The position numbers and the translations under genes are program-made. A stretch of 54,939 bases of DNA from a virus (Duplodnaviria; Caudoviricetes), in IMG/VR virus record IMGVR_UViG_3300043184_000041, positions 1 through 54,939 of that record. One strand, 5' to 3'. A model generated the notes under the pieces. That model ran no database searches, was not told where the DNA came from, and saw nothing but the letters and a program-made list of their open reading frames with translations. Within the stretch, counting starts at the first letter, position 1, and every line of letters begins with the position of its first letter. Below, in pieces: positions 1-54,939 of the stretch.

Positions 1-148
1 CCAGCGGCAGATGGCCGTGCTCCCCTGCGCAATGGTCATGTCCTCCCAAGGCGTGCGTCTCAAGCAAGAACAGATCGACTTCAACAGCCCCGATTCCTTA
101 GTGACCCAACTGAGACGTAAGTACCTCTCTGAAAAGAAATCAGCAGAG
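1..148. repeat. Terminal redundancy / circular overlap with 54792-54939
   Basis: Bases 1-148 equal 54792-54939 except C127 vs T54918 (CTC/CTT, Leu). The polymerase ORF reads through the junction in frame. Confidence 0.97.
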
Positions 149-1585
149 ACCTACGCCACCGCCGTCTGCCCCGAAGCAGCAGGCCCCGACTTCAACTGCC
201 AATCCGGCCAACAACTCGCCAAGGTCTACTACAGCGAAGACGGCTTCTGTCTGCCGATCCTCACCAAGACCAAGAAGGGCGCAGGTCTACCCACCGACAA
301 CAAGTCCGCGCAACTTCTGTTGCGCTACGCGATGGCCCGCAACGCCGGCGACGAAGAACTGGCCCTCTCCTACCTCGGTCCCGACGCCCTTGACATCACC
401 CAGCGCAACTACTCCCCCCGTTCCCGCCTGCATCGCCTTTCTTCCAGAAAACTAACGGCGGCCCTCGGTTTCCTGCGCCGTGTCGTCACCTACGAACAGA
501 AGGACGGCTTCCCCGAAGATAACATCGGGTACAAGTCCTATGGCACCGGCGTGACCTACGCCCTCGGCTACCTAGCGTCGGCCATCCCCGCCGGCGAGCG
601 CTACGCCTCACGCTCTTGGCGCACCGCCCCCGAACAACGCTGGCCCGCCGACAAACCCCTCTACCTGTTCCCCAGCTTCAACGCGGTGGGGATCACCCTG
701 ACCCGCTTCTCGTCCCGCGACCCCAACGGGCAGAACGTCAGCAAGAAGCCGGAAATCCCCCTGCGTAAGCTGTTCGGCCCCGCCCCCGGCCGCGTGTGGG
801 CCTGCATCGACTACAGCCAGCTCGAACTACGCTTGTTCGCCGCCGCCTCTCAGGACGCCGCCCTACTCCGCTCGTTCCGCGAAGGGTATGACTTCCACAC
901 CTTTACAGCCTGCGGCATGTATGGCTACAATCTGTCCAACCACCTAGAAATCCCTTCGCACTTACGCCGTGTCGCGAAGAACGTGAACTTCGGCATTGTG
1001 TACGGCGCAGGCCCCAACAAGATCGCCCAGACGAGCGGCGACCCCGAAGCCTACAACAAGTACAGCAAGCAGTTCCCCGGCGCACGGGCCTACATGGACG
1101 GCGTCATTGCCGGCGTGCAACGCACCGGTTCAATCCACACCCTGTTTGGCTACGAACTCCGCGTTCACCCCGAGCCTGCCTACAAAGGCGTCAACTACGT
1201 CGTCCAAGGCACCGCCGGCGAACTCGTCAAGCGGGCCATGACAAGCCTCTACTTCGACGCCGACAGCCCCCTGGATTGGAACGACTGCCGCCTCGTGCTC
1301 AACGTCCACGACGAACTCGTCTTCGACCTGCTGGACAACGCGACCTACCTAGCGCAAGTCCTTCCCGTGCTCCAACAAAAAATGGCCGCCGTGGGTCAAA
1401 CCATCAACACCGACACCCCCGTGGACGCTAAGCTCTGCCGCGTGTCCTGGGCGGAAGGAGAATCGCCATGCCTCACGACCATTCCCGCGACCGACGCCGC
1501 CGCCAGTTCCTCGAACCCCTCAGCACAGCGCTCAAGCCCAAAACGATCAAGACAGAAATCGACCCGGTTCTCCACGTCCGCGTGA
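1..1585 (+). CDS. polA: Family A DNA polymerase, C-terminal polymerase part (continues from 54004 across the junction)
   Basis: Motif A IDYSQLELR, motif B RRVAKNVNFGIVYG (Phe at the 762-equivalent), motif C NVHDELV, plus TRFSSRDPNGQN and NYVVQGTA. Confidence 0.95.
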   Translation, partial: QRQMAVLPCAMVMSSQGVRLKQEQIDFNSPDSLVTQLRRKYLSEKKSAETYATAVCPEAAGPDFNCQSGQQLAKVYYSEDGFCLPILTKTKKGAGLPTDNKSAQLLLRYAMARNAGDEELALSYLGPDALDITQRNYSPRSRLHRLSSRKLTAALGFLRRVVTYEQKDGFPEDNIGYKSYGTGVTYALGYLASAIPAGERYASRSWRTAPEQRWPADKPLYLFPSFNAVGITLTRFSSRDPNGQNVSKKPEIPLRKLFGPAPGRVWACIDYSQLELRLFAAASQDAALLRSFREGYDFHTFTACGMYGYNLSNHLEIPSHLRRVAKNVNFGIVYGAGPNKIAQTSGDPEAYNKYSKQFPGARAYMDGVIAGVQRTGSIHTLFGYELRVHPEPAYKGVNYVVQGTAGELVKRAMTSLYFDADSPLDWNDCRLVLNVHDELVFDLLDNATYLAQVLPVLQQKMAAVGQTINTDTPVDAKLCRVSWAEGESPCLTTIPATDAAASSSNPSAQRSSPKRSRQKSTRFSTSA

Positions 1586-1701
1586 TGCAACTGCTCGACG
1601 ACAAGTCTTGGAACAAGGACCGCATCAGTCTCGCCGCTCTGCTCCGCAAGCTGCTAGAACGCGAAGCCCTCGAATACGAAAAACACAAGGGAATCAAATG
1701 A
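1468..1701 (+). CDS. Small ribbon-helix-helix-like DNA-binding protein
   Basis: Strong SD (GGAAGGAG). Pattern TIKTEID-helix-ISLAALLRKLLERE. ATGA overlap with the primase gene; overlaps the pol 3' end by 118 nt. Confidence 0.6.
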   Translation: MPHDHSRDRRRRQFLEPLSTALKPKTIKTEIDPVLHVRVMQLLDDKSWNKDRISLAALLRKLLEREALEYEKHKGIK

Positions 1702-3860
1702 GCACGACTGCCACCGCCAAGTCCAAGACCAAGACGCCCGAACAAGTCCTGTCGATCTTCGCGTTTCATGGCGTCAACGTAGACCCCAAGAACCCGGTCC
1801 GCTCCAACGGGCACGCGGTGGCCGACTGCCCCTTCTGCGAGAAGCCGGGCCACTTCTACATCCGCGTCGAAGGCGAAAGCGAGAAGGGCAGTCCTGGCTC
1901 TTGGGACTGCAAGCGCTGCGGCAAGAAGGGCAACGTCTACACGTTCCTGCACTCCCTCTACGCGCAGTGCTGCGCCACCACCAAGCCCGACCAGCTCGTC
2001 GCCCTGCGTGACCACCGCAACACACGCACCCACTCCGTCGGCGCAGGCGTCCCCGCGTCTGCCTACGAAGAACTCGCTTGGAACCCCCTGACGGGCCGCT
2101 GGCTTATCCCGATCACCAACACCGAGGGGGCGATCTCCAACCTGCTGAGCTACGACCCGGCAGCCGCCAAGCCCTTTGCTTGCCCCACCCCCAACCTGAA
2201 CCTGCACCCCTGGAACAGCCGGGCGCTCGGCCCCAACCAGCAAGAGCGGTGCGACGAAATCCTCGTCTGCGAAGGCGTGTGGGACGCCCTGTCGCTCCAG
2301 TGGCTGCTGTCCCGCGTCCCCGTGTCCCGCGACGCCAAGGAATACGCCGTGGTCGGCCTGTGCGGGGCCCAGAACACCCCCGACAGCTTCCTGCAAGCCC
2401 TTGCCGGCAAGCCGGTCACGTTCTTCTTCGACCACGACGAAGCGGGCGACACGGGGCTCAGGAAGGCCCTGGACGGCCTACGCAAGCTGAACCAGTCCTA
2501 CCCTGTCCGCGCCGTGACGTGGCCCGAGAGCTACGCCCAAGGCTACGACGTGGCCGACTACGTCTCGCAGACCAACCAGAAGGCGTTCATCGCTTGGCGT
2601 GACCTGTACGACCTGACCGAAGCCACCACCGTCGGCGCAGCCCTGGCGTCCCGCGAATCAACCCCCTTGCCCCGTCTCAACCGCACCAGCTTCAACGCCG
2701 TCCAGGGTGACTTCACCAAGACGGGCGTCGAGATGACGGACAAGATGCGGGAAGGGCTCGCCATCGCCTGCGCCACCGTGCTGTCCAAGGAAATCCCCGG
2801 CGACCCCCTCTGGATGTTCCTGATCGGCCCCAGCGGCAGCGGCAAGTCCCTGGTCCTGGAAACCCTAACCGAATCGGAAGACCACGTCGTCTACGAAACG
2901 TCGATGACATCCCGCTCTTTCCTTTCCGGCTTCGCTTGCGGCGACGACGACCCGTCCATCCTGGCCCGCGTCACCGACCCCCCAAAGTGTCTCGTCCTGA
3001 AGGACTACACCACCGTCATCACCCTACCGGCGCAAGAACTCGAAACGCTCTACGGCCTGATGCGCGACGCCTACGACGGCCGCGTGGAACGCACCTTTGG
3101 CAACAACGTGACCCGCTCCTACCGGGGTTACTTTTCAGTAGTGGCGGGGGTGACGCCCGAAATCCACACGCTAGGCCACAGCCACCTAGGAGAACGCTTC
3201 CTGAAGTACGAACTAGCCGGCAAGACGAACCTAGCGTCCGACAAGGCCATCATGGCCGCCTTGCGTTCCGGCATGGACGCTGCGCAAGACCGTGAGGGCA
3301 AGCGTCACCGCCAAGCCGCAGTCTGCTCGTTCGTGACCCACCTAATCGAAAACTTCGACGCCATCCCCACCATTCCCGAAGCGTCCCTGGCCCGCATCAT
3401 CGCGCTGGCCAAGGTAGTGGCCATGTCCCGTTCCCGCGTGTCCCGCGACGAGCACGGCGTGGCGAAGTACGAAGGGAGCGCCGAAGCCCCGACCCGCGTC
3501 GCCAAGCAACTCGCCAAGCTGGCTCAGTCCCTGACCATCGTGTTCGGGGAAGAGACCGTCGGCAAGCGCGCTCTAGACATCTGCGCCAAGGTGGCTTGGG
3601 ACACCAGCTACGGCATCAAGCGAGACGCCCTACAAGCCCTTGCCGACGCCGAGGGGGGACTGACCATCGAGGGCCTTGGCGAAGCCCTGGACATCCCCAT
3701 GTCCCCCGCCTACCGCACGCTCCGCGACCTACGCGACCTGTCCCTGGCCACCCGCCGCAAAATCCCCCGCGCCAAGAACAAGCGTGGCCAGCCCATGTAC
3801 CAATACAGCCTGTCCCCCGTCGTCGAAGAAATCTTCCGCGTCGCCGAACTCCCCGACTGA
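1698..3860 (+). CDS. Primase-helicase (Zn finger, TOPRIM, P-loop ATPase, C-terminal wHTH)
   Basis: CPFC...CKRC; TOPRIM VCEGVWDA and FDHDEAG; Walker A GPSGSGKS. Start placed at ATG 1698 with SD AAGGGA. Confidence 0.88.
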   Translation: MSTTATAKSKTKTPEQVLSIFAFHGVNVDPKNPVRSNGHAVADCPFCEKPGHFYIRVEGESEKGSPGSWDCKRCGKKGNVYTFLHSLYAQCCATTKPDQLVALRDHRNTRTHSVGAGVPASAYEELAWNPLTGRWLIPITNTEGAISNLLSYDPAAAKPFACPTPNLNLHPWNSRALGPNQQERCDEILVCEGVWDALSLQWLLSRVPVSRDAKEYAVVGLCGAQNTPDSFLQALAGKPVTFFFDHDEAGDTGLRKALDGLRKLNQSYPVRAVTWPESYAQGYDVADYVSQTNQKAFIAWRDLYDLTEATTVGAALASRESTPLPRLNRTSFNAVQGDFTKTGVEMTDKMREGLAIACATVLSKEIPGDPLWMFLIGPSGSGKSLVLETLTESEDHVVYETSMTSRSFLSGFACGDDDPSILARVTDPPKCLVLKDYTTVITLPAQELETLYGLMRDAYDGRVERTFGNNVTRSYRGYFSVVAGVTPEIHTLGHSHLGERFLKYELAGKTNLASDKAIMAALRSGMDAAQDREGKRHRQAAVCSFVTHLIENFDAIPTIPEASLARIIALAKVVAMSRSRVSRDEHGVAKYEGSAEAPTRVAKQLAKLAQSLTIVFGEETVGKRALDICAKVAWDTSYGIKRDALQALADAEGGLTIEGLGEALDIPMSPAYRTLRDLRDLSLATRRKIPRAKNKRGQPMYQYSLSPVVEEIFRVAELPD

Positions 3861-3961
3861 GCGGAGCAAACCATGCGCAAGAACGACTCCCCCCACGTCT
3901 ACGCTATGGCCCTTTTGCGGCTGACCCCCAACCCTTTTCTTTCAGAAAAACCGGAGTGGGC

Positions 3962-3991
3962 TTGCAAAGGTAATACACCCCCGTGTAAAAT
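3962..3991 (+). promoter_or_regulatory. Putative sigma70-type promoter
   Basis: TTGCAA-18 bp-TAAAAT, just downstream of a motif A variant at 3935-3950. Confidence 0.4.
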
Positions 3992-4048
3992 GGTTAGTGT
4001 CGAGACGGTGCTTACTGACGACAACGGCCCCCTTACCCCGAGCCGATC

Positions 4049-4279
4049 ATGGTCCCCGACTTCGAGTTTTTCCTGCCCAGCGACGACGACACCCCTTACC
4101 CGCCGTCCTGCGTCGTCTGCGACGCCACCGAGAACCTGACCGAGCGTATCTGGCCCGGTCCTGTTGTCAGCACCACGAACCCTCGCGGCGACCACGTTGT
4201 CTATCTCTGCCCGCCCTGCCTAGAGGCAGACGACGAAGAGGACAATGCTCAAACCCCCATCCCCCAGGTGTTGGCATGA
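4049..4279 (+). CDS. Small acidic Zn-finger protein (CxxC...CxxC)
   Basis: CVVC and CPPC pairs; phage-like codon usage. Confidence 0.5.
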   Translation: MVPDFEFFLPSDDDTPYPPSCVVCDATENLTERIWPGPVVSTTNPRGDHVVYLCPPCLEADDEEDNAQTPIPQVLA

Positions 4280-4542
4280 AGATTGAAGATGAACTTGAAG
4301 CGTGCGGCGCGAAGTGCTCGGTCCGAAGCCCTCGAAACGCGGTACCCCGGCTACAGCATCGACGCCCTGCTGTGTGACCCGTGGTTGGCGATGCCCTGAC
4401 GACGCGGGGCATCACCGCCCACATACCACGGGCCGACAAGGTGGCAGTCGAGGTGTTGCCGCTGCTTGTGTGACCCCGCAACGACGGACCGCCACCCGGG
4501 CAAGGACGCCCCCCACGAAACAGACCCTAGAAAGGATCTAGC

Positions 4543-4917
4543 ATGAGCAAGCTTGACCAACTCTTACGTCTTCTTGCGATGATCGACGAGACGCCGACCG
4601 CAGCGACGAGCCCTACCGACGCCCGCATCGGAAAGCCGGTGATCGTCCGCAGCCGCGACGCCGGTGTGATCTTCGGCGAGTTCCTCGGCCGCGACGGGGA
4701 TTGCGTCATGCTCCGCGACGCGAGGCAACTGTGGTCGTGGAAGGCCGCACAAGGCGGGACGCTGATCGACGTTGCCCGCTACGGCGCGAGCGACGGGAAG
4801 TTTTCCGGGGCGTCATGCGGCTCGGTCGAGGTGGTCAACGCCTGCACGGTGATCGAGTGCAGCGATGAGGCCGCTGCGAATCTGCGTGGCCGCGACAGCA
4901 AGGGGGCGTGGAAATGA
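4543..4917 (+). CDS. Conserved phage protein, DUF6948-like
   Basis: IGKPVIVRSRDAGVIFG...ARQLWSW pattern; SD AAGGA. Family assignment is from memory. Confidence 0.65.
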   Translation: MSKLDQLLRLLAMIDETPTAATSPTDARIGKPVIVRSRDAGVIFGEFLGRDGDCVMLRDARQLWSWKAAQGGTLIDVARYGASDGKFSGASCGSVEVVNACTVIECSDEAAANLRGRDSKGAWK

Positions 4918-5210
4918 TCGCGACCATTAGCTACGACTCCGGCTACGGCTACGGCAACGGTTCCGGATACGGATACGGATACGGTGACGGCTCCGGTTCC
5001 GGCGACGGCGACGGCGACGGTGACGGCTCCGGTTCCGGCGACGGCGACGGCGACGGCTCCGGTTCCGGCTACGGCAACGGTTCCGGATACGGATACGGAT
5101 ACGGATACGGCTCCGGCTCCGGTTCCGGCTACGGCGACGGTTCCGGATACGGATACGGATACGGATACGACTCCGGCTACGGCTACGGCGACGGTGACGG
5201 TTCCGGCTGA
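4914..5210 (+). CDS. Gly-rich (GY/GD/GS)n repeat protein
   Basis: ATGA-coupled to the upstream gene; about 90 aa of Gly-X dipeptides encoded by 6-bp repeats. Confidence 0.7.
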   Translation: MIATISYDSGYGYGNGSGYGYGYGDGSGSGDGDGDGDGSGSGDGDGDGSGSGYGNGSGYGYGYGYGSGSGSGYGDGSGYGYGYGYDSGYGYGDGDGSG

Positions 5211-5385
5211 CCTAACCCGCACAGCGAACCGCGGGGTCCCAGATTGACCGCGGGGCTGTAACCGGCGGCACAACACGGACGGCAGTCGCACCAGCGCTGT
5301 CATCACCACCGACCACCCCGCCGACATCGGGAAGTTCTAGGGTCCGCTGCCGCCACCACCAACCACCACACGCAAAGGAATCGCT

Positions 5386-5697
5386 ATGTGCCAGAAGATC
5401 ACCAAGTCGGTTGAAACCCTTGTGTCGAAGCGTGAGGAACTAGCCGCCAAGGCGTCGTCCCTCGCCAAGATGATGCAGGGCATCAAGGACGAACAGAAGG
5501 CCATCGACGCGGCCATCATCGACCGCCTCAAGTTCCAAGAGGGCGGCAGGGCCAAGATGACCCACGGCCGTGTCTTGGAAATCAAGCGTGTAGACGTTGC
5601 CGAGCGGACCCAGACGGTCAAGGCGTACAGCTTCTACCGCTTCGCCGTTATCGAGCCCGTGGCCGCCGCCGAGCTGCCCGAAGCCATCGACGTGTAG
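5386..5697 (+). CDS. Hypothetical protein
   Basis: SD AAGGA; typical codon usage. Confidence 0.7.
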   Translation: MCQKITKSVETLVSKREELAAKASSLAKMMQGIKDEQKAIDAAIIDRLKFQEGGRAKMTHGRVLEIKRVDVAERTQTVKAYSFYRFAVIEPVAAAELPEAIDV

Positions 5698-5790
5698 CAG
5701 CCCGACGGCTGAGTCCTGTGACTGAACCCGCGCCGGCCGGGGCTGCGAAGCCGGCTTTCTTCCCTTTCTTCCCCTACCAGGAAACACCCC

Positions 5791-6144
5791 ATGTTTGAAG
5801 TCTTCCGCCGTCGCTACATACGCATCATGGACGCCATTGCTTCGACCAACGCCGCCTGCGCCGGCGTGGCCCGCAGCGTCGAAGAAGGCAACGACCGCGT
5901 TCAGGCGACCGTCAACGAGCTGGACGAGGAGCTGGAGACCAAGGCCGACATGCTGGCCGACGAGCTGATGAAGCTGCGCGAGTCTGTGGATCGACTACGC
6001 GCCGAAGGGGCGGTCATCGAGGCCCAACTGACCGCCTTGACGCAGCACAACCGGCAGTCCGCCGAGAGTCAGACCGACGCCGTCAACAAGACCCTGGCGC
6101 AGCTCGGCGAGTCTGCCGCCCAGGCTTTCCGCAACGCGCAATGA
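5791..6144 (+). CDS. Coiled-coil hypothetical protein
   Basis: SD AGGA; heptad-rich sequence. Confidence 0.7.
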   Translation: MFEVFRRRYIRIMDAIASTNAACAGVARSVEEGNDRVQATVNELDEELETKADMLADELMKLRESVDRLRAEGAVIEAQLTALTQHNRQSAESQTDAVNKTLAQLGESAAQAFRNAQ

Positions 6145-6296
6145 TCCCTTACCCCCAACAGCCGCCACTCGACCCAAAGGACGTACTGGTCGAAGCGCAG
6201 AAGGCAATCGAGGCCGCCCAGCAAGCCATGGACAAGGCTGCGGGCGTAGTGAAGCAGGTCGAGAAGGACATCCCACCACTTCCCCCCAAGAGATAG
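6141..6296 (+). CDS. Small hypothetical protein (51 aa, MIPYPQQPP...)
   Basis: Translated by hand; ATGA overlap upstream; ends 2 nt before the helicase start. Confidence 0.55.
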   Translation: MIPYPQQPPLDPKDVLVEAQKAIEAAQQAMDKAAGVVKQVEKDIPPLPPKR

Positions 6297-6298
6297 CC

Positions 6299-7888
6299 AT
6301 GACCATGGCCACCGCCACAACCAGCCCCGACACCGACGTGCGCATCGCCCGGATGCGGGCCCTCGGCTTCAACGCCAGCCCCTACCAGGAAGCCGTCTTC
6401 CGCTGGGTAGCGGACGGCGACACGCAAGCCGCCTTTGTGGACGCCGTTGCCGGCAGCGGCAAAAGCACCACCATCATGAAGGCCGCCGGCTTCTGCCGCC
6501 CCGTCGCACGTCTCAACAGCGCCGGCAACAAGGCCATCCAGCCGCCGTCGATCCTCTACCTTGTCTTCTCCAAAGACATGCAGACCGAAGTGCTGAACCG
6601 CTCTGACCGCCCGAACAACATGGAGTGCTCGACGACCCACAGCTTCGGCTTCGCTGCGCTGCGTGGCTCGGGCAAGGTGAAGCGGTTCGTCGTCGAACAG
6701 TACAAGACGGGCAACTTGCTCAAGGCCCGCCTCGGCAAGACCGTCCCCTTCGAGGAGTTCCGCAAGGTGAGCGGCATGGCGACCACGATCATCGCGTGGT
6801 GGAAGAACGCCGGGATGCACCCCGACGAAGTGTCGATGGAAGACTGTCTGGAAGCCCTCGAAGACATGGCCTGCGACGAGAACTACCCCGTCTCTTGGGC
6901 GCAGGGCTTTGCCGGGGACATCCTGGCTGTCTTCCGGGACGGCCTGAGCGGTCACGCCATCGACTTCGACGACATGCTCTACCTGCCGACCATCGACGAC
7001 GCCATCCAGCTCCCCGCCTACGACTGGGTGATGGTGGACGAGTCCCAAGACCTGAACCCCTGCCAGATCGACTTGCTCACCAAGTACCACAACCAACACC
7101 CGAACACCCGCTTCCTGTTCGTGGGCGACCCCTACCAGAGCATCTTCGCCTTCCGCGGCGCTGACCCCTCGGCGACGCCCCGCATCATCGAGCGGTTCGG
7201 CTGCGAAAAGTTCCCCCTGTCCGTTACCTACCGCTGCCCCACCAACGTGGTCAAGGCGGCTCAAACCTACGTCCCCCACTTGGCCGCCAAGCCGGAAGCC
7301 GAAGCGGGTGAAGTGACTCAAATCGAGGAAGCCGAGTTCTTCGACGCCGTCCAACCGGGTGACATGGTCCTGTGCCGTTGTGTCGCCCCGCTGATCACTC
7401 ATTGCCTCGCCTTCATCAAGAAGGGCCGCAACGCCCGCGTGCTTGGCCGTGACATCGGTCGCTCCCTCTGCGCCCTCTACAAGAACCACGTCACCCCCAA
7501 GAATGACGGGGACAACTACAAGGCTCTGTTCGAGGCCCGCGCCGCCGCCCTGGCCAAGCTCGGCAACCCCGGCCAAGAGAACCGCCTGCAAGCCATGAAC
7601 GACCGCTTCGACGCACTGGAAATCCTGATCCCTTCCGCCGACGCCGACGAGCCCACGGTCCTGGCCGCCATCAACGCCGTGTTCGACGACGCCAAGCCGA
7701 CCTACACCTTCAGCTCGGTCCACAAGGCCAAGGGGCAGGAGCGTGACAACGTGTTCCTCGTGCGTCCCGAACTGCTCCCCTTCCCCAACGCTACCGACAT
7801 CCAGCAAGAGCGCAATCTCAAGTACGTCGCCCTGACCCGCGCCAAGAAGCGGTTCACCTACGTCATCACCAAACCCCGAGAACGGTAA
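6299..7888 (+). CDS. SF1 UvrD/Rep-like helicase
   Basis: AVAGSGKST, VDESQD, VGDPYQSIFAFRGA, TYRCP, HKAKGQE, YVALTRAK. Confidence 0.93.
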   Translation: MTMATATTSPDTDVRIARMRALGFNASPYQEAVFRWVADGDTQAAFVDAVAGSGKSTTIMKAAGFCRPVARLNSAGNKAIQPPSILYLVFSKDMQTEVLNRSDRPNNMECSTTHSFGFAALRGSGKVKRFVVEQYKTGNLLKARLGKTVPFEEFRKVSGMATTIIAWWKNAGMHPDEVSMEDCLEALEDMACDENYPVSWAQGFAGDILAVFRDGLSGHAIDFDDMLYLPTIDDAIQLPAYDWVMVDESQDLNPCQIDLLTKYHNQHPNTRFLFVGDPYQSIFAFRGADPSATPRIIERFGCEKFPLSVTYRCPTNVVKAAQTYVPHLAAKPEAEAGEVTQIEEAEFFDAVQPGDMVLCRCVAPLITHCLAFIKKGRNARVLGRDIGRSLCALYKNHVTPKNDGDNYKALFEARAAALAKLGNPGQENRLQAMNDRFDALEILIPSADADEPTVLAAINAVFDDAKPTYTFSSVHKAKGQERDNVFLVRPELLPFPNATDIQQERNLKYVALTRAKKRFTYVITKPRER

Positions 7889-8265
7889 TGCCCCGTGGCA
7901 CCAGCCAAGGCGTCTATCGGTTCCCCTACGAGAAGTACGCCGACGGACAAGAGCACTTGATCCGTAGGGGGATCGACTTCCCCGCCACCAGCACCACCAG
8001 GACGTTGCAAATCTGCTTCATCCAGTGGGCGAAGCGTAAAGGCGTCGTGCTCACCTGCAACCGCCTCAACGAAGAAGAAATCCTTGTCCGCATCGCCGAC
8101 GTACCGCAAGCCGGCATCCGTCTACCCGACTTCACCCGCGACCTGAATCGGCTCAAGCAACGCATCCAAGACTTCTGCACCAAACACTTCCCCACTAACC
8201 CCCAAGTCTTGCAGGCGGCTATCGACGGCCTGCACGACGCCATCCACAAGGAAACCGAACAATGA
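7888..8265 (+). CDS. Hypothetical protein
   Basis: TAATG coupling to the helicase; codon usage. Confidence 0.65.
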   Translation: MPRGTSQGVYRFPYEKYADGQEHLIRRGIDFPATSTTRTLQICFIQWAKRKGVVLTCNRLNEEEILVRIADVPQAGIRLPDFTRDLNRLKQRIQDFCTKHFPTNPQVLQAAIDGLHDAIHKETEQ

Positions 8266-8903
8266 CCGCAACAACCGAAAAGCAACTGACCATCGCCGAC
8301 CACGTCCGGGGCTGCGACGACGGGCCCAACCCCTACACCAACGTGTGCCGCGCCGAGTTCAAGCTGCCTCACCCTCTCTTCAAGGAGCCCTTCTACTTCT
8401 TGTGGGGGTCACTTCGCTACGCTGCGTAGAAGTCAGACACCAGCGCCGAGACATCAGACGGCAGTGACGGCATGGGCGTCGTGCTCGTCGCCATCCCCGA
8501 ACCGCTGCACGTCCTCACCGAAGAAGAACTGCTGTCCACCATCCCCAACAACACCATCCTGCACAACAACGGAGTCCTGACGGGCGACTGCATCCTGCCC
8601 CCCGAAGTCGTCAGCGGGTATGACCGCCCCTACGTCGGCTACTGGGACGGGGACGCCTTCCTCTGCTGCCACACGAACGTCTTCGCCTTGAGCACGCTGG
8701 GCCCGACCCTTGCCGGTCACGTCACCATCTCGGCCGAGTTCATCGGCAGGGACGGCCTGCACAACTGGCTCGCCGAAGCCCGTCTGGCGACCATGAACCT
8801 CAACGAGCAAGCAATCAAGGCCAGCAAGGAAGACGCCCAAGAACGTGAAGCAGCGGGCAAGCTGCGTCAGCTAGTCGCCCTGCTCCGTGCATCCCTGCGG
8901 TAG
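8262..8903 (+). CDS. Hypothetical protein interrupted by an in-frame TAG at 8427-8429, or two genes (8262-8429 and 8472-8903)
   Basis: ATG 8262 has SD AAGGA and an ATGA overlap; it is in the same frame as 8472-8903, separated only by one TAG. Confidence 0.55.
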
Positions 8904-8909
8904 CGAAGT

Positions 8910-8981
8910 GGCCCCATAGTTTAATGGTTATGACGGCTGATTTTCAGTCAGCAGATCGGGGTTCGATTCCCCGTGGGGCTA
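8910..8981 (+). tRNA. tRNA-Glu (anticodon TTC), no encoded CCA
   Basis: Acceptor GGCCCCA/TGGGGCT, D-loop AATGG, anticodon arm GCTGA-TTTTCAG-TCAGC, T arm CGGGG-TTCGATT-CCCCG. Confidence 0.88.
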
Positions 8982-9022
8982 ATCTCTCTCTCTCTCTCAG
9001 CACAACCAAGGAAGGAACCACG

Positions 9023-9415
9023 ATGCTCTGCCTACACCGCAAGCCCGAAGAAGCCGTCATCATCCGCAACGAGCGGACCAAGGAAGAACTGAAAGTGCTC
9101 GTCACCGGCGTGAAGGGGCACAGCGTTTACTTAGGCTTGGAGGGCCCTGACCATTACAACTTCATCCGCGACGAGCTGCTCACGGGGGTCGCTATGTCAC
9201 GCAAGCAAATCAGCGAAACCCTCCGCCCCTACATCATCAACGACCCCCACCAAGGGGCCTACTTGCATGACCGCGACGCGGCCTCACTGCTCCCGCCTGA
9301 ACTCGTCAAGACGATGATTCGCTCGGGCATGTGGAAAGGCCCCAAGCCCCACACGGTCCACGTCCGTCGGCTCGTCCAAGCCATGTCCCGTTACACTGCC
9401 CCCACCCCCGCCTGA
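9023..9415 (+). CDS. csrA: CsrA/RsmA-like protein with about 70-aa C-terminal extension
   Basis: MLCLHRKPEEAVII...VLVTGVKGHSVYLGLEGP...IRDEL matches the CsrA pattern MLxLxRxxxExxxI...VxLGxxAP...IxRxE; SD AAGGAAGGA. Confidence 0.8.
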   Translation: MLCLHRKPEEAVIIRNERTKEELKVLVTGVKGHSVYLGLEGPDHYNFIRDELLTGVAMSRKQISETLRPYIINDPHQGAYLHDRDAASLLPPELVKTMIRSGMWKGPKPHTVHVRRLVQAMSRYTAPTPA

Positions 9416-9420
9416 TCGTC

Positions 9421-9837
9421 ATGCACGCCACCCTCGAAGCAATCGACAAAGCAGTCGCCACTGCCAAGCAGCGTAAGCGGCTCTGCAAGGGAACCAATCT
9501 CCGTTCCAACGACAGCCGCATCATCCACTACAGCGACGGCCCCGGCTTCCATATCTTCTGGATGCGGCCGGAAGACCCGCCCACCGACGGAACAGTCTAC
9601 AGCGTCGCCGACTACGAGAACCTGCCCTACCACCGGCGCGCCGCCCCGGAAGACCTGATCGTCGCCATCGCGGACCACGTCGCCAACAACAGCGACCGCA
9701 CCAAGCTCGGCCCCGAAGACATGCTGCTGCTCAAGTACCTCGAAGGGGCGCTGTTGGCCATCAAGATGAAGCACGCCCTTGCTCGCCAGAAAGCCCATGA
9801 ATCCCAACCCCAACCCCAAGCCCAGCCCGGAGCCTAA
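9421..9837 (+). CDS. Hypothetical protein
   Basis: ORF with typical codon usage; QP repeat at the C-terminus. Confidence 0.6.
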   Translation: MHATLEAIDKAVATAKQRKRLCKGTNLRSNDSRIIHYSDGPGFHIFWMRPEDPPTDGTVYSVADYENLPYHRRAAPEDLIVAIADHVANNSDRTKLGPEDMLLLKYLEGALLAIKMKHALARQKAHESQPQPQAQPGA

Positions 9838-9952
9838 CCCCAAGGTCGCTGCTTGCCTGCGGTCTATGCACTACGTCGGCACAGGATTGGCTTGAGACAG
9901 AAGCTGCTGCCGCGACCCACCTAGCCGAAAAGTATTCCCGGTTGCCCCTGCC

Positions 9953-9968
9953 TTTCTTTTCAGAGAAA
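9953..9968 (+). repeat. Dispersed motif A, TTTCTTTTCAGAGAAA (representative copy)
   Basis: Exact 15-16-mer copies at 9953, 16665 (reverse), 23382, 30967, 36795, 44946 and 54647. Variants at 125 (reverse), 438, 3935, 16874 (reverse), 28420, 46205, 50923 and 51875; weaker ones at 27234, 33696 and 41721. Confidence 0.92.
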
Positions 9969-9998
9969 CTAGGGGGGGCACCACCAAGGAACTGGGTC

Positions 9999-10199
9999 AT
10001 GAAGAAGCTCAAGCCGGTCGCTGGGGACAGCGGCAAGATCACCACCGCCGCCGGCCTTGCCCGTCGCCTAGGCAAGCACCGTGGCACCGTGACCCGCGCT
10101 CTACGCAAGGTCCGTGGCGGCACCGCTTCCCGTGTTGGCCACCAGTTCATGCTGTCCAGCCGGCTCCAAGCCGCAGCCCGCAAGGTGCTGGGCAAGTAG
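9999..10199 (+). CDS. Small basic HTH DNA-binding protein
   Basis: TAAGLARRLGKHRGTVTRALRK helix-turn-helix; SD AAGGA. Confidence 0.75.
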   Translation: MKKLKPVAGDSGKITTAAGLARRLGKHRGTVTRALRKVRGGTASRVGHQFMLSSRLQAAARKVLGK

Positions 10200-10201
10200 C
10201 C

Positions 10202-10214
10202 GAATACTTTTCAG
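10202..10214 (+). repeat. Dispersed motif B, GAATACTTTTC(AG) (representative copy)
   Basis: Copies at 9927 (reverse), 10202, 17139, 18781, 20090 (reverse), 23320 and 38681; all intergenic. Confidence 0.88.
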
Positions 10215-10313
10215 CGAACCACAGAGGGCGAGACTGCGTCTCTAAGTCTAGCCCTAGCCGTGACACGGCTGCCCAACCTTGGTAGGCTGGAACTGCTGGT
10301 AGGCAGCTATGCG

Positions 10314-10351
10314 ACCCGCCCTCTGTCTTCTGCGGCAGGGGGCGGGTTTTT
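10314..10351 (+). terminator. Rho-independent terminator
   Basis: ACCCGCCCTCTGTC...GGCAGGGGGCGGGT hairpin followed by a T-tract. Confidence 0.7.
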
Positions 10352-10883
10352 GTGCAAGGGGGAGATCGGGGGGCTCTCTGTGGGGGAGCGATGGCGATAG
10401 CAACGATCCTACTCGGGGGCCTTTCGCGCCGTCCCCTGCCCGAGGGGTGGGCGCATCTTAAGTTGCGCACCCAAGGCCCCAGGCTGCCCTAGGCGCAACT
10501 CAAGTTGCGCTAGGCTGTCCTGACCCACCCTTCCCCGCGGAACGCATCCTGGCGTGGCTGGGGGCCCTTCTCGCAGCCCTCGTTCTATTGGCCCACGGCT
10601 CGACCAGGACATGCCCCCGCCAGAACGGCCGAGGGGCGGCATAGGCTGCCCGCCACAGCACAGCAAGAAGGGCCTATTAGGACCTGGGCATGGCGCGCGC
10701 ATTGGCGGGAACGCGACTATTAGGGGGTGGGGCTATCGCGCGTGTACCCCCCGCCTGGGGGCTGCAGACCCCCGAAGCTGCGGCTGGCCGCATGTGGCTG
10801 CCCGAACCCCCCTGGGGAAAGGGCTGCCGGCCGGTAACTCCCGACCCCGCGTCCGCTCGCATTGTCAACCGCTGCCCCTGCGT

Positions 10884-10978
10884 TGTCAACCCCCCTAGAC
10901 AAAGTTTTTTGAGAATGTCGCAAAGCCTAAAAAAATCTGTCCAGGGGGGTTGACAGAGTTTCTGGCCTCGTCTAACGT
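10884..10978 (+). promoter_or_regulatory. Sigma70-type promoter embedded in a 27-bp inverted repeat
   Basis: TTGACA (10950)-17 bp-TAACGT (10973). Arms 10884-10910 and 10929-10955 are near-perfect reverse complements. Confidence 0.7.
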
Positions 10979-11058
10979 CTAAACAGTTCAGCGACGCGGC
11001 CCCGCTCATCGGGCCGCCATCGGCCCCCCAGCGGGCCCCCAGCAAAGGAGTCTCTTTC

Positions 11059-11346
11059 ATGCGTCTGCTGCCCCCCACCACGCGCCCCGCCCGCAGCTTG
11101 GCCGCGATCGAAGCGCTCGCCACAACGCTGACCCGCGAGCACACAGCGGGCGGCAAGGTTCAGTTGCGCCGGCCCCTCTCGACGCTCGACGCCATGCGGC
11201 TCGGCGCGCTCGGCTGGGCAGTCTTTGCCCGCCCCGTGCGATCTGGCGAGGGTTTGCGCTGGCAACTTTGCTACGCGCGAGCCGACCACGACGGGGTGGC
11301 CGCGGCCGTCGCCGACGCCGCCGAACGCAGTTGCTCCGCTTGCTGA
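11059..11346 (+). CDS. Hypothetical protein (putative early gene)
   Basis: SD AAGGAG; directly after the promoter. Confidence 0.6.
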   Translation: MRLLPPTTRPARSLAAIEALATTLTREHTAGGKVQLRRPLSTLDAMRLGALGWAVFARPVRSGEGLRWQLCYARADHDGVAAAVADAAERSCSAC

Positions 11347-11397
11347 TCTCTTCCGCAACAACCAACAACCAACAACCAACAAACCCCCGAGTTTACC

Positions 11398-12876
11398 ATG
11401 CGCACCATCGACCATTGCCGGATTCCAAACCTGCCCCGCTTGGCCGCGCTTTGCACAGCCCAAGCCGCAGCCGTCGCGCGGATTGCGGCCCCCCAGCGTG
11501 GCGACAGCCCGCAACAAGCAGCCGACAAAGCAAACCGCATCGTCGCGCAACTCCATCGCCGCGCCGTGCTGGCGCATGCCATCGCGTGCCATCGTCACGC
11601 GCTGGCGGAGGAAGCGGGCAGCGTCTCTTGCAATCATCGCTTGCCGCCCGCCAGTCGCGGCCTTGGGCAGAAAGTCGCACAGCTCAGCGCGCCGCCAGCG
11701 CCCGGCGGGACAACGCCAGACGAGCTGGCCGACCTGCTGGCGCGGCTCTCGACATTCCGCACAGCATGGGCAGAGGCCGACAACGCGACGGCGCAGCTGG
11801 TCAAGCTGGCCGAGCAGCTTGAAACAGCTCTGTCGCCGCGCGGCGCCTGCCGCTGGCGCGGCAACAAGAGCATCACCGGCGCGGCGCAACTGATTGCCGC
11901 GCTGCGGTACTGGCGGCGTCGCGGCGAACGTGACGACGATGGAACTCTCCCGGCTCACCAAGCTGTTTTGGGGATCGCGCAACCCTGCAGCCAAGCGCGC
12001 CGCGCTGGTGTGCTGGTCACGGCAACCCTGGCCAAACCGGGGCGCGTCCCGAAGGCTGCCGACTTGCCGACTTGGCAACCGGCGCAGCGTGGCGCAGCGC
12101 CCGACGCTCTCGGCCTTTGGAATGTCGAACGGGTCAAACTCCAGCGCCGCGCCTTGCTGCGCCTTGACCTTGGCGAACTGCCGCGACATCACGCGCCGGA
12201 CGATTGTTTCGTCGTTCCGCCCCGGCATTTGCGGAACCATCACACAACGCGGCAAGAAAACCTCGTCCCGCTGTGCCGGAAGGAAGGCGCAGACCTCGCC
12301 GCGACCCGCGCCGTTCGCGTCCTGCTGCGGCGCGGCCGCCCGGAAGCATGGCGCGGCAGGACGCTCCAACATTCCGGGCCCGCTGTCGTGCCGTGCGGCC
12401 CGCTGGAGCCTTGGCGGTTGTTCGGCGCGCTGATGGTCTACCGCTTCAGCGCGCGCAGCCTTGGCGATTCTCTGCCGATTTGGGTTTACGCTTGGGGAAA
12501 CAGCGAAACGCACAGCGCAGACCTCTACCATGCAAACCGCGACGAGCCGGAAGCAATCGTCGAGGCGCAGATTCAAAACCGGCTCAGCAGCAACGCCAGG
12601 CGCATGCGCGAACAACTAGACCGCTCCGCCAGTGACGCACAGCGCGCCGCAGCCCGCCGCAAGCGCATCGCGGACACATTGCGCGCCGCCCGTCGGGCCC
12701 CAGCTTTACGGCCGGCCGACAGTTACGCGGTCGGCAACTGCAAACCCGGCACCAGCGCCTTCATTCGCGCGCTGGGAATCACGGGCGACACAGCAGAGGG
12801 CCGCACTGTGGCCAAGGCTTGGCGCGCGGCCAAGTTCCCCGAACTAGACCGTTTTGCTGCTGTCGTTTGCAACTAG
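11398..12876 (+). CDS. Hypothetical Ala/Arg-rich protein (putative early gene)
   Basis: 492-aa ORF co-oriented with its neighbours; C-terminal DSYAVGNCKPGTSAF segment. Confidence 0.6.
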   Translation: MRTIDHCRIPNLPRLAALCTAQAAAVARIAAPQRGDSPQQAADKANRIVAQLHRRAVLAHAIACHRHALAEEAGSVSCNHRLPPASRGLGQKVAQLSAPPAPGGTTPDELADLLARLSTFRTAWAEADNATAQLVKLAEQLETALSPRGACRWRGNKSITGAAQLIAALRYWRRRGERDDDGTLPAHQAVLGIAQPCSQARRAGVLVTATLAKPGRVPKAADLPTWQPAQRGAAPDALGLWNVERVKLQRRALLRLDLGELPRHHAPDDCFVVPPRHLRNHHTTRQENLVPLCRKEGADLAATRAVRVLLRRGRPEAWRGRTLQHSGPAVVPCGPLEPWRLFGALMVYRFSARSLGDSLPIWVYAWGNSETHSADLYHANRDEPEAIVEAQIQNRLSSNARRMREQLDRSASDAQRAAARRKRIADTLRAARRAPALRPADSYAVGNCKPGTSAFIRALGITGDTAEGRTVAKAWRAAKFPELDRFAAVVCN

Positions 12877-12897
12877 ACCCCCGGCAAGGAAACAATT

Positions 12898-13035
12898 GTG
12901 CTAACTTTAAACTATAACCCCGACGGGTCTACCGGACGCCCGTTGCCCGGCGATTTGGGGACTGCGGTTGTGTGTGACCCGGTTAAAATGCTGTTCCCGG
13001 CCGAGGCTTGCGGCAGCAACGGGGGGCTAGAATGA
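12898..13035 (+). CDS. Small hypothetical protein (45 aa)
   Basis: GTG start with SD AAGGA; ATGA overlap with the next gene. Confidence 0.45.
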   Translation: MLTLNYNPDGSTGRPLPGDLGTAVVCDPVKMLFPAEACGSNGGLE

Positions 13036-13424
13036 AGCATCCCCACGTCGCCGCAATTGTGCGAGAACGCGACGCGGCGGCCGCTCTAGTGCTGCCCGCA
13101 GCGCTGGGGGACGCCGCATGGGCCAGCCGTCGTGCTGCTGTGCTGTGGGCCTGCCGCCCGCTGGTTGCTGCTGGCAGCGCCGACGACGCCGCTCAAGTTT
13201 TGGCATGCTGCTGGCGCAGGATCGGCCAGATGTTGGGCAAACCCTTGCCGGCTCGCGGGTTAGCGCGCTTGCCGACGCTGCCGGACGGCTGGCGGGTGAG
13301 CGAAACGGTAGACCTCACGGGCGGCCAGGTGATCGTGGCCGGCTTGGTTGTTACGGCTGAAAGCACAGACCCAGTTTTTCTTGCCCTGGCGCGGCAAGCT
13401 TCACACCTTCCAGGAGTCCGATAG
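13032..13424 (+). CDS. Hypothetical protein
   Basis: Translationally coupled ORF (MKHPHVAAIV...). Confidence 0.55.
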   Translation: MKHPHVAAIVRERDAAAALVLPAALGDAAWASRRAAVLWACRPLVAAGSADDAAQVLACCWRRIGQMLGKPLPARGLARLPTLPDGWRVSETVDLTGGQVIVAGLVVTAESTDPVFLALARQASHLPGVR

Positions 13425-13425
13425 C

Positions 13426-13650
13426 ATGTTGACTCGACAACACTTTGTGTCGCTGGCGGAAGTGCTAGCAGCGGCTGCCCCGCCCGACCCGATGGACGCT
13501 ACAGACCGCGACGGCTTGTTAATTTCGTCTGCAAAACAACAACAACACCGCAAAATCGCCGAGAAAATCAGCAGTTTTCTCGCATCGACAAACCCGAGAT
13601 TTAATCAACAACTTTTCCTCCAAGCGTGCGGAGTCACACAACCCGACTGA
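13426..13650 (+). CDS. Conserved small phage protein (MLTRQHF...NPRFNQQLFLQAC)
   Basis: SD AGGAG; resembles a recurrent phage family ending NPRFxxxxFLxAC. Confidence 0.65.
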   Translation: MLTRQHFVSLAEVLAAAAPPDPMDATDRDGLLISSAKQQQHRKIAEKISSFLASTNPRFNQQLFLQACGVTQPD

Positions 13651-13693
13651 ATGTAAATCACACAACCCGACTGAATGTAAATCACGCAACCCG
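13634..13693 (+). repeat. 24-bp tandem repeat, about 2.5 copies (TCACACAACCCGACTGAATGTAAA)
   Basis: Read directly from the sequence. Confidence 0.9.
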
Positions 13694-13717
13694 GCCTAAC
13701 ACGTCGGGTTTTCTTTT
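13688..13717 (+). terminator. Rho-independent terminator closing the putative early region
   Basis: AACCCGGC...GTCGGGTT hairpin followed by TTCTTTT. Confidence 0.6.
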
Positions 13718-13892
13718 GTCTACACATCAGACCTTAGAATCGCGACACACAAAGCACGACAAATTTGTCGCTAGTTGCTCAGTAGCTCTACGATGTAGAG
13801 GGGGTGTACACGCTCGACCACCCCAGCTCCACAACGCACAGCTTCCGCGCTGAGCAGCCCAGCAGCAGGCGGTAGAGCCTCCACGGATGGAG

Positions 13893-13927
13893 CGGTCGGG
13901 TCGGTCGGGTCGGTCGGGTCGGTCGGA
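13893..13927 (+). repeat. 9-bp tandem repeat (CGGTCGGGT), about 4 copies
   Basis: Read directly; followed by a purine/G-rich tract. Confidence 0.9.
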
Positions 13928-14087
13928 TTTAGAGAGGGGGGGATAGGGGGTGAGGGGAGTACCTTCCTAGCCATTCACAAATACACATTTTAGCTAACGC
14001 CACTGCTAACCATTGCGCCACAGTCGCCAGCACGGTACTCTGTTTCCAGGCGGCATTGCCCCATACCATCAATCCAGTACACCCTCC

Positions 14088-14116
14088 TGGACAACGGTAA
14101 TCATTCCCTGTACAAT
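14088..14116 (+). promoter_or_regulatory. Putative sigma70-type promoter
   Basis: TGGACA-17 bp-TACAAT upstream of SD AAGGAG. Confidence 0.55.
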
Positions 14117-14140
14117 GCAGGCCGACCCCAAGGAGCCAAC

Positions 14141-14368
14141 ATGGCCCTACAGCACCACCACGAACCGCCCCAAGACAGGGACTCCAACATGCGGCCCAAG
14201 CTGGCCCTGGAGAAAGCCGTTGAAGAGAAGATTGCGGTCTTGAGGAAGAACAGGACGCTTCTGCTCGACAAAGTCACCATCTTGGAAAGCCAGATCAGTC
14301 TGCTCCAGGAACTGCTTCGTGTCCCGGAACGCCCCCGCACGTCTGTCCCCTACCCCGAACGAGACTGA
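14141..14368 (+). CDS. Coiled-coil hypothetical protein
   Basis: SD AAGGAG; leucine-zipper-like. Confidence 0.6.
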   Translation: MALQHHHEPPQDRDSNMRPKLALEKAVEEKIAVLRKNRTLLLDKVTILESQISLLQELLRVPERPRTSVPYPERD

Positions 14369-14373
14369 CAACG

Positions 14374-15156
14374 ATGCGTGTCATCCTGGGCGACTGCCTT
14401 ACTGACCTGAAGCGACGCAAGACGGACAGCGTGGACTTGGTGTTTACGTCCCCACCCTACGAAGACGCACGGACCTACGGCATTGACTACACGCTGAAGG
14501 GGGACGCCTGGGTCCAGTGGTGCGCCGACAGGTACGTCGAGTGCTGTAGGGTGAGCGAGGGACTTGTAGCGTGGGTGGTTGCGGGGACGACGCGGAACTA
14601 CCGGTGGTCGGCGGCTCCCGTGCTGTTGATGGCCGAACTGCTGAAGAGGGGCGTGCCGCTGCGTAACCCACCCGTCTACAAGCGCAATGGCATACCGGGG
14701 AGCGGGGGGCCAGACTGGCTCCGCAGTGATTACGAGTGGATCGTCTGCTCGTCCAAAAGAAAGCTCCCCTGGAGCGACAACACGGCGATGGGGCACGCCC
14801 CCAAGTACGAACCGGGGGGGCGACCAACCCACCGCACCAAGGGGGGGAAGCGGGCAGAAGGAGCGGGCTACCGGCAACCCAAGCTGGCCAACCCCGGCAA
14901 CGTGATTGACTGCGGCGCGGTGGGTGGCGGCAACATTGGGTCCAGGTTGGCCAGTGAGAACGAAGCCCCCTTCCCCGAAAAGCTGGCCGAGTTCTTCATC
15001 AAGTCGTTCTGTCCACCGGGTGGGGTTGTTCTCGACCCGTTCTGCGGCAGTGGAACGACCCTGGCGGTAGCGAAGAGGCTGGGCAGGGACGCGATTGGCG
15101 TAGACGTGCGACAAAGTCAGGTAGACCTTACCCGTAGGCGTTTGGCCGAAAAGTAA
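14374..15156 (+). CDS. Beta-class N4/N6 DNA methyltransferase (probably N4-cytosine)
   Basis: Catalytic TSPPY near the N-terminus; SAM-binding VLDPFCGSGTT near the C-terminus. Confidence 0.92.
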   Translation: MRVILGDCLTDLKRRKTDSVDLVFTSPPYEDARTYGIDYTLKGDAWVQWCADRYVECCRVSEGLVAWVVAGTTRNYRWSAAPVLLMAELLKRGVPLRNPPVYKRNGIPGSGGPDWLRSDYEWIVCSSKRKLPWSDNTAMGHAPKYEPGGRPTHRTKGGKRAEGAGYRQPKLANPGNVIDCGAVGGGNIGSRLASENEAPFPEKLAEFFIKSFCPPGGVVLDPFCGSGTTLAVAKRLGRDAIGVDVRQSQVDLTRRRLAEK

Positions 15157-15181
15157 CCCCTAAACAGAAACGGAGAAGACG

Positions 15182-15604
15182 ATGACTACAAAAAGGCGGT
15201 TGGTTTCCCTGACATACAAGCAGACGAAAAATCGCCTGACCTTGGCCGACTGCGATCCGGGGGACTACGAAGTGTCGTACAGCCTCTGCGGTCAAAACCG
15301 ACTCTTGAGGCGACTCACACCCGACGGCCGTGTCGTTTGCATCCGCAACAACGGGAGCGACGGCGATCACCACCGAACCGATCTTAGGGACTACGAAGTC
15401 CACCGCCGTCTCGACGGACCGATGCCCGAAGAGAAGGCTCCCGAAAAGTGGCATTACTGTGCCGACATCCCTATTGGAGTAGAGACCACTGACGACAAAG
15501 GCTATCAGGTGGTCCGTCTCGCCGAGGATGTCAAGCTCTGTCCCCACAACCCCAGCCCGCCCTACCGAGCGACGGGCCGCATCGCCATTCCTGTTTGGGA
15601 GTAG
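15182..15604 (+). CDS. Hypothetical protein
   Basis: SD GGAG; ORF. Confidence 0.6.
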   Translation: MTTKRRLVSLTYKQTKNRLTLADCDPGDYEVSYSLCGQNRLLRRLTPDGRVVCIRNNGSDGDHHRTDLRDYEVHRRLDGPMPEEKAPEKWHYCADIPIGVETTDDKGYQVVRLAEDVKLCPHNPSPPYRATGRIAIPVWE

Positions 15605-15611
15605 ATTGACT

Positions 15612-16067
15612 GTGAACGAACACAATGACGCGCCTACAATCAAGCGGCAGGAAGGCTGGCCGGAGTGGGCGGAGTGGTACGCGGTGGACTATTCCGGCAG
15701 AACGGGTGTCTATGAGTTTGAACCGGTAATCGGCGATGACGACTCCCTGAGTGGCCCCTCTTGGTTCCTTCCTCCATGCGGTGGTCGGTGGCAAGAGATT
15801 GGCGACGCCTTGGGACGGAAAGTCCCCTTCTGGTTTAGGTCCAAGCGTCGCATCGTGCGGACGCCGAAGGAAGCACCTGGGCCCGAGAGACACAGTTACT
15901 CTGCGACGAAAGCCGCCAGCGTCCTTGCGAAGCGGCTGACGCTACTCGGCCAGGCGGCCTACGCCCGCAAGGTGCTCATCGAGGCCAATATTCCCGTCCC
16001 CGCTCGCGTCGAGCGGGAAGCGACGGGGAGGGATCTGGTCAAAGGGTCTGTTGAGCCGGAAGCGTGA
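15612..16067 (+). CDS. Hypothetical Trp-rich phage protein
   Basis: WPEWAEWYAVDYSG...YEFEP segment; GTG start assumed. Confidence 0.55.
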   Translation: MNEHNDAPTIKRQEGWPEWAEWYAVDYSGRTGVYEFEPVIGDDDSLSGPSWFLPPCGGRWQEIGDALGRKVPFWFRSKRRIVRTPKEAPGPERHSYSATKAASVLAKRLTLLGQAAYARKVLIEANIPVPARVEREATGRDLVKGSVEPEA

Positions 16068-16112
16068 GCGCCCGGAGTGAACCAACAACAACAGGAACGA
16101 AGGGGGTGACGC

Positions 16113-16630
16113 ATGACGCCGGAACAACGGGCGATCGTGGAAGCGATCATCGACGACTACGCGACGCCGGAAGACGGCGAAGATTGCCAACTGGAGTTCT
16201 GTCACGACCGAGCCGAAGCCCTCCGCGCCTGCTTGAAAGCGGCCACCGAGCCCCCCGCTGTTGTGGAGCTACGGCCAGATCAGCACAGCAACATCTATCA
16301 TGCCATCATCTGCTGGCGGAGGTTGGGTCCGCAGCCCCCGTTGTGGTGGAGCTGACGGAGGGGGATCGCGAGGCAATTGACGCCGCCATTGCCAACGCCG
16401 CTCACCACGCCCGCGACGCCTACAGCGTGGAATCGGAGTCTCGCTGGGCGATCGTGCGCGACCAGTTGCTCTCGATTCGCAACCGCGACCCCGGCGAGTA
16501 CGTCGCGGTGAAGAGAGAGGACTTGAGCGTTCTCCGCGAGGCTGCCGTGCGGATCGTGGGCGATGAACACCGCAAGCATCCGTACGACGCCGCCATCGAC
16601 GCGGCGAACAAAGCACTGGGAAACGACTAA
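16113..16630 (+). CDS. Hypothetical protein, apparently frameshifted near 16300-16350
   Basis: The 16113-16355 frame and the 3' part of the 16064-16630 frame are both protein-like and share a VVEL repeat. Confidence 0.45.
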
Positions 16631-16695
16631 TAAAGCCGAAGGCTAGTAACCTTTCCCCTTCTCATTTCTCTGAAAAGAAATCCCCAGGAGTAACC

Positions 16696-16863
16696 ATGAA
16701 GCGTGAAGCAGTGACTGTGCGGATGCCCAAGCTGACCTACGACTTGCTGAAACAAGCGGCCGAGGAAGACGGCAGGTCCATGAACGAGTATTGCGTCAGG
16801 GCCATCAAGGCGGCGGCTGTCAGGACTATGGAGAAGAAGAAAAAGGGTGAGAGCCCTTCCTGA
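16696..16863 (+). CDS. Arc/HicB-like ribbon-helix-helix repressor (55 aa; not in the ORF track)
   Basis: MKREAVTVRMPKLTYDLLKQAAEEDGRSMNEYCVRAIK; SD AGGAG; flanked on both sides by motif A. Confidence 0.85.
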   Translation: MKREAVTVRMPKLTYDLLKQAAEEDGRSMNEYCVRAIKAAAVRTMEKKKKGESPS

Positions 16864-16910
16864 AGCCCCGCCATTTCTCTGAAAGAAAACAACCACCAAC
16901 AGGACGCGCG

Positions 16911-17135
16911 ATGGCCAACATAAGGATCATTGTTGGGGTAGCTCCCGACGGCACCGACAACCTCTGCTTAGTGATGCAGAGCACCGACAAAGACGCAAGC
17001 GACATGCTCAGGGAGTTCGTCGAAAGGGCCATGCAGCTCAAGAAATGCGCCATCTCTGTGCAGCAAGGCGAAGACGGAGAACGGTGGGTGGGGTTGGTCA
17101 TTTCCGAAGAAGACGACAGCTACCTGCACAACTAG
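16911..17135 (+). CDS. Hypothetical protein
   Basis: SD AGGA. Confidence 0.6.
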   Translation: MANIRIIVGVAPDGTDNLCLVMQSTDKDASDMLREFVERAMQLKKCAISVQQGEDGERWVGLVISEEDDSYLHN

Positions 17136-17168
17136 GTAGAATACTTTTCACCAAACAGGGAGTGGAAG

Positions 17169-17558
17169 GTGGACCAACCAACGACAATCTGCTGTTCGGG
17201 GGCCGAGTTGTTCTTCCTAGAGCTGAAGAGGATGGGGCTGGTCGTCGTGCGGCAGCTCGAAACGCCCCCTTACTGGGAAGTGCTGAGCAGGGACAAACCC
17301 CTGCGGATGATGGGGGGCGGGCGTACCAACGACAGACTCCGGGTCTTGCTGCGGCACAAGCAAGAACGGAAGCACCTGTTGGTCCACCGCTTGGTCTACT
17401 GCCACATGACGGGAGCCCCGGTGCCTGCCGGCTTCGACGTGCATCACCTGAATGGGGACCGCTTCGACAACCGCTGGGAGAACCTGATTGCGCTGTCACG
17501 CCGCGACCACGAGAAGCTGCACGCCTTCCAAGACGCCTTTGACTTCAAGGATTTCTAA
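17169..17558 (+). CDS. HNH endonuclease
   Basis: VHRLVY...VHHLNGDRFDNRWENL...H. Confidence 0.85.
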   Translation: MDQPTTICCSGAELFFLELKRMGLVVVRQLETPPYWEVLSRDKPLRMMGGGRTNDRLRVLLRHKQERKHLLVHRLVYCHMTGAPVPAGFDVHHLNGDRFDNRWENLIALSRRDHEKLHAFQDAFDFKDF

Positions 17559-17761
17559 TGGACCTAGCTCTGCTACAGACCGTGCTGATCGTCTACGGAG
17601 CGGGGGTTGTTGCGGCCTTCTCCCTGACCGACTTCGTCTGGTTCCACTGCACCGAGGAGTACCTGCCGCTGCGCTTCAACGCCGTCTGCGCTTTGGTGTG
17701 GCCTGTTGTTCTCGTTGTGACCGTTTATTCGGTCCTTGTCCGCATCGTTAAACGCTTTTAA
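17558..17761 (+). CDS. Small two-TM membrane protein
   Basis: Two hydrophobic stretches; TAATG coupling. Confidence 0.6.
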   Translation: MDLALLQTVLIVYGAGVVAAFSLTDFVWFHCTEEYLPLRFNAVCALVWPVVLVVTVYSVLVRIVKRF

Positions 17762-17773
17762 GGTGCCCCCTCG

Positions 17774-18244
17774 ATGATTGTCTACAAGGATGGTGACCTG
17801 CTCAAAGACAAAAGCGTCGCCCTGGTCAACCCCGTGAACTGCGTGGGGGTGATGGGCGCAGGGGTGGCGGAAAAGTTCAAGCAGAGGTTCCCGGAGAACT
17901 TCTTCGCCTACGCAAAGGCTTGCCGGGAGAAGACGCTGAAGCCGGGAGGGCTGCTGGTCTGCAACCGGCAGAACTTCCTCAAGAGAGACCCGGCCGACGG
18001 CCCCCTCTACATCATCAACTGCGCTACCAAGCTGCACTGGCGTGAGCCCAGCCGACAAGCGTGGGTTGAGAAGGGGCTGCTGAACCTGCGGAAGTTCATC
18101 GACACAGCGGGGATCAAGAGCCTTGCAATGCCGGCACTCGGCTGCGGTCTCGGCGGGCTGGAGTGGCGGCACGTTGAACTCCTTGTCCGCACGCACTTCG
18201 GAGACATTACCGACCGCGAAGTCGTGGTTTACAAACCGCACTAG
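17774..18244 (+). CDS. Macrodomain ADP-ribose hydrolase (DarG/TARG1-like)
   Basis: GDLL, VNPVNCVGVMGAGVA, INCATKLHWR, SLAMPALGCGLGGLEW. Confidence 0.92.
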   Translation: MIVYKDGDLLKDKSVALVNPVNCVGVMGAGVAEKFKQRFPENFFAYAKACREKTLKPGGLLVCNRQNFLKRDPADGPLYIINCATKLHWREPSRQAWVEKGLLNLRKFIDTAGIKSLAMPALGCGLGGLEWRHVELLVRTHFGDITDREVVVYKPH

Positions 18245-18247
18245 CTG

Positions 18248-18276
18248 TTGACGGCAGTTCTATCTAAGTCTACAGT
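18248..18276 (+). promoter_or_regulatory. Putative sigma70-type promoter
   Basis: TTGACG-17 bp-TACAGT upstream of SD AGGAG. Confidence 0.55.
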
Positions 18277-18311
18277 TGTACAGGCGGAAGATTTCCAACC
18301 AGGAGAACAGA

Positions 18312-18719
18312 ATGGCTACCGCGACGAAGAAGAAAACGACGAAGAAGTCCGCCGCGCCGAAAGCAGCCGACAAGGTGCCGCCGACACGGCCGAAGGCTCC
18401 CCAGACGTTCACCAAGCAGGCGGTCATGGCGATCCGCAAGGAGTACGACAAGGGCTCGACGTACCGCAAGCTGGCCGAGGCCCACGGGGTCAGCGTGACG
18501 ACGATCCAGAACATTGTCCTGGGCATCACCTACGTTGACGTTGGCGGCCCGCTCCAGGACAAGAGCACTTCCGGCCAACGGCGCGGCGCGCGCCTGCGCG
18601 CTATGACTCCCGCTCAGGTGAAAACCGCCAAGAGCATGCTGAAGAAGGGGGAAACGCTGACCGCTGCCGCTGCCGAGCTGTCGGTGAGCCCGGCGACTGT
18701 GCGCAAGTACGTTAGCTGA
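18312..18719 (+). CDS. Tandem-HTH DNA-binding protein with a basic N-terminal tail
   Basis: TYRKLAEAHGVSVTTIQNIV and TLTAAAAELSVSPATVRKYV. Confidence 0.8.
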   Translation: MATATKKKTTKKSAAPKAADKVPPTRPKAPQTFTKQAVMAIRKEYDKGSTYRKLAEAHGVSVTTIQNIVLGITYVDVGGPLQDKSTSGQRRGARLRAMTPAQVKTAKSMLKKGETLTAAAAELSVSPATVRKYVS

Positions 18720-18807
18720 AACAGCCTGATAGGCTACAGTAGAGGCGCAGGGCCCAAGGACGGGCCCTTCTTCTACATCGGAATACTTTTCAGCCAAACA
18801 GGGTGGT

Positions 18808-19485
18808 ATGGGGACCGACGACCACACGCTGATGCAGAACTCGCGCGACAGGCTCTGTGACCTGTGGGACGCCGAGGGTTTGGGGGACAGCGACGGCTTG
18901 TTCGCGTCGGTGCTCAGCAAGGTTCCCCCCAAGACGGGTTTGCCGAACGGCCCCTACGGCGTGCTGCTGAGCAAGCTGGTCATCAACCAGAGCCTCTACA
19001 AGTCGTTCCTGGCGATGGTGCTGGGCGGCGCGCTGGTCAAGTCGGCCGCCGAAGCCGTGGGCGTCCCCGCTAAGCACGTCCAGCACTGGCTGTCCTACGG
19101 GAACAAGCACTTCAACGAAGGCAAGGACTCCTGGTACGCGCGCTTCTACTACGACATCCTGCGCGCTAAGGGCATGGCGCGCGCAGGCGCGCAGGCTCGG
19201 GTCAAGATGATGAAGCCGCTCCAGTGGCTCGGTAACGACGCCGACAGCCGGGGCTGGTCCGAACAGCCGGCCGCTTCTGCGCCGCAGCTAGAAGCCTTCC
19301 TGGAGCCCGTAGCGGAGCTGGACGACGGCGGGGATTCCGTCTTCGACCCCAGCATGATCCGCGAGGCGTTCATGAAGCTCCACCAAATGGGGTCGCTCCC
19401 GTCCCCCGACGTGCTCGTCGCCGAAGCTCTCAAACAGGAAGGGATTTACCTTGATGACCAAGGAAAGCCGAGCGAAGCGAGCTGA
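18808..19485 (+). CDS. Putative terminase small subunit
   Basis: HTH KSAAEAVGVPAKHVQHWL followed by YARFYYDILRAK helix; lies near TerL. Confidence 0.55.
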   Translation: MGTDDHTLMQNSRDRLCDLWDAEGLGDSDGLFASVLSKVPPKTGLPNGPYGVLLSKLVINQSLYKSFLAMVLGGALVKSAAEAVGVPAKHVQHWLSYGNKHFNEGKDSWYARFYYDILRAKGMARAGAQARVKMMKPLQWLGNDADSRGWSEQPAASAPQLEAFLEPVAELDDGGDSVFDPSMIREAFMKLHQMGSLPSPDVLVAEALKQEGIYLDDQGKPSEAS

Positions 19486-19861
19486 TAGGCTTCTCGACGA
19501 CAACGAAGCGATGCTGGCGGGGATGCTCAAGGCGGAAGGCTACGACGTAGCGCGCATTGCGCGCAGGCTGAAGGCGACCCCCGGCAGGGTCCGCCAAGCC
19601 CTGGACAAGCTGAAGGCACGCCAAACGCCCCCAGAGCCCGTTTCCCGCGCTTGCGCGGCGTGCGGCGTCCTATGCCACCCCGACGAGCCTTGCGCCAACT
19701 GCGCGTGGCTGGTGCTGCTCCAAGAGCAAGAAGCGTGGCTGGACGCGCTGCTGACGCCCGACCAACCCGCGACTCCCCTCGCGCCCGAGCCGGGTAAGCC
19801 GGCCCCCGTGCCGGCGCGCCCGGCGCAGGGAACCACCAAGCCCCATCGCAAGCGCCGCTAG
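19454..19861 (+). CDS. HTH plus Cys-cluster protein
   Basis: GYDVARIARRLKATPGRVRQAL; CAACG...CANC. Confidence 0.6.
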   Translation: MTKESRAKRADRLLDDNEAMLAGMLKAEGYDVARIARRLKATPGRVRQALDKLKARQTPPEPVSRACAACGVLCHPDEPCANCAWLVLLQEQEAWLDALLTPDQPATPLAPEPGKPAPVPARPAQGTTKPHRKRR

Positions 19862-19993
19862 CATCTTGGCCCTATAGACTGCGGCAAACAGCGCGCATTG
19901 CGCCCAAGCGCAGGGTATGCTAGCATACTGTACAAAGATACTGTATTGAGTAGACTAGAAAGAAGTCTACAATGAACACCGGAGAACCCTCCC

Positions 19994-20021
19994 CCCCCTA
20001 ATAATATCTATTATTAGGGGG
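19994..20021. other. AT-rich palindrome CCCCCTAATAATATCTATTATTAGGGGG
   Basis: Inverted repeat in the intergenic region where the TerS-side genes and TerL converge. Confidence 0.8.
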
Positions 20022-20100
20022 ATAGAGAGTAGGAGAGATAGGAAAGACAGAGAAGGGGAGAAGCGGTTGCTTTCCCCCTCTGTTGGAATCTGAAAAGTAT

Positions 20101-20231
20101 TCCGGCGCGTCCGCCGGCCCTGCGGGATCGTGCTACTCCGGCGCGTCCGCCGGCCCTGCGGGATCGTGCTACTCCGGCGCGTCCGCCGGCCCTGCGGGAT
20201 CGTGCTACTCCGGCGCGTCCGCCGGCCCTGC
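20101..20231 (+). repeat. 36-bp tandem repeat, about 3.6 copies (TCCGGCGCGTCCGCCGGCCCTGCGGGATCGTGCTAC)
   Basis: Identical units at 20101, 20137, 20173 and a partial one at 20209; no spacers. Confidence 0.95.
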
Positions 20232-20239
20232 TCCCGGCC

Positions 20240-22861
20240 TCACCAAGTCCGCGTCACGTCCACCGAGTTGATGGACGAACGGACCACCGACGGCAGCCTC
20301 GATTCGATCAGCTTGCCGTCCGCCTCGGGCATCAGGTGGTCCTGCACCACCCGCGCCGCCGAGCTGAGCGTATCGACCTGATCCGCCGTCTCGTCGGGAT
20401 GCCCGGTCCAGGTGAATATCTCGTCCCGCCACGCGGGCAACCAAGGACAAGCCTCTTCGTCTTCGGGAACCAGAATCTTCCCCGCCTTGGCCATCAGCGA
20501 AGCGGTGTAGGAGTTCTGTATCTTGTCGAACAGCGTCCAAATCTCGGTGATCGGCAGACCCATCTGCGCCCCGACCTGCGCCACCGGCCGCCCAACGCCG
20601 TTCCCCTCGACGAACACTTCCGAAGCGTTCCACTTCTTGCACGACCTGCCGATCATCGCGAACACGTCGGGCGTCTCGACCTGCCCCCGCTCGATGTCCA
20701 GCAGGTACAAGAACCTGCCCGTCGTCCCCCAGGTCGCCACAACCGTCCAGCACGGCGTGTCGCTCGTCTTGCCGCCACGGGTGTAGAACTTCTCACCCCC
20801 CACCCCTTCCCGTAGCGACGCGGCCACGTCCACGGTGCAGAACCGCCGCATCCCTCCCGCCGTGATCTCGTTGCTCCCGTAGCAAAAGTATTCACCCCTG
20901 CGGGTGTAGGCCGGGAACCACTGCCGCTTGAACCGGCTGACCGGCGAGCTGTCCCAGTCGCCGTCGAGCAACTGCGACCGCGTCAGGTCGTCCATGTGCC
21001 GGAACTGCTGCACATACTCCTGGTGGTTCAGGTACGGGTTGTCGGTCAACCGCGCGGGAATGAATATCTCTTCCGGGTCGTTCCCCACGAACAGCGGTTC
21101 GTCGCTGAAGAAGTGTCCCCCAATCGTCCTGCCGACCTTGTCGTTGTAGCGGGGATTCCTCCTGATCTTGAACCGGTCCTTGACCCACTCGTTCCCACGG
21201 TTGCCTGGGTTGCCCGTGAACCGCACCCGTATCGGTATCCGCACGTCCTTCGTCCGCCGCAGACGGCTCTCCGCCCAGACGATGTCCTGCTTGTAGTGCT
21301 GGGTCACTTCGTCCACCCCAATGAAGTGGTACTCCGTCCCCTGCACCGCATCGCCCGAACCCAACTGCCCCATGTAGCCAAACTCCAGCTTGGCTCCACT
21401 CATGAACGTGAACGTCTTCGTTGTGCTGTTCCACGACACCGTCTTCCCCAGGTGCGGACCCAACCAACTGAGAGCCCGGTCCATGATCGCCCCCGACTTC
21501 GCCAAGTCCGTATAGGTCTTGCGGAAGATGATGGCTGAGTACCCCGGAACATCAACGTACTGCAAGGCCGCCATCAACAACGACTCGCTGTTGTGGGTGA
21601 CGATAAAGTCGTTCGTCAGGTACAGCCCCGAAGGATGGGCCACCGTCAGGCACCTCCCCCGCACCGTCCCCTCTTCTTCAACCGACACGACACGCTTGTA
21701 CATAGGCGTCTTGTCGTCGATGCACCGATCCCTCTTCCGGCCCAACCGGAAAGCCTTGGTCGCCTCTCTCAGCTTGATGTAGACGGTGTACGCCCTGCGG
21801 CACGCCACCGACTCGCCCCCCTTACGGTAAGCCCCGATCTTCGACGTGACGTTGGCCACGCCCCCCAGCGACCGCACCAACGTGCAAACCCCGCGAGCCA
21901 GCCGCTTGCTGACCGTGGTGTAATACTGCTTCCCGTCGTCAGAAACGTACCCGTCGGTGTCCATCAAGCCCTGCAACAACGACCAACGGTCTTCAATCGA
22001 CCGCCACAGGTACTCTTCGGGGATGAACTTGTCGTGGGCCTTCGTGCCTTCGAGCCCGCACCGCACAAGCTCTCTCTTCCAGAACTTGGCGTCTTCTCCA
22101 ACGACCCGCCAATGCTTGTCGTCGTAGGGCTGGAACTCGGGCAGTTCCTTGAGAACGTGGTCCCGGTCTACCGACGTGACCCCCACCATGCTCGACCAAT
22201 GCCCATCCCCCAACCAGAAGCCCAGCTTGTAAGGGTCAAGCAACAACGGGAACCTACGCTGGACATTGAAGACCTGCGGTTGGCAAACCGGGATTAACGG
22301 CCACATCGGTCGCTTCCCTTCCGCTTCGGCCTTCTCCGCCGCTTCGAGCCAAGCGGCCAACTCCCTCGTCTCGACCACTTCGCCCGACTGCTCACCGCAA
22401 ACAGTCTCTCCCCCCGGTCGCTTGGACCGCTTCCCGCTACCCCAAGCAAGCCACAGGTGGTCCCACGCGACCAACGTGCTGGTGCCGTCGTGAAAAGTAA
22501 CCCGCACCCCCGCCAGCCGGACCCACGGCTTCAACTGAACGATCCTGGTCGTCGTCCCATCAGGCGCGTTGATGCGGTCACCGACACGCAAGTCACGACA
22601 CCCCTTCCAACCGAACGGGGTCAGCACGACCCCGTCTTCGGCCAACAGCTTGCCGCCCCCCGCAGCACCACCGTATAACACCGTCCTGTTCGGCAATACA
22701 CAAAACCCCAACTGGAGTGGGGTTGGCTTCACGGGGATGTACCTGCTCCAAGCCTTGACCACCAACTTCTCGACAAGGTCTTGGTCTAGCTTGACGCCCG
22801 ACTCCAGTTCGTCTTCTACTAGGCCAGTGACGGCGGGCTTCGCAACCTTCTTACGCGGCAT
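20240..22861 (-). CDS. terL: Terminase large subunit with intein
   Basis: Walker A GGAAGGGK|S split by the intein; Walker B IGVDEVT; TGNPG; DNPYL; nuclease TVDVA...DQVD; SD AGGAG. Confidence 0.93.
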   Translation of the reverse strand: MPRKKVAKPAVTGLVEDELESGVKLDQDLVEKLVVKAWSRYIPVKPTPLQLGFCVLPNRTVLYGGAAGGGKLLAEDGVVLTPFGWKGCRDLRVGDRINAPDGTTTRIVQLKPWVRLAGVRVTFHDGTSTLVAWDHLWLAWGSGKRSKRPGGETVCGEQSGEVVETRELAAWLEAAEKAEAEGKRPMWPLIPVCQPQVFNVQRRFPLLLDPYKLGFWLGDGHWSSMVGVTSVDRDHVLKELPEFQPYDDKHWRVVGEDAKFWKRELVRCGLEGTKAHDKFIPEEYLWRSIEDRWSLLQGLMDTDGYVSDDGKQYYTTVSKRLARGVCTLVRSLGGVANVTSKIGAYRKGGESVACRRAYTVYIKLREATKAFRLGRKRDRCIDDKTPMYKRVVSVEEEGTVRGRCLTVAHPSGLYLTNDFIVTHNSESLLMAALQYVDVPGYSAIIFRKTYTDLAKSGAIMDRALSWLGPHLGKTVSWNSTTKTFTFMSGAKLEFGYMGQLGSGDAVQGTEYHFIGVDEVTQHYKQDIVWAESRLRRTKDVRIPIRVRFTGNPGNRGNEWVKDRFKIRRNPRYNDKVGRTIGGHFFSDEPLFVGNDPEEIFIPARLTDNPYLNHQEYVQQFRHMDDLTRSQLLDGDWDSSPVSRFKRQWFPAYTRRGEYFCYGSNEITAGGMRRFCTVDVAASLREGVGGEKFYTRGGKTSDTPCWTVVATWGTTGRFLYLLDIERGQVETPDVFAMIGRSCKKWNASEVFVEGNGVGRPVAQVGAQMGLPITEIWTLFDKIQNSYTASLMAKAGKILVPEDEEACPWLPAWRDEIFTWTGHPDETADQVDTLSSAARVVQDHLMPEADGKLIESRLPSVVRSSINSVDVTRTW
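21590..22648 (-). mobile_element. Intein (353 aa) with LAGLIDADG homing endonuclease and class 3 signature
   Basis: Begins LLAEDGVVLTP, ends FIVTHN before Ser+1. LGFWLGDG and LQGLMDTDG motifs. Trp in block B (DHLW), Cys in block F (RCLTV), Thr in block G. Confidence 0.9.
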
Positions 22862-22872
22862 GGACGACTCCT

Positions 22873-23319
22873 ATGGCTAAATCCGTCTCCGAAGCCGAAC
22901 AAGACTTCCAAGACGCTTGGGACAAGTTCGGCTTACCAAAGTCTGACATCAAGAGAGAACACCGCTTCTGCAAGGACAGGGCTTGGCGGTTCGACTTCGC
23001 CTTCCCCTCGCAGAAGGTAGCAATCGAAATACAAGGGATTGGACGAGCGGCACCCGCCTTCTGTGGTCGCTGCAAATGCGTAGCTCGCTGCCCCCGTTGC
23101 TCCAAGGCGGTGATCGTCTCGCAAGCCGGCGGCCACCAAACGCCCAAGGGCCTTCGCAACGACTGCCAGAAGCACAACCGCGCTGTGCTCGACGGCTGGC
23201 GCATCCTGGTCTTCACCACCGCCGATTACGACCCGGTTGGTTGGGTAGACGCCGTGAAGGAACTCCTGCTGTTCAACGCACTCGCTGCCCCGGCTGCAAC
23301 CAAGCCGAGAACAGCCTAA
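22873..23319 (+). CDS. Vsr/DUF559-like endonuclease with a Cys-rich insertion
   Basis: EHRF...WRFDFAFPSQKVAIEIQG...GGH...DCQKHN...GWRILVFT; insertion CGRCKC...CPRC. Confidence 0.8.
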   Translation: MAKSVSEAEQDFQDAWDKFGLPKSDIKREHRFCKDRAWRFDFAFPSQKVAIEIQGIGRAAPAFCGRCKCVARCPRCSKAVIVSQAGGHQTPKGLRNDCQKHNRAVLDGWRILVFTTADYDPVGWVDAVKELLLFNALAAPAATKPRTA

Positions 23320-23507
23320 GAATACTTTTCAGCTACGCACAGAGGATGCCCCAATCTTCCCCGCCCCCTGTCCCCACGACCTTTCTTTTCAGAGAAATGG
23401 GGGCGGGGCACGGGTAAGTCCACCCCCAGTATGATCGCTGCGCTGTCGATATAGCCCATCACGCCTTCGTTCTTGAACCTCAATCTCTCAAACCCTAGGG
23501 TATCTGC

Positions 23508-24959
23508 ATGGCCACCAAGACCGCAAAGTTTCGCAAGTTGGCGTTGCGTCCCGGCGAGTACGCCGTGGTCAACCCCGAGACAGGCGAACGGGTGCAGGTG
23601 AGCCTCAGCGAAGACCGCTTGAAGAAGGCGGTTAAGAACACGAACCAGATGCTCAAAGACGGCTACCGCATCCCGGTCCCGTTCGCCCACGCGGACGAGA
23701 AGGGCCGAGTTCCTGGTCCCGTTCTTTTCACGAACAAAGGCGCGGCGATTGACCCCCAGACGATGCAGCCCATTGGCTGGCGGGCCGACTTGAACGCGGG
23801 CTACGTCGATTCGATCAGCTACGGCGAGTACAAGGGCGAGAGCGGTGTCGTGGTAGACTTCAACGCGGTGGGTGACGTGGGCGACCACAACACCCCCGCC
23901 GGCAAGATCGGAACCACCGTCCGCGAAACGAGCCTTGTCATCCAGCCGGACTACACGGGCGGTAACGGCAAGTCCTACGGTGAAGTGATCTACCAAGTCG
24001 CCGCCGTGACGAACCCCGTCGAGACCGGTCAACAGAACTTCGCTCTGGCGATGTCCGACAACAGGTTGATGATGGCCACTCCCTTCGCCGCCAAGCCCAA
24101 GCCGACCGCCAAGCCAGCCGCCAAGCCATTCCCACCGGCAGCCGACCCTGTCGAGGGCAGTGACGCGGCCGACGCGACTGCCGCAGCAGACGACCCCGCC
24201 GCAGAAGGCGACGATCAAGGCGCCGCGGGCGACGCCCCCATCCAGATCACCGACAACGACAACGCTCAGGTCCAAGAGCAGCCCATTGACGACCTGATCC
24301 GCGTGCTCAACGAGTTCGGCCTTTCCGTTCCTGACGACACGACTCCCGCCAACCTTGTTGACCGCTTGCGTCTCTGCTTGCGGCAGAAGCTGGCGGATCA
24401 AGGAGCCAACAACCAAGACGGCCCGTCGGCTCAGGGCTCCCCTCAACCCCCGCAAGGCGCGGGCGTACCAGGATCACCAATCGCCATGAGCACGAACGTC
24501 ACAGCAGCGCCCGCTAGCAACCCGGCTGTCGCCATCATGCTCAGCCAGTTGGTGGTTTCGCAGCGCGACCTTCTCAAAGCCCGAGCCAACAAGCTCATCG
24601 CCACCGGCCGTGTCACGAAGGAATGGGTCGAGAAGAACCTGTTCCCGCGCATCAACGCGATCCAGATGAACGAAACGTCGCTCACCCCCGAGGTGCTCGA
24701 CTACTACGGCAAGCACGGCGTCTTCCCGCCGAGCGAAGTCGAACACGTCATCTCCGGTCTGGAGTCCGTCGCCGGCCCCGACCTGACCGTCCGCATGTCG
24801 GACAACACCACGATGCCGCAGGGTGAAATCCCCGGCCGTCCCGAGGGCGACATCTCCGCGACCCCCAGTGCTTGGGTCAACGGCGTCGTCGGTCCCCAGG
24901 ACAACGACAACGGCTACAAGATCGACGAAGCCGACCTGTTCGAGCTGGCCGCCGGCTGA
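23508..24959 (+). CDS. Prohead protease/scaffold (Mu I-like)
   Basis: Upstream of the decoration and capsid genes; IPVPFAH and VAAVTNP motifs; low-complexity scaffold-like C-half. Confidence 0.6.
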   Translation: MATKTAKFRKLALRPGEYAVVNPETGERVQVSLSEDRLKKAVKNTNQMLKDGYRIPVPFAHADEKGRVPGPVLFTNKGAAIDPQTMQPIGWRADLNAGYVDSISYGEYKGESGVVVDFNAVGDVGDHNTPAGKIGTTVRETSLVIQPDYTGGNGKSYGEVIYQVAAVTNPVETGQQNFALAMSDNRLMMATPFAAKPKPTAKPAAKPFPPAADPVEGSDAADATAAADDPAAEGDDQGAAGDAPIQITDNDNAQVQEQPIDDLIRVLNEFGLSVPDDTTPANLVDRLRLCLRQKLADQGANNQDGPSAQGSPQPPQGAGVPGSPIAMSTNVTAAPASNPAVAIMLSQLVVSQRDLLKARANKLIATGRVTKEWVEKNLFPRINAIQMNETSLTPEVLDYYGKHGVFPPSEVEHVISGLESVAGPDLTVRMSDNTTMPQGEIPGRPEGDISATPSAWVNGVVGPQDNDNGYKIDEADLFELAAG

Positions 24960-25042
24960 GTTCTTGCTTCCCAAATCACCAGACCAGTAGCGATTACTGT
25001 CCTTCGGGACCGCTCTAACTCGCCAGACAAACTGAGGACAAC

Positions 25043-25852
25043 ATGTCGAGCGCCTTCAACGCCATGCCCTTCTACGACGGCCTTGGGAACTTCCCTGGCA
25101 TGTCCACTGTTCTCGAAAGCGTCGAGAACAGCATTTGGTACGGCCGTCTCGAAGACCTGGAGTGCATCCCGGCGATCATCGACGGGGCCGCTCGGGACGT
25201 TGGGAACACCAACAACACCACGCGGCTGCGGCCGGGTCTGCTGCTGGGCCAGAACTCGACGACTGGCGAGTATGCCCAGTGGAACCCCAACGCGACCGAC
25301 GGTACCAGCCGGATCGCGGGTGTCCTGGCCGGCTTCCTCACCGCCCAGCGCAACGGCGCGAACACTGACAACTGGTACTACATCATCCGCCGTGCTCCGT
25401 TCCGGGCGGGCGGCCTGATCGTCCCCGGTACGACGAACCCCGGCATTGTCGGCAACGCCCTCGAATGGATGGTGGTCAACCAGTTGCTTGAATCGGGCAG
25501 CCGGCTCGACCGGTTCTACAACACCCTGTCGATGACGCGGCCCTACACGGCCGACGCTACGCTCGTCGCGGCTGACCTGAACATCACCGTGACCAACTTG
25601 GGGGCTGCGGGGGCTACCACCCTGACCCTGCCCGCTCCGGTTCGTGGGGCTCGCCTCAAAGCCGTCAACGTCGCAGGCGCTTTCGCCTTCACCTTGGCGG
25701 CCGGCGCGAACAACCTCAACGCCGCCAACTCCAGCATCGCTCTCAACCCGGTTGGTGACACGGTCGAACTGCTCGGCGTCGCCACCGCGATCGGCACTCC
25801 CGACACGATCAAGTGGGTCGTCATGGGTGGCAACGGTTACGCCATCACCTGA
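25043..25852 (+). CDS. Head decoration protein (gpD-like) with extra C-terminal domain
   Basis: LRPGLLLGQ...GEY...ATDGT..IAGVL; precedes the capsid gene. Confidence 0.65.
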   Translation: MSSAFNAMPFYDGLGNFPGMSTVLESVENSIWYGRLEDLECIPAIIDGAARDVGNTNNTTRLRPGLLLGQNSTTGEYAQWNPNATDGTSRIAGVLAGFLTAQRNGANTDNWYYIIRRAPFRAGGLIVPGTTNPGIVGNALEWMVVNQLLESGSRLDRFYNTLSMTRPYTADATLVAADLNITVTNLGAAGATTLTLPAPVRGARLKAVNVAGAFAFTLAAGANNLNAANSSIALNPVGDTVELLGVATAIGTPDTIKWVVMGGNGYAIT

Positions 25853-25910
25853 TCCCGGCCGCAACTGACCTCTCCTAGTCGAACCAAGTCACGAAGCAAA
25901 GGAACTCAAC

Positions 25911-27146
25911 ATGGCCGTCACCGGTCCCGTCGGCGTCAATCAGTTGCTGGCCTACCCGTTCATCGCGGGTCGGATCAGCCGCCTCGCGCCGGTAGCCCCG
26001 GTCATGACGAACTTCTTCGGCGTAAACCTTCGCACCGAGGGCAAGGGCAAGGCAGCCCGCATCGTCACCGGAGCCAAGAAGCGTTCAGCCAAGCGTGACA
26101 TCGTCTACGACGTGATGGACAACACGCGGCTCACCCTGCCGCTGTCGGCTCCCGGCGTCGAAGCCAACGTGGTCGAACGGCACCCCATCGGCACGCAGAC
26201 GGTTCGCGGCGTCCGGGCTTACAACCGGCTCCCGTTCCGCTACGAAGACCTGCGTGACTACCGCGTCATGGGGCAGGCCAACCCGTCCATCGTCGATCCG
26301 ATGGCGGCGAACTATATCGGCAACCAGATGGACCGCCTCATCCAGCGGAGCATGAACCTGCGGGAGTTCATGTTCACCCGGATGCTGAAGGGCTCCATCC
26401 AGTTGGCGGTCAACGGCAACGCCTACTACCCGGTTCTCTCGGGCGGGCAAATCACCATCAACTACGGCCTGCCCGACTCGCACCGGTCGCAGCTCGCTCT
26501 TGGTGGGGTCAACGGCACAACCAACATCATCGGCGCTTCGTGGGCGACTGCCGGCACCGACGTGGCCGGCCACCTGCACGAACTCCGCAGCGTGGCGGCC
26601 CGCATAAGCGGCATCGAACCCCGCCACATCTGGATGAACTCGGTCTTGTTCGCTGCGTTGCAGAACAACACCAAGCTCCAGGCGACCGGCGGCACCGCGT
26701 TCCGCACCTTCGAGCGGTTCACCCGCAAGGAAGTGCAGTCGCCCAGCGCGGCCGACCAGAACGCGAGCTGGTCGAGCCCGTACTACTACTACCAGTTCCG
26801 GGCTCTGCCCCAGATGGACATTCACGTCTACGACGGCGGCATTACGCTTCCGGCTTCGACGGCGTCGCAGGTCGATTCGACCGACAGCAACTGGGTGAAG
26901 TTCATCGGCGACACCGAGTGCATCATCACGCCGGACCCGTCCTTCACCGACTGGTTCGACCTGTACGACGTGAGCGAGATCATCCAGGAGCAACAGGAAA
27001 CCCAGCCGATGGAAGTTTACGGCTTCCACGCTTGGGCCCGCCGGGTGATGCAGGGCACGGCCGGCGTCGAGCTGCACATGCTCGACAACTTCGCCTATGC
27101 CCTCCCGATCCCCCGCGCGATCTTCAACCCGACCGTCGTGTTCTGA
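25911..27146 (+). CDS. Major capsid protein (lambda E-like family)
   Basis: 411 aa; strong SD; LREFM...LKG, INYGLP, IWMNS motifs; followed by a terminator. Confidence 0.8.
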   Translation: MAVTGPVGVNQLLAYPFIAGRISRLAPVAPVMTNFFGVNLRTEGKGKAARIVTGAKKRSAKRDIVYDVMDNTRLTLPLSAPGVEANVVERHPIGTQTVRGVRAYNRLPFRYEDLRDYRVMGQANPSIVDPMAANYIGNQMDRLIQRSMNLREFMFTRMLKGSIQLAVNGNAYYPVLSGGQITINYGLPDSHRSQLALGGVNGTTNIIGASWATAGTDVAGHLHELRSVAARISGIEPRHIWMNSVLFAALQNNTKLQATGGTAFRTFERFTRKEVQSPSAADQNASWSSPYYYYQFRALPQMDIHVYDGGITLPASTASQVDSTDSNWVKFIGDTECIITPDPSFTDWFDLYDVSEIIQEQQETQPMEVYGFHAWARRVMQGTAGVELHMLDNFAYALPIPRAIFNPTVVF

Positions 27147-27187
27147 TCGGCACAACCCCGTAGAACCAACCAACCGCAGGTCCAATC

Positions 27188-27240
27188 AACCCGGTCGTCA
27201 CGGCTGACTAAGCAGCTTAGTGGCGACCGGGTTTTTCTTC
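27188..27240 (+). terminator. Rho-independent terminator after the capsid gene
   Basis: AACCCGGTCGTCAC...GTGGCGACCGGGTT followed by TTTCTT. Confidence 0.75.
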
Positions 27241-27252
27241 TGGAGAAGCACG

Positions 27253-27639
27253 ATGCCTTTCACGCACACAGTAAGCCGCAACGTGAGCACGCTCGGCACG
27301 TCGGTTGGCGGGTCCGAGACGATCACTGCCGGCGCACAGCTCCTGCTCGACGAACCGATCCCCAACGGCTCGACCAACCTGTCGCTCGTCGGCACTCTCG
27401 ACGTGTCGCAAATCCGCTCTATCTTCATCCTCAGCACCCAGGACGTGGTGCTGGAAACGAACAGCGGCAGCTCTCCGGCCAACACCATCAACCTCGTGGC
27501 CAACAAGCCGTACATCTGGAGCACCGGCGACTACTCGTCCCTGCTGCTCACCACCGACGTGACGGGCTTCTTCGTCACCAACGCCACGGCCAACGTTGCT
27601 ACCTTCACCCTCTACGCACTGTACGACACGACCATCTGA
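27253..27639 (+). CDS. Putative virion protein (Thr/Ser-rich, beta-rich)
   Basis: SD GGAG; composition. Confidence 0.6.
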   Translation: MPFTHTVSRNVSTLGTSVGGSETITAGAQLLLDEPIPNGSTNLSLVGTLDVSQIRSIFILSTQDVVLETNSGSSPANTINLVANKPYIWSTGDYSSLLLTTDVTGFFVTNATANVATFTLYALYDTTI

Positions 27640-27695
27640 CGCTGAGAGCGAGCGACAGAAACTGCCACTACCCAAGTCGTCACCAGGAGCCGGAA

Positions 27696-28001
27696 ATGTT
27701 CGACACGCTGCTCAAAGACCCGAACATGCCCGTCTACATTGTCATGGCGGTCCTGGCCGTGGTCTTGTTCTGGGACAAGATCAAGCCCAAAGCCCAGGCC
27801 ACTACCAGCACGTTGGCGGAGATCACTCGCGCCACGATGGCGACGATGCCAACGGCTCAGCCCGTCGAGGCGGATAAGGACATCGACTGGCGCGAAGCCG
27901 CGTGCTACTGCCGCTGCCTTCAAGCCTATCTCAAGGACGACGCCCCGGCTTCTCAAGCGCTCAAGGAAGTTGTCTGGCCCGCCATCGGGAGTAAGCCGTG
28001 A
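27696..28001 (+). CDS. N-anchored membrane protein
   Basis: N-terminal TM helix; SD AGGAG. Confidence 0.65.
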   Translation: MFDTLLKDPNMPVYIVMAVLAVVLFWDKIKPKAQATTSTLAEITRATMATMPTAQPVEADKDIDWREAACYCRCLQAYLKDDAPASQALKEVVWPAIGSKP

Positions 28002-28411
28002 GCAACCTGACCACCTTGCAGAAGCTGTGCATCCTCGCCTTGGCGTGGCTGATTGTCTCGACGCTTCACAACCGAGGGATGCTGCCCGTAGGGACAGCCC
28101 CCATCGACGCCCCCGGCCTCAACGTCCTGGTAGTCACCGAGCCCAACGGCAAGCTCCCCAGTTCTCAGGTTATCCAGATCAACACGATCACTGACTACGT
28201 CGAAGAACTGGGCGGCCAAGCCCGTGTCATGCGTCCCGGCGAAGCGAGCCCGAACTTCGAGCAGCACTGGCGGGACGCCCTGGCACGGCCTCGAACCACG
28301 CTTCCCTGGCTGATCGTCAGCAACCAAGACGGTCTCAACAGCGGCGGCGTCGAGAAACCTTTGCCCCTGACCTACGAAGAAACGAAGCAGGCCATCCTGT
28401 CCGTCAAGTAG
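27998..28411 (+). CDS. Signal/TM-anchored protein
   Basis: N-terminal hydrophobic helix; GTGA overlap. Confidence 0.6.
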   Translation: MSNLTTLQKLCILALAWLIVSTLHNRGMLPVGTAPIDAPGLNVLVVTEPNGKLPSSQVIQINTITDYVEELGGQARVMRPGEASPNFEQHWRDALARPRTTLPWLIVSNQDGLNSGGVEKPLPLTYEETKQAILSVK

Positions 28412-28451
28412 GCCCAATCTTTCTTTTCAGCAAAGCAGAGAGGGAAAGACC

Positions 28452-29243
28452 GTGGGCTTTACCAGCAACACTTACGGCCAAACGATCTACAGCGGCAACA
28501 ACGTCGCGCGGATCATCAACCCGCCCGCTGGCTTCAGCAAGGGCTACGTCCAGCGCGACTACACGGCCCATCCTTGCGGCTCCTACCGCCGGCTCCCCGA
28601 GTTCCCCCGCAACCTGTACATCCCCCGCAACGAGTGGCGGGCCCGCTGCGAAGAACTCGAAAAGACGGGCTCCCTCGTTTCGCAAAAGCTGCGCAAGCGG
28701 AAGGTTCCCCCCAAGAACCAAGCCAGCACGTCCTACTGCTGGATCAACTGCGTCGTCGCGGCGATGGAAACCCGTCGCTGCATCTCGGGCTTGCCGTACA
28801 TCTCGTTCTCCCCGGCCAGCGCCGGTGCTCCCATCAAGGGCTACCGCAACGTCGGCGGTTGGCCCGCCGAAGGGGCCGAGTACATCATGGAGAACGGCGT
28901 CGCCCCGTCTTCTGTGTGGCCAGACAACGCCATCCAGCGGTCCTACGACAACGCCGAAAGCAGGGAAGCTCGTAAGGCTCACAAAATCGAGCTGGCCTAC
29001 GACCTGCCCGACAAGGACTTCGACGCTTTGTTCTCCTGCCTGCTGCTGGGCTACACCTGCCCCATCGGCCTCTTGTGGTGGATGCACGCCGTCGAAGCGG
29101 TTGACCCCCTCTGCCTTGGCGGTGACGACTTCGGCATCCGCATCAAGAACTCTTGGGGCGACTGGGAAGACGAAGGCTACGGCATCCTGAGCGAAAACAA
29201 GGGAACCCCTGACGACGGGCTCGTCATCGTAGGGGCGTCATGA
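28452..29243 (+). CDS. Papain-like (C1) cysteine peptidase
   Basis: NQASTSYCW (oxyanion Gln, catalytic Cys), MHAV (His), IKNSWG (Asn), WEDEGY. Confidence 0.85.
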   Translation: MGFTSNTYGQTIYSGNNVARIINPPAGFSKGYVQRDYTAHPCGSYRRLPEFPRNLYIPRNEWRARCEELEKTGSLVSQKLRKRKVPPKNQASTSYCWINCVVAAMETRRCISGLPYISFSPASAGAPIKGYRNVGGWPAEGAEYIMENGVAPSSVWPDNAIQRSYDNAESREARKAHKIELAYDLPDKDFDALFSCLLLGYTCPIGLLWWMHAVEAVDPLCLGGDDFGIRIKNSWGDWEDEGYGILSENKGTPDDGLVIVGAS

Positions 29244-29656
29244 ACAACCCCACCGCCATCAAACTCGGTTTGCTGATCGCACTGGCCCTGCTGACCCACG
29301 CCGCCATCACCGGCCCGCGCATCCAGCCCAAGAAACCTGCACTAGCCGGACAGACAGACTTTCCGTGGTCCCTGTCACCCGAAGCCGCGCTGACCGGTCC
29401 TGAAGTCGCCGTCGTTGTTTTCGACTACCAAACCCCGCCCGAGATAACCAACCTGCCAAAGGGGGTGATCGACCGCTACGGTTGGTTGTTCGTGTCCGAG
29501 AAACACTGGGGAGCGTGGGAAGACTCGGTAAAGGGCCGCATCAATCCACACAGCCTAGCGTTTATCAAGAGAGGCGAAGACGGTAAGATATCGCTTCTGG
29601 AGTACAAGGGGGAGGTTTTCCACCCCGTCCCGCAAGAAGCGTCCTTCTACCCGTGA
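29240..29656 (+). CDS. Signal/TM-anchored protein
   Basis: N-terminal hydrophobic helix; ATGA overlap. Confidence 0.6.
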   Translation: MNNPTAIKLGLLIALALLTHAAITGPRIQPKKPALAGQTDFPWSLSPEAALTGPEVAVVVFDYQTPPEITNLPKGVIDRYGWLFVSEKHWGAWEDSVKGRINPHSLAFIKRGEDGKISLLEYKGEVFHPVPQEASFYP

Positions 29657-29663
29657 GGAATCT

Positions 29664-29993
29664 ATGCTGAACCGATTGAAGACCGTCGTGGCCGTCCTTG
29701 CTTTGTTCGCGATCCCCGGCGTGGGGTTTGCGGAGTGGGTCCGAGTCTGCAACGGAGTGACATGCGAATGGGTCTACCGCCCGCCGGTCCGTCGCGTCGC
29801 ACGGGTGAACGTGGTCGTCCCCACAACCACCGTCGTCGAGTCCCCGGTTTTTGCAACCCAAGAGATGGTCACTGTCCGACAGTCCCCCGCTCGCGTAGCG
29901 GTCACAAGAGGCCCTTTCCGCGTCCGTAGGGGCTGGTTCGCTCCGGCCTACAGCAGCTTCGCTCCGGCGGTGACGATTCACACCCACCGCTAA
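29664..29993 (+). CDS. Secreted Val/Arg/Pro-rich protein
   Basis: Signal peptide ending GFA; CNGVTC; SD GAGGA. Confidence 0.65.
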   Translation: MLNRLKTVVAVLALFAIPGVGFAEWVRVCNGVTCEWVYRPPVRRVARVNVVVPTTTVVESPVFATQEMVTVRQSPARVAVTRGPFRVRRGWFAPAYSSFAPAVTIHTHR

Positions 29994-30045
29994 CAGCAAG
30001 TGATAACTCGTTGAGCCTCTGGCCCAAACTGCCGGACCTTGCACC

Positions 30046-30429
30046 ATGTCGCTGCTCCAAAAGTACAAACGACTCGCTCAGGTCAAAGGCGTCGTCCCCC
30101 TCAAGACGGGACCGCTCGACCCGAGCACGTTCTGGCTCAAGCGACGCAAGGTCCGGCAGGAAGAGTTCGACGCCTTCACGCTGGCGTTCGAGGAAATCGC
30201 CCCATCAATCTTGTCACGCTACGACATCAAGAACAAAGAACTCCAAGAGTACATCTGCGAACAGGCGTCCGCTGAAGTCGAAGTCAAGATGCGGAAGCAG
30301 CTCGGCATCATCCCCGAGCTAATCCTGTCCTGGCTGTTCAGGATGCTGCTCACCGCGTTCCTCCAATGGCTGATCGAAGAACTGCTCAATGAGCGACCGA
30401 ACGACTCTTGGAAGCCCCGCAGGAACTAA
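30046..30429 (+). CDS. Hypothetical protein with a C-terminal hydrophobic helix
   Basis: ORF; codon usage. Confidence 0.6.
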   Translation: MSLLQKYKRLAQVKGVVPLKTGPLDPSTFWLKRRKVRQEEFDAFTLAFEEIAPSILSRYDIKNKELQEYICEQASAEVEVKMRKQLGIIPELILSWLFRMLLTAFLQWLIEELLNERPNDSWKPRRN

Positions 30430-30430
30430 C

Positions 30431-30760
30431 ATGCCCGACAACATCAACACGCCCAACTACGTCTTTGGCACGCTCCAAGACGGACGCATGGGCAGCGGGA
30501 GCACCAACGGAAAGGGCCTCTCGATCCGCTGGCACGAAGGCGGCCCTTACGAGCAAGGCAGCAAAACCAACGGCGCACAGACGACCGACGTGATCGAAGC
30601 CGTGATGCAGCGTGTGCGTCACTTCCAAGACAACGACCTATACGCCTGTCGCAACAACCAAGACGCCCTCTACCACCTCGCCAAAGCCCAAGAGCTGTTG
30701 ATGAAGCCCGCCGACACGGCTTCACCCCCCACGCCGTCCGGCGACGGCCCCTACCGCTGA
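30431..30760 (+). CDS. Tad1/Acb2-hairpin-like protein (putative immune-signal sponge)
   Basis: IRWHEGG...NGAQTTDVIEAVMQRVRHFQ...YACRNNQDALYHLAKA resembles the Tad1 core (IxFQxGP...NG...RLxxFQ...CREN..A..KLEEA). Confidence 0.65.
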   Translation: MPDNINTPNYVFGTLQDGRMGSGSTNGKGLSIRWHEGGPYEQGSKTNGAQTTDVIEAVMQRVRHFQDNDLYACRNNQDALYHLAKAQELLMKPADTASPPTPSGDGPYR

Positions 30761-30789
30761 CAACCCTCGCACGCCCACACAGGAACCCC

Positions 30790-30960
30790 ATGAAGATCAA
30801 CGCAGAAGTCATCAAGACGACGTTGGCCCTCTTCGCGCTGGCGTTCTGCTTCGTGTTGTGCGCCGACGCCCTCGACCCCTACGTCTCTCAAGCCCCCGCT
30901 TGCGACTGCCCCTGCGGCCCGGCTTGCCAATGCGGCCCCGACTGCTCCTGCCCCCGTTGA
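30790..30960 (+). CDS. Signal/TM peptide with a metallothionein-like Cys tail (56 aa; not in the ORF track)
   Basis: MKINAEVIKTTLALFALAFCFVLCADA...CDCPCGPACQCGPDCSCPR; SD AGGA. Confidence 0.65.
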   Translation: MKINAEVIKTTLALFALAFCFVLCADALDPYVSQAPACDCPCGPACQCGPDCSCPR

Positions 30961-30998
30961 CCAGCATTTCTTTTCAGAGAACTAGAGAGGGCGGCCCG

Positions 30999-31226
30999 AT
31001 GGACAACCGACTCAAGGCCCTGGTAGCCACTTTCGACGCGATCTGCGCAGCCGGCGTCGCCTTCCTCATCACAGGAGATTTGCGATGCTGCCTGCTTTTC
31101 GTGGCGATCACCTACGGGGTGAACTTGCTGAACCAAGTCGTGTCGTTCCTGCCCAACGACGTAGAGGGACTGTCGTCCGTCCTAGCGACCATCAAGAGTC
31201 TTTGGAAAAGGCTCGCGGGCGGATAA
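30999..31226 (+). CDS. Small two-TM protein (holin-like)
   Basis: Two TM segments and a basic C-terminus. Confidence 0.5.
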   Translation: MDNRLKALVATFDAICAAGVAFLITGDLRCCLLFVAITYGVNLLNQVVSFLPNDVEGLSSVLATIKSLWKRLAGG

Positions 31227-31255
31227 GCTCCAAAGGACAAGAAAGCATTAGCGGT

Positions 31256-31735
31256 ATGCCACAAACTCTTGCTATCCCGATGGCGTTCGCTGGTCTTGCC
31301 GCTGCGTCAGTAGCTGCTCCTATCGGCATCAGCGACGTAGGCTTGGGGCTTATCGACCCCGAGAGCCCGTCGGGGGAACTGCTGCGGAACTGGTCTCTCC
31401 CCCTCACCTGCTTCGCGGGGAGCGTGCTGGGGGGCTTGCTGGCGGTCATCATGGCCGACAAGGACCGCCCCAAGACTTTCCGCTCCGAAGGCATCATCTG
31501 GCTCGGCAGCAGCCTGACAGCCCTCCTGTTCGGCCCTGCGCTCTGCCAAGCCATCCCCTACTTCGGCTTCAAGCTCACCGCCGACAACGTCTTGGCCGTC
31601 TCGGGCCTCATGGGCTTCTTAGCGTGGCCGGCAATGGCCATCGTCCAAACCTACGGCCCTGATCGCATCAAAGACTGGCTGGGCACCCCCTTCAAGAAGA
31701 AGGGGCCCCAAGAGCCAGAGGAAGCCTCCGAATGA
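31256..31735 (+). CDS. Multi-TM holin-like protein
   Basis: 3-4 TM segments and a charged C-terminus. Confidence 0.55.
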   Translation: MPQTLAIPMAFAGLAAASVAAPIGISDVGLGLIDPESPSGELLRNWSLPLTCFAGSVLGGLLAVIMADKDRPKTFRSEGIIWLGSSLTALLFGPALCQAIPYFGFKLTADNVLAVSGLMGFLAWPAMAIVQTYGPDRIKDWLGTPFKKKGPQEPEEASE

Positions 31736-31814
31736 GCTACTGGGACTTACGCAACGACATCACTGAGAAACGGATGGGTCCGCGTCTCGTGGCGATGCGG
31801 AATGGGGGGGCACG

Positions 31815-31910
31815 GTGAGGCGTTTCCTATCCGCTCTCGCTGAGACGTTCTGCTCGCTACTCGTCGCGGCTTACCTACTAGTTCAGTACTTGTTCACACG
31901 GAAGCAATAA
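31815..31910 (+). CDS. Small membrane peptide (31 aa)
   Basis: GTG start; hydrophobic core; TAATG coupling to the next gene. Confidence 0.35.
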   Translation: MRRFLSALAETFCSLLVAAYLLVQYLFTRKQ

Positions 31911-32266
31911 TGCCCGACATCATCGACCCGGAAGACGCGATTGACGCCGGCGGCGTGGTGGCCGGCGTGAACTCGTGGCTCGCGACTGCCCTGGGGCAGA
32001 TCGACCAAGACGTAAGGCTCGGCCAACTCAGTAAGCTCTCAGCCGAGAGCTACTTGGCGTTGCGCGAAAGGATGCCCGCCGAGATGCAGACCAAGACCGG
32101 CATCCGACTTGCGATGGCGTTTCTCGCTCGCGAAGCCGAAGTGATCGAGTCCGACGCTTGGCAGGAGATTGTCTTTGCGGACGGGACCGGGCAGACCGAC
32201 GCCGAAGTACGAGCCAAGATTGATGCGGCGAAGGCTGCGATTCGGGCGGCGATGGGCAGTAAATAA
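31910..32266 (+). CDS. Hypothetical protein
   Basis: Coupled ORF. Confidence 0.6.
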   Translation: MPDIIDPEDAIDAGGVVAGVNSWLATALGQIDQDVRLGQLSKLSAESYLALRERMPAEMQTKTGIRLAMAFLAREAEVIESDAWQEIVFADGTGQTDAEVRAKIDAAKAAIRAAMGSK

Positions 32267-33792
32267 TGGCAAGCGGTTACCAGTTCCACGCCGGGAGTCA
32301 CAACCGTTACTACGCGCTCGCGGCGCGTGGCTCTGGGAACGGCTTGGCGATGGCGGACGCTGCTGTCTGGACCTCGGCCTTTACGGGAGCAGCAGGAACC
32401 CTCGACCACTGGGTTGAACGGCCCAACGACGGAATCTTGCCGCTCGACAGCCCAATCAACCTCACGACCGGCGCCAACACGTCGCCAGGCCACACCGGCC
32501 GGCTGATGGCGTACCACGTCACACCGGGCGACCTTACACCATGCTCCGCGAACAACCCTCGCATCGTTCCGGCGGCGGGGATTACGAGCGGCACAGCGAT
32601 CACAAAGACGGCCGGCACTTCGCTATTGCTGGCGAACTTCGATATTGACTGCGGTTCGCGTGCGGTAACGTGCTTATCGGTCAACTCGGGGGCCTTGCTC
32701 CTTCTCGGCGGGCGATTCACCAACAGTGAGAGCGGGTCGGCAACACCCATCGTGGGCGGCTGGTCAGCGTTATTGTTTATCGACCAATGCCTTGTTTCGG
32801 GCGGAACTTACGGCATTGACCTGAAGGGAGGCCGAATCAGCAGGACGACGGCGATCGTCCTCGGCTCCGGCGATCGGTACCCGATTGCAATGCTGGGAAA
32901 CATCTCCAGTAGCGACCGCTGCTTCGAGTTGTCGAAGTCGCGTATTGATGCGTATGGCTCCCCCAAGCGTAGCCAAAGCGTCTTGGTGGGGAGTTATTCT
33001 CCAGTCTGGGACAATGGCCTCGATACCATCGACCGCTGTTTGTTGACGAACGGCGGAAGCGTCGCCAACAACTCGAACCGCGCCCGCGACTGGCGAGACG
33101 TGGTAGTTGGAAGCCAAACCGTCTCGGTGGCCCCGACGACACCCACGTTCGGACGCGACCGGCAAGGGGTGACGCTGATCTCGTCGCCACTGTTTGGCTT
33201 CGCGGGGGCGGCGACTCTGACGGCAACTCCTGACCTGCGACTGTCAGCAGCCGCGAGACTCAACCGCACCTGCGTTGAGACGATGATCGCCAATCTCGAC
33301 ACGCCTCTCCCGACGGGCTCGCAGCGTGACTCCGCCGCCACGCTCCGCGGCTACCTCGCCGCAATCGACGGTTACGTCCTCCCCCCCGAGCTGACCTTCA
33401 CCGTGATCCCGGTGGCGAGCGTCTCGGCCGAGCGGGTGCTGACCACTACCACGGGGACCGTGACCACCGCCACGGCGGGGGCGGCGACGCTGACCGTCGA
33501 GTGGGAGCAGTTCCTGGCGAGCCAGTGGGAGCTTGTCGATGGGGCGGGCTCGCCACCCTTCACCGGCGTCGCGAACCGCAGCTACCGATCCAAGGTCACG
33601 GCGAGCAAAGCGGGCTTCTCCAGTGTCGTCGCCTACAGCAACCCGGTGCTCGTACCAACACCCGACCAAAAAAACGTAGCCGTCCAAGAAGGGTTTTTCT
33701 TTTCTCAGAGGCTACGCGCCGCACCCCAAGTCATCTACGAACCCGTAGCTGAACTCTCCGACGAAATCCTGTACGGAGAGCTAACAGCATGA
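32266..33792 (+). CDS. Putative tail fibre/spike or other virion protein
   Basis: Gly/Thr/Ser-rich; beta-helix-like middle; Ig-like C-terminal segment. Confidence 0.5.
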   Translation: MASGYQFHAGSHNRYYALAARGSGNGLAMADAAVWTSAFTGAAGTLDHWVERPNDGILPLDSPINLTTGANTSPGHTGRLMAYHVTPGDLTPCSANNPRIVPAAGITSGTAITKTAGTSLLLANFDIDCGSRAVTCLSVNSGALLLLGGRFTNSESGSATPIVGGWSALLFIDQCLVSGGTYGIDLKGGRISRTTAIVLGSGDRYPIAMLGNISSSDRCFELSKSRIDAYGSPKRSQSVLVGSYSPVWDNGLDTIDRCLLTNGGSVANNSNRARDWRDVVVGSQTVSVAPTTPTFGRDRQGVTLISSPLFGFAGAATLTATPDLRLSAAARLNRTCVETMIANLDTPLPTGSQRDSAATLRGYLAAIDGYVLPPELTFTVIPVASVSAERVLTTTTGTVTTATAGAATLTVEWEQFLASQWELVDGAGSPPFTGVANRSYRSKVTASKAGFSSVVAYSNPVLVPTPDQKNVAVQEGFFFSQRLRAAPQVIYEPVAELSDEILYGELTA

Positions 33793-35363
33793 GCACGCAA
33801 ATCCTCGACGGACTGCTCTGCAACGAGCACGGCTTTCCGGTCAACATGGAGTGCGGAATCGTCATCGGGGGTCTTTCCGGTGATAACAGCGTTACTAACC
33901 TCGGCTACAATGTCGAGAATGACGGGGGCTTATCGCTGCTGTACGGGGGCGGCGGCTGGCCCGGAATCTCCAGCTTGTTGCAACGCTGGTCCACAAGCGA
34001 ACTTCCCTTCACTTGGATGTGGGATGTTTGCCCGGGTCCTACCTTCAGTGATATCAACTACGGGGTAAACCCTGGTCGTTGGTACTCCGCTACTTCCTTC
34101 ATCGACGTGCTCGACGACTCGACCGGCTCGCGTAAGCCTTCTTGGCGCGCGACTCCGGGCCCCGGCGTTCCCATCGACACGACTGACCGTTCGGCGATCA
34201 TCCGCTACTGGAAAGAACGACGCCAAGTCGCTGATGACTTTGGGTTGAAGTACGGCCAGTACCACGGCATGCTTCACGACCGCGACTCCATCGCTCTAGC
34301 AGTCGCCGACCCTCCGGCGTGGAGAGCAAAGTGGCAGCGTGTGTTGGCATTCGCTCATGAAGAACTAAAAGCAGACGCTATTGCTTTTGACATAACAGCT
34401 TGGGTTGGCAGTTACTTTGTTCCTGGCAACATTCCCAACCCCACCGTCAGAGAGTTGTTCGAGGAAGCCCTGACCGATGCAATCAAGCGTCGCTACCAAG
34501 ACCCTACTTTCCCTTTAGTTTGCACCGAGCCCCGTCCGTACACTTCAGTCAAAGACAGCGACCCCCGCGCCCAGAACTCACTGCTTGGGCCTGCGGCTCT
34601 TGGTAAACCCAACGGCTCTGTCGGTTACGGCAACTGGAACGACCGCATCTACCACCACAACATCTACGCCCTGCCTCAGTTCCAAGGGGAGACGACTTCC
34701 CAAGAAGAACACCGTACCTTCTGGGCCGACTTTACCAACGACCTGTCCGACAACCCTCAGGCAACCCGCGACATTGTTCGCACGGGCGACGTTCCTCTCT
34801 TTTCGGCGGCTACCCTAGCTTTCGGCACTTGGGGTACAAAGCTCCCACCCAAACAACTAATCACCAACCCCATCGACAGGGTTGTACCCAACCCGCTGAT
34901 CCCGGAGCCTGAAATGCCCGCCCGCATGTCCGTAGCCGGTTTCATGGCCCGCCGGATGCTCGACGAGTTAGTAGACGCCCTCGATGAAAGCTCCCTGGGC
35001 ACCACCGCCGGAACGCTCACCCTCTACAGCGGCCCCCGTCCGGGCCGAACTACCGACCAGCCCAACCCCACCTGTCTCGCCCTGGCCGAGTTCAGGCTTA
35101 GCCTTCCGGCCTTCAGCAACGCCGAACTGACCAACCCAGGGGCTCGGGCAATCGCCAACGTCATGACCCAAATAGGGACGGCCCAAGAAACCGGCGTGGC
35201 GACTTGGTTCCGCGCCCGCAACGGTGAAGACGAAGGCATCATCGACGGCAGCGTCGGCACGGCAGGGTCTGACCTAGTGATGGCGAACACCAACATCACT
35301 GAGGGACAGACGATCACCCCACCGTCTTGGCAAATAACCATGAACGAGAGTGAAGATGTCTAG
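33789..35363 (+). CDS. Putative virion protein with an enzyme-like N-domain and a conserved phage structural C-domain
   Basis: C-terminal GTLTLYSG..P...ATWFR...DGSVGTAGSDL...ITEGQTI module. Confidence 0.55.
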   Translation: MSTQILDGLLCNEHGFPVNMECGIVIGGLSGDNSVTNLGYNVENDGGLSLLYGGGGWPGISSLLQRWSTSELPFTWMWDVCPGPTFSDINYGVNPGRWYSATSFIDVLDDSTGSRKPSWRATPGPGVPIDTTDRSAIIRYWKERRQVADDFGLKYGQYHGMLHDRDSIALAVADPPAWRAKWQRVLAFAHEELKADAIAFDITAWVGSYFVPGNIPNPTVRELFEEALTDAIKRRYQDPTFPLVCTEPRPYTSVKDSDPRAQNSLLGPAALGKPNGSVGYGNWNDRIYHHNIYALPQFQGETTSQEEHRTFWADFTNDLSDNPQATRDIVRTGDVPLFSAATLAFGTWGTKLPPKQLITNPIDRVVPNPLIPEPEMPARMSVAGFMARRMLDELVDALDESSLGTTAGTLTLYSGPRPGRTTDQPNPTCLALAEFRLSLPAFSNAELTNPGARAIANVMTQIGTAQETGVATWFRARNGEDEGIIDGSVGTAGSDLVMANTNITEGQTITPPSWQITMNESEDV

Positions 35364-35697
35364 GCGCAATAACGTCGGCACCATCGGCGGCACTCTAGCC
35401 AACGAAATCTGCTACATCTCGGCCCGCGCTCTTGTGCTGCGCGACGGCGACCTAACCGAACTGCCCGTGGTAACCAGTGAGCAGGCGGACAAGCTAGAAG
35501 TCGTCGCGAACAGTGTTTCCCTGAACGGGGAAGACGCTATAGTGAACGAAGTGCTGCACACGCCCGGCCAGCTCATCAAGTTCAGGCTCCGGCGGCTGGG
35601 CGACGCAGAAGGCGAGTTCGGGTTTTTGGTGTCCCACAAAACCCCCGCCCGCGAAGAGACAACCCGTTTTCAAGTCACGCTAGTCCCGTTCCTGTGA
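35344..35697 (+). CDS. Hypothetical protein (start uncertain)
   Basis: ORF within the operon. Confidence 0.5.
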   Translation, partial: TRVKMSRRNNVGTIGGTLANEICYISARALVLRDGDLTELPVVTSEQADKLEVVANSVSLNGEDAIVNEVLHTPGQLIKFRLRRLGDAEGEFGFLVSHKTPAREETTRFQVTLVPFL

Positions 35698-35703
35698 TGA
35701 CCG

Positions 35704-36426
35704 ATGGGCCATACAGCCCTTACTAACGACGCAGCCTTGGTGGGCCGTTGGGCCTCTCTCGGCGGCAACAACATTACCAACTCGGTGGCCGGCAAGCCTA
35801 CGCCTACATGGAACGGCACGGGAGCCTACCTACCCAAGCCGGCAGGAGTCCCGGTCGCAGGAGCCAGCTTTGACCTGAGCGGGTCGAACTACATCAACTG
35901 CGGCAACCTTGCCGTCACCGGCAACCAAGTCACCTACTGCGGCTGGGTGTACGACGAAAACGCATCCGGGGGTTCCGACCCCATCTTCTACGACCGCACG
36001 TCCAACTGCGGCCTGCACACGTCAACCGACGCGGCTCGTTGGGGCTACACCTGGAATGGCTTGGGCTTCGGCTGGCTTGGCGGTCCGCTGCGTGTAATCA
36101 ACGAGTGGGTATTCATCTCCCTCACGATCAGCGACTCTACCTTCCGCGCCCGCATCCGGGTAAAAACCCTGAACGGAACCACCACAACAGGAGAGACTGT
36201 CGCAGGGTTCCCGTCTGTTGCTTACGCGCCCGACCTAAAGATTGGTGCCGACACCATACTGGGTGACCGCCGCTTCGTCGGCAACCTCAACGACCTGCGC
36301 ATGTACAGCCGAGTCTTGAGCGACGCCGATCTCGACACGATCTGGGCAGCGACAAACAACTTCGACAAAAGGCTTGCCCGCGGACTGAGCTGGGGCAACA
36401 CACTGGCAAGAAATCTAGGAGCATGA
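35704..36426 (+). CDS. LamG/concanavalin A-like lectin domain protein
   Basis: VTYCGWV, NEWVFISLT, LKIGA, FVGNLNDLRMYSRVLS. Confidence 0.85.
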   Translation: MGHTALTNDAALVGRWASLGGNNITNSVAGKPTPTWNGTGAYLPKPAGVPVAGASFDLSGSNYINCGNLAVTGNQVTYCGWVYDENASGGSDPIFYDRTSNCGLHTSTDAARWGYTWNGLGFGWLGGPLRVINEWVFISLTISDSTFRARIRVKTLNGTTTTGETVAGFPSVAYAPDLKIGADTILGDRRFVGNLNDLRMYSRVLSDADLDTIWAATNNFDKRLARGLSWGNTLARNLGA

Positions 36427-36779
36427 CTATGTTGCTGTTCGACTCCGCCCCCGAAGTGAGAACGGGGACTACTTTCCTAATCACTTCCTGGCCCATCGAC
36501 ATCGGCCTCGAAGCAGCGGCGCTAAGCCTCGGCGGCGGCAAAATCGTCATCCGCTTGCACCGGGTGATTTACATCTCAATCAACAATCCACCTCAAGGCG
36601 GCAACCGGCTGACCCCCACCTTCGGGCCCCCAATCCCGGTCATGGAGTTCACCAGCACCGACGTAGACGAGAGCCGCCTCGCCAAGAAGCTGGACCGATC
36701 CGGCGGCACCTACGGCATTTCGGTGGCGCACGTCGGCGGCGACATCGCCACAGCAGAAGTGACCGTCTACATCCTGTAA
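36423..36779 (+). CDS. Hypothetical protein
   Basis: SD AGGAG; ATGA overlap. Confidence 0.6.
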   Translation: MTMLLFDSAPEVRTGTTFLITSWPIDIGLEAAALSLGGGKIVIRLHRVIYISINNPPQGGNRLTPTFGPPIPVMEFTSTDVDESRLAKKLDRSGGTYGISVAHVGGDIATAEVTVYIL

Positions 36780-36828
36780 CCCCGCCGCACAGCCTTTCTT
36801 TTCAGAGAAATCAGCAGGGCCTAAGCAA

Positions 36829-37317
36829 ATGTTCAGCACGCGTCAAAACGTCGAAGACTACCTCGGCGAAGAAGGCGTCTTGATGCTGACGGACGACTTG
36901 GCGTCTGCCGCCGGCACGGAGATCACCAAGGCCCTCCAAGAAGCCGACGACTACATCCTGGCGTACCTGCTCGAACGGTACGACGAAACGTCTCTTGAGG
37001 GTTCTTCGTGGGTTGAACGGCGTGCCACGGAGCTAGCTTGTTACTTCTTGTTCCTGCGTCGCGGTCAGCAGCCCCCCACGGGACTGGCCGAAACCTTCAA
37101 CCGGATCAGCGACGAACTCGACAAGATTTCCAAGAGCAACAACATGATCGTCCCCGGGGCTAACCCTCGGGAGAAGCAAGGCCCGAGCCTGTCAAACTAC
37201 GTTGTTGACGACCGGAAGCTCTCTCAGCGTTGTGTGGTGGACCCGCGCGGGAGCAACAACCCTTACGCCGGTCGCCGTGAACTGATCTCTCACCCCGTTA
37301 CGCCACTCGACCTGTGA
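36829..37317 (+). CDS. Head-tail adaptor, Mu gp36 (DUF1320)-like
   Basis: LTDD...ALQEADDYILAYLLERY...ELACYFL pattern. Confidence 0.7.
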   Translation: MFSTRQNVEDYLGEEGVLMLTDDLASAAGTEITKALQEADDYILAYLLERYDETSLEGSSWVERRATELACYFLFLRRGQQPPTGLAETFNRISDELDKISKSNNMIVPGANPREKQGPSLSNYVVDDRKLSQRCVVDPRGSNNPYAGRRELISHPVTPLDL

Positions 37318-38090
37318 CCGTCGTCCGCACTAAAAAGTCTCGCAAGGAAGTGCTGGAGATCATCGGCTACCTGTCTAAAGTCGCCTCGGGTCAACCCGAC
37401 CCTTACGGCCTCAGCGAAGCCCTTTACGACGCCATCGTCAACTCGGTGCTGGAGTCTGGCTACAACGCAGCCATTGTCAAGTCGATGGGCGGGGTAGACG
37501 ACATGGGGAACTCGTGGGCCCCTCTGAAGAAACAAACCGTCGCGTACAAGAAGAAAAAGTGGCGTCGCGGGCTCGGCCTCCCCTACGCCAGCCGCTTGCG
37601 CCCCACCCTCACCGCTGAACAGAACAAGCAGTGGAAGAACATTTTCAAGAAGATGAAGTACAAAGCCTTGGGGATGTCCGTCAAGAAAGGCTTGGCCCGT
37701 CTGCGTAGCCGGCGGCAGGGCGTGCTGGTTCTGAACAAGAGTGAAGCAGCGACCGAAGCAGACGCCGACGCCAAAGCAGCCGCTGTCGCCTGGAGCATCC
37801 TGAAAGCGTCAGGGGCAAAGACGTTGATGATGCTGGCCAACCGCGCGTCACTACCCATCTTGAACGAGACGGGCGAACTGCTCGAATCGATGGCCCCCGG
37901 TTCTCAACACCCCGCTCAGTACCGTATCGCAGGCCCCGGCAAACTCCGCATCGGCTCGACGCTGCCCCAAGTAGCCGCCTTCAAGGCCCGACCCTACTGG
38001 CCCGACAACATGGGGCCTTGGATGGCGAGAGCAATCGAAGCAGGCCGCGACGCTTTACGGACCCGCTTACTGGAAGTGTTGTCGTCATGA
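37314..38090 (+). CDS. Virion morphogenesis protein, Mu gpG-like
   Basis: GNSWAPLK...ILNETGELLES...IGS...ARPY. Confidence 0.65.
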   Translation: MTVVRTKKSRKEVLEIIGYLSKVASGQPDPYGLSEALYDAIVNSVLESGYNAAIVKSMGGVDDMGNSWAPLKKQTVAYKKKKWRRGLGLPYASRLRPTLTAEQNKQWKNIFKKMKYKALGMSVKKGLARLRSRRQGVLVLNKSEAATEADADAKAAAVAWSILKASGAKTLMMLANRASLPILNETGELLESMAPGSQHPAQYRIAGPGKLRIGSTLPQVAAFKARPYWPDNMGPWMARAIEAGRDALRTRLLEVLSS

Positions 38091-38680
38091 TCGACACCGC
38101 AGAACTCTATCTGACTGCCGCTGTTGACGCCCTGCGCGCCAATGACGACTTGTTCAAGACGCCCGAGATCGCCAGGGCTTCGTGCCTAATCATGCCGGAC
38201 GACCGGACAGCCCCTAACGCTGGTCACTTGTTCATCGGTGTACGCACGAACCAGCAGCAGTCTGTCGGTAACAGCCCCGACCGTCTCGACGAAGAAGTGG
38301 GCGTGCTAGTCGCTATCACCGTCCGCACGTCCGACACCCCTTCCGACCGCTTGGGCAACCGCACCATCCGTAAGGAAGAGACCCGCCGCCAGCTCAGCAT
38401 CAGCGAAGCCAAAGAACTGGTCATCCGCACGCTGCACAACCAGAATGCAGTGATCCGCGCTTGCCAAGAAGTGCTACTAGCCCGAGAGGGCGAACCGATT
38501 GAGTGGCCAGCCCTCACTCCGCTAAGTTACAGGAGTGGTTCGAGCACCGGCCCGCAAGTCGTTGGGCCGGGGCACTTCGAGGCGACCGACCCGGAAGGTC
38601 GATTGGGCGAAGGACGGACCGACAGCGGATTGCTGCTGAAGCTCACTTTCGGGGGCGGTCGCCGTTTCCGCGCCCTCTAA
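38087..38680 (+). CDS. Putative tail completion/terminator protein
   Basis: Position between the neck genes and the tail tube; size. Confidence 0.45.
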   Translation: MIDTAELYLTAAVDALRANDDLFKTPEIARASCLIMPDDRTAPNAGHLFIGVRTNQQQSVGNSPDRLDEEVGVLVAITVRTSDTPSDRLGNRTIRKEETRRQLSISEAKELVIRTLHNQNAVIRACQEVLLAREGEPIEWPALTPLSYRSGSSTGPQVVGPGHFEATDPEGRLGEGRTDSGLLLKLTFGGGRRFRAL

Positions 38681-38714
38681 GAATACTTTTCGGTCACGCA
38701 CAGAGGAATAAGCC

Positions 38715-39305
38715 ATGACCTGCATCATCTCCCCTTCCAACGTCTCTTCGTCGCCGTACAACGTGCTGTACCGGCCCAACGGGGAAAACACGTTCATCAC
38801 GTTGGGGTCGATCACGGCAGAAGGCTCGACGGAGCGTATCAAGAAGGGTGAAGAACCGATCACCAGCAACGCGCTGGGCGCTGGCACCACCATCAGCTTT
38901 GTCTACACCGGGCAAGACCGCTACCTGGACATGACGCTCCAGGAGTTCCGCCGGCTCAACGTCCAAAAGCTGATCTACGATTACACCGCCGGCATCTCGA
39001 CGATGACCGACGATAACCGGCAGTTCCACCTCGGCCGCGTCGGCGCAATCTCTTGCCAGTTTGCCGGCGCGTTGCGTCTTGTGCCTGTCTACCCCGACGC
39101 CCCCGGCCGCACAACAAACACCAACCTGCCCAACATCGAATACTACTCGGTGGCGCTGGCCAACGAACGCGAGCTGTCGATGCAGATGCGTGCCGGCTTG
39201 CTCGAAGTGAACGTAATGCTCCGCTTGTTCCCCGTGCTCCAGAACCCCAACAACCCGTCGTCGCAGTTCTACAGCTTCGGCCAGTTCACCAGCGCGGCGG
39301 CTTGA
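38715..39305 (+). CDS. Putative tail tube protein
   Basis: 196 aa, beta-rich; strong SD GAGGA; precedes the tape measure. Confidence 0.5.
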   Translation: MTCIISPSNVSSSPYNVLYRPNGENTFITLGSITAEGSTERIKKGEEPITSNALGAGTTISFVYTGQDRYLDMTLQEFRRLNVQKLIYDYTAGISTMTDDNRQFHLGRVGAISCQFAGALRLVPVYPDAPGRTTNTNLPNIEYYSVALANERELSMQMRAGLLEVNVMLRLFPVLQNPNNPSSQFYSFGQFTSAAA

Positions 39306-39350
39306 GTGGAACGATCCTGAAGGACAGTGGAACGATCCTGAAGGACAGTG
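39305..39350 (+). repeat. 21-bp tandem repeat, about 2.2 copies (AGTGGAACGATCCTGAAGGAC)
   Basis: Read directly; a degenerate third copy follows. Confidence 0.9.
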
Positions 39351-39409
39351 AGGCAATCCTAAGAGAAGAAGCGGCGGGGACATTGCCTTAGCAGCAAACG
39401 GAGTAGGCA

Positions 39410-40885
39410 ATGGCCGACAACCCTTCAGAACTTCGGATCGTCTTCGACGGCGAAGGGGACGACAAAGGCACGTCCCTCAACGTCGATCTGGCGAAGGAAC
39501 TCAAGGGGCTCGCCGACGCCGTCCTGAAGGGGGGCAAGCAGGCAGAAGACGCCGCCAAGGCTGCCGCCCCCAAAGCAGACTCAGGCTCGGGCCCAACCCC
39601 CCAGGCAGGCGGCGGTGGGCGTAAGAAGCCCCCCAAGGCCCCGCCAGCCGCACCCAGCCCCGGCGACGAAAGGCCCAGTGATCCGTTCAGCCAAGAACTG
39701 ATCGCCTTAGCCGAGTCCCTGGTGGCCTCTCAAGAGACGCTGAAGGAAGCCAGCGACTCCCTGCGCGACAGCATGTCGGCCATCGACCTGGACATCCAGT
39801 CCCAGGTCAACTCGCAAGGAGCCATCCTCGAAGCCCTAAACGAGCTGCCCCAAGCGATGGGGGAGCAGCTAGCCAAGGAGCTGAACCTGCTGTTGGGGGC
39901 CAACTCCCCTAGCTCTACCGGCTTAGGCAAGATCGACACGACCGATGTCTTCCAGTCTTTGACGGACGCCATCGAGAACATGCAGGAAGCGTTCTCGTCG
40001 GACGTAATCGACACGCTCAGCACAACGGCCGAAGAACTGTCTGCTATCGCCGAGATCATGGCGCAGTTCGCCATGCCCAAGGACGAAGGCCCCGAGACGC
40101 TCGACCGTGGCCCGCTCTACGGCCTCACAAGTGGGGCACGCACCGCTCAAGGGGCAGCCGGATCGGTCGCCGCCGCAGCAGCCGCAGCAGCCGCTGGAGA
40201 AGCCGCCTCAGCAGCCGTAGGGGGAGCAGCAGCCGCCGCCACCAAGGCGGGCTTCACCGGCTTAGCGACGCTGCTAGGGGGCCCACTGGGATCGGCCATC
40301 GCCACCGGTCTGGCAGCCGCTGTGGGCGGGGCGGTGGGCAACGCGGTGTCAGAGACCGTAAGCGCAATCGTCTCGTTCGGCAAAGACATCGTTGACGAGC
40401 TGAAAAACGTCAACGAGACAGTCGCCATGCAGCAAGCCGTCAACGACTTTAAGAACTTAGAAGCCGCTATCAACCGTGGGAACGACTTAGGGAACGAGAC
40501 GGCTGCCGCAATGGAAATCGGCAACGACTTCACCCTTGCGGCCAAGGCAGTGGGGGGAGAACTGTTCCGTATCTTCAACCCCTTCATCCTTGTTTTTCTT
40601 GCCTTGCTGACTTCGGTCTTGAAGATTCTTTCCTACATTCTTGCCCCCATCGGCGTGCTGGTTCAGATCTGCTCAATAATATTGGGCTACCTGCTGTACC
40701 TAGTCAGTTGGCTTGATTACATCATTCCCGGCGGTTGGCTCGGTTCGTTAGTCACGGCTCTGACGCAAAAGCCAAGCGAAGAGAGTGAAGACGCAATCTC
40801 CGCCGCACTGGCTGCTGAAGAACAACGCATGGCCGACATCGCCGAAGCCTTACGCAATCTGCCAAATGCCGGTGGAGACAACTGA
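39410..40885 (+). CDS. Tape measure protein (short)
   Basis: Ala/Gly-rich helical protein with a hydrophobic C-terminal segment. Confidence 0.6.
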   Translation: MADNPSELRIVFDGEGDDKGTSLNVDLAKELKGLADAVLKGGKQAEDAAKAAAPKADSGSGPTPQAGGGGRKKPPKAPPAAPSPGDERPSDPFSQELIALAESLVASQETLKEASDSLRDSMSAIDLDIQSQVNSQGAILEALNELPQAMGEQLAKELNLLLGANSPSSTGLGKIDTTDVFQSLTDAIENMQEAFSSDVIDTLSTTAEELSAIAEIMAQFAMPKDEGPETLDRGPLYGLTSGARTAQGAAGSVAAAAAAAAAGEAASAAVGGAAAAATKAGFTGLATLLGGPLGSAIATGLAAAVGGAVGNAVSETVSAIVSFGKDIVDELKNVNETVAMQQAVNDFKNLEAAINRGNDLGNETAAAMEIGNDFTLAAKAVGGELFRIFNPFILVFLALLTSVLKILSYILAPIGVLVQICSIILGYLLYLVSWLDYIIPGGWLGSLVTALTQKPSEESEDAISAALAAEEQRMADIAEALRNLPNAGGDN

Positions 40886-40891
40886 CCAATC

Positions 40892-43072
40892 ATGCCCAAC
40901 AGCACAACACCTTTGTTGTTTGAAAAAAACGCTTACCAAAGCGTTGGCTTCATTCAATACAACGGAGTCCGCTTCCCTCCCTTCTGCAACATCGAAGTAG
41001 AGAGCGAATCTATCTACGACCGGCACAGCCGTTCATCCGAAGGCATCAAGATTAGGGTGACTGTCTCGGGCGTCGTGACCCCCAACATGTTTGTAGCCGT
41101 AGGGCAAACCGCCATACGAGAAATCAACGACCAACCCGGCATCCCAGAATCTGAAAACCCGACGTTAACGACTGACCTAGACATCGAAGAGATTCGTTAC
41201 CGCCTCGCTCAGCCGGGCCGCACGCTCGTCATCGACAATCGAGGCGTTGGCGACAAGCTCGTCATCCACGGCCGCCGCACTCACGCCGAAAGCGGTGACG
41301 CCGCCGCAGCGCAGTACGACATCAAAAACGGACCCGTTCCAGGGGAGTTCAAGGTCACTCCTTACAGCAACTACTCCTGCAAGATCGACTGGTCTTGCGA
41401 GACAGTCATCTCTCCCTGCGCGGAAAACAAGAACCCGTTGATGGAAAGCCCCGCTGGGGGCCAGCTCAACTCTTTGTCTTTTCTAAACATACTGTCCTTC
41501 AACTACGCAACCACGGTCACGGTCGAAAAGAATCTCACCGCCACCAAACGCATTCGCGGGGAAGTAGTGGTCGCCCGCGTATTCTCCAACACCAACCCTC
41601 GCAGCCCTTCCGAACAACGCTTAGAAGCCGCCTGCGTTAACCAGTGGGACGTGACGCTCCGAAATCACCTGACCGAAGTAGTCTTCCTTAAGCACAACCA
41701 GTTCCAACGCACCTCTGAGTTTTCTCTTTCAGAAGATAAGAGGACGCTGTCGTTCACGATCACCGACGTTGAACTAGCGACTGACAACCCTTACCCGCGC
41801 GGTATGGCGGAAATCAGCGTCACCAACAGCGTTGAGTCAGGCTTTGACTCAGGCGGGTTCAAGATTTGGAACGGAAGCCTTTCCGTCTCGGGCGAAGTCT
41901 ATCCCGGCTTTCCAAAGTTCTTGCTGTGGCAAGTCTTCCAACAGACCGAGAACGCCCTGCTCCGTCACGACTACAAAGTCGAACGCGATCAGCTTTTGCG
42001 CGGAGTGATCCGAAAGATCAACACCTACAAGTCGTCGATCAAAACCGACGACACAGCTTCCCGAGTAATCAGCAACGAACTCGACAAAGTACCTGTCTAC
42101 ATCCGCACCAAACTCAAACTCACCGACGAAGTCTTCACCCGCAAGGGAAGCATCGAATGCCAATACCGGATGGCGGCTGACCTGTCGATCATCCTCTACG
42201 CAACCGGCATGTTTCTGCCGTTACCCAACTGGCTGTACAACCTGAGTGGGTCGGTTTCCCGTGACCTGCCGTGGGCGGCTTGGTCAGCCCACCCCAATCA
42301 ACACGCCGGCTCTGGGTTCACCGCCCCGATGGTCATGGACATGGCTCCGGGGGCGGGCGCTCAGAACCTATGTCTCGCTACGTCTCTTGGGGACTTCGTA
42401 CCTGCGCCTGTCCCTCTCCCCTACGTCGGCTTCGGCACGTCAGAGTCCGGCCGTCTCGCTAGCGAAGCCAACTCGGGCTATTCGGGCTACGTCGCGTACA
42501 GCGGATCGACAAACCTGTACACCGACAACAACAGCACCCAATACGCCTACATGGAGTCTCAAGACGCCCATCGCCCCCGCACCTTCCAAAACGTAGACGC
42601 GGTCGGGCAAATCGCTACCCGCATGGCGTCCATCGACGGGCTGAAGATCAATCAGTCCACCCAGCAGTACGTCGTCAATGACCCAACCACCAACCAGCCA
42701 ACAGTCATCGCAGGCTCTCGTCGCACCGGCTACCCCACCTACCGGCTCGTCATCACCGGCCAAGCCGTACGTTGGGGCGACGCTCCCGTCATCCCTGAAG
42801 TCTTCGGCTTTGGTCAGCGCACTCTTACCAGCCCGTCGCTCAACGACGGTGGCCAAGTCTTGAACGCCGACCAGCTAGTCCTCGGCACCCCCATCAAGAT
42901 CGGCACCGACCGCACTACCCGAAAAGTAATCGGGGAAGGCACCAATCCGGCCGACGGAAAGACGGCCTTGCTTCATCACGCTTCTTGGGTAAAACAGTAC
43001 CTACTGTCGCACAACCCCACCGACGGGACGATCCTTGTCGATGGCATCTCTCTCGGAGCCGGATACGCATGA
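40892..43072 (+). CDS. Putative tail/baseplate protein
   Basis: 726 aa, beta-rich; follows the tape measure. Confidence 0.5.
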   Translation: MPNSTTPLLFEKNAYQSVGFIQYNGVRFPPFCNIEVESESIYDRHSRSSEGIKIRVTVSGVVTPNMFVAVGQTAIREINDQPGIPESENPTLTTDLDIEEIRYRLAQPGRTLVIDNRGVGDKLVIHGRRTHAESGDAAAAQYDIKNGPVPGEFKVTPYSNYSCKIDWSCETVISPCAENKNPLMESPAGGQLNSLSFLNILSFNYATTVTVEKNLTATKRIRGEVVVARVFSNTNPRSPSEQRLEAACVNQWDVTLRNHLTEVVFLKHNQFQRTSEFSLSEDKRTLSFTITDVELATDNPYPRGMAEISVTNSVESGFDSGGFKIWNGSLSVSGEVYPGFPKFLLWQVFQQTENALLRHDYKVERDQLLRGVIRKINTYKSSIKTDDTASRVISNELDKVPVYIRTKLKLTDEVFTRKGSIECQYRMAADLSIILYATGMFLPLPNWLYNLSGSVSRDLPWAAWSAHPNQHAGSGFTAPMVMDMAPGAGAQNLCLATSLGDFVPAPVPLPYVGFGTSESGRLASEANSGYSGYVAYSGSTNLYTDNNSTQYAYMESQDAHRPRTFQNVDAVGQIATRMASIDGLKINQSTQQYVVNDPTTNQPTVIAGSRRTGYPTYRLVITGQAVRWGDAPVIPEVFGFGQRTLTSPSLNDGGQVLNADQLVLGTPIKIGTDRTTRKVIGEGTNPADGKTALLHHASWVKQYLLSHNPTDGTILVDGISLGAGYA

Positions 43073-43619
43073 ACGCTCTCACGATCACCGACATGGCTGA
43101 TCCCAAGCAGATCACCGTGGCCGACAAGGACGGCAACGTCGTCTTGCAAGCAGCCAGCGAAGAACTCTACCTGTACTTGCGTGAGTGCCTGCAAGAGCTG
43201 GGCGCGGTCAACCCCAATGACCCGTCGGTCGCAGGCCGTTCTTCGACGATGATCCCCCACTTCGCCAACAAGCTGCAAGAAGTCTACAACGTCAAGCTGA
43301 ACATGTACGTTGTCGCCAAGATCGTTGACGAGATCACCGGTCAGATGATGCTGCTAAAAAAAACCTTGTCCTGCGGGCCAAGCTCGCCCGAGCAGGACTC
43401 GACTGGGCAAAGCTCACCGTCGTCGAACGATTCATCGCCGTCAGCAGCCTGACAACCCTGGCGGCCGACCAGAAGCTGGAAGAAACGTCTCGCCGTAACC
43501 CCTACACCTTTGCGTCGCTACGGCGAGACGTGATGCTCGTTACGGGGAACCGCGCCATCGCCGACAAAGCCGCCGCCAACTTCGCCGCCCAAGAAGCCCG
43601 ACACCGCCTAGGCATCTGA
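43069..43619 (+). CDS. Tail assembly chaperone pair: short form 43069-43452, -1 frameshift form ending 43619
   Basis: CTA AAA AAA ACC slippery site at 43356-43363. The -1 frame is open for about 85 codons without its own start and ends 1 nt before the portal ATG. Confidence 0.7.
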
Positions 43620-43620
43620 C

Positions 43621-44940
43621 ATGTTCCAATCTCTCAAGGCGATGTTCGGTTACGTCTCCGACCGCACCCCCAAGACAGCGGGGTACGAAGGGTCGAACAC
43701 GGCCCTGGTCGGCATCTGGGCCTACAACCGCAAGCGTCCCCTGTTCACCAACTGGCTGGCCCAGGCCATGTTGGCCGACCCCCACGTCCAGTTCGGGCTC
43801 TACCTCATCAAGGGCCCCATCCTTAGCGGCTCCCGCTTCCTAGTAACCTGCCAGAACGAAGAACAACGCCAGTTCATCGTCAAGCAGATCAACCGCTTCT
43901 GGACACGTTCCGCTAAGCTGGCCCTCCGCTCGATGCAGTTCGGTTGGTACGGCGCAGAAGTCATGTACCGCATCTGCGACGGCCGTCTCAACTTCGACGG
44001 CCTCATCAACCTCAGCCCCAACGACACGTCCCCCATTGTCTACAACAGCGTCTTGTCGGGCATCCAAGTCAGGATGCCGCAAACAATCACCTACCTGCCG
44101 GCCCCCAAGTGCTTCTGGACCACGCACGGCCGTGAGGTGAATCGTTGGTGGGGCCAGTCTCGCCTCTACGGCGCGCACATCCCTTGGTACGAGTACAACG
44201 CCAACGAAGGCTTCCGCGACAGCCGCCGCTTGTTCTTCTACAAGAACGCATTCAACGGTGGCGTACTGTACTACCCCCAGGGCGCAAGCACCGACGTGAC
44301 CGGGGTCCGCACCGACAACCGGGACATCGCCCAACAGATCATGGACGACTTCCGCAACGGCAGCGGCATGTGCCTGCCTCGCGGCTCCGACGCCCAGAAC
44401 AACTGGGAGTGGGACGCCCCCCAGTCCCAAGACGTATCCGCTTCCTTCACCGAGTATGGCAACTCTCTCCGCGACGAAGTCTGGGAAGCCCTGGGCGTCC
44501 CCCCAGAGATCGCCAAGGCCCAAGGCACAGGCGCGTACGCCGGTCGGCAAATCCCCCAGGAAGCCTTCTACTCCCTGCTCCAAGAAATCGTCCAAGACCT
44601 GATCGTTGACTACGACGAACAAGTCATCCGCCCCCTGGTCGCCATGAACTTCGGCGCTGAACACGCAGACTACGACATCGAGTGCTTCGGCCTGCTCCGC
44701 AACCTTGAAGAAGACCGGGGCAACCACAAAGACGACGCCCGCCAACCACTCGGCTCCAACGTGCAAGGCGGCGGCGACCAAACCAAGGACGCCCACCTGT
44801 CCAACCGCAGCTCGCAAGTCATGATGTCGGAACTGCTCCGCCTGCCCGCTCCCTACCTATCGGCCCGTGAGACCGGCGAAGCCCGCTTCTTCCTGAACGA
44901 AAACAGCCTCTGGACCTGCTGCGTTTCGTCCCGCGACTAG
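43621..44940 (+). CDS. Portal protein, Mu gp29 (DUF935)-like
   Basis: MLADPHVQ, FGWYGAEVMY, WWGQSRL, GTGAYAG, EQVIRPLVAMNFG. Confidence 0.8.
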   Translation: MFQSLKAMFGYVSDRTPKTAGYEGSNTALVGIWAYNRKRPLFTNWLAQAMLADPHVQFGLYLIKGPILSGSRFLVTCQNEEQRQFIVKQINRFWTRSAKLALRSMQFGWYGAEVMYRICDGRLNFDGLINLSPNDTSPIVYNSVLSGIQVRMPQTITYLPAPKCFWTTHGREVNRWWGQSRLYGAHIPWYEYNANEGFRDSRRLFFYKNAFNGGVLYYPQGASTDVTGVRTDNRDIAQQIMDDFRNGSGMCLPRGSDAQNNWEWDAPQSQDVSASFTEYGNSLRDEVWEALGVPPEIAKAQGTGAYAGRQIPQEAFYSLLQEIVQDLIVDYDEQVIRPLVAMNFGAEHADYDIECFGLLRNLEEDRGNHKDDARQPLGSNVQGGGDQTKDAHLSNRSSQVMMSELLRLPAPYLSARETGEARFFLNENSLWTCCVSSRD

Positions 44941-44977
44941 CAGCCTTTCTTTTCAGAGAACTAGGGAGGGGAAGGGC

Positions 44978-45220
44978 ATGGCAAGGCGTCTCAAGAACCG
45001 TTGGGGCAAGCTGAGCGAACTTGACGGCAGGGCACGCATCGGCAGCCCGATCTACCAGGGCTACCCCAAGCGGCTCAAACAGCTCAGCGCTTGGCGGGCG
45101 ATGCACAAGGTAGCCGGCAGCCACATGCCCGTCCGCATGGCCGGCACCAGGGCCCAGACACGCCCCAGCAGCAACCTACCGCTGCCCGCCAAAGAAGCCT
45201 TCGTCAAGAAACGGGTCTGA
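44978..45220 (+). CDS. Small basic hypothetical protein
   Basis: G-rich SD directly after motif A. Confidence 0.5.
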   Translation: MARRLKNRWGKLSELDGRARIGSPIYQGYPKRLKQLSAWRAMHKVAGSHMPVRMAGTRAQTRPSSNLPLPAKEAFVKKRV

Positions 45221-45222
45221 GC

Positions 45223-48177
45223 ATGTACCGCCTCGGCATTGAAACGGCTTCGGGGGTCGAAGAACGCTCCCTGATCCGTCCTAGCGCTGACGACCCCAAG
45301 ATTGCCAACACGGCCATCCTGCGCGCCGGCTTCGAGCCCAGCGAGTGGTGGATGCTGGTAGACGGTCGCACCTACAAGCGGATGGTGCTGTCGTCCAACA
45401 AGCATTACCTGACGCTCCCCCTTGTCGCCGGCCCCGGTCTCAAGCAGGTCTACCCCAACGGACCCAACGACCTGCCGGCGATCATCACCTACCAGAACCT
45501 CGTCTTCGTCGGCGCGTCGTCTATCGACGAGTCCGGCAAGAACGGCTTCCAATCCCTCTCCGAATCGCTAGCGGTCAACGACGCGCAGAAAATCCTGCTG
45601 AAGATGTCCGACCTACGGCACGTCTTCAAGACACAGACAACCGTCAACAAGTCTTACAACCTGCTCGAACGAGTAGAGTACGACTCGGCCGCCGACACCC
45701 AAGCCCTTCGCTTCTACGAACACTCCACCAACAGCGGCACACGCTGGACTTGGCAGACGGTTCTCGACGACTTAGTAAGCCTACTTCCCGACGCCTACAC
45801 ACTCGTCGGCGGTAGTGTCACCCCTCTCGACACAACACACTTCGCGCAAGCCCCCGTCGAGCCCGAAGAAGGGGAAGGGACAGCAGGGGGCGTCAACAAG
45901 GACCAGCTCTGGCGGGGGCCCATCAACCTACGCTTCTACGGCGTCAGCGTGTGGGAAGCCATCTGCCAAGTGCTCCACGCCACCGGCAACACCATCTGCC
46001 CCAAGGAAGACGGCACCTTCCTGGTCGTTCCTTGCGGAGCCGCCACCAACCACGCCAACCCCAAGACGCTCACCGAAGTTCTCAACGGCGACTCCGACCG
46101 CTTTCCCGGTTCAGACACCGACGCGGGAAAGATTGCCGCATCCGCCCGCCTGCTGTCCGCCATCAACCGCCGCCGCTCCTACCCCGTCCCCGAGAAGTAC
46201 GTCGTTTTCTTCCAGAGAACTCGGCCGCAGGTCGGGGGCAGCAGCGACCCTAAATCCCCCCAAGAGATACACGACAAGGGGCCCTACTCTGTCGAGATAA
46301 CGACCAGCGAACGGCTGATCGATCTTGACTCGCGCGGCATCTCCCTGATCCCTTACGCATCCGTCCGCACGGGGACTAAGCAGCCCCTCCACGCGACAGG
46401 CTTTGCTTGGTGGCGGGCCTACGAAAGCGGCTTCACCAACAAGGGGGACACGCTCGCTCAAGAACTGGCCGAAGAACTGGTTGACCGCAAGCTCCAAGCC
46501 GAGCTAGGGGACCAGTTCAGCGTCGAGCTAGCGATGTTCCCTCCCTACTTCGCCGACGTAGACTTTCCACGCATCGACCTCGACTTCGGCCGTCGTCCCC
46601 GCACCGTCTTTCACGGCACGCACAACCCCTACCAGACGCTCGACGACTACCGCCCCGCTCAAGACGAACTAGTCAACTGGCTGGTGGAACTCCCCGAAGC
46701 CCGTTGGGCGATGGTGGAGTCATCGAGCAGCGTCGCCAAGTACGCTGTAGGCACCGGCCCCGCCGTCTACCGCAACCGTGGTGACGCAGAAGGCGCATCG
46801 TGGCAGTCACTAGGAACCATCTCGTTCCTCAACGCCACCGAAGAAACCATTGGGGTCGGCAAACGCTTCCGGGTGGACTACGACTACTGGTCCGACATCT
46901 GGGTAGCGGCAGCAGCCCCGGCAAGCTCGAACGACGCTGGTGGCGGCGGTGGGGGTGAAGACCACCCACACTTCGTTGCAGTCGCCTACGAAGCCGCCGA
47001 CCCGACCGACCCCTACATCACGATCAACTCGTTTGTTCGTGAGTACATCGGGATGGACCCGCTCGGTGCTCCCCCCGTCGTCGTAGGCAACCCGCACGGC
47101 CTGAAAGTCCCTGAAGGGGTTGGCATCCTCTGCACCCCTTGGAACCAACCGGCCATCCTCGACTGGGCCCCGTCAACCGCGTACACAGCAGGCGATAAGC
47201 GGAAAGCCGACCGCTCCGACATCGCCGGCACCCTGGTAGAAATCTACACCAGCAACAGCAGCCGCACGTCCTTCGCCGGCACGTTCAACGCGAGCGAAGC
47301 GGCCAACTGGACCAAGATTGGCGCCTACGAAGCCGACGCCGCTTGGAAAGCGGTGATGGTGGAAGGGAGTGGCGACCACCTGTTAATCGCCAAGGTGACA
47401 TCTGGCTTTGTCAGCCTGACATCGAGTTTCGGCGTTGACGACGTGAGCGTGCTGGTAGGCCCCCCCTTAGCCGTGGGGGTGACCGACGCCCTCGACAACG
47501 GCTTCGCCCCCGAGATCGACGACCTAGTCTTCCTCAAGCCGACGGGCATCCCCGACGAGTGGAAGATCGTCTACGTCATCACGGCGTCGAACGGTTCCGA
47601 CAACACCAAAGTTGTTCGCATCAAGTCGAACACGATGTCGAGCGTATCAGCGGGCGACGACGCACTGAGCGTAGCCACCATCAGCGGCGTCGGAAAAGTA
47701 TTCAAGGCCGACCTGTTGACGTGGAGCGGCACGGCGTGGAGCGTCGGCGCCGAAGTCCGCGTCTTGCTCTCTCCCGCCAAAGCAGGATCGACTCCCAAAG
47801 CCAATCATCACCAAGTCCTGCTGAGCCAGTTCATCGGGGTACGCACCGAATCGAGTGTTGACTACGACCTGTACGCAGCGGGTGAATCGGGCGCTAGTGG
47901 GGCGGTCACTCCCTGCTGGATCACCACGGGGGCGGCCAAGGCGACCACCTCGGGCACCACGATTACCTGCACAACGGCAACCGTGTACCTCGACACGATT
48001 GGGTCAAGCGACGCCCAGCGCGTACCCGCGTCCGCAGGAGAGACGGCTTACTGGGACGACCCCGCATCGGCCATCCAGATTGCTTCCGGCAAAGCACGCC
48101 GGGGCTACGTCGTCCGTACGTCACTCGGCACGCTCGACATCCTTTGGGTCGGCTGCAAGGAATACACCTGGAGCTAG
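45223..48177 (+). CDS. Large tail tip/hub-like virion protein
   Basis: About 984 aa; TWQTVLDDL...NLRFYGVSVWEAICQVL hub-like segment; WAPSTAYTAGD module. Confidence 0.55.
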   Translation: MYRLGIETASGVEERSLIRPSADDPKIANTAILRAGFEPSEWWMLVDGRTYKRMVLSSNKHYLTLPLVAGPGLKQVYPNGPNDLPAIITYQNLVFVGASSIDESGKNGFQSLSESLAVNDAQKILLKMSDLRHVFKTQTTVNKSYNLLERVEYDSAADTQALRFYEHSTNSGTRWTWQTVLDDLVSLLPDAYTLVGGSVTPLDTTHFAQAPVEPEEGEGTAGGVNKDQLWRGPINLRFYGVSVWEAICQVLHATGNTICPKEDGTFLVVPCGAATNHANPKTLTEVLNGDSDRFPGSDTDAGKIAASARLLSAINRRRSYPVPEKYVVFFQRTRPQVGGSSDPKSPQEIHDKGPYSVEITTSERLIDLDSRGISLIPYASVRTGTKQPLHATGFAWWRAYESGFTNKGDTLAQELAEELVDRKLQAELGDQFSVELAMFPPYFADVDFPRIDLDFGRRPRTVFHGTHNPYQTLDDYRPAQDELVNWLVELPEARWAMVESSSSVAKYAVGTGPAVYRNRGDAEGASWQSLGTISFLNATEETIGVGKRFRVDYDYWSDIWVAAAAPASSNDAGGGGGGEDHPHFVAVAYEAADPTDPYITINSFVREYIGMDPLGAPPVVVGNPHGLKVPEGVGILCTPWNQPAILDWAPSTAYTAGDKRKADRSDIAGTLVEIYTSNSSRTSFAGTFNASEAANWTKIGAYEADAAWKAVMVEGSGDHLLIAKVTSGFVSLTSSFGVDDVSVLVGPPLAVGVTDALDNGFAPEIDDLVFLKPTGIPDEWKIVYVITASNGSDNTKVVRIKSNTMSSVSAGDDALSVATISGVGKVFKADLLTWSGTAWSVGAEVRVLLSPAKAGSTPKANHHQVLLSQFIGVRTESSVDYDLYAAGESGASGAVTPCWITTGAAKATTSGTTITCTTATVYLDTIGSSDAQRVPASAGETAYWDDPASAIQIASGKARRGYVVRTSLGTLDILWVGCKEYTWS

Positions 48178-48180
48178 GCA

Positions 48181-50043
48181 ATGGGGCAGCAAGGGCGCGG
48201 GCGCCGGTATAGCGTCGTCGAAACCGACAACGGGGCCACCAGCCTGTACGGCTGGGTTGGGGGTGGCGGTAGCTGCGCATGCGGACTGACGCTGACTCGC
48301 GTCCCTATGTTTATCGAAATCCCCGAGCCGCCGCCCGACCTTATCAACGAGGACTACCCCCACGCATCCTACCAGCGAGACGAAATCCGTAAGAGAGTGC
48401 TTGCACAGAACACGCTGCGGGCGACGCTAGAGCCAATCGAGGAAGGGGGCGTGACCTACGTCCCGCACTCGGTCGCCGGCTCTCAGTTCGCCAACGGCGC
48501 GGCGATGGAGCCCGCGCAGCGCAACGGCGTGTGGTATCAGATCAACTACATCCCCCAAGGCTCGTGCAATACCGACGACTTGGTGGCCGGGCTCGCTTAC
48601 GTCCGCACGCACAAGACGACCAAGGGCGAGCAAGAATCCGCCGCCGACCGAGAAGACGCCATTTTCGAGCTGGAGGCCGCGTGGCTTATCAAGGAACCGG
48701 CCGGCGACTTCATCAAATGGGACGAAGAGTGGAAGCTCTGCCACCATTACGACTGCGGCGTTCCGGCCCGCAAAACGCTTGTCGGCCCTGAGCATTTCGT
48801 TTGGCAAATTCGCCGCGGCAACTACGCTTCGGACGGAACCGTAACGGCTAACTTCGACACGAACACGCTTGTCGTGTGGGGCTACAACCAAGCAACGCCC
48901 ACGGTCTACACCTGGACTAACCCAGAGCGTAGCGCCCGCGTTTCGGAGAACAGCACGTTCTCGGCCCTCTACTTCGACGCGCACGCCTTCCCCTACGCGC
49001 TCTGGACAAAGCTCGAAGAAGAGACGTTCCCCTTCTCGGAGTTTCCCGACGACCTGGGGGACATTACTCGCCGGTTCCGCTGCGCGAAGGCGACGCTCGG
49101 AAATCCGCCTACCGTCAACGAGCAGTTAGCGTCGAATCACGGGATGATGGTCCGCAACGTCCGACGGCCGTTTTCGTCCGACCCACCGATCACGGCGGCA
49201 ATGGTTCACACTTACTGCTACGACATCGGGTTTTACGGGCACGTAATCCCCGACGTGCCCACGAACGATCCGCCACCGAACGACACGGAGAAGCCGTTCA
49301 AGCACCCTGAAACGTACGGCGCCGAAGCAGCAATCGTTCCCAACAGCAACTACGACTGGGGTTGTGATTACATCCTCGGCCGGCAAACGTCCAACTACGG
49401 TGCGTCTGCGTCAGACATTTGTAATACGTTCGACTGCTTCTTCGGTGTGAGCAGTCACCTCAACCGCTCCAACGAAACGCTCTCGGCCAAAGCGAGAGAC
49501 ACGCCGGGCACGGTACACGCCCCCTCAGTAGGAGAAGCGGCGAGAATCTACCCATGCCGCACAGCAGCGAGGCACGCAGCGCGGGGGATAGACAACTCAG
49601 GCGTGGCAATCCACTTGATTCTTGCCGACCCAAGCGGCCCGACGCCGGCGCAATGCAACGCTTTTCTTCACAGCTTGGTGGTAGGCGTGATAAGCCCGTC
49701 CGCGGGAGTGACGCTGGACGCCGACGAGACGATGGTCTGTCAGTTCTCAGGGCTCAACGCGCAAGTGCCTATCAGCGCCGGCGACACCCGCTTCGGCTTT
49801 GCCTTGTTCCAACGCGCTACGATTGACGTAGGCGATGAACGGGGAGAGATCACTGATTGGTTTAGCAACTACGACGCCGCGTTGGCGGCAGTACCGACAT
49901 ACAACGCGATCCATCCCGAGACGGCGGGCGAGTATTGGTCAATCCCGCTCGGCCAGTGGTACGCGAACGGCGACCCGGCGCCGCGAGCGGGCATATTAGC
50001 TTACAGTGGCCAAGCCGACGACTTGATTGACTACGCTAACTAA
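48181..50043 (+). CDS. Putative virion/receptor-binding protein
   Basis: 620-aa ORF at the end of the tail module; less biased codon usage. Confidence 0.5.
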   Translation: MGQQGRGRRYSVVETDNGATSLYGWVGGGGSCACGLTLTRVPMFIEIPEPPPDLINEDYPHASYQRDEIRKRVLAQNTLRATLEPIEEGGVTYVPHSVAGSQFANGAAMEPAQRNGVWYQINYIPQGSCNTDDLVAGLAYVRTHKTTKGEQESAADREDAIFELEAAWLIKEPAGDFIKWDEEWKLCHHYDCGVPARKTLVGPEHFVWQIRRGNYASDGTVTANFDTNTLVVWGYNQATPTVYTWTNPERSARVSENSTFSALYFDAHAFPYALWTKLEEETFPFSEFPDDLGDITRRFRCAKATLGNPPTVNEQLASNHGMMVRNVRRPFSSDPPITAAMVHTYCYDIGFYGHVIPDVPTNDPPPNDTEKPFKHPETYGAEAAIVPNSNYDWGCDYILGRQTSNYGASASDICNTFDCFFGVSSHLNRSNETLSAKARDTPGTVHAPSVGEAARIYPCRTAARHAARGIDNSGVAIHLILADPSGPTPAQCNAFLHSLVVGVISPSAGVTLDADETMVCQFSGLNAQVPISAGDTRFGFALFQRATIDVGDERGEITDWFSNYDAALAAVPTYNAIHPETAGEYWSIPLGQWYANGDPAPRAGILAYSGQADDLIDYAN

Positions 50044-50063
50044 CCCTAACCCCAACAATAACC

Positions 50064-50561
50064 ATGAAACCAGCACGCAAGACATTCCTGTACGTCTTTT
50101 GCCACCTGCTGGCCCGCAACGAACTGTTGTATAGCAGCGGCAAGAAGCCGATGACGGACGAAATCCTGCTCATCGAACTGAGCAACTTCGACTTCGGCCG
50201 CAAGGTCCGCCGCGTCGAACAACTGATCGACCCCCAATCGGTCAACGTGACCATCGCCAAGCTGCGTGGCCAGTTCAACCGGGGGGAACTCCACCAGGGA
50301 AGCACAACCACCCCTCCAAACTTTTTCTCGTTCCGCTACTCGGAAGAAGGAAAAAGATTAGGGGCCCGTGGAATCCTCTTGTCACCCGAAGAACAGAACG
50401 ATATGATCGCCCGCTTCCAGTCCCACCGAGACAAGTGGCACCGCAAACGTCTCGACCGAGCCAAGGGGGAAGCGTGCGAACCAAAGTTCCTGCTAAGATC
50501 GCCCCGATCGTCCGTGATTGGGCCAAGTGCCAGCGATGCCCACTCTGCCGGGACCGGATGA
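50064..50561 (+). CDS. Hypothetical protein
   Basis: ORF; codon usage. Confidence 0.55.
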   Translation: MKPARKTFLYVFCHLLARNELLYSSGKKPMTDEILLIELSNFDFGRKVRRVEQLIDPQSVNVTIAKLRGQFNRGELHQGSTTTPPNFFSFRYSEEGKRLGARGILLSPEEQNDMIARFQSHRDKWHRKRLDRAKGEACEPKFLLRSPRSSVIGPSASDAHSAGTG

Positions 50562-51055
50562 AGGTCGTCCAGTATCGTGGAGCCGACAAGCCCGAAATAC
50601 TTTTCGTGGGAGAGGCCCCCGGAAAGACCGAGAACATCCTGGGCGTCCCCTTCATCGGTCCTTCCGGCCAGCTCGTCGAACTGCTGATCGAAGAAGCCGC
50701 CGCCGACCTAGCCGGCAGACTCCGCTACGGCTTCATCAACGTCTTGGGCTGTGTCCCCTACGCCGACCGCGACAACAAAGCATCCGGCGGCGTCCGCCCC
50801 CCGTCACCCCAAGAAGTGGCCGCCTGTTCACCACGTCTTGAAGCCCTGTTCGCCGCCTTCCAGCCCCGTGGCGTCGTCTTCCTCGGCAAGACGGCAGCCG
50901 CCCAACGGAAGCACCTCGGCTCTTTTCTTCCAGAGAAAGTGCTGGAGCTACAGCACCCTGCTTACGTCTTAAGGAACGGCGGCAGGATGTCTGTCCCCGG
51001 CGCTACGTTCGTCTGCAATCTCTCGACTTGGCTCAAGGACTTGCGCAATGGCTAA
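50474..51055 (+). CDS. Family 4 uracil-DNA glycosylase-like protein
   Basis: CQRCPLC, FVGEAPG, GVPFIGPSG, HPAY. GTG start assumed. Confidence 0.88.
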   Translation: MRTKVPAKIAPIVRDWAKCQRCPLCRDRMKVVQYRGADKPEILFVGEAPGKTENILGVPFIGPSGQLVELLIEEAAADLAGRLRYGFINVLGCVPYADRDNKASGGVRPPSPQEVAACSPRLEALFAAFQPRGVVFLGKTAAAQRKHLGSFLPEKVLELQHPAYVLRNGGRMSVPGATFVCNLSTWLKDLRNG

Positions 51056-52034
51056 GAAGAAAGCCGTCCGTCGAGCGGCCCGCAAACTGCTCTGGACCCC
51101 CGCGATGGGCCTGACCGTTTCGGCCATGAAGCTCTGGAGCACCTGCCGCGAGCAGTTCGCCCTCAAGTACATCGACGGCTGGGCATCCCGCAAGGCGTCG
51201 GTCCCCATTGTCTACGGCAGTCTCTGGCACCTAGCGCAAGAACACCAAGGCACGTCTACCCCCTGGAAAGGGATTGACGCCTACCTGAAGGACTTCAAGA
51301 AGAACGGCGACAGCCACGCCATCCGCGACGTGGAGTTCATGATCGCCCAGATTAAGACCCTCTTCCCGCTCTACGCCGCGCACTACAAGACTCAAGACAG
51401 CTCCATCAAATGGACCCGCCGAGAAGCCGTCTTCCTGCAACCCTTGCGTGTGCTCGGCGAACAACTCCCTATTGCCGGCCGACGTGACGGCGAGTTCCGC
51501 ACCGCCAAGGGCACCCTCGGCCTCTTCGAGACAAAGACCAAGAGCAACATCGACCGCAAGGCTATCGCCGACCTACTCCGCTCCGACCTGCAAACACTCG
51601 TCTACTGCTGGTCCATGTGGAGGGAGTACAACGAAGCACCCGGCCTGATCCTCTACAACGTCGTCAAACGGCCCTCTCTCCGACAGACCCAAGGCGAGAC
51701 CCAACAAGCCTACCTGATCCGGCTGGCCAACGACTGCCGCCGCAAGCCCGACAACTACTTCCTTCGGTGGCAAGTCCAGATCACCAAGGACGACATGGCC
51801 CGCTTCGAGACCGAACAACTGGTTCCCATCTGCCAAGCCTTCCTGACTTGGTGGCGGGAGGTCCATCGAGCCCCTTTTCTTCCAGAAAGAAGCGACGGCC
51901 GCCACCCGTCTCACTTCACAAACTTGCCCGCATTGGTGACGCCCTACGGCAAGGCCGACCTGTACGACTTAATCGTGTTAGGGTTACGGGCCCCCTACTT
52001 CCAGCGTTCCTCAGCCCACAGCGAGTTAGTATAG
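51048..52034 (+). CDS. PD-(D/E)XK exonuclease (RecB/Cas4-like)
   Basis: SAMKLWSTC, GSLWH, GRRDG, FETKT, QTLVY. Confidence 0.82.
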   Translation: MAKKKAVRRAARKLLWTPAMGLTVSAMKLWSTCREQFALKYIDGWASRKASVPIVYGSLWHLAQEHQGTSTPWKGIDAYLKDFKKNGDSHAIRDVEFMIAQIKTLFPLYAAHYKTQDSSIKWTRREAVFLQPLRVLGEQLPIAGRRDGEFRTAKGTLGLFETKTKSNIDRKAIADLLRSDLQTLVYCWSMWREYNEAPGLILYNVVKRPSLRQTQGETQQAYLIRLANDCRRKPDNYFLRWQVQITKDDMARFETEQLVPICQAFLTWWREVHRAPFLPERSDGRHPSHFTNLPALVTPYGKADLYDLIVLGLRAPYFQRSSAHSELV

Positions 52035-52049
52035 TTCCGTCTACCCCCC

Positions 52050-52077
52050 TTGACACGCCTTAGCCTTCCGCTAGAAT
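52050..52077 (+). promoter_or_regulatory. Putative sigma70-type promoter
   Basis: TTGACA-16 bp-TAGAAT. Confidence 0.6.
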
Positions 52078-52120
52078 ACGGCCCTACTCGCTTCACCACC
52101 CGCCAACCCCCTTGCTGTCC

Positions 52121-53026
52121 ATGCCCACTCCCGTCAAGCTGTCGCTCCCGACGAAGTTCATCGAGCCCCACGAGTTCTTCTTCATGCAGCCTGTCTGCAT
52201 CTACGGCCGGAAGGGCATCGGCAAGACAACCGCCGCAATGGCCATTCAGTGGATGCTCGACGACCACTACGGCAAGGGGAAGAAGACGGTCCTGAACTTC
52301 CGCTTCGAGCCCGGCCGTCGCAACCTCCGCATCCTGCAAGTCCCCACCGAGACGAACCGCCGTCTCACCTGGGCCACGTTCAAGGACTACCTGGAACTCT
52401 TCTGCGAAGACGACAACCGCGTTGTGGCCGTGATCGACTCTATCGACAAGGCTTACGACGCTTGCTTCGAGCACGTCTGCGCAAAGCACAACGTCGATCA
52501 CCCCAAGGACGCCAAGCGTGACGCGCCGGCTATCTGGGACGCCATCAAGATCGAATTCGAGACCGTCTTCCAGGCCCTCAACGAGTGTGGCAAGTCCTTC
52601 GTGGCCCTCTCCCACGAAAAGATCAAGACCGAAGAGATGGCCGACGGCACCGAGTACGAACGCTTCGACTTGTCCTGCAAGCCGGCCGCCGCCAAGGTGG
52701 TCAAGGACATGTGCGAGTTCGTGATCTACTACGGCTACTCGGGCGTGCCGGAAGAGAAGGCCAAGGGAGCCCAACGCACCATGACCATCCGCAACCATGA
52801 CAACGTCGTGGAATGCGCCTGCGGTCGGGACGACGTGTTCCTGCAACCCGACGGCGAACCCCTCTTCCAGTTCGCTGTTCCCCACGACCCAATGGAAGTC
52901 GGCAAGGCCCTCCAGGCGGCGTACAACAACGAGCTGTACGACTTCAACCGCGACCTGGACGCCGAAGCAGCAGCAGCCGCCGCACGCAAGCGACAGGCCG
53001 CCAAGAAGACTGCCAAGGCCAAGTAG
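52121..53026 (+). CDS. AAA_24/Sak4-like ATPase (recombination)
   Basis: IYGRKGIGKTT, AVIDSID, VALSHEK; lies between the nuclease and SSB-like genes. Confidence 0.8.
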   Translation: MPTPVKLSLPTKFIEPHEFFFMQPVCIYGRKGIGKTTAAMAIQWMLDDHYGKGKKTVLNFRFEPGRRNLRILQVPTETNRRLTWATFKDYLELFCEDDNRVVAVIDSIDKAYDACFEHVCAKHNVDHPKDAKRDAPAIWDAIKIEFETVFQALNECGKSFVALSHEKIKTEEMADGTEYERFDLSCKPAAAKVVKDMCEFVIYYGYSGVPEEKAKGAQRTMTIRNHDNVVECACGRDDVFLQPDGEPLFQFAVPHDPMEVGKALQAAYNNELYDFNRDLDAEAAAAAARKRQAAKKTAKAK

Positions 53027-53106
53027 TTCTCTATCTCTTTGCCCTGTAGCTGTCCGTCGTCCGACAGGGCTATCACTCACCTGGACGACGCCCCTAGGAG
53101 ATTGTT

Positions 53107-53886
53107 ATGTCCAAGTTTCTCGCTGCCTTTGAGAAGAAGGCCAAGGAGCACTATGCCGACGCCCGCGAAGCCGAGCCCGGCAGCAACCGCATCCGCATGA
53201 ACCCCGGCAGCTACGTCGGCGTCCTGACGATGGAAGGCGAAGTGATCGCGACGGGGACGATGAAAGGCGTTCCCCAACTGATCGAGACCATCACCGTCGA
53301 TGAAGGCGAGTACGTTGGCGCCTCGGTCGCCAAGAAGTTCACCTTCTCAGAAGACTACGGCGACCGGGCATTCACCCAGCTCGTCAAGCGTCTCAAGACC
53401 CTGTTCCCCGAAGACTCGGCCGACCTGTCGCAGTTCGACGAAGCCGGCATCAAGGAGTACATCGGGGACAAGCTGGGCGAAGAGTACCGCGTCCAGTTCT
53501 CGGTGATCGACACCGAGATCGAAGAGAAGGACGGCCCGGACAAGGGCAAGAAGAAGTCGCTGCGATACTACGACGTGGACTGCCGCGTGGCCGACGCCGA
53601 AGCCCCCAAGGCAGCCAAGGGCAAGGCCAAGCCGGCAAAGGCCGCCGAGCCCGAACCGGAAGCCGAAGAGGAAGCGGTCGAAGAAGAGGCGGCCGAAGAC
53701 TGGACGCCCACCAAGGGCGACATCGTCCTTTACAAGCCGCCGGGCAAGCGTCGCTCCTTGGAGTACACGGTGCTGACCGTCAACAAGACGAAGCAGACCG
53801 TGACCCTCAAGGACGACGACGGCGAGAAGCTGAGCGACGTGGAGTTCGACAAGCTCGAACCCATCGAAGAGTCCGAAGAAGAGTGA
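53107..53886 (+). CDS. Putative ssDNA-binding protein (DUF669-like) with acidic linker and SH3-like C-domain
   Basis: PGSY...GEYVG pattern; acidic tail; SD AGGAG; gene context. Confidence 0.6.
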   Translation: MSKFLAAFEKKAKEHYADAREAEPGSNRIRMNPGSYVGVLTMEGEVIATGTMKGVPQLIETITVDEGEYVGASVAKKFTFSEDYGDRAFTQLVKRLKTLFPEDSADLSQFDEAGIKEYIGDKLGEEYRVQFSVIDTEIEEKDGPDKGKKKSLRYYDVDCRVADAEAPKAAKGKAKPAKAAEPEPEAEEEAVEEEAAEDWTPTKGDIVLYKPPGKRRSLEYTVLTVNKTKQTVTLKDDDGEKLSDVEFDKLEPIEESEEE

Positions 53887-53892
53887 GCTAGT

Positions 53893-53955
53893 CGGACCCG
53901 CAAGGGGCCGTTGAGGGAACCCCGGACGGTGGTTTGACAGCGCCGCCGTCCGGGG
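53893..53955 (+). other. Two GC-rich hairpins upstream of the polymerase gene
   Basis: CGGACCC-GCAA-GGGGCCG and CCCCGGACGGTGG...CGCCGCCGTCCGGGG. Confidence 0.5.
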
Positions 53956-54003
53956 AACCCATCCTGACAACCCAGCTAATCACCAAATCCAAGGACGGTT
54001 ACG

Positions 54004-54939
54004 GTGTACATCTCCGTTGACACAGAGACGACGGGGCTGCATATCCGCCACGGTTGCCGGCCGTTCTTCGTGTCAACCTGGGCAGAGGGGGGAAGGGGGC
54101 AGGCTATCGGCCAACCCTGGTCCAAGGGCTTACCGGGAACCAGCAAGAACTGGTCCTGGTTCATCAACCCTAAGACCAGACTCCCTTCCCCCCGAAGCCT
54201 ACTCTTTCAACAAGCCCTAGACTCTCTAGCGGCTTACCTGGAAGGCCACTCCCTGGTCTTCTTCAACACCCCCTTCGACTTACTGGCCCTCGCCTCGGTG
54301 GGCCTGTACTTCGACTTCGCCTCGGTGGGCGGCAAGCCCTGGTCATCGACCACGCTCTACGACTGCGCCCGCCCCGGCTACCGCCGCACCCTCTGTGCGC
54401 CTCTGCACCGCGTCCAGTGCGACGAGCTGCACGACGTAGCCGTTCTGGCCCACGCCCGTGACAACAAGCGTCCCAAGCCCCCTGCGGGCCTCAAGGACTG
54501 CGCCACCTACTACCTGATGATTCCCAGCGACGACGAGAAGCTGCTCCACCAACACACGCTCCAGGCCCGCCAACAAGCCGCCCGAGACGGCTACCCCACC
54601 GCCATCAACCCCCAGGGCAAATCCGAAGTAGCCGCCGACTTCAATCTTTCTTTTCAGAGAAATGGAGAGGCCCTAGAAAAGTACGCCTCTCTCGACGCTT
54701 ACCGCACGCTGGCCCTGTTCGCCATGCTGCGCGAGATGACCCCCAAGGGCATCAAGGGCGCATCGACCAAGGACAAGAACTGGCAAGGCTACCAGCGGCA
54801 GATGGCCGTGCTCCCCTGCGCAATGGTCATGTCCTCCCAAGGCGTGCGTCTCAAGCAAGAACAGATCGACTTCAACAGCCCCGATTCCTTAGTGACCCAA
54901 CTGAGACGTAAGTACCTTTCTGAAAAGAAATCAGCAGAG
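54004..54939 (+). CDS. polA: Family A DNA polymerase, N-terminal 3'-5' exonuclease part (not in the ORF track; about 790 aa in total)
   Basis: Hand translation from GTG 54004: ExoI VDTETTGL, ExoII FFNTPFDL, ExoIII YASLD. Open into the MAVLPCAM at 54802, which equals position 11. Confidence 0.92.
   Translation, partial: MYISVDTETTGLHIRHGCRPFFVSTWAEGGRGQAIGQPWSKGLPGTSKNWSWFINPKTRLPSPRSLLFQQALDSLAAYLEGHSLVFFNTPFDLLALASVGLYFDFASVGGKPWSSTTLYDCARPGYRRTLCAPLHRVQCDELHDVAVLAHARDNKRPKPPAGLKDCATYYLMIPSDDEKLLHQHTLQARQQAARDGYPTAINPQGKSEVAADFNLSFQRNGEALEKYASLDAYRTLALFAMLREMTPKGIKGASTKDKNWQGYQRQMAVLPCAMVMSSQGVRLKQEQIDFNSPDSLVTQLRRKYLSEKKSAE

What the first reader, a model, noticed from the sequence alone, without database searches (positions are those of the whole stretch)
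125..54662. Genome-wide dispersed 16-bp site (TTTCT-TTTCAG-AGAAA), quasi-regularly spaced and retained inside genes
Seen: exact TTTCTTTTCAGAGAA at 9953, 16665 (reverse), 23382, 30967, 36795, 44946 and 54647, with gaps of about 6.7, 6.7, 7.6, 5.8, 8.2, 9.7 and 10.1 kb. Variants at 50923, 51875, 438 and 3935 fill the two long gaps. Other variants lie at 125 (reverse), 16874 (reverse), 28420 and 46205. The site is very AT-rich for this genome, mostly co-oriented, and has TTTCT/AGAAA inverted arms around an asymmetric 6-bp core, often followed by a G-rich tail. Copies in polA, UDG, the nuclease and a tail gene use A/T-rich codons that are otherwise uncommon here (e.g. CTT TCT TTT CAG AGA AAT), which suggests selection on the DNA itself. 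Inference: a genome-wide protein-binding system. Candidates are a stoperator-like network (as in mycobacteriophage L5), programmed nick sites (as in T5 or phiKMV), staged-ejection or packaging/organisation signals, or sites that decoy a host regulator.
Basis: partly seen in the sequence, partly recalled or inferred. Interest (0 to 1): 0.85.

Follow-up and report, generated by a model that had tools for sequence, protein, structure and literature searches.

The report
Dispersed oriented start-associated phage motif
An uncultivated 55-kb phage carries about fifteen copies of one AT-rich 16-base signal, mostly pointing the same way and sitting just ahead of gene starts; related phages have their own versions, so it is a real but still unexplained control signal.

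Summary
TTTCTTTTCAGAGAA occurs 7 times exactly (0 expected). A wider family has 14-15 members against 0.04 expected. Nine of 15 copies are intergenic in a genome that is 10% intergenic. Seven lie 25-50 nt before a start codon (P 2.5e-7). Six lie inside genes, against 0.15 in codon-preserving shuffles, and use rare codons. The seven exact copies are evenly spaced (CV 0.19, P about 1e-4).

The window is a circularly overlapping IMG/VR phage record with a 54,791-bp unit. The copies at 124 and 54915 are therefore one site.

Distant syntenic relatives carry their own oriented versions: a pyrimidine run, then CAGA, then a purine run. Some sit at matching module boundaries.

No integrase, sigma factor or phage RNA polymerase was found. 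No raw reads or RNA data were available.

My best reading (0.35) is a phage-specific promoter/leader cassette, with a second class (GAATACTTTTCAG). The rivals are an RNA hairpin operator or processing site, an operator network read by the Arc-like protein, and strand-specific nick or priming sites. The function is unresolved. It is a new variant of the known kind "dispersed phage regulatory repeats".

The parts
9953..9968 (+). class A copy, exact; intergenic, 46 nt before start of the 66-aa gene 9999-10199; a reversed class B fragment lies just upstream at 9927-9937
16665..16680 (-). class A copy, exact, reversed; intergenic, 31 nt before the + strand Arc-like RHH gene
16874..16889 (-). class A variant (2 mismatches), reversed; intergenic, 10 nt after the RHH stop and 37 nt before gene 16911-17135; a terminator-like hairpin (16861-16840) follows on the minus strand
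23382..23397 (+). class A copy, exact; intergenic, 126 nt before the 483-aa gene 23508-24959; relative G001 has a copy about 126 nt before the orthologous gene
28420..28435 (+). hybrid of class A and class B (3 mismatches); 32 nt before gene 28452-29243
30967..30982 (+). class A copy (exact 15-mer); 6 nt after a stop codon, 32 nt before gene 30999-31226
36795..36810 (+). class A copy, exact; 34 nt before the Mu gp36-like gene 36829-37317
44946..44961 (+). class A copy (exact 15-mer); 5 nt after the stop of the Mu-type portal-family gene, 32 nt before gene 44978-45220
54647..54662 (+). class A copy, exact, inside polA (codon 215 of 790), written in rare codons
124..139 (-). class A variant, reversed, inside polA (codon 304); the same site as 54915-54930 in the terminal overlap, with one base different
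438..453 (+). class A variant inside polA (codon 409)
3935..3950 (+). class A variant; intergenic, after the primase-helicase gene
46205..46220 (+). class A variant inside the 984-aa baseplate-hub-like gene
50923..50938 (+). class A variant inside the UDG gene, 125 nt before the nuclease gene start
51875..51890 (+). class A variant inside the PD-(D/E)XK nuclease gene, 246 nt before the AAA_24 gene start
10202..10215 (+). class B copy (GAATACTTTTCAGC), directly after a stop codon and a GC hairpin (z -2.7)
17139..17152 (+). class B copy after a hairpin, before the HNH gene 17169-17558
18781..18794 (+). class B copy before the TerS-like gene 18808-19485
20089..20102 (-). class B copy 139 nt after the stop of the minus-strand TerL; three tandem GC hairpins precede it and a 15-bp hairpin with a U-rich tail follows; no ORF downstream
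23320..23333 (+). class B copy, 62 nt upstream of the class A copy at 23382
38681..38694 (+). class B copy before gene 38715-39305; G001 has its own class B before the orthologous gene
16696..16863 (+). Arc/TacA-like ribbon-helix-helix gene bracketed by the two reversed copies (candidate reader; not found in relatives)
9023..9415 (+). CsrA-like RNA-binding protein (candidate RNA-level regulator; present in 3 of 4 near-complete genomes of the clade)

Best explanation
Class A (TTTCTTTTCAGAGAAAT plus a G-rich tail) is a directional gene-expression punctuation signal of this phage clade. Most likely it is a phage-specific promoter/leader cassette.

In this reading, host RNA polymerase is redirected by a phage factor that has not been identified. 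It starts in or just after CAGAGAA. The transcript then opens with a short purine-rich leader that already holds the Shine-Dalgarno sequence, about 16-18 nt before the ATG. The copies re-start or boost transcription roughly every 6-8 kb along a genome whose genes almost all point one way. Class B (GAATACTTTTCAG, usually after a GC hairpin) is a second class of the same kind of signal.

Shown: enrichment, orientation, position next to ribosome-binding sites, selection inside genes, and analogues in relatives. Inferred: that transcription starts there, and that a phage factor reads it.
For: (1) Nine of 15 copies are intergenic where 10% of the genome is (P 3e-6). Seven of 15 lie 25-50 nt before a + strand start (P 2.5e-7). 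The usual layout is stop, 5-15 nt, motif, 4-6 nt, SD, ATG.

(2) Orientation follows the gene strand: 11:3 in G000, 13:2 in G001, 10:0 in G003, 9:0 in G004, with expected counts of 0.02-0.35 per strand.

(3) Exact copies repel each other (CV 0.19, P 3e-4 against random gene starts). The same holds in G003 (P 0.004) and weakly in G001 (P 0.058). This is what one signal per transcription unit would give.

(4) Synteny with G001. A class A copy lies about 122-126 nt before the orthologous 483-aa gene in both phages. A copy follows the portal-family gene in both. Class B precedes the orthologous 196-aa gene in both. Class A in G000 corresponds to class B in G001 before the gp36-like gene. The two classes therefore look interchangeable.

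(5) The unit stands on its own. Reversed copies keep the T at +17 and the G-rich tail although no gene uses it. The orphan copies 16889(-) and 20102(-) are followed on their own strand by terminator-like hairpins, and 16680(-) by a weak one.

(6) Canonical TTGACA/TAnAAT-like sites cluster in the gene-poor 10.2-14.1 kb stretch. This leaves room for separate, phage-specific later promoters.

(7) The core is invariant in a pair of relatives that are 94% identical: 0 changes in 162 core positions at 18 sites.
Against: Class A has no -35 or -10 resemblance to a sigma-70 promoter.

No Sigma70_r2 match in 0 of 5 records, and only sub-threshold r4_2 matches. No phage RNA polymerase appeared in any Pfam or PHROGs scan.

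None of the 22 proteins shared with relatives is an obvious regulator.

Some intragenic copies lie 1.3-2 kb from the next start.

Two reversed copies sit where a forward copy would be expected, before + strand genes.

The arms covary as a hairpin in G001, which a promoter does not need.

There are no transcript data at all.
Confidence: 0.35

Rival explanations
1. RNA-level element. In the sense transcript the motif folds into a small hairpin: a pyrimidine 5' arm, a UYCA-type loop and a purine 3' arm. It sits just 5' of the ribosome-binding site. It would serve as a processing or stability site, or as a translational operator for many cistrons. The reader would be a host factor (S1, RNase E or similar) or a phage RNA-binding protein.
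For: In 15 G001 copies the arms pair more than their composition predicts: 75.5% against 70.3 +/- 2.0 (3 of 500 shuffles), double changes 11 against 4.6 (0 of 500), and all slid registers at or below 64%. The G000 hairpin UUUCUU/GAGAAA is predicted in 6 of 11 contexts. Arm spacing differs between lineages (loops of 3, 4 and 5-6 nt), which suits a hairpin better than a dimeric DNA site. The copies are in sense orientation and next to the SD. No phage-specific reader is needed, which fits conservation across records of 40-62% GC. A CsrA-family RNA binder is encoded in 3 of 4 near-complete genomes.
Against: The hairpin signal is weak in G003: 65.7% against 62.7 +/- 2.3 (80 of 500). A pyrimidine arm facing a purine arm pairs 3 times in 4 by composition alone. 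Folding z-scores of the G000 contexts are unremarkable, from -2.6 to +1.7. Reversed copies before + genes and their retained G tails are left unexplained. The sense loop lacks the GGA that CsrA proteins bind (recalled), and G001 has the motif but no CsrA.
Confidence: 0.25
2. A network of double-stranded DNA operators, stoperator-like. A phage DNA-binding protein would sit on the copies and modulate transcription through or from them. The Arc-like RHH protein is the obvious candidate in this genome.
For: The RHH gene (Pfam TacA1/Arc) is bracketed by the only two intergenic reversed copies. The TTTCT and AGAAA arms are 11 bp apart centre to centre. That is one helical turn, the geometry I recall for Arc tetramers. 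The copies lie in short intergenic gaps and mostly in one orientation, as recalled for L5 stoperators. PMC3203893 mentions these as 13-bp sites acting in transcription regulation.
Against: No RHH homologue in the 4 relatives that keep the motif (the query is short, so sensitivity is low). No integrase in 0 of 5 records, so there is no sign of lysogeny. Arm spacing varies between and within genomes. The strong strand bias and the conserved asymmetric core and tail are not needed by a symmetric dimer. Covariation of the arms is not expected for a protein reading bases.
Confidence: 0.15
3. Strand-specific DNA events. The copies would be programmed nick sites of the kind known in T5, phiKMV-like and tf/LUZ24-like phages. 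Alternatively they would be preferred priming, entry or packaging landmarks laid down at intervals along one strand.
For: The shared features are a short consensus almost confined to one strand, positions partly shared with relatives, and a consensus that drifts between relatives. These are the properties reported for tf and its relatives (PMC3517423, passages read). Copies are kept inside genes at the cost of rare codons. Spacing is even in G000 and G003. polA carries 2-3 copies in both G000 and G001, at non-homologous codons. An HNH endonuclease is encoded here, with a homologue in G001.
Against: Three of 14 copies are on the other strand, whereas all tf sites are on one strand. The tight link to ribosome-binding sites and the exchange with class B at orthologous positions have no reason under this model. 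No read-end data could be obtained: both runs are kept as contigs only.
Confidence: 0.15
4. Chance, low-complexity sequence or an assembly/adapter artefact.
For: Logan contigs of the source run break or mis-join at the copies (joints and loose ends), as any repeat longer than the assembler's word length would cause.
Against: 0 expected against 7 exact copies. Depth is even across the laid stretch in the source run. The copies are embedded in frame in real genes. Independent IMG/VR records have their own versions.
Confidence: 0.01

Closest known systems
Start-Associated Sequences (SAS) and extended SAS of Cluster K mycobacteriophages (PMC3203893; passages read)
   Same: A short asymmetric repeat in 11-19 copies per genome. 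Nearly all copies are in one orientation with rare reversed ones, just upstream of start codons, often in otherwise tight gene junctions. It is conserved across subclusters in front of different genes, absent as a repeat from host genomes, and of unknown function. ESAS adds inverted repeats with a variable spacer.
   Different: SAS lies 3-7 bp from the start codon and contains the AGGAG Shine-Dalgarno core. Here the motif ends 16-18 nt before the ATG and the SD is a separate G-rich tail. SAS is confined to the non-structural half; these copies span all modules. Six of these copies are inside genes. The sequence is unrelated, and AT-rich in a 62% GC genome.
Stoperators of mycobacteriophage L5 / Cluster A (recalled; mentioned in PMC3203893)
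   Same: Many dispersed copies of an asymmetric site of about 13-16 bp, in short intergenic gaps, oriented with transcription.
   Different: Stoperators are read by the prophage repressor of a temperate phage. Here no integrase was found. The only candidate reader (RHH) is not conserved in relatives. Copies also occur deep inside genes.
Localized single-strand interruption (nick) consensus sites of tf/LUZ24-like, phiKMV-like and T5-like phages (PMC3517423; passages read)
   Same: Some 4-14 copies of a short consensus on one strand, similar positions in related phages, and a consensus that co-evolves between relatives.
   Different: Those consensus sequences (for example 5'-TACT/RTGMC-3') are unrelated, and every copy lies on one strand. 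Physical nicks are not shown here. A link to ribosome-binding sites is not reported in the passages I read.
Phage-specific middle/late promoter sets (general knowledge, recalled)
   Same: A conserved 15-25 bp element unlike host promoters, co-oriented with genes, at module boundaries, in more than one class.
   Different: No cognate sigma factor, activator or phage RNA polymerase could be identified here. No transcription start data exist.

Membership tests
L5-type stoperator network | Many dispersed copies of one asymmetric site, far above chance | tested here: met
   7 exact copies against 0 expected; the family has 14 against 0.04
L5-type stoperator network | Sites in short intergenic gaps, in one orientation relative to transcription | tested here: inconclusive
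   9 of 15 copies are intergenic and 11 of 14 are co-oriented. Both intergenic reversed copies precede + strand genes, and 6 copies are intragenic
L5-type stoperator network | Temperate phage whose repressor binds the sites | tested here: not met
   No Phage_integrase match in 0 of 5 records. The RHH candidate is absent from 4 relatives. Binding itself cannot be tested with these tools
Start-Associated Sequences (Cluster K) | Repeat lies 3-7 bp from the start codon and contains the SD core | tested here: not met
   The motif ends 16-18 nt before the ATG and the SD is a separate G-rich tail. Definition from PMC3203893
Start-Associated Sequences (Cluster K) | One orientation, associated with gene starts, conserved among related phages | tested here: met
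   7 of 15 copies lie 25-50 nt before starts (P 2.5e-7). There are oriented analogues in G001, G003, G004 and L217
Localized nick sites (T5, phiKMV, tf types) | All consensus copies on one DNA strand | tested here: not met
   11 forward and 3 reverse in G000, 13:2 in G001; met in G003 (10:0) and G004 (9:0)
Localized nick sites (T5, phiKMV, tf types) | A physical, ligase-repairable nick at the site in virion DNA | not testable with these tools
   Only assembled contigs were available for the two runs, so there is no read-end information
Sigma-70-type bacterial promoter | -35 and -10 hexamers at 16-18 bp spacing | tested here: not met
   The consensus scan flags no class A copy. It flags one class B copy, through TAGAAT at 17137-17142. 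The region upstream of class A is C-rich with no conserved hexamer
CsrA/RsmA binding site | GGA in the loop of a short hairpin in the sense RNA (feature recalled) | tested here: not met
   The sense loop is UUCA or UCCA. GGA appears only on the complementary strand of the G001 and G003 versions, and not at all in the G000 motif
Intrinsic terminator | GC-rich hairpin followed at once by a U run | tested here: not met
   Class A has no preceding GC hairpin. Class B follows predicted hairpins in 8 of 10 copies, but its T run is only 4 long

The most novel reading that the evidence does not exclude
A previously unseen phage clade lays down a strand-specific hairpin 'milestone' (pyrimidine run, CAGA, purine run) every few kilobases. 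It is kept even inside essential genes at the cost of rare codons. It programmes a physical or processive event, not ordinary initiation. Examples would be site-specific nicking or priming of one DNA strand, or re-arming of elongating RNA polymerase.
Probability: 0.2. Interest if true: 0.8.

Novelty: new variant of a known kind. Interest (0 to 1): 0.6.

Why it matters
Dispersed, oriented repeats are among the few handles on how uncultivated phages organise expression, replication or packaging. The known examples (stoperators, SAS/ESAS, nick sites) are mostly still not understood mechanistically.

This case has three useful properties. The motif recurs, in diverged form, in distantly related syntenic records with G+C from 40 to 62%. 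It is kept inside genes against codon preference. It is evenly spaced.

Together these give a compact set of sites, two motif classes and two candidate readers (an Arc-like and a CsrA-like protein). A single 5'-end mapping or native-DNA experiment could sort them out.

If the signal proves to be a nick, priming or elongation 'milestone', it would define a new genome-organising principle. If it is a promoter set, it would allow operon maps for a clade with no cultured member.

Tried and rejected
Close relatives. Megablast of 15 kb against cultured phages found nothing. tblastn of the 483-aa protein, the capsid protein and the primase-helicase against cultured phages found nothing. The capsid protein found no IMG/VR relative.

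Exact-motif scans. The 18-mer in species-representative genomes gave 69 single hits, mostly in low-GC taxa. So there is no sign of a host repeat or of a prophage relative.

RNA and reads. No RNA holder was listed. Both runs are contigs only, so no read starts, nicks or transcript ends could be seen. The joints and loose ends at the copies are repeat-induced contig breaks. I do not count them as biology.

Rfam and tRNA scans found only tRNA-Glu.

Rejected ideas:
- A phage RNA polymerase. The 873-aa minus-strand gene is TerL with an intein. The 984-aa protein resembles a baseplate hub (low-confidence model).
- A sigma factor.
- CsrA as the universal reader (absent from G001).
- Conserved intragenic position in polA (non-homologous codons in G000 and G001).
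- A replication-direction switch explaining the reversed copies. In G000 the GC skew is near zero at 12-20 kb, but G001 shows no matching change.
- SD sequestration by the pyrimidine arm as a general rule (predicted for 28420 and 44946 and weakly for 30967, not for the other contexts; z-scores mixed).

Full report
WHAT THE WINDOW IS. The window is a whole IMG/VR virus record. Bases 1-148 repeat at 54792-54939 with one mismatch. The unit genome is therefore 54,791 bp, circular or terminally redundant, at 62% G+C. My own simple ORF caller gave 72 genes, all but one on the + strand and about 88-90% coding.

Pfam, PHROGs and Atlas matches give this map:
- polA: 54004 across the junction to 1585
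- Toprim primase-helicase: 1698-3860
- UvrD-type helicase: 6299-7888
- tRNA-Glu: 8909-8982
- a 130-aa CsrA-like protein: 9023-9415
- DNA methylase: 14374-15156
- Arc/TacA-like RHH protein: 16696-16863
- HNH endonuclease: 17169-17558
- macro domain: 17774-18244
- HTH protein: 18312-18719
- TerS-like: 18808-19485
- TerL with a LAGLIDADG intein on the minus strand: 20240-22861
- major capsid: 25911-27146
- Mu gp36-like: 36829-37317
- tape-measure-like: 39410-40885
- Mu-type portal family: 43621-44940
- baseplate-hub-like 984-aa protein: 45223-48177
- UDG: 50558-51055
- PD-(D/E)XK nuclease: 51048-52034
- AAA_24: 52121-53026

There is no match to any cultured phage by DNA or by three proteins. No tyrosine integrase was found, no sigma-70 region 2, only sub-threshold region 4 matches, and no RNA polymerase.

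THE OBSERVATION. The exact 15-mer occurs 7 times, 6 forward and 1 reverse, against 0 in shuffles. The 16-mer with up to 3 mismatches occurs 13 times against 0.18. A family pattern TTYYTYYCAGARA occurs 11 times forward and 3 reverse, against 0.02 per strand under a first-order Markov model. The copies at 124(-) and 54915(-) are one site seen twice in the overlap.

Nine strong copies share more than the 16-mer. T at +17 occurs in 8 of 9. A G-rich run follows, with G at +23 and +24 in 7 and 9 of 9. Upstream there is a C-rich stretch.

Nine of 15 copies are intergenic, where 10% of positions are (P 3e-6). Seven of 15 have their first base 25-50 nt before a + strand start codon (P 2.5e-7). The typical junction reads: stop codon, 5-15 nt, motif, 4-6 nt, G-rich Shine-Dalgarno, ATG.

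Six copies are inside genes: three in polA and one each in UDG, the nuclease and the tail hub. They sit in different codon phases. Three hundred shuffles that preserve protein sequence and per-gene codon usage give a mean of 0.15 and at most 2 intragenic hits. The exact copy in polA is spelled with codons that make up 9, 9, 15, 55, 3 and 8% of their amino acids' codons.

The seven exact copies are more evenly spaced than random points or random gene starts (CV 0.19; P about 1e-4 and 3e-4). The full family is not (P 0.14).

A SECOND CLASS. GAATACTTTTCAG(C) occurs at 10202, 17139, 18781, 23320, 38681 and 20102(-). There are weaker copies, and 28420 is a hybrid of the two classes. It shares CTTTTCAG with class A. 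A predicted hairpin, mostly GC-rich, precedes it in 8 of 10 copies (two contexts tested, z -2.7 and -2.2). In five copies an AGAGG-type SD and a start codon follow about 20 nt later. One copy lies 139 nt beyond the stop of the minus-strand TerL, on the minus strand. No ORF follows it. It sits between three tandem GC hairpins and a 15-bp hairpin with a U-rich tail.

RELATIVES. Profile-guided scans of IMG/VR with two structural proteins found distant relatives at 25-41% protein identity: G001 (50.6 kb, 52.5% GC), G002 (17 kb fragment), G003 and G004 (57.6 and 58.3 kb, 40-41% GC), and the partial loci L217, L219, L221, L222 and L224. Twenty-two of the 72 G000 proteins have BLASTP matches in G001, G003 or G004, and in G001 they keep the same order.

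The G000 16-mer itself is not conserved in G001-G004. Several records have their own over-represented, gene-strand-oriented motif of the same design:
- G001: TTTTCTCCAGA(A/G)AA, 13 on the gene strand and 2 opposite, against 0.06-0.09 expected
- G003 and G004: TTCTTCTCCAGAA, 10:0 and 9:0 against about 0.3
- L217: TTCCTCCAGAAGA, 5-6 copies in 13.7 kb
- L224: seven CCCCAGAA copies on the gene strand; enrichment not tested
- L219, L221 and L222: no clear over-represented version in the k-mer tables

The common denominator is a pyrimidine run, then CAGA, then a purine run. G001 also has a second long motif (9 copies) just upstream of start codons, and G003 has another (5 copies).

G003 and G004 are 94% identical overall. 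At 18 sites the 9-nt core shows 0 changes in 162 positions, while the flanks do vary.

Spacing is again even in G003 (CV 0.42, P 0.004) and marginally so in G001 (P 0.058).

Positions are partly shared with G001:
- a class A copy 122-126 nt before the orthologous 483-aa gene
- a copy after the portal-family gene in both
- class B before the orthologous 196-aa gene in both
- class A in G000 where G001 has class B, before the gp36-like gene
- polA holds 2-3 copies in both phages, at non-homologous codons in poorly conserved linkers
- each phage has a reversed copy in the accessory block that holds the methylase and the HNH gene

HAIRPIN OR NOT. The arms can pair. In G000 this is TTTCT/AGAAA around TTTCAG, or six pairs with one G-U. 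In the minor G000 variants it is TTTTCT/AGAAAA around a 3-nt loop. G001 has the same arms around CC, and L217 has TCTTC/GAAGA around CTCCA.

In 15 G001 copies the pairing exceeds what the column composition gives: 75.5% against 70.3 +/- 2.0 (3 of 500 shuffles). Cells changed on both sides number 11 against 4.6 (0 of 500). All slid registers are lower. In 10 G003 copies the excess is weak: 65.7% against 62.7 +/- 2.3 (80 of 500), covariation score reached in 17 of 500. Whole-context folds in G000 are not unusually stable (z from -2.6 to +1.7). The small hairpin appears in 6 of 11 predicted structures.

A real but modest base-pairing constraint is therefore likely. It is not proven for the whole clade.

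WEIGHING MECHANISMS. The signal is tied to gene boundaries and to the sense strand. It is interchangeable with a second class at orthologous junctions. Copies repel each other, as one signal per transcription unit would. The unit is also self-contained: reversed copies keep the +17 T and the G tail though no gene uses them. Orphan copies are followed on their own strand by terminator-like hairpins. The one after 16889(-) is at 16861-16840. The one after the class B copy at 20102(-) was folded. The one after 16680(-) is weak.

I therefore rank a phage-specific promoter/leader cassette first (0.35). Against it stand the lack of any sigma-70-like hexamers, the absence of a recognisable sigma factor or polymerase, and the hairpin covariation.

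An RNA hairpin in the 5' leader, acting as a processing site or translational operator, is second (0.25). It explains the covariation and needs no phage reader. It does not explain the reversed copies. The clade's CsrA-like protein is not a universal reader, since G001 lacks it, and the sense loop lacks GGA.

A DNA operator network read by the Arc-like protein is third (0.15). The bracketing of its gene and the 11-bp arm spacing are attractive. But the protein is not found in the relatives, the arm spacing varies, and nothing points to lysogeny.

Strand-specific nicks or priming sites are level with it (0.15). The family resemblance to the tf, phiKMV and T5 nick consensus systems is real: strand bias, shared positions, drifting consensus (PMC3517423). 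So is the retention inside genes. But 3 of 14 copies are on the other strand, and the link to ribosome-binding sites has no reason under this model. It could not be tested.

An artefact is excluded for practical purposes.

COMPARISON WITH KNOWN SYSTEMS. The closest described phenomenon is the SAS/ESAS repeats of Cluster K mycobacteriophages (PMC3203893). They are oriented, linked to starts, conserved within a clade, rare in hosts and of unknown function. The present motif fails the defining SAS feature: it is not 3-7 bp from the start and does not contain the SD. It is also not confined to one genome half. It fails the stoperator test on lifestyle and the nick-site test on strict strand exclusivity. 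It is best filed as a new variant of 'dispersed oriented phage regulatory repeats', found in an uncultured clade from a freshwater metagenome.

LIMITS. Gene calls are from my own simple caller. Hairpins before class B are minimum-energy predictions. The relatives are few and distant. The two closest relatives were out of reach. No transcript or read-end data exist. Supplementary files of the cited papers were not seen. What I say about Arc geometry, L5 stoperators and CsrA's GGA preference is recalled, not tested here.

Noticed in passing
1-148 and 54792-54939: Terminal overlap of 148 bp at 99% identity. The single mismatch (127 C, 54918 T) falls inside the reversed motif copy in polA. The record is classed 'linear' with 57% completeness, but it looks like a complete circular or terminally redundant 54,791-bp unit.
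   Followed up: partly
20240-22861 (-): TerL is the only minus-strand gene. It carries a Hom_end/LAGLIDADG intein. Its start is 11 nt from the divergent gene at 22873.
   Followed up: partly
9023-9415, after tRNA-Glu(TTC) at 8909-8982: A 130-aa CsrA-family protein with a C-terminal extension. Canonical short CsrA genes lie on the opposite strand in relatives G003 and G004. G001 has none.
   Followed up: partly
20098-20231: Three tandem 36-nt repeats, each a GC hairpin, directly after the TerL stop. A class B copy follows, then a strong hairpin with a U-rich tail. AT-rich palindromes lie at about 19950-20030. This is a convergent-transcription or possibly packaging/end region.
   Followed up: partly
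10200-14100: About 4 kb with no recognisable gene (10 candidate ORFs without Pfam hits). It holds a 27-nt inverted repeat (10884-10955) carrying TTGACA hexamers, and sigma-70-like sites at 10889(-), 10909(+) and 14088(+). It may be an early-promoter or origin region.
   Followed up: partly
4894-5253: A 12-nt periodic repeat (19 overlapping copies) inside ORF 4914-5210, with a weak TrAA12-like Pfam hit.
   Followed up: no
12000-20000 and 20000-22900: GC skew of the + strand is negative everywhere except 12-20 kb, where it is about zero or slightly positive. It does not flip in the minus-strand TerL, whereas AT skew does. GC skew here follows something other than gene orientation.
   Followed up: partly
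39305-39346: An exact 21-nt tandem duplication between gene 38715-39305 and the tape-measure-like gene.
   Followed up: no
window 16500-36490, run X2: A 2025 run of another study holds short contigs roughly 84-94% identical to parts of this stretch (from the pieces listed), so a closer relative exists in public data. One of its contigs begins at about 23379, a few bases before the motif copy at 23382.
   Followed up: partly
G001 (L133-L135): 5068, 11074, 15054, 22821, 28577, 31124 (-) and 42435 (+): Relative G001 has a 28-nt second motif (9 copies), in most copies 20-35 nt before start codons. One copy lies on the + strand 132 nt after the stop of its only long + strand gene. This mirrors the class B copy after TerL in the window.
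   Followed up: partly
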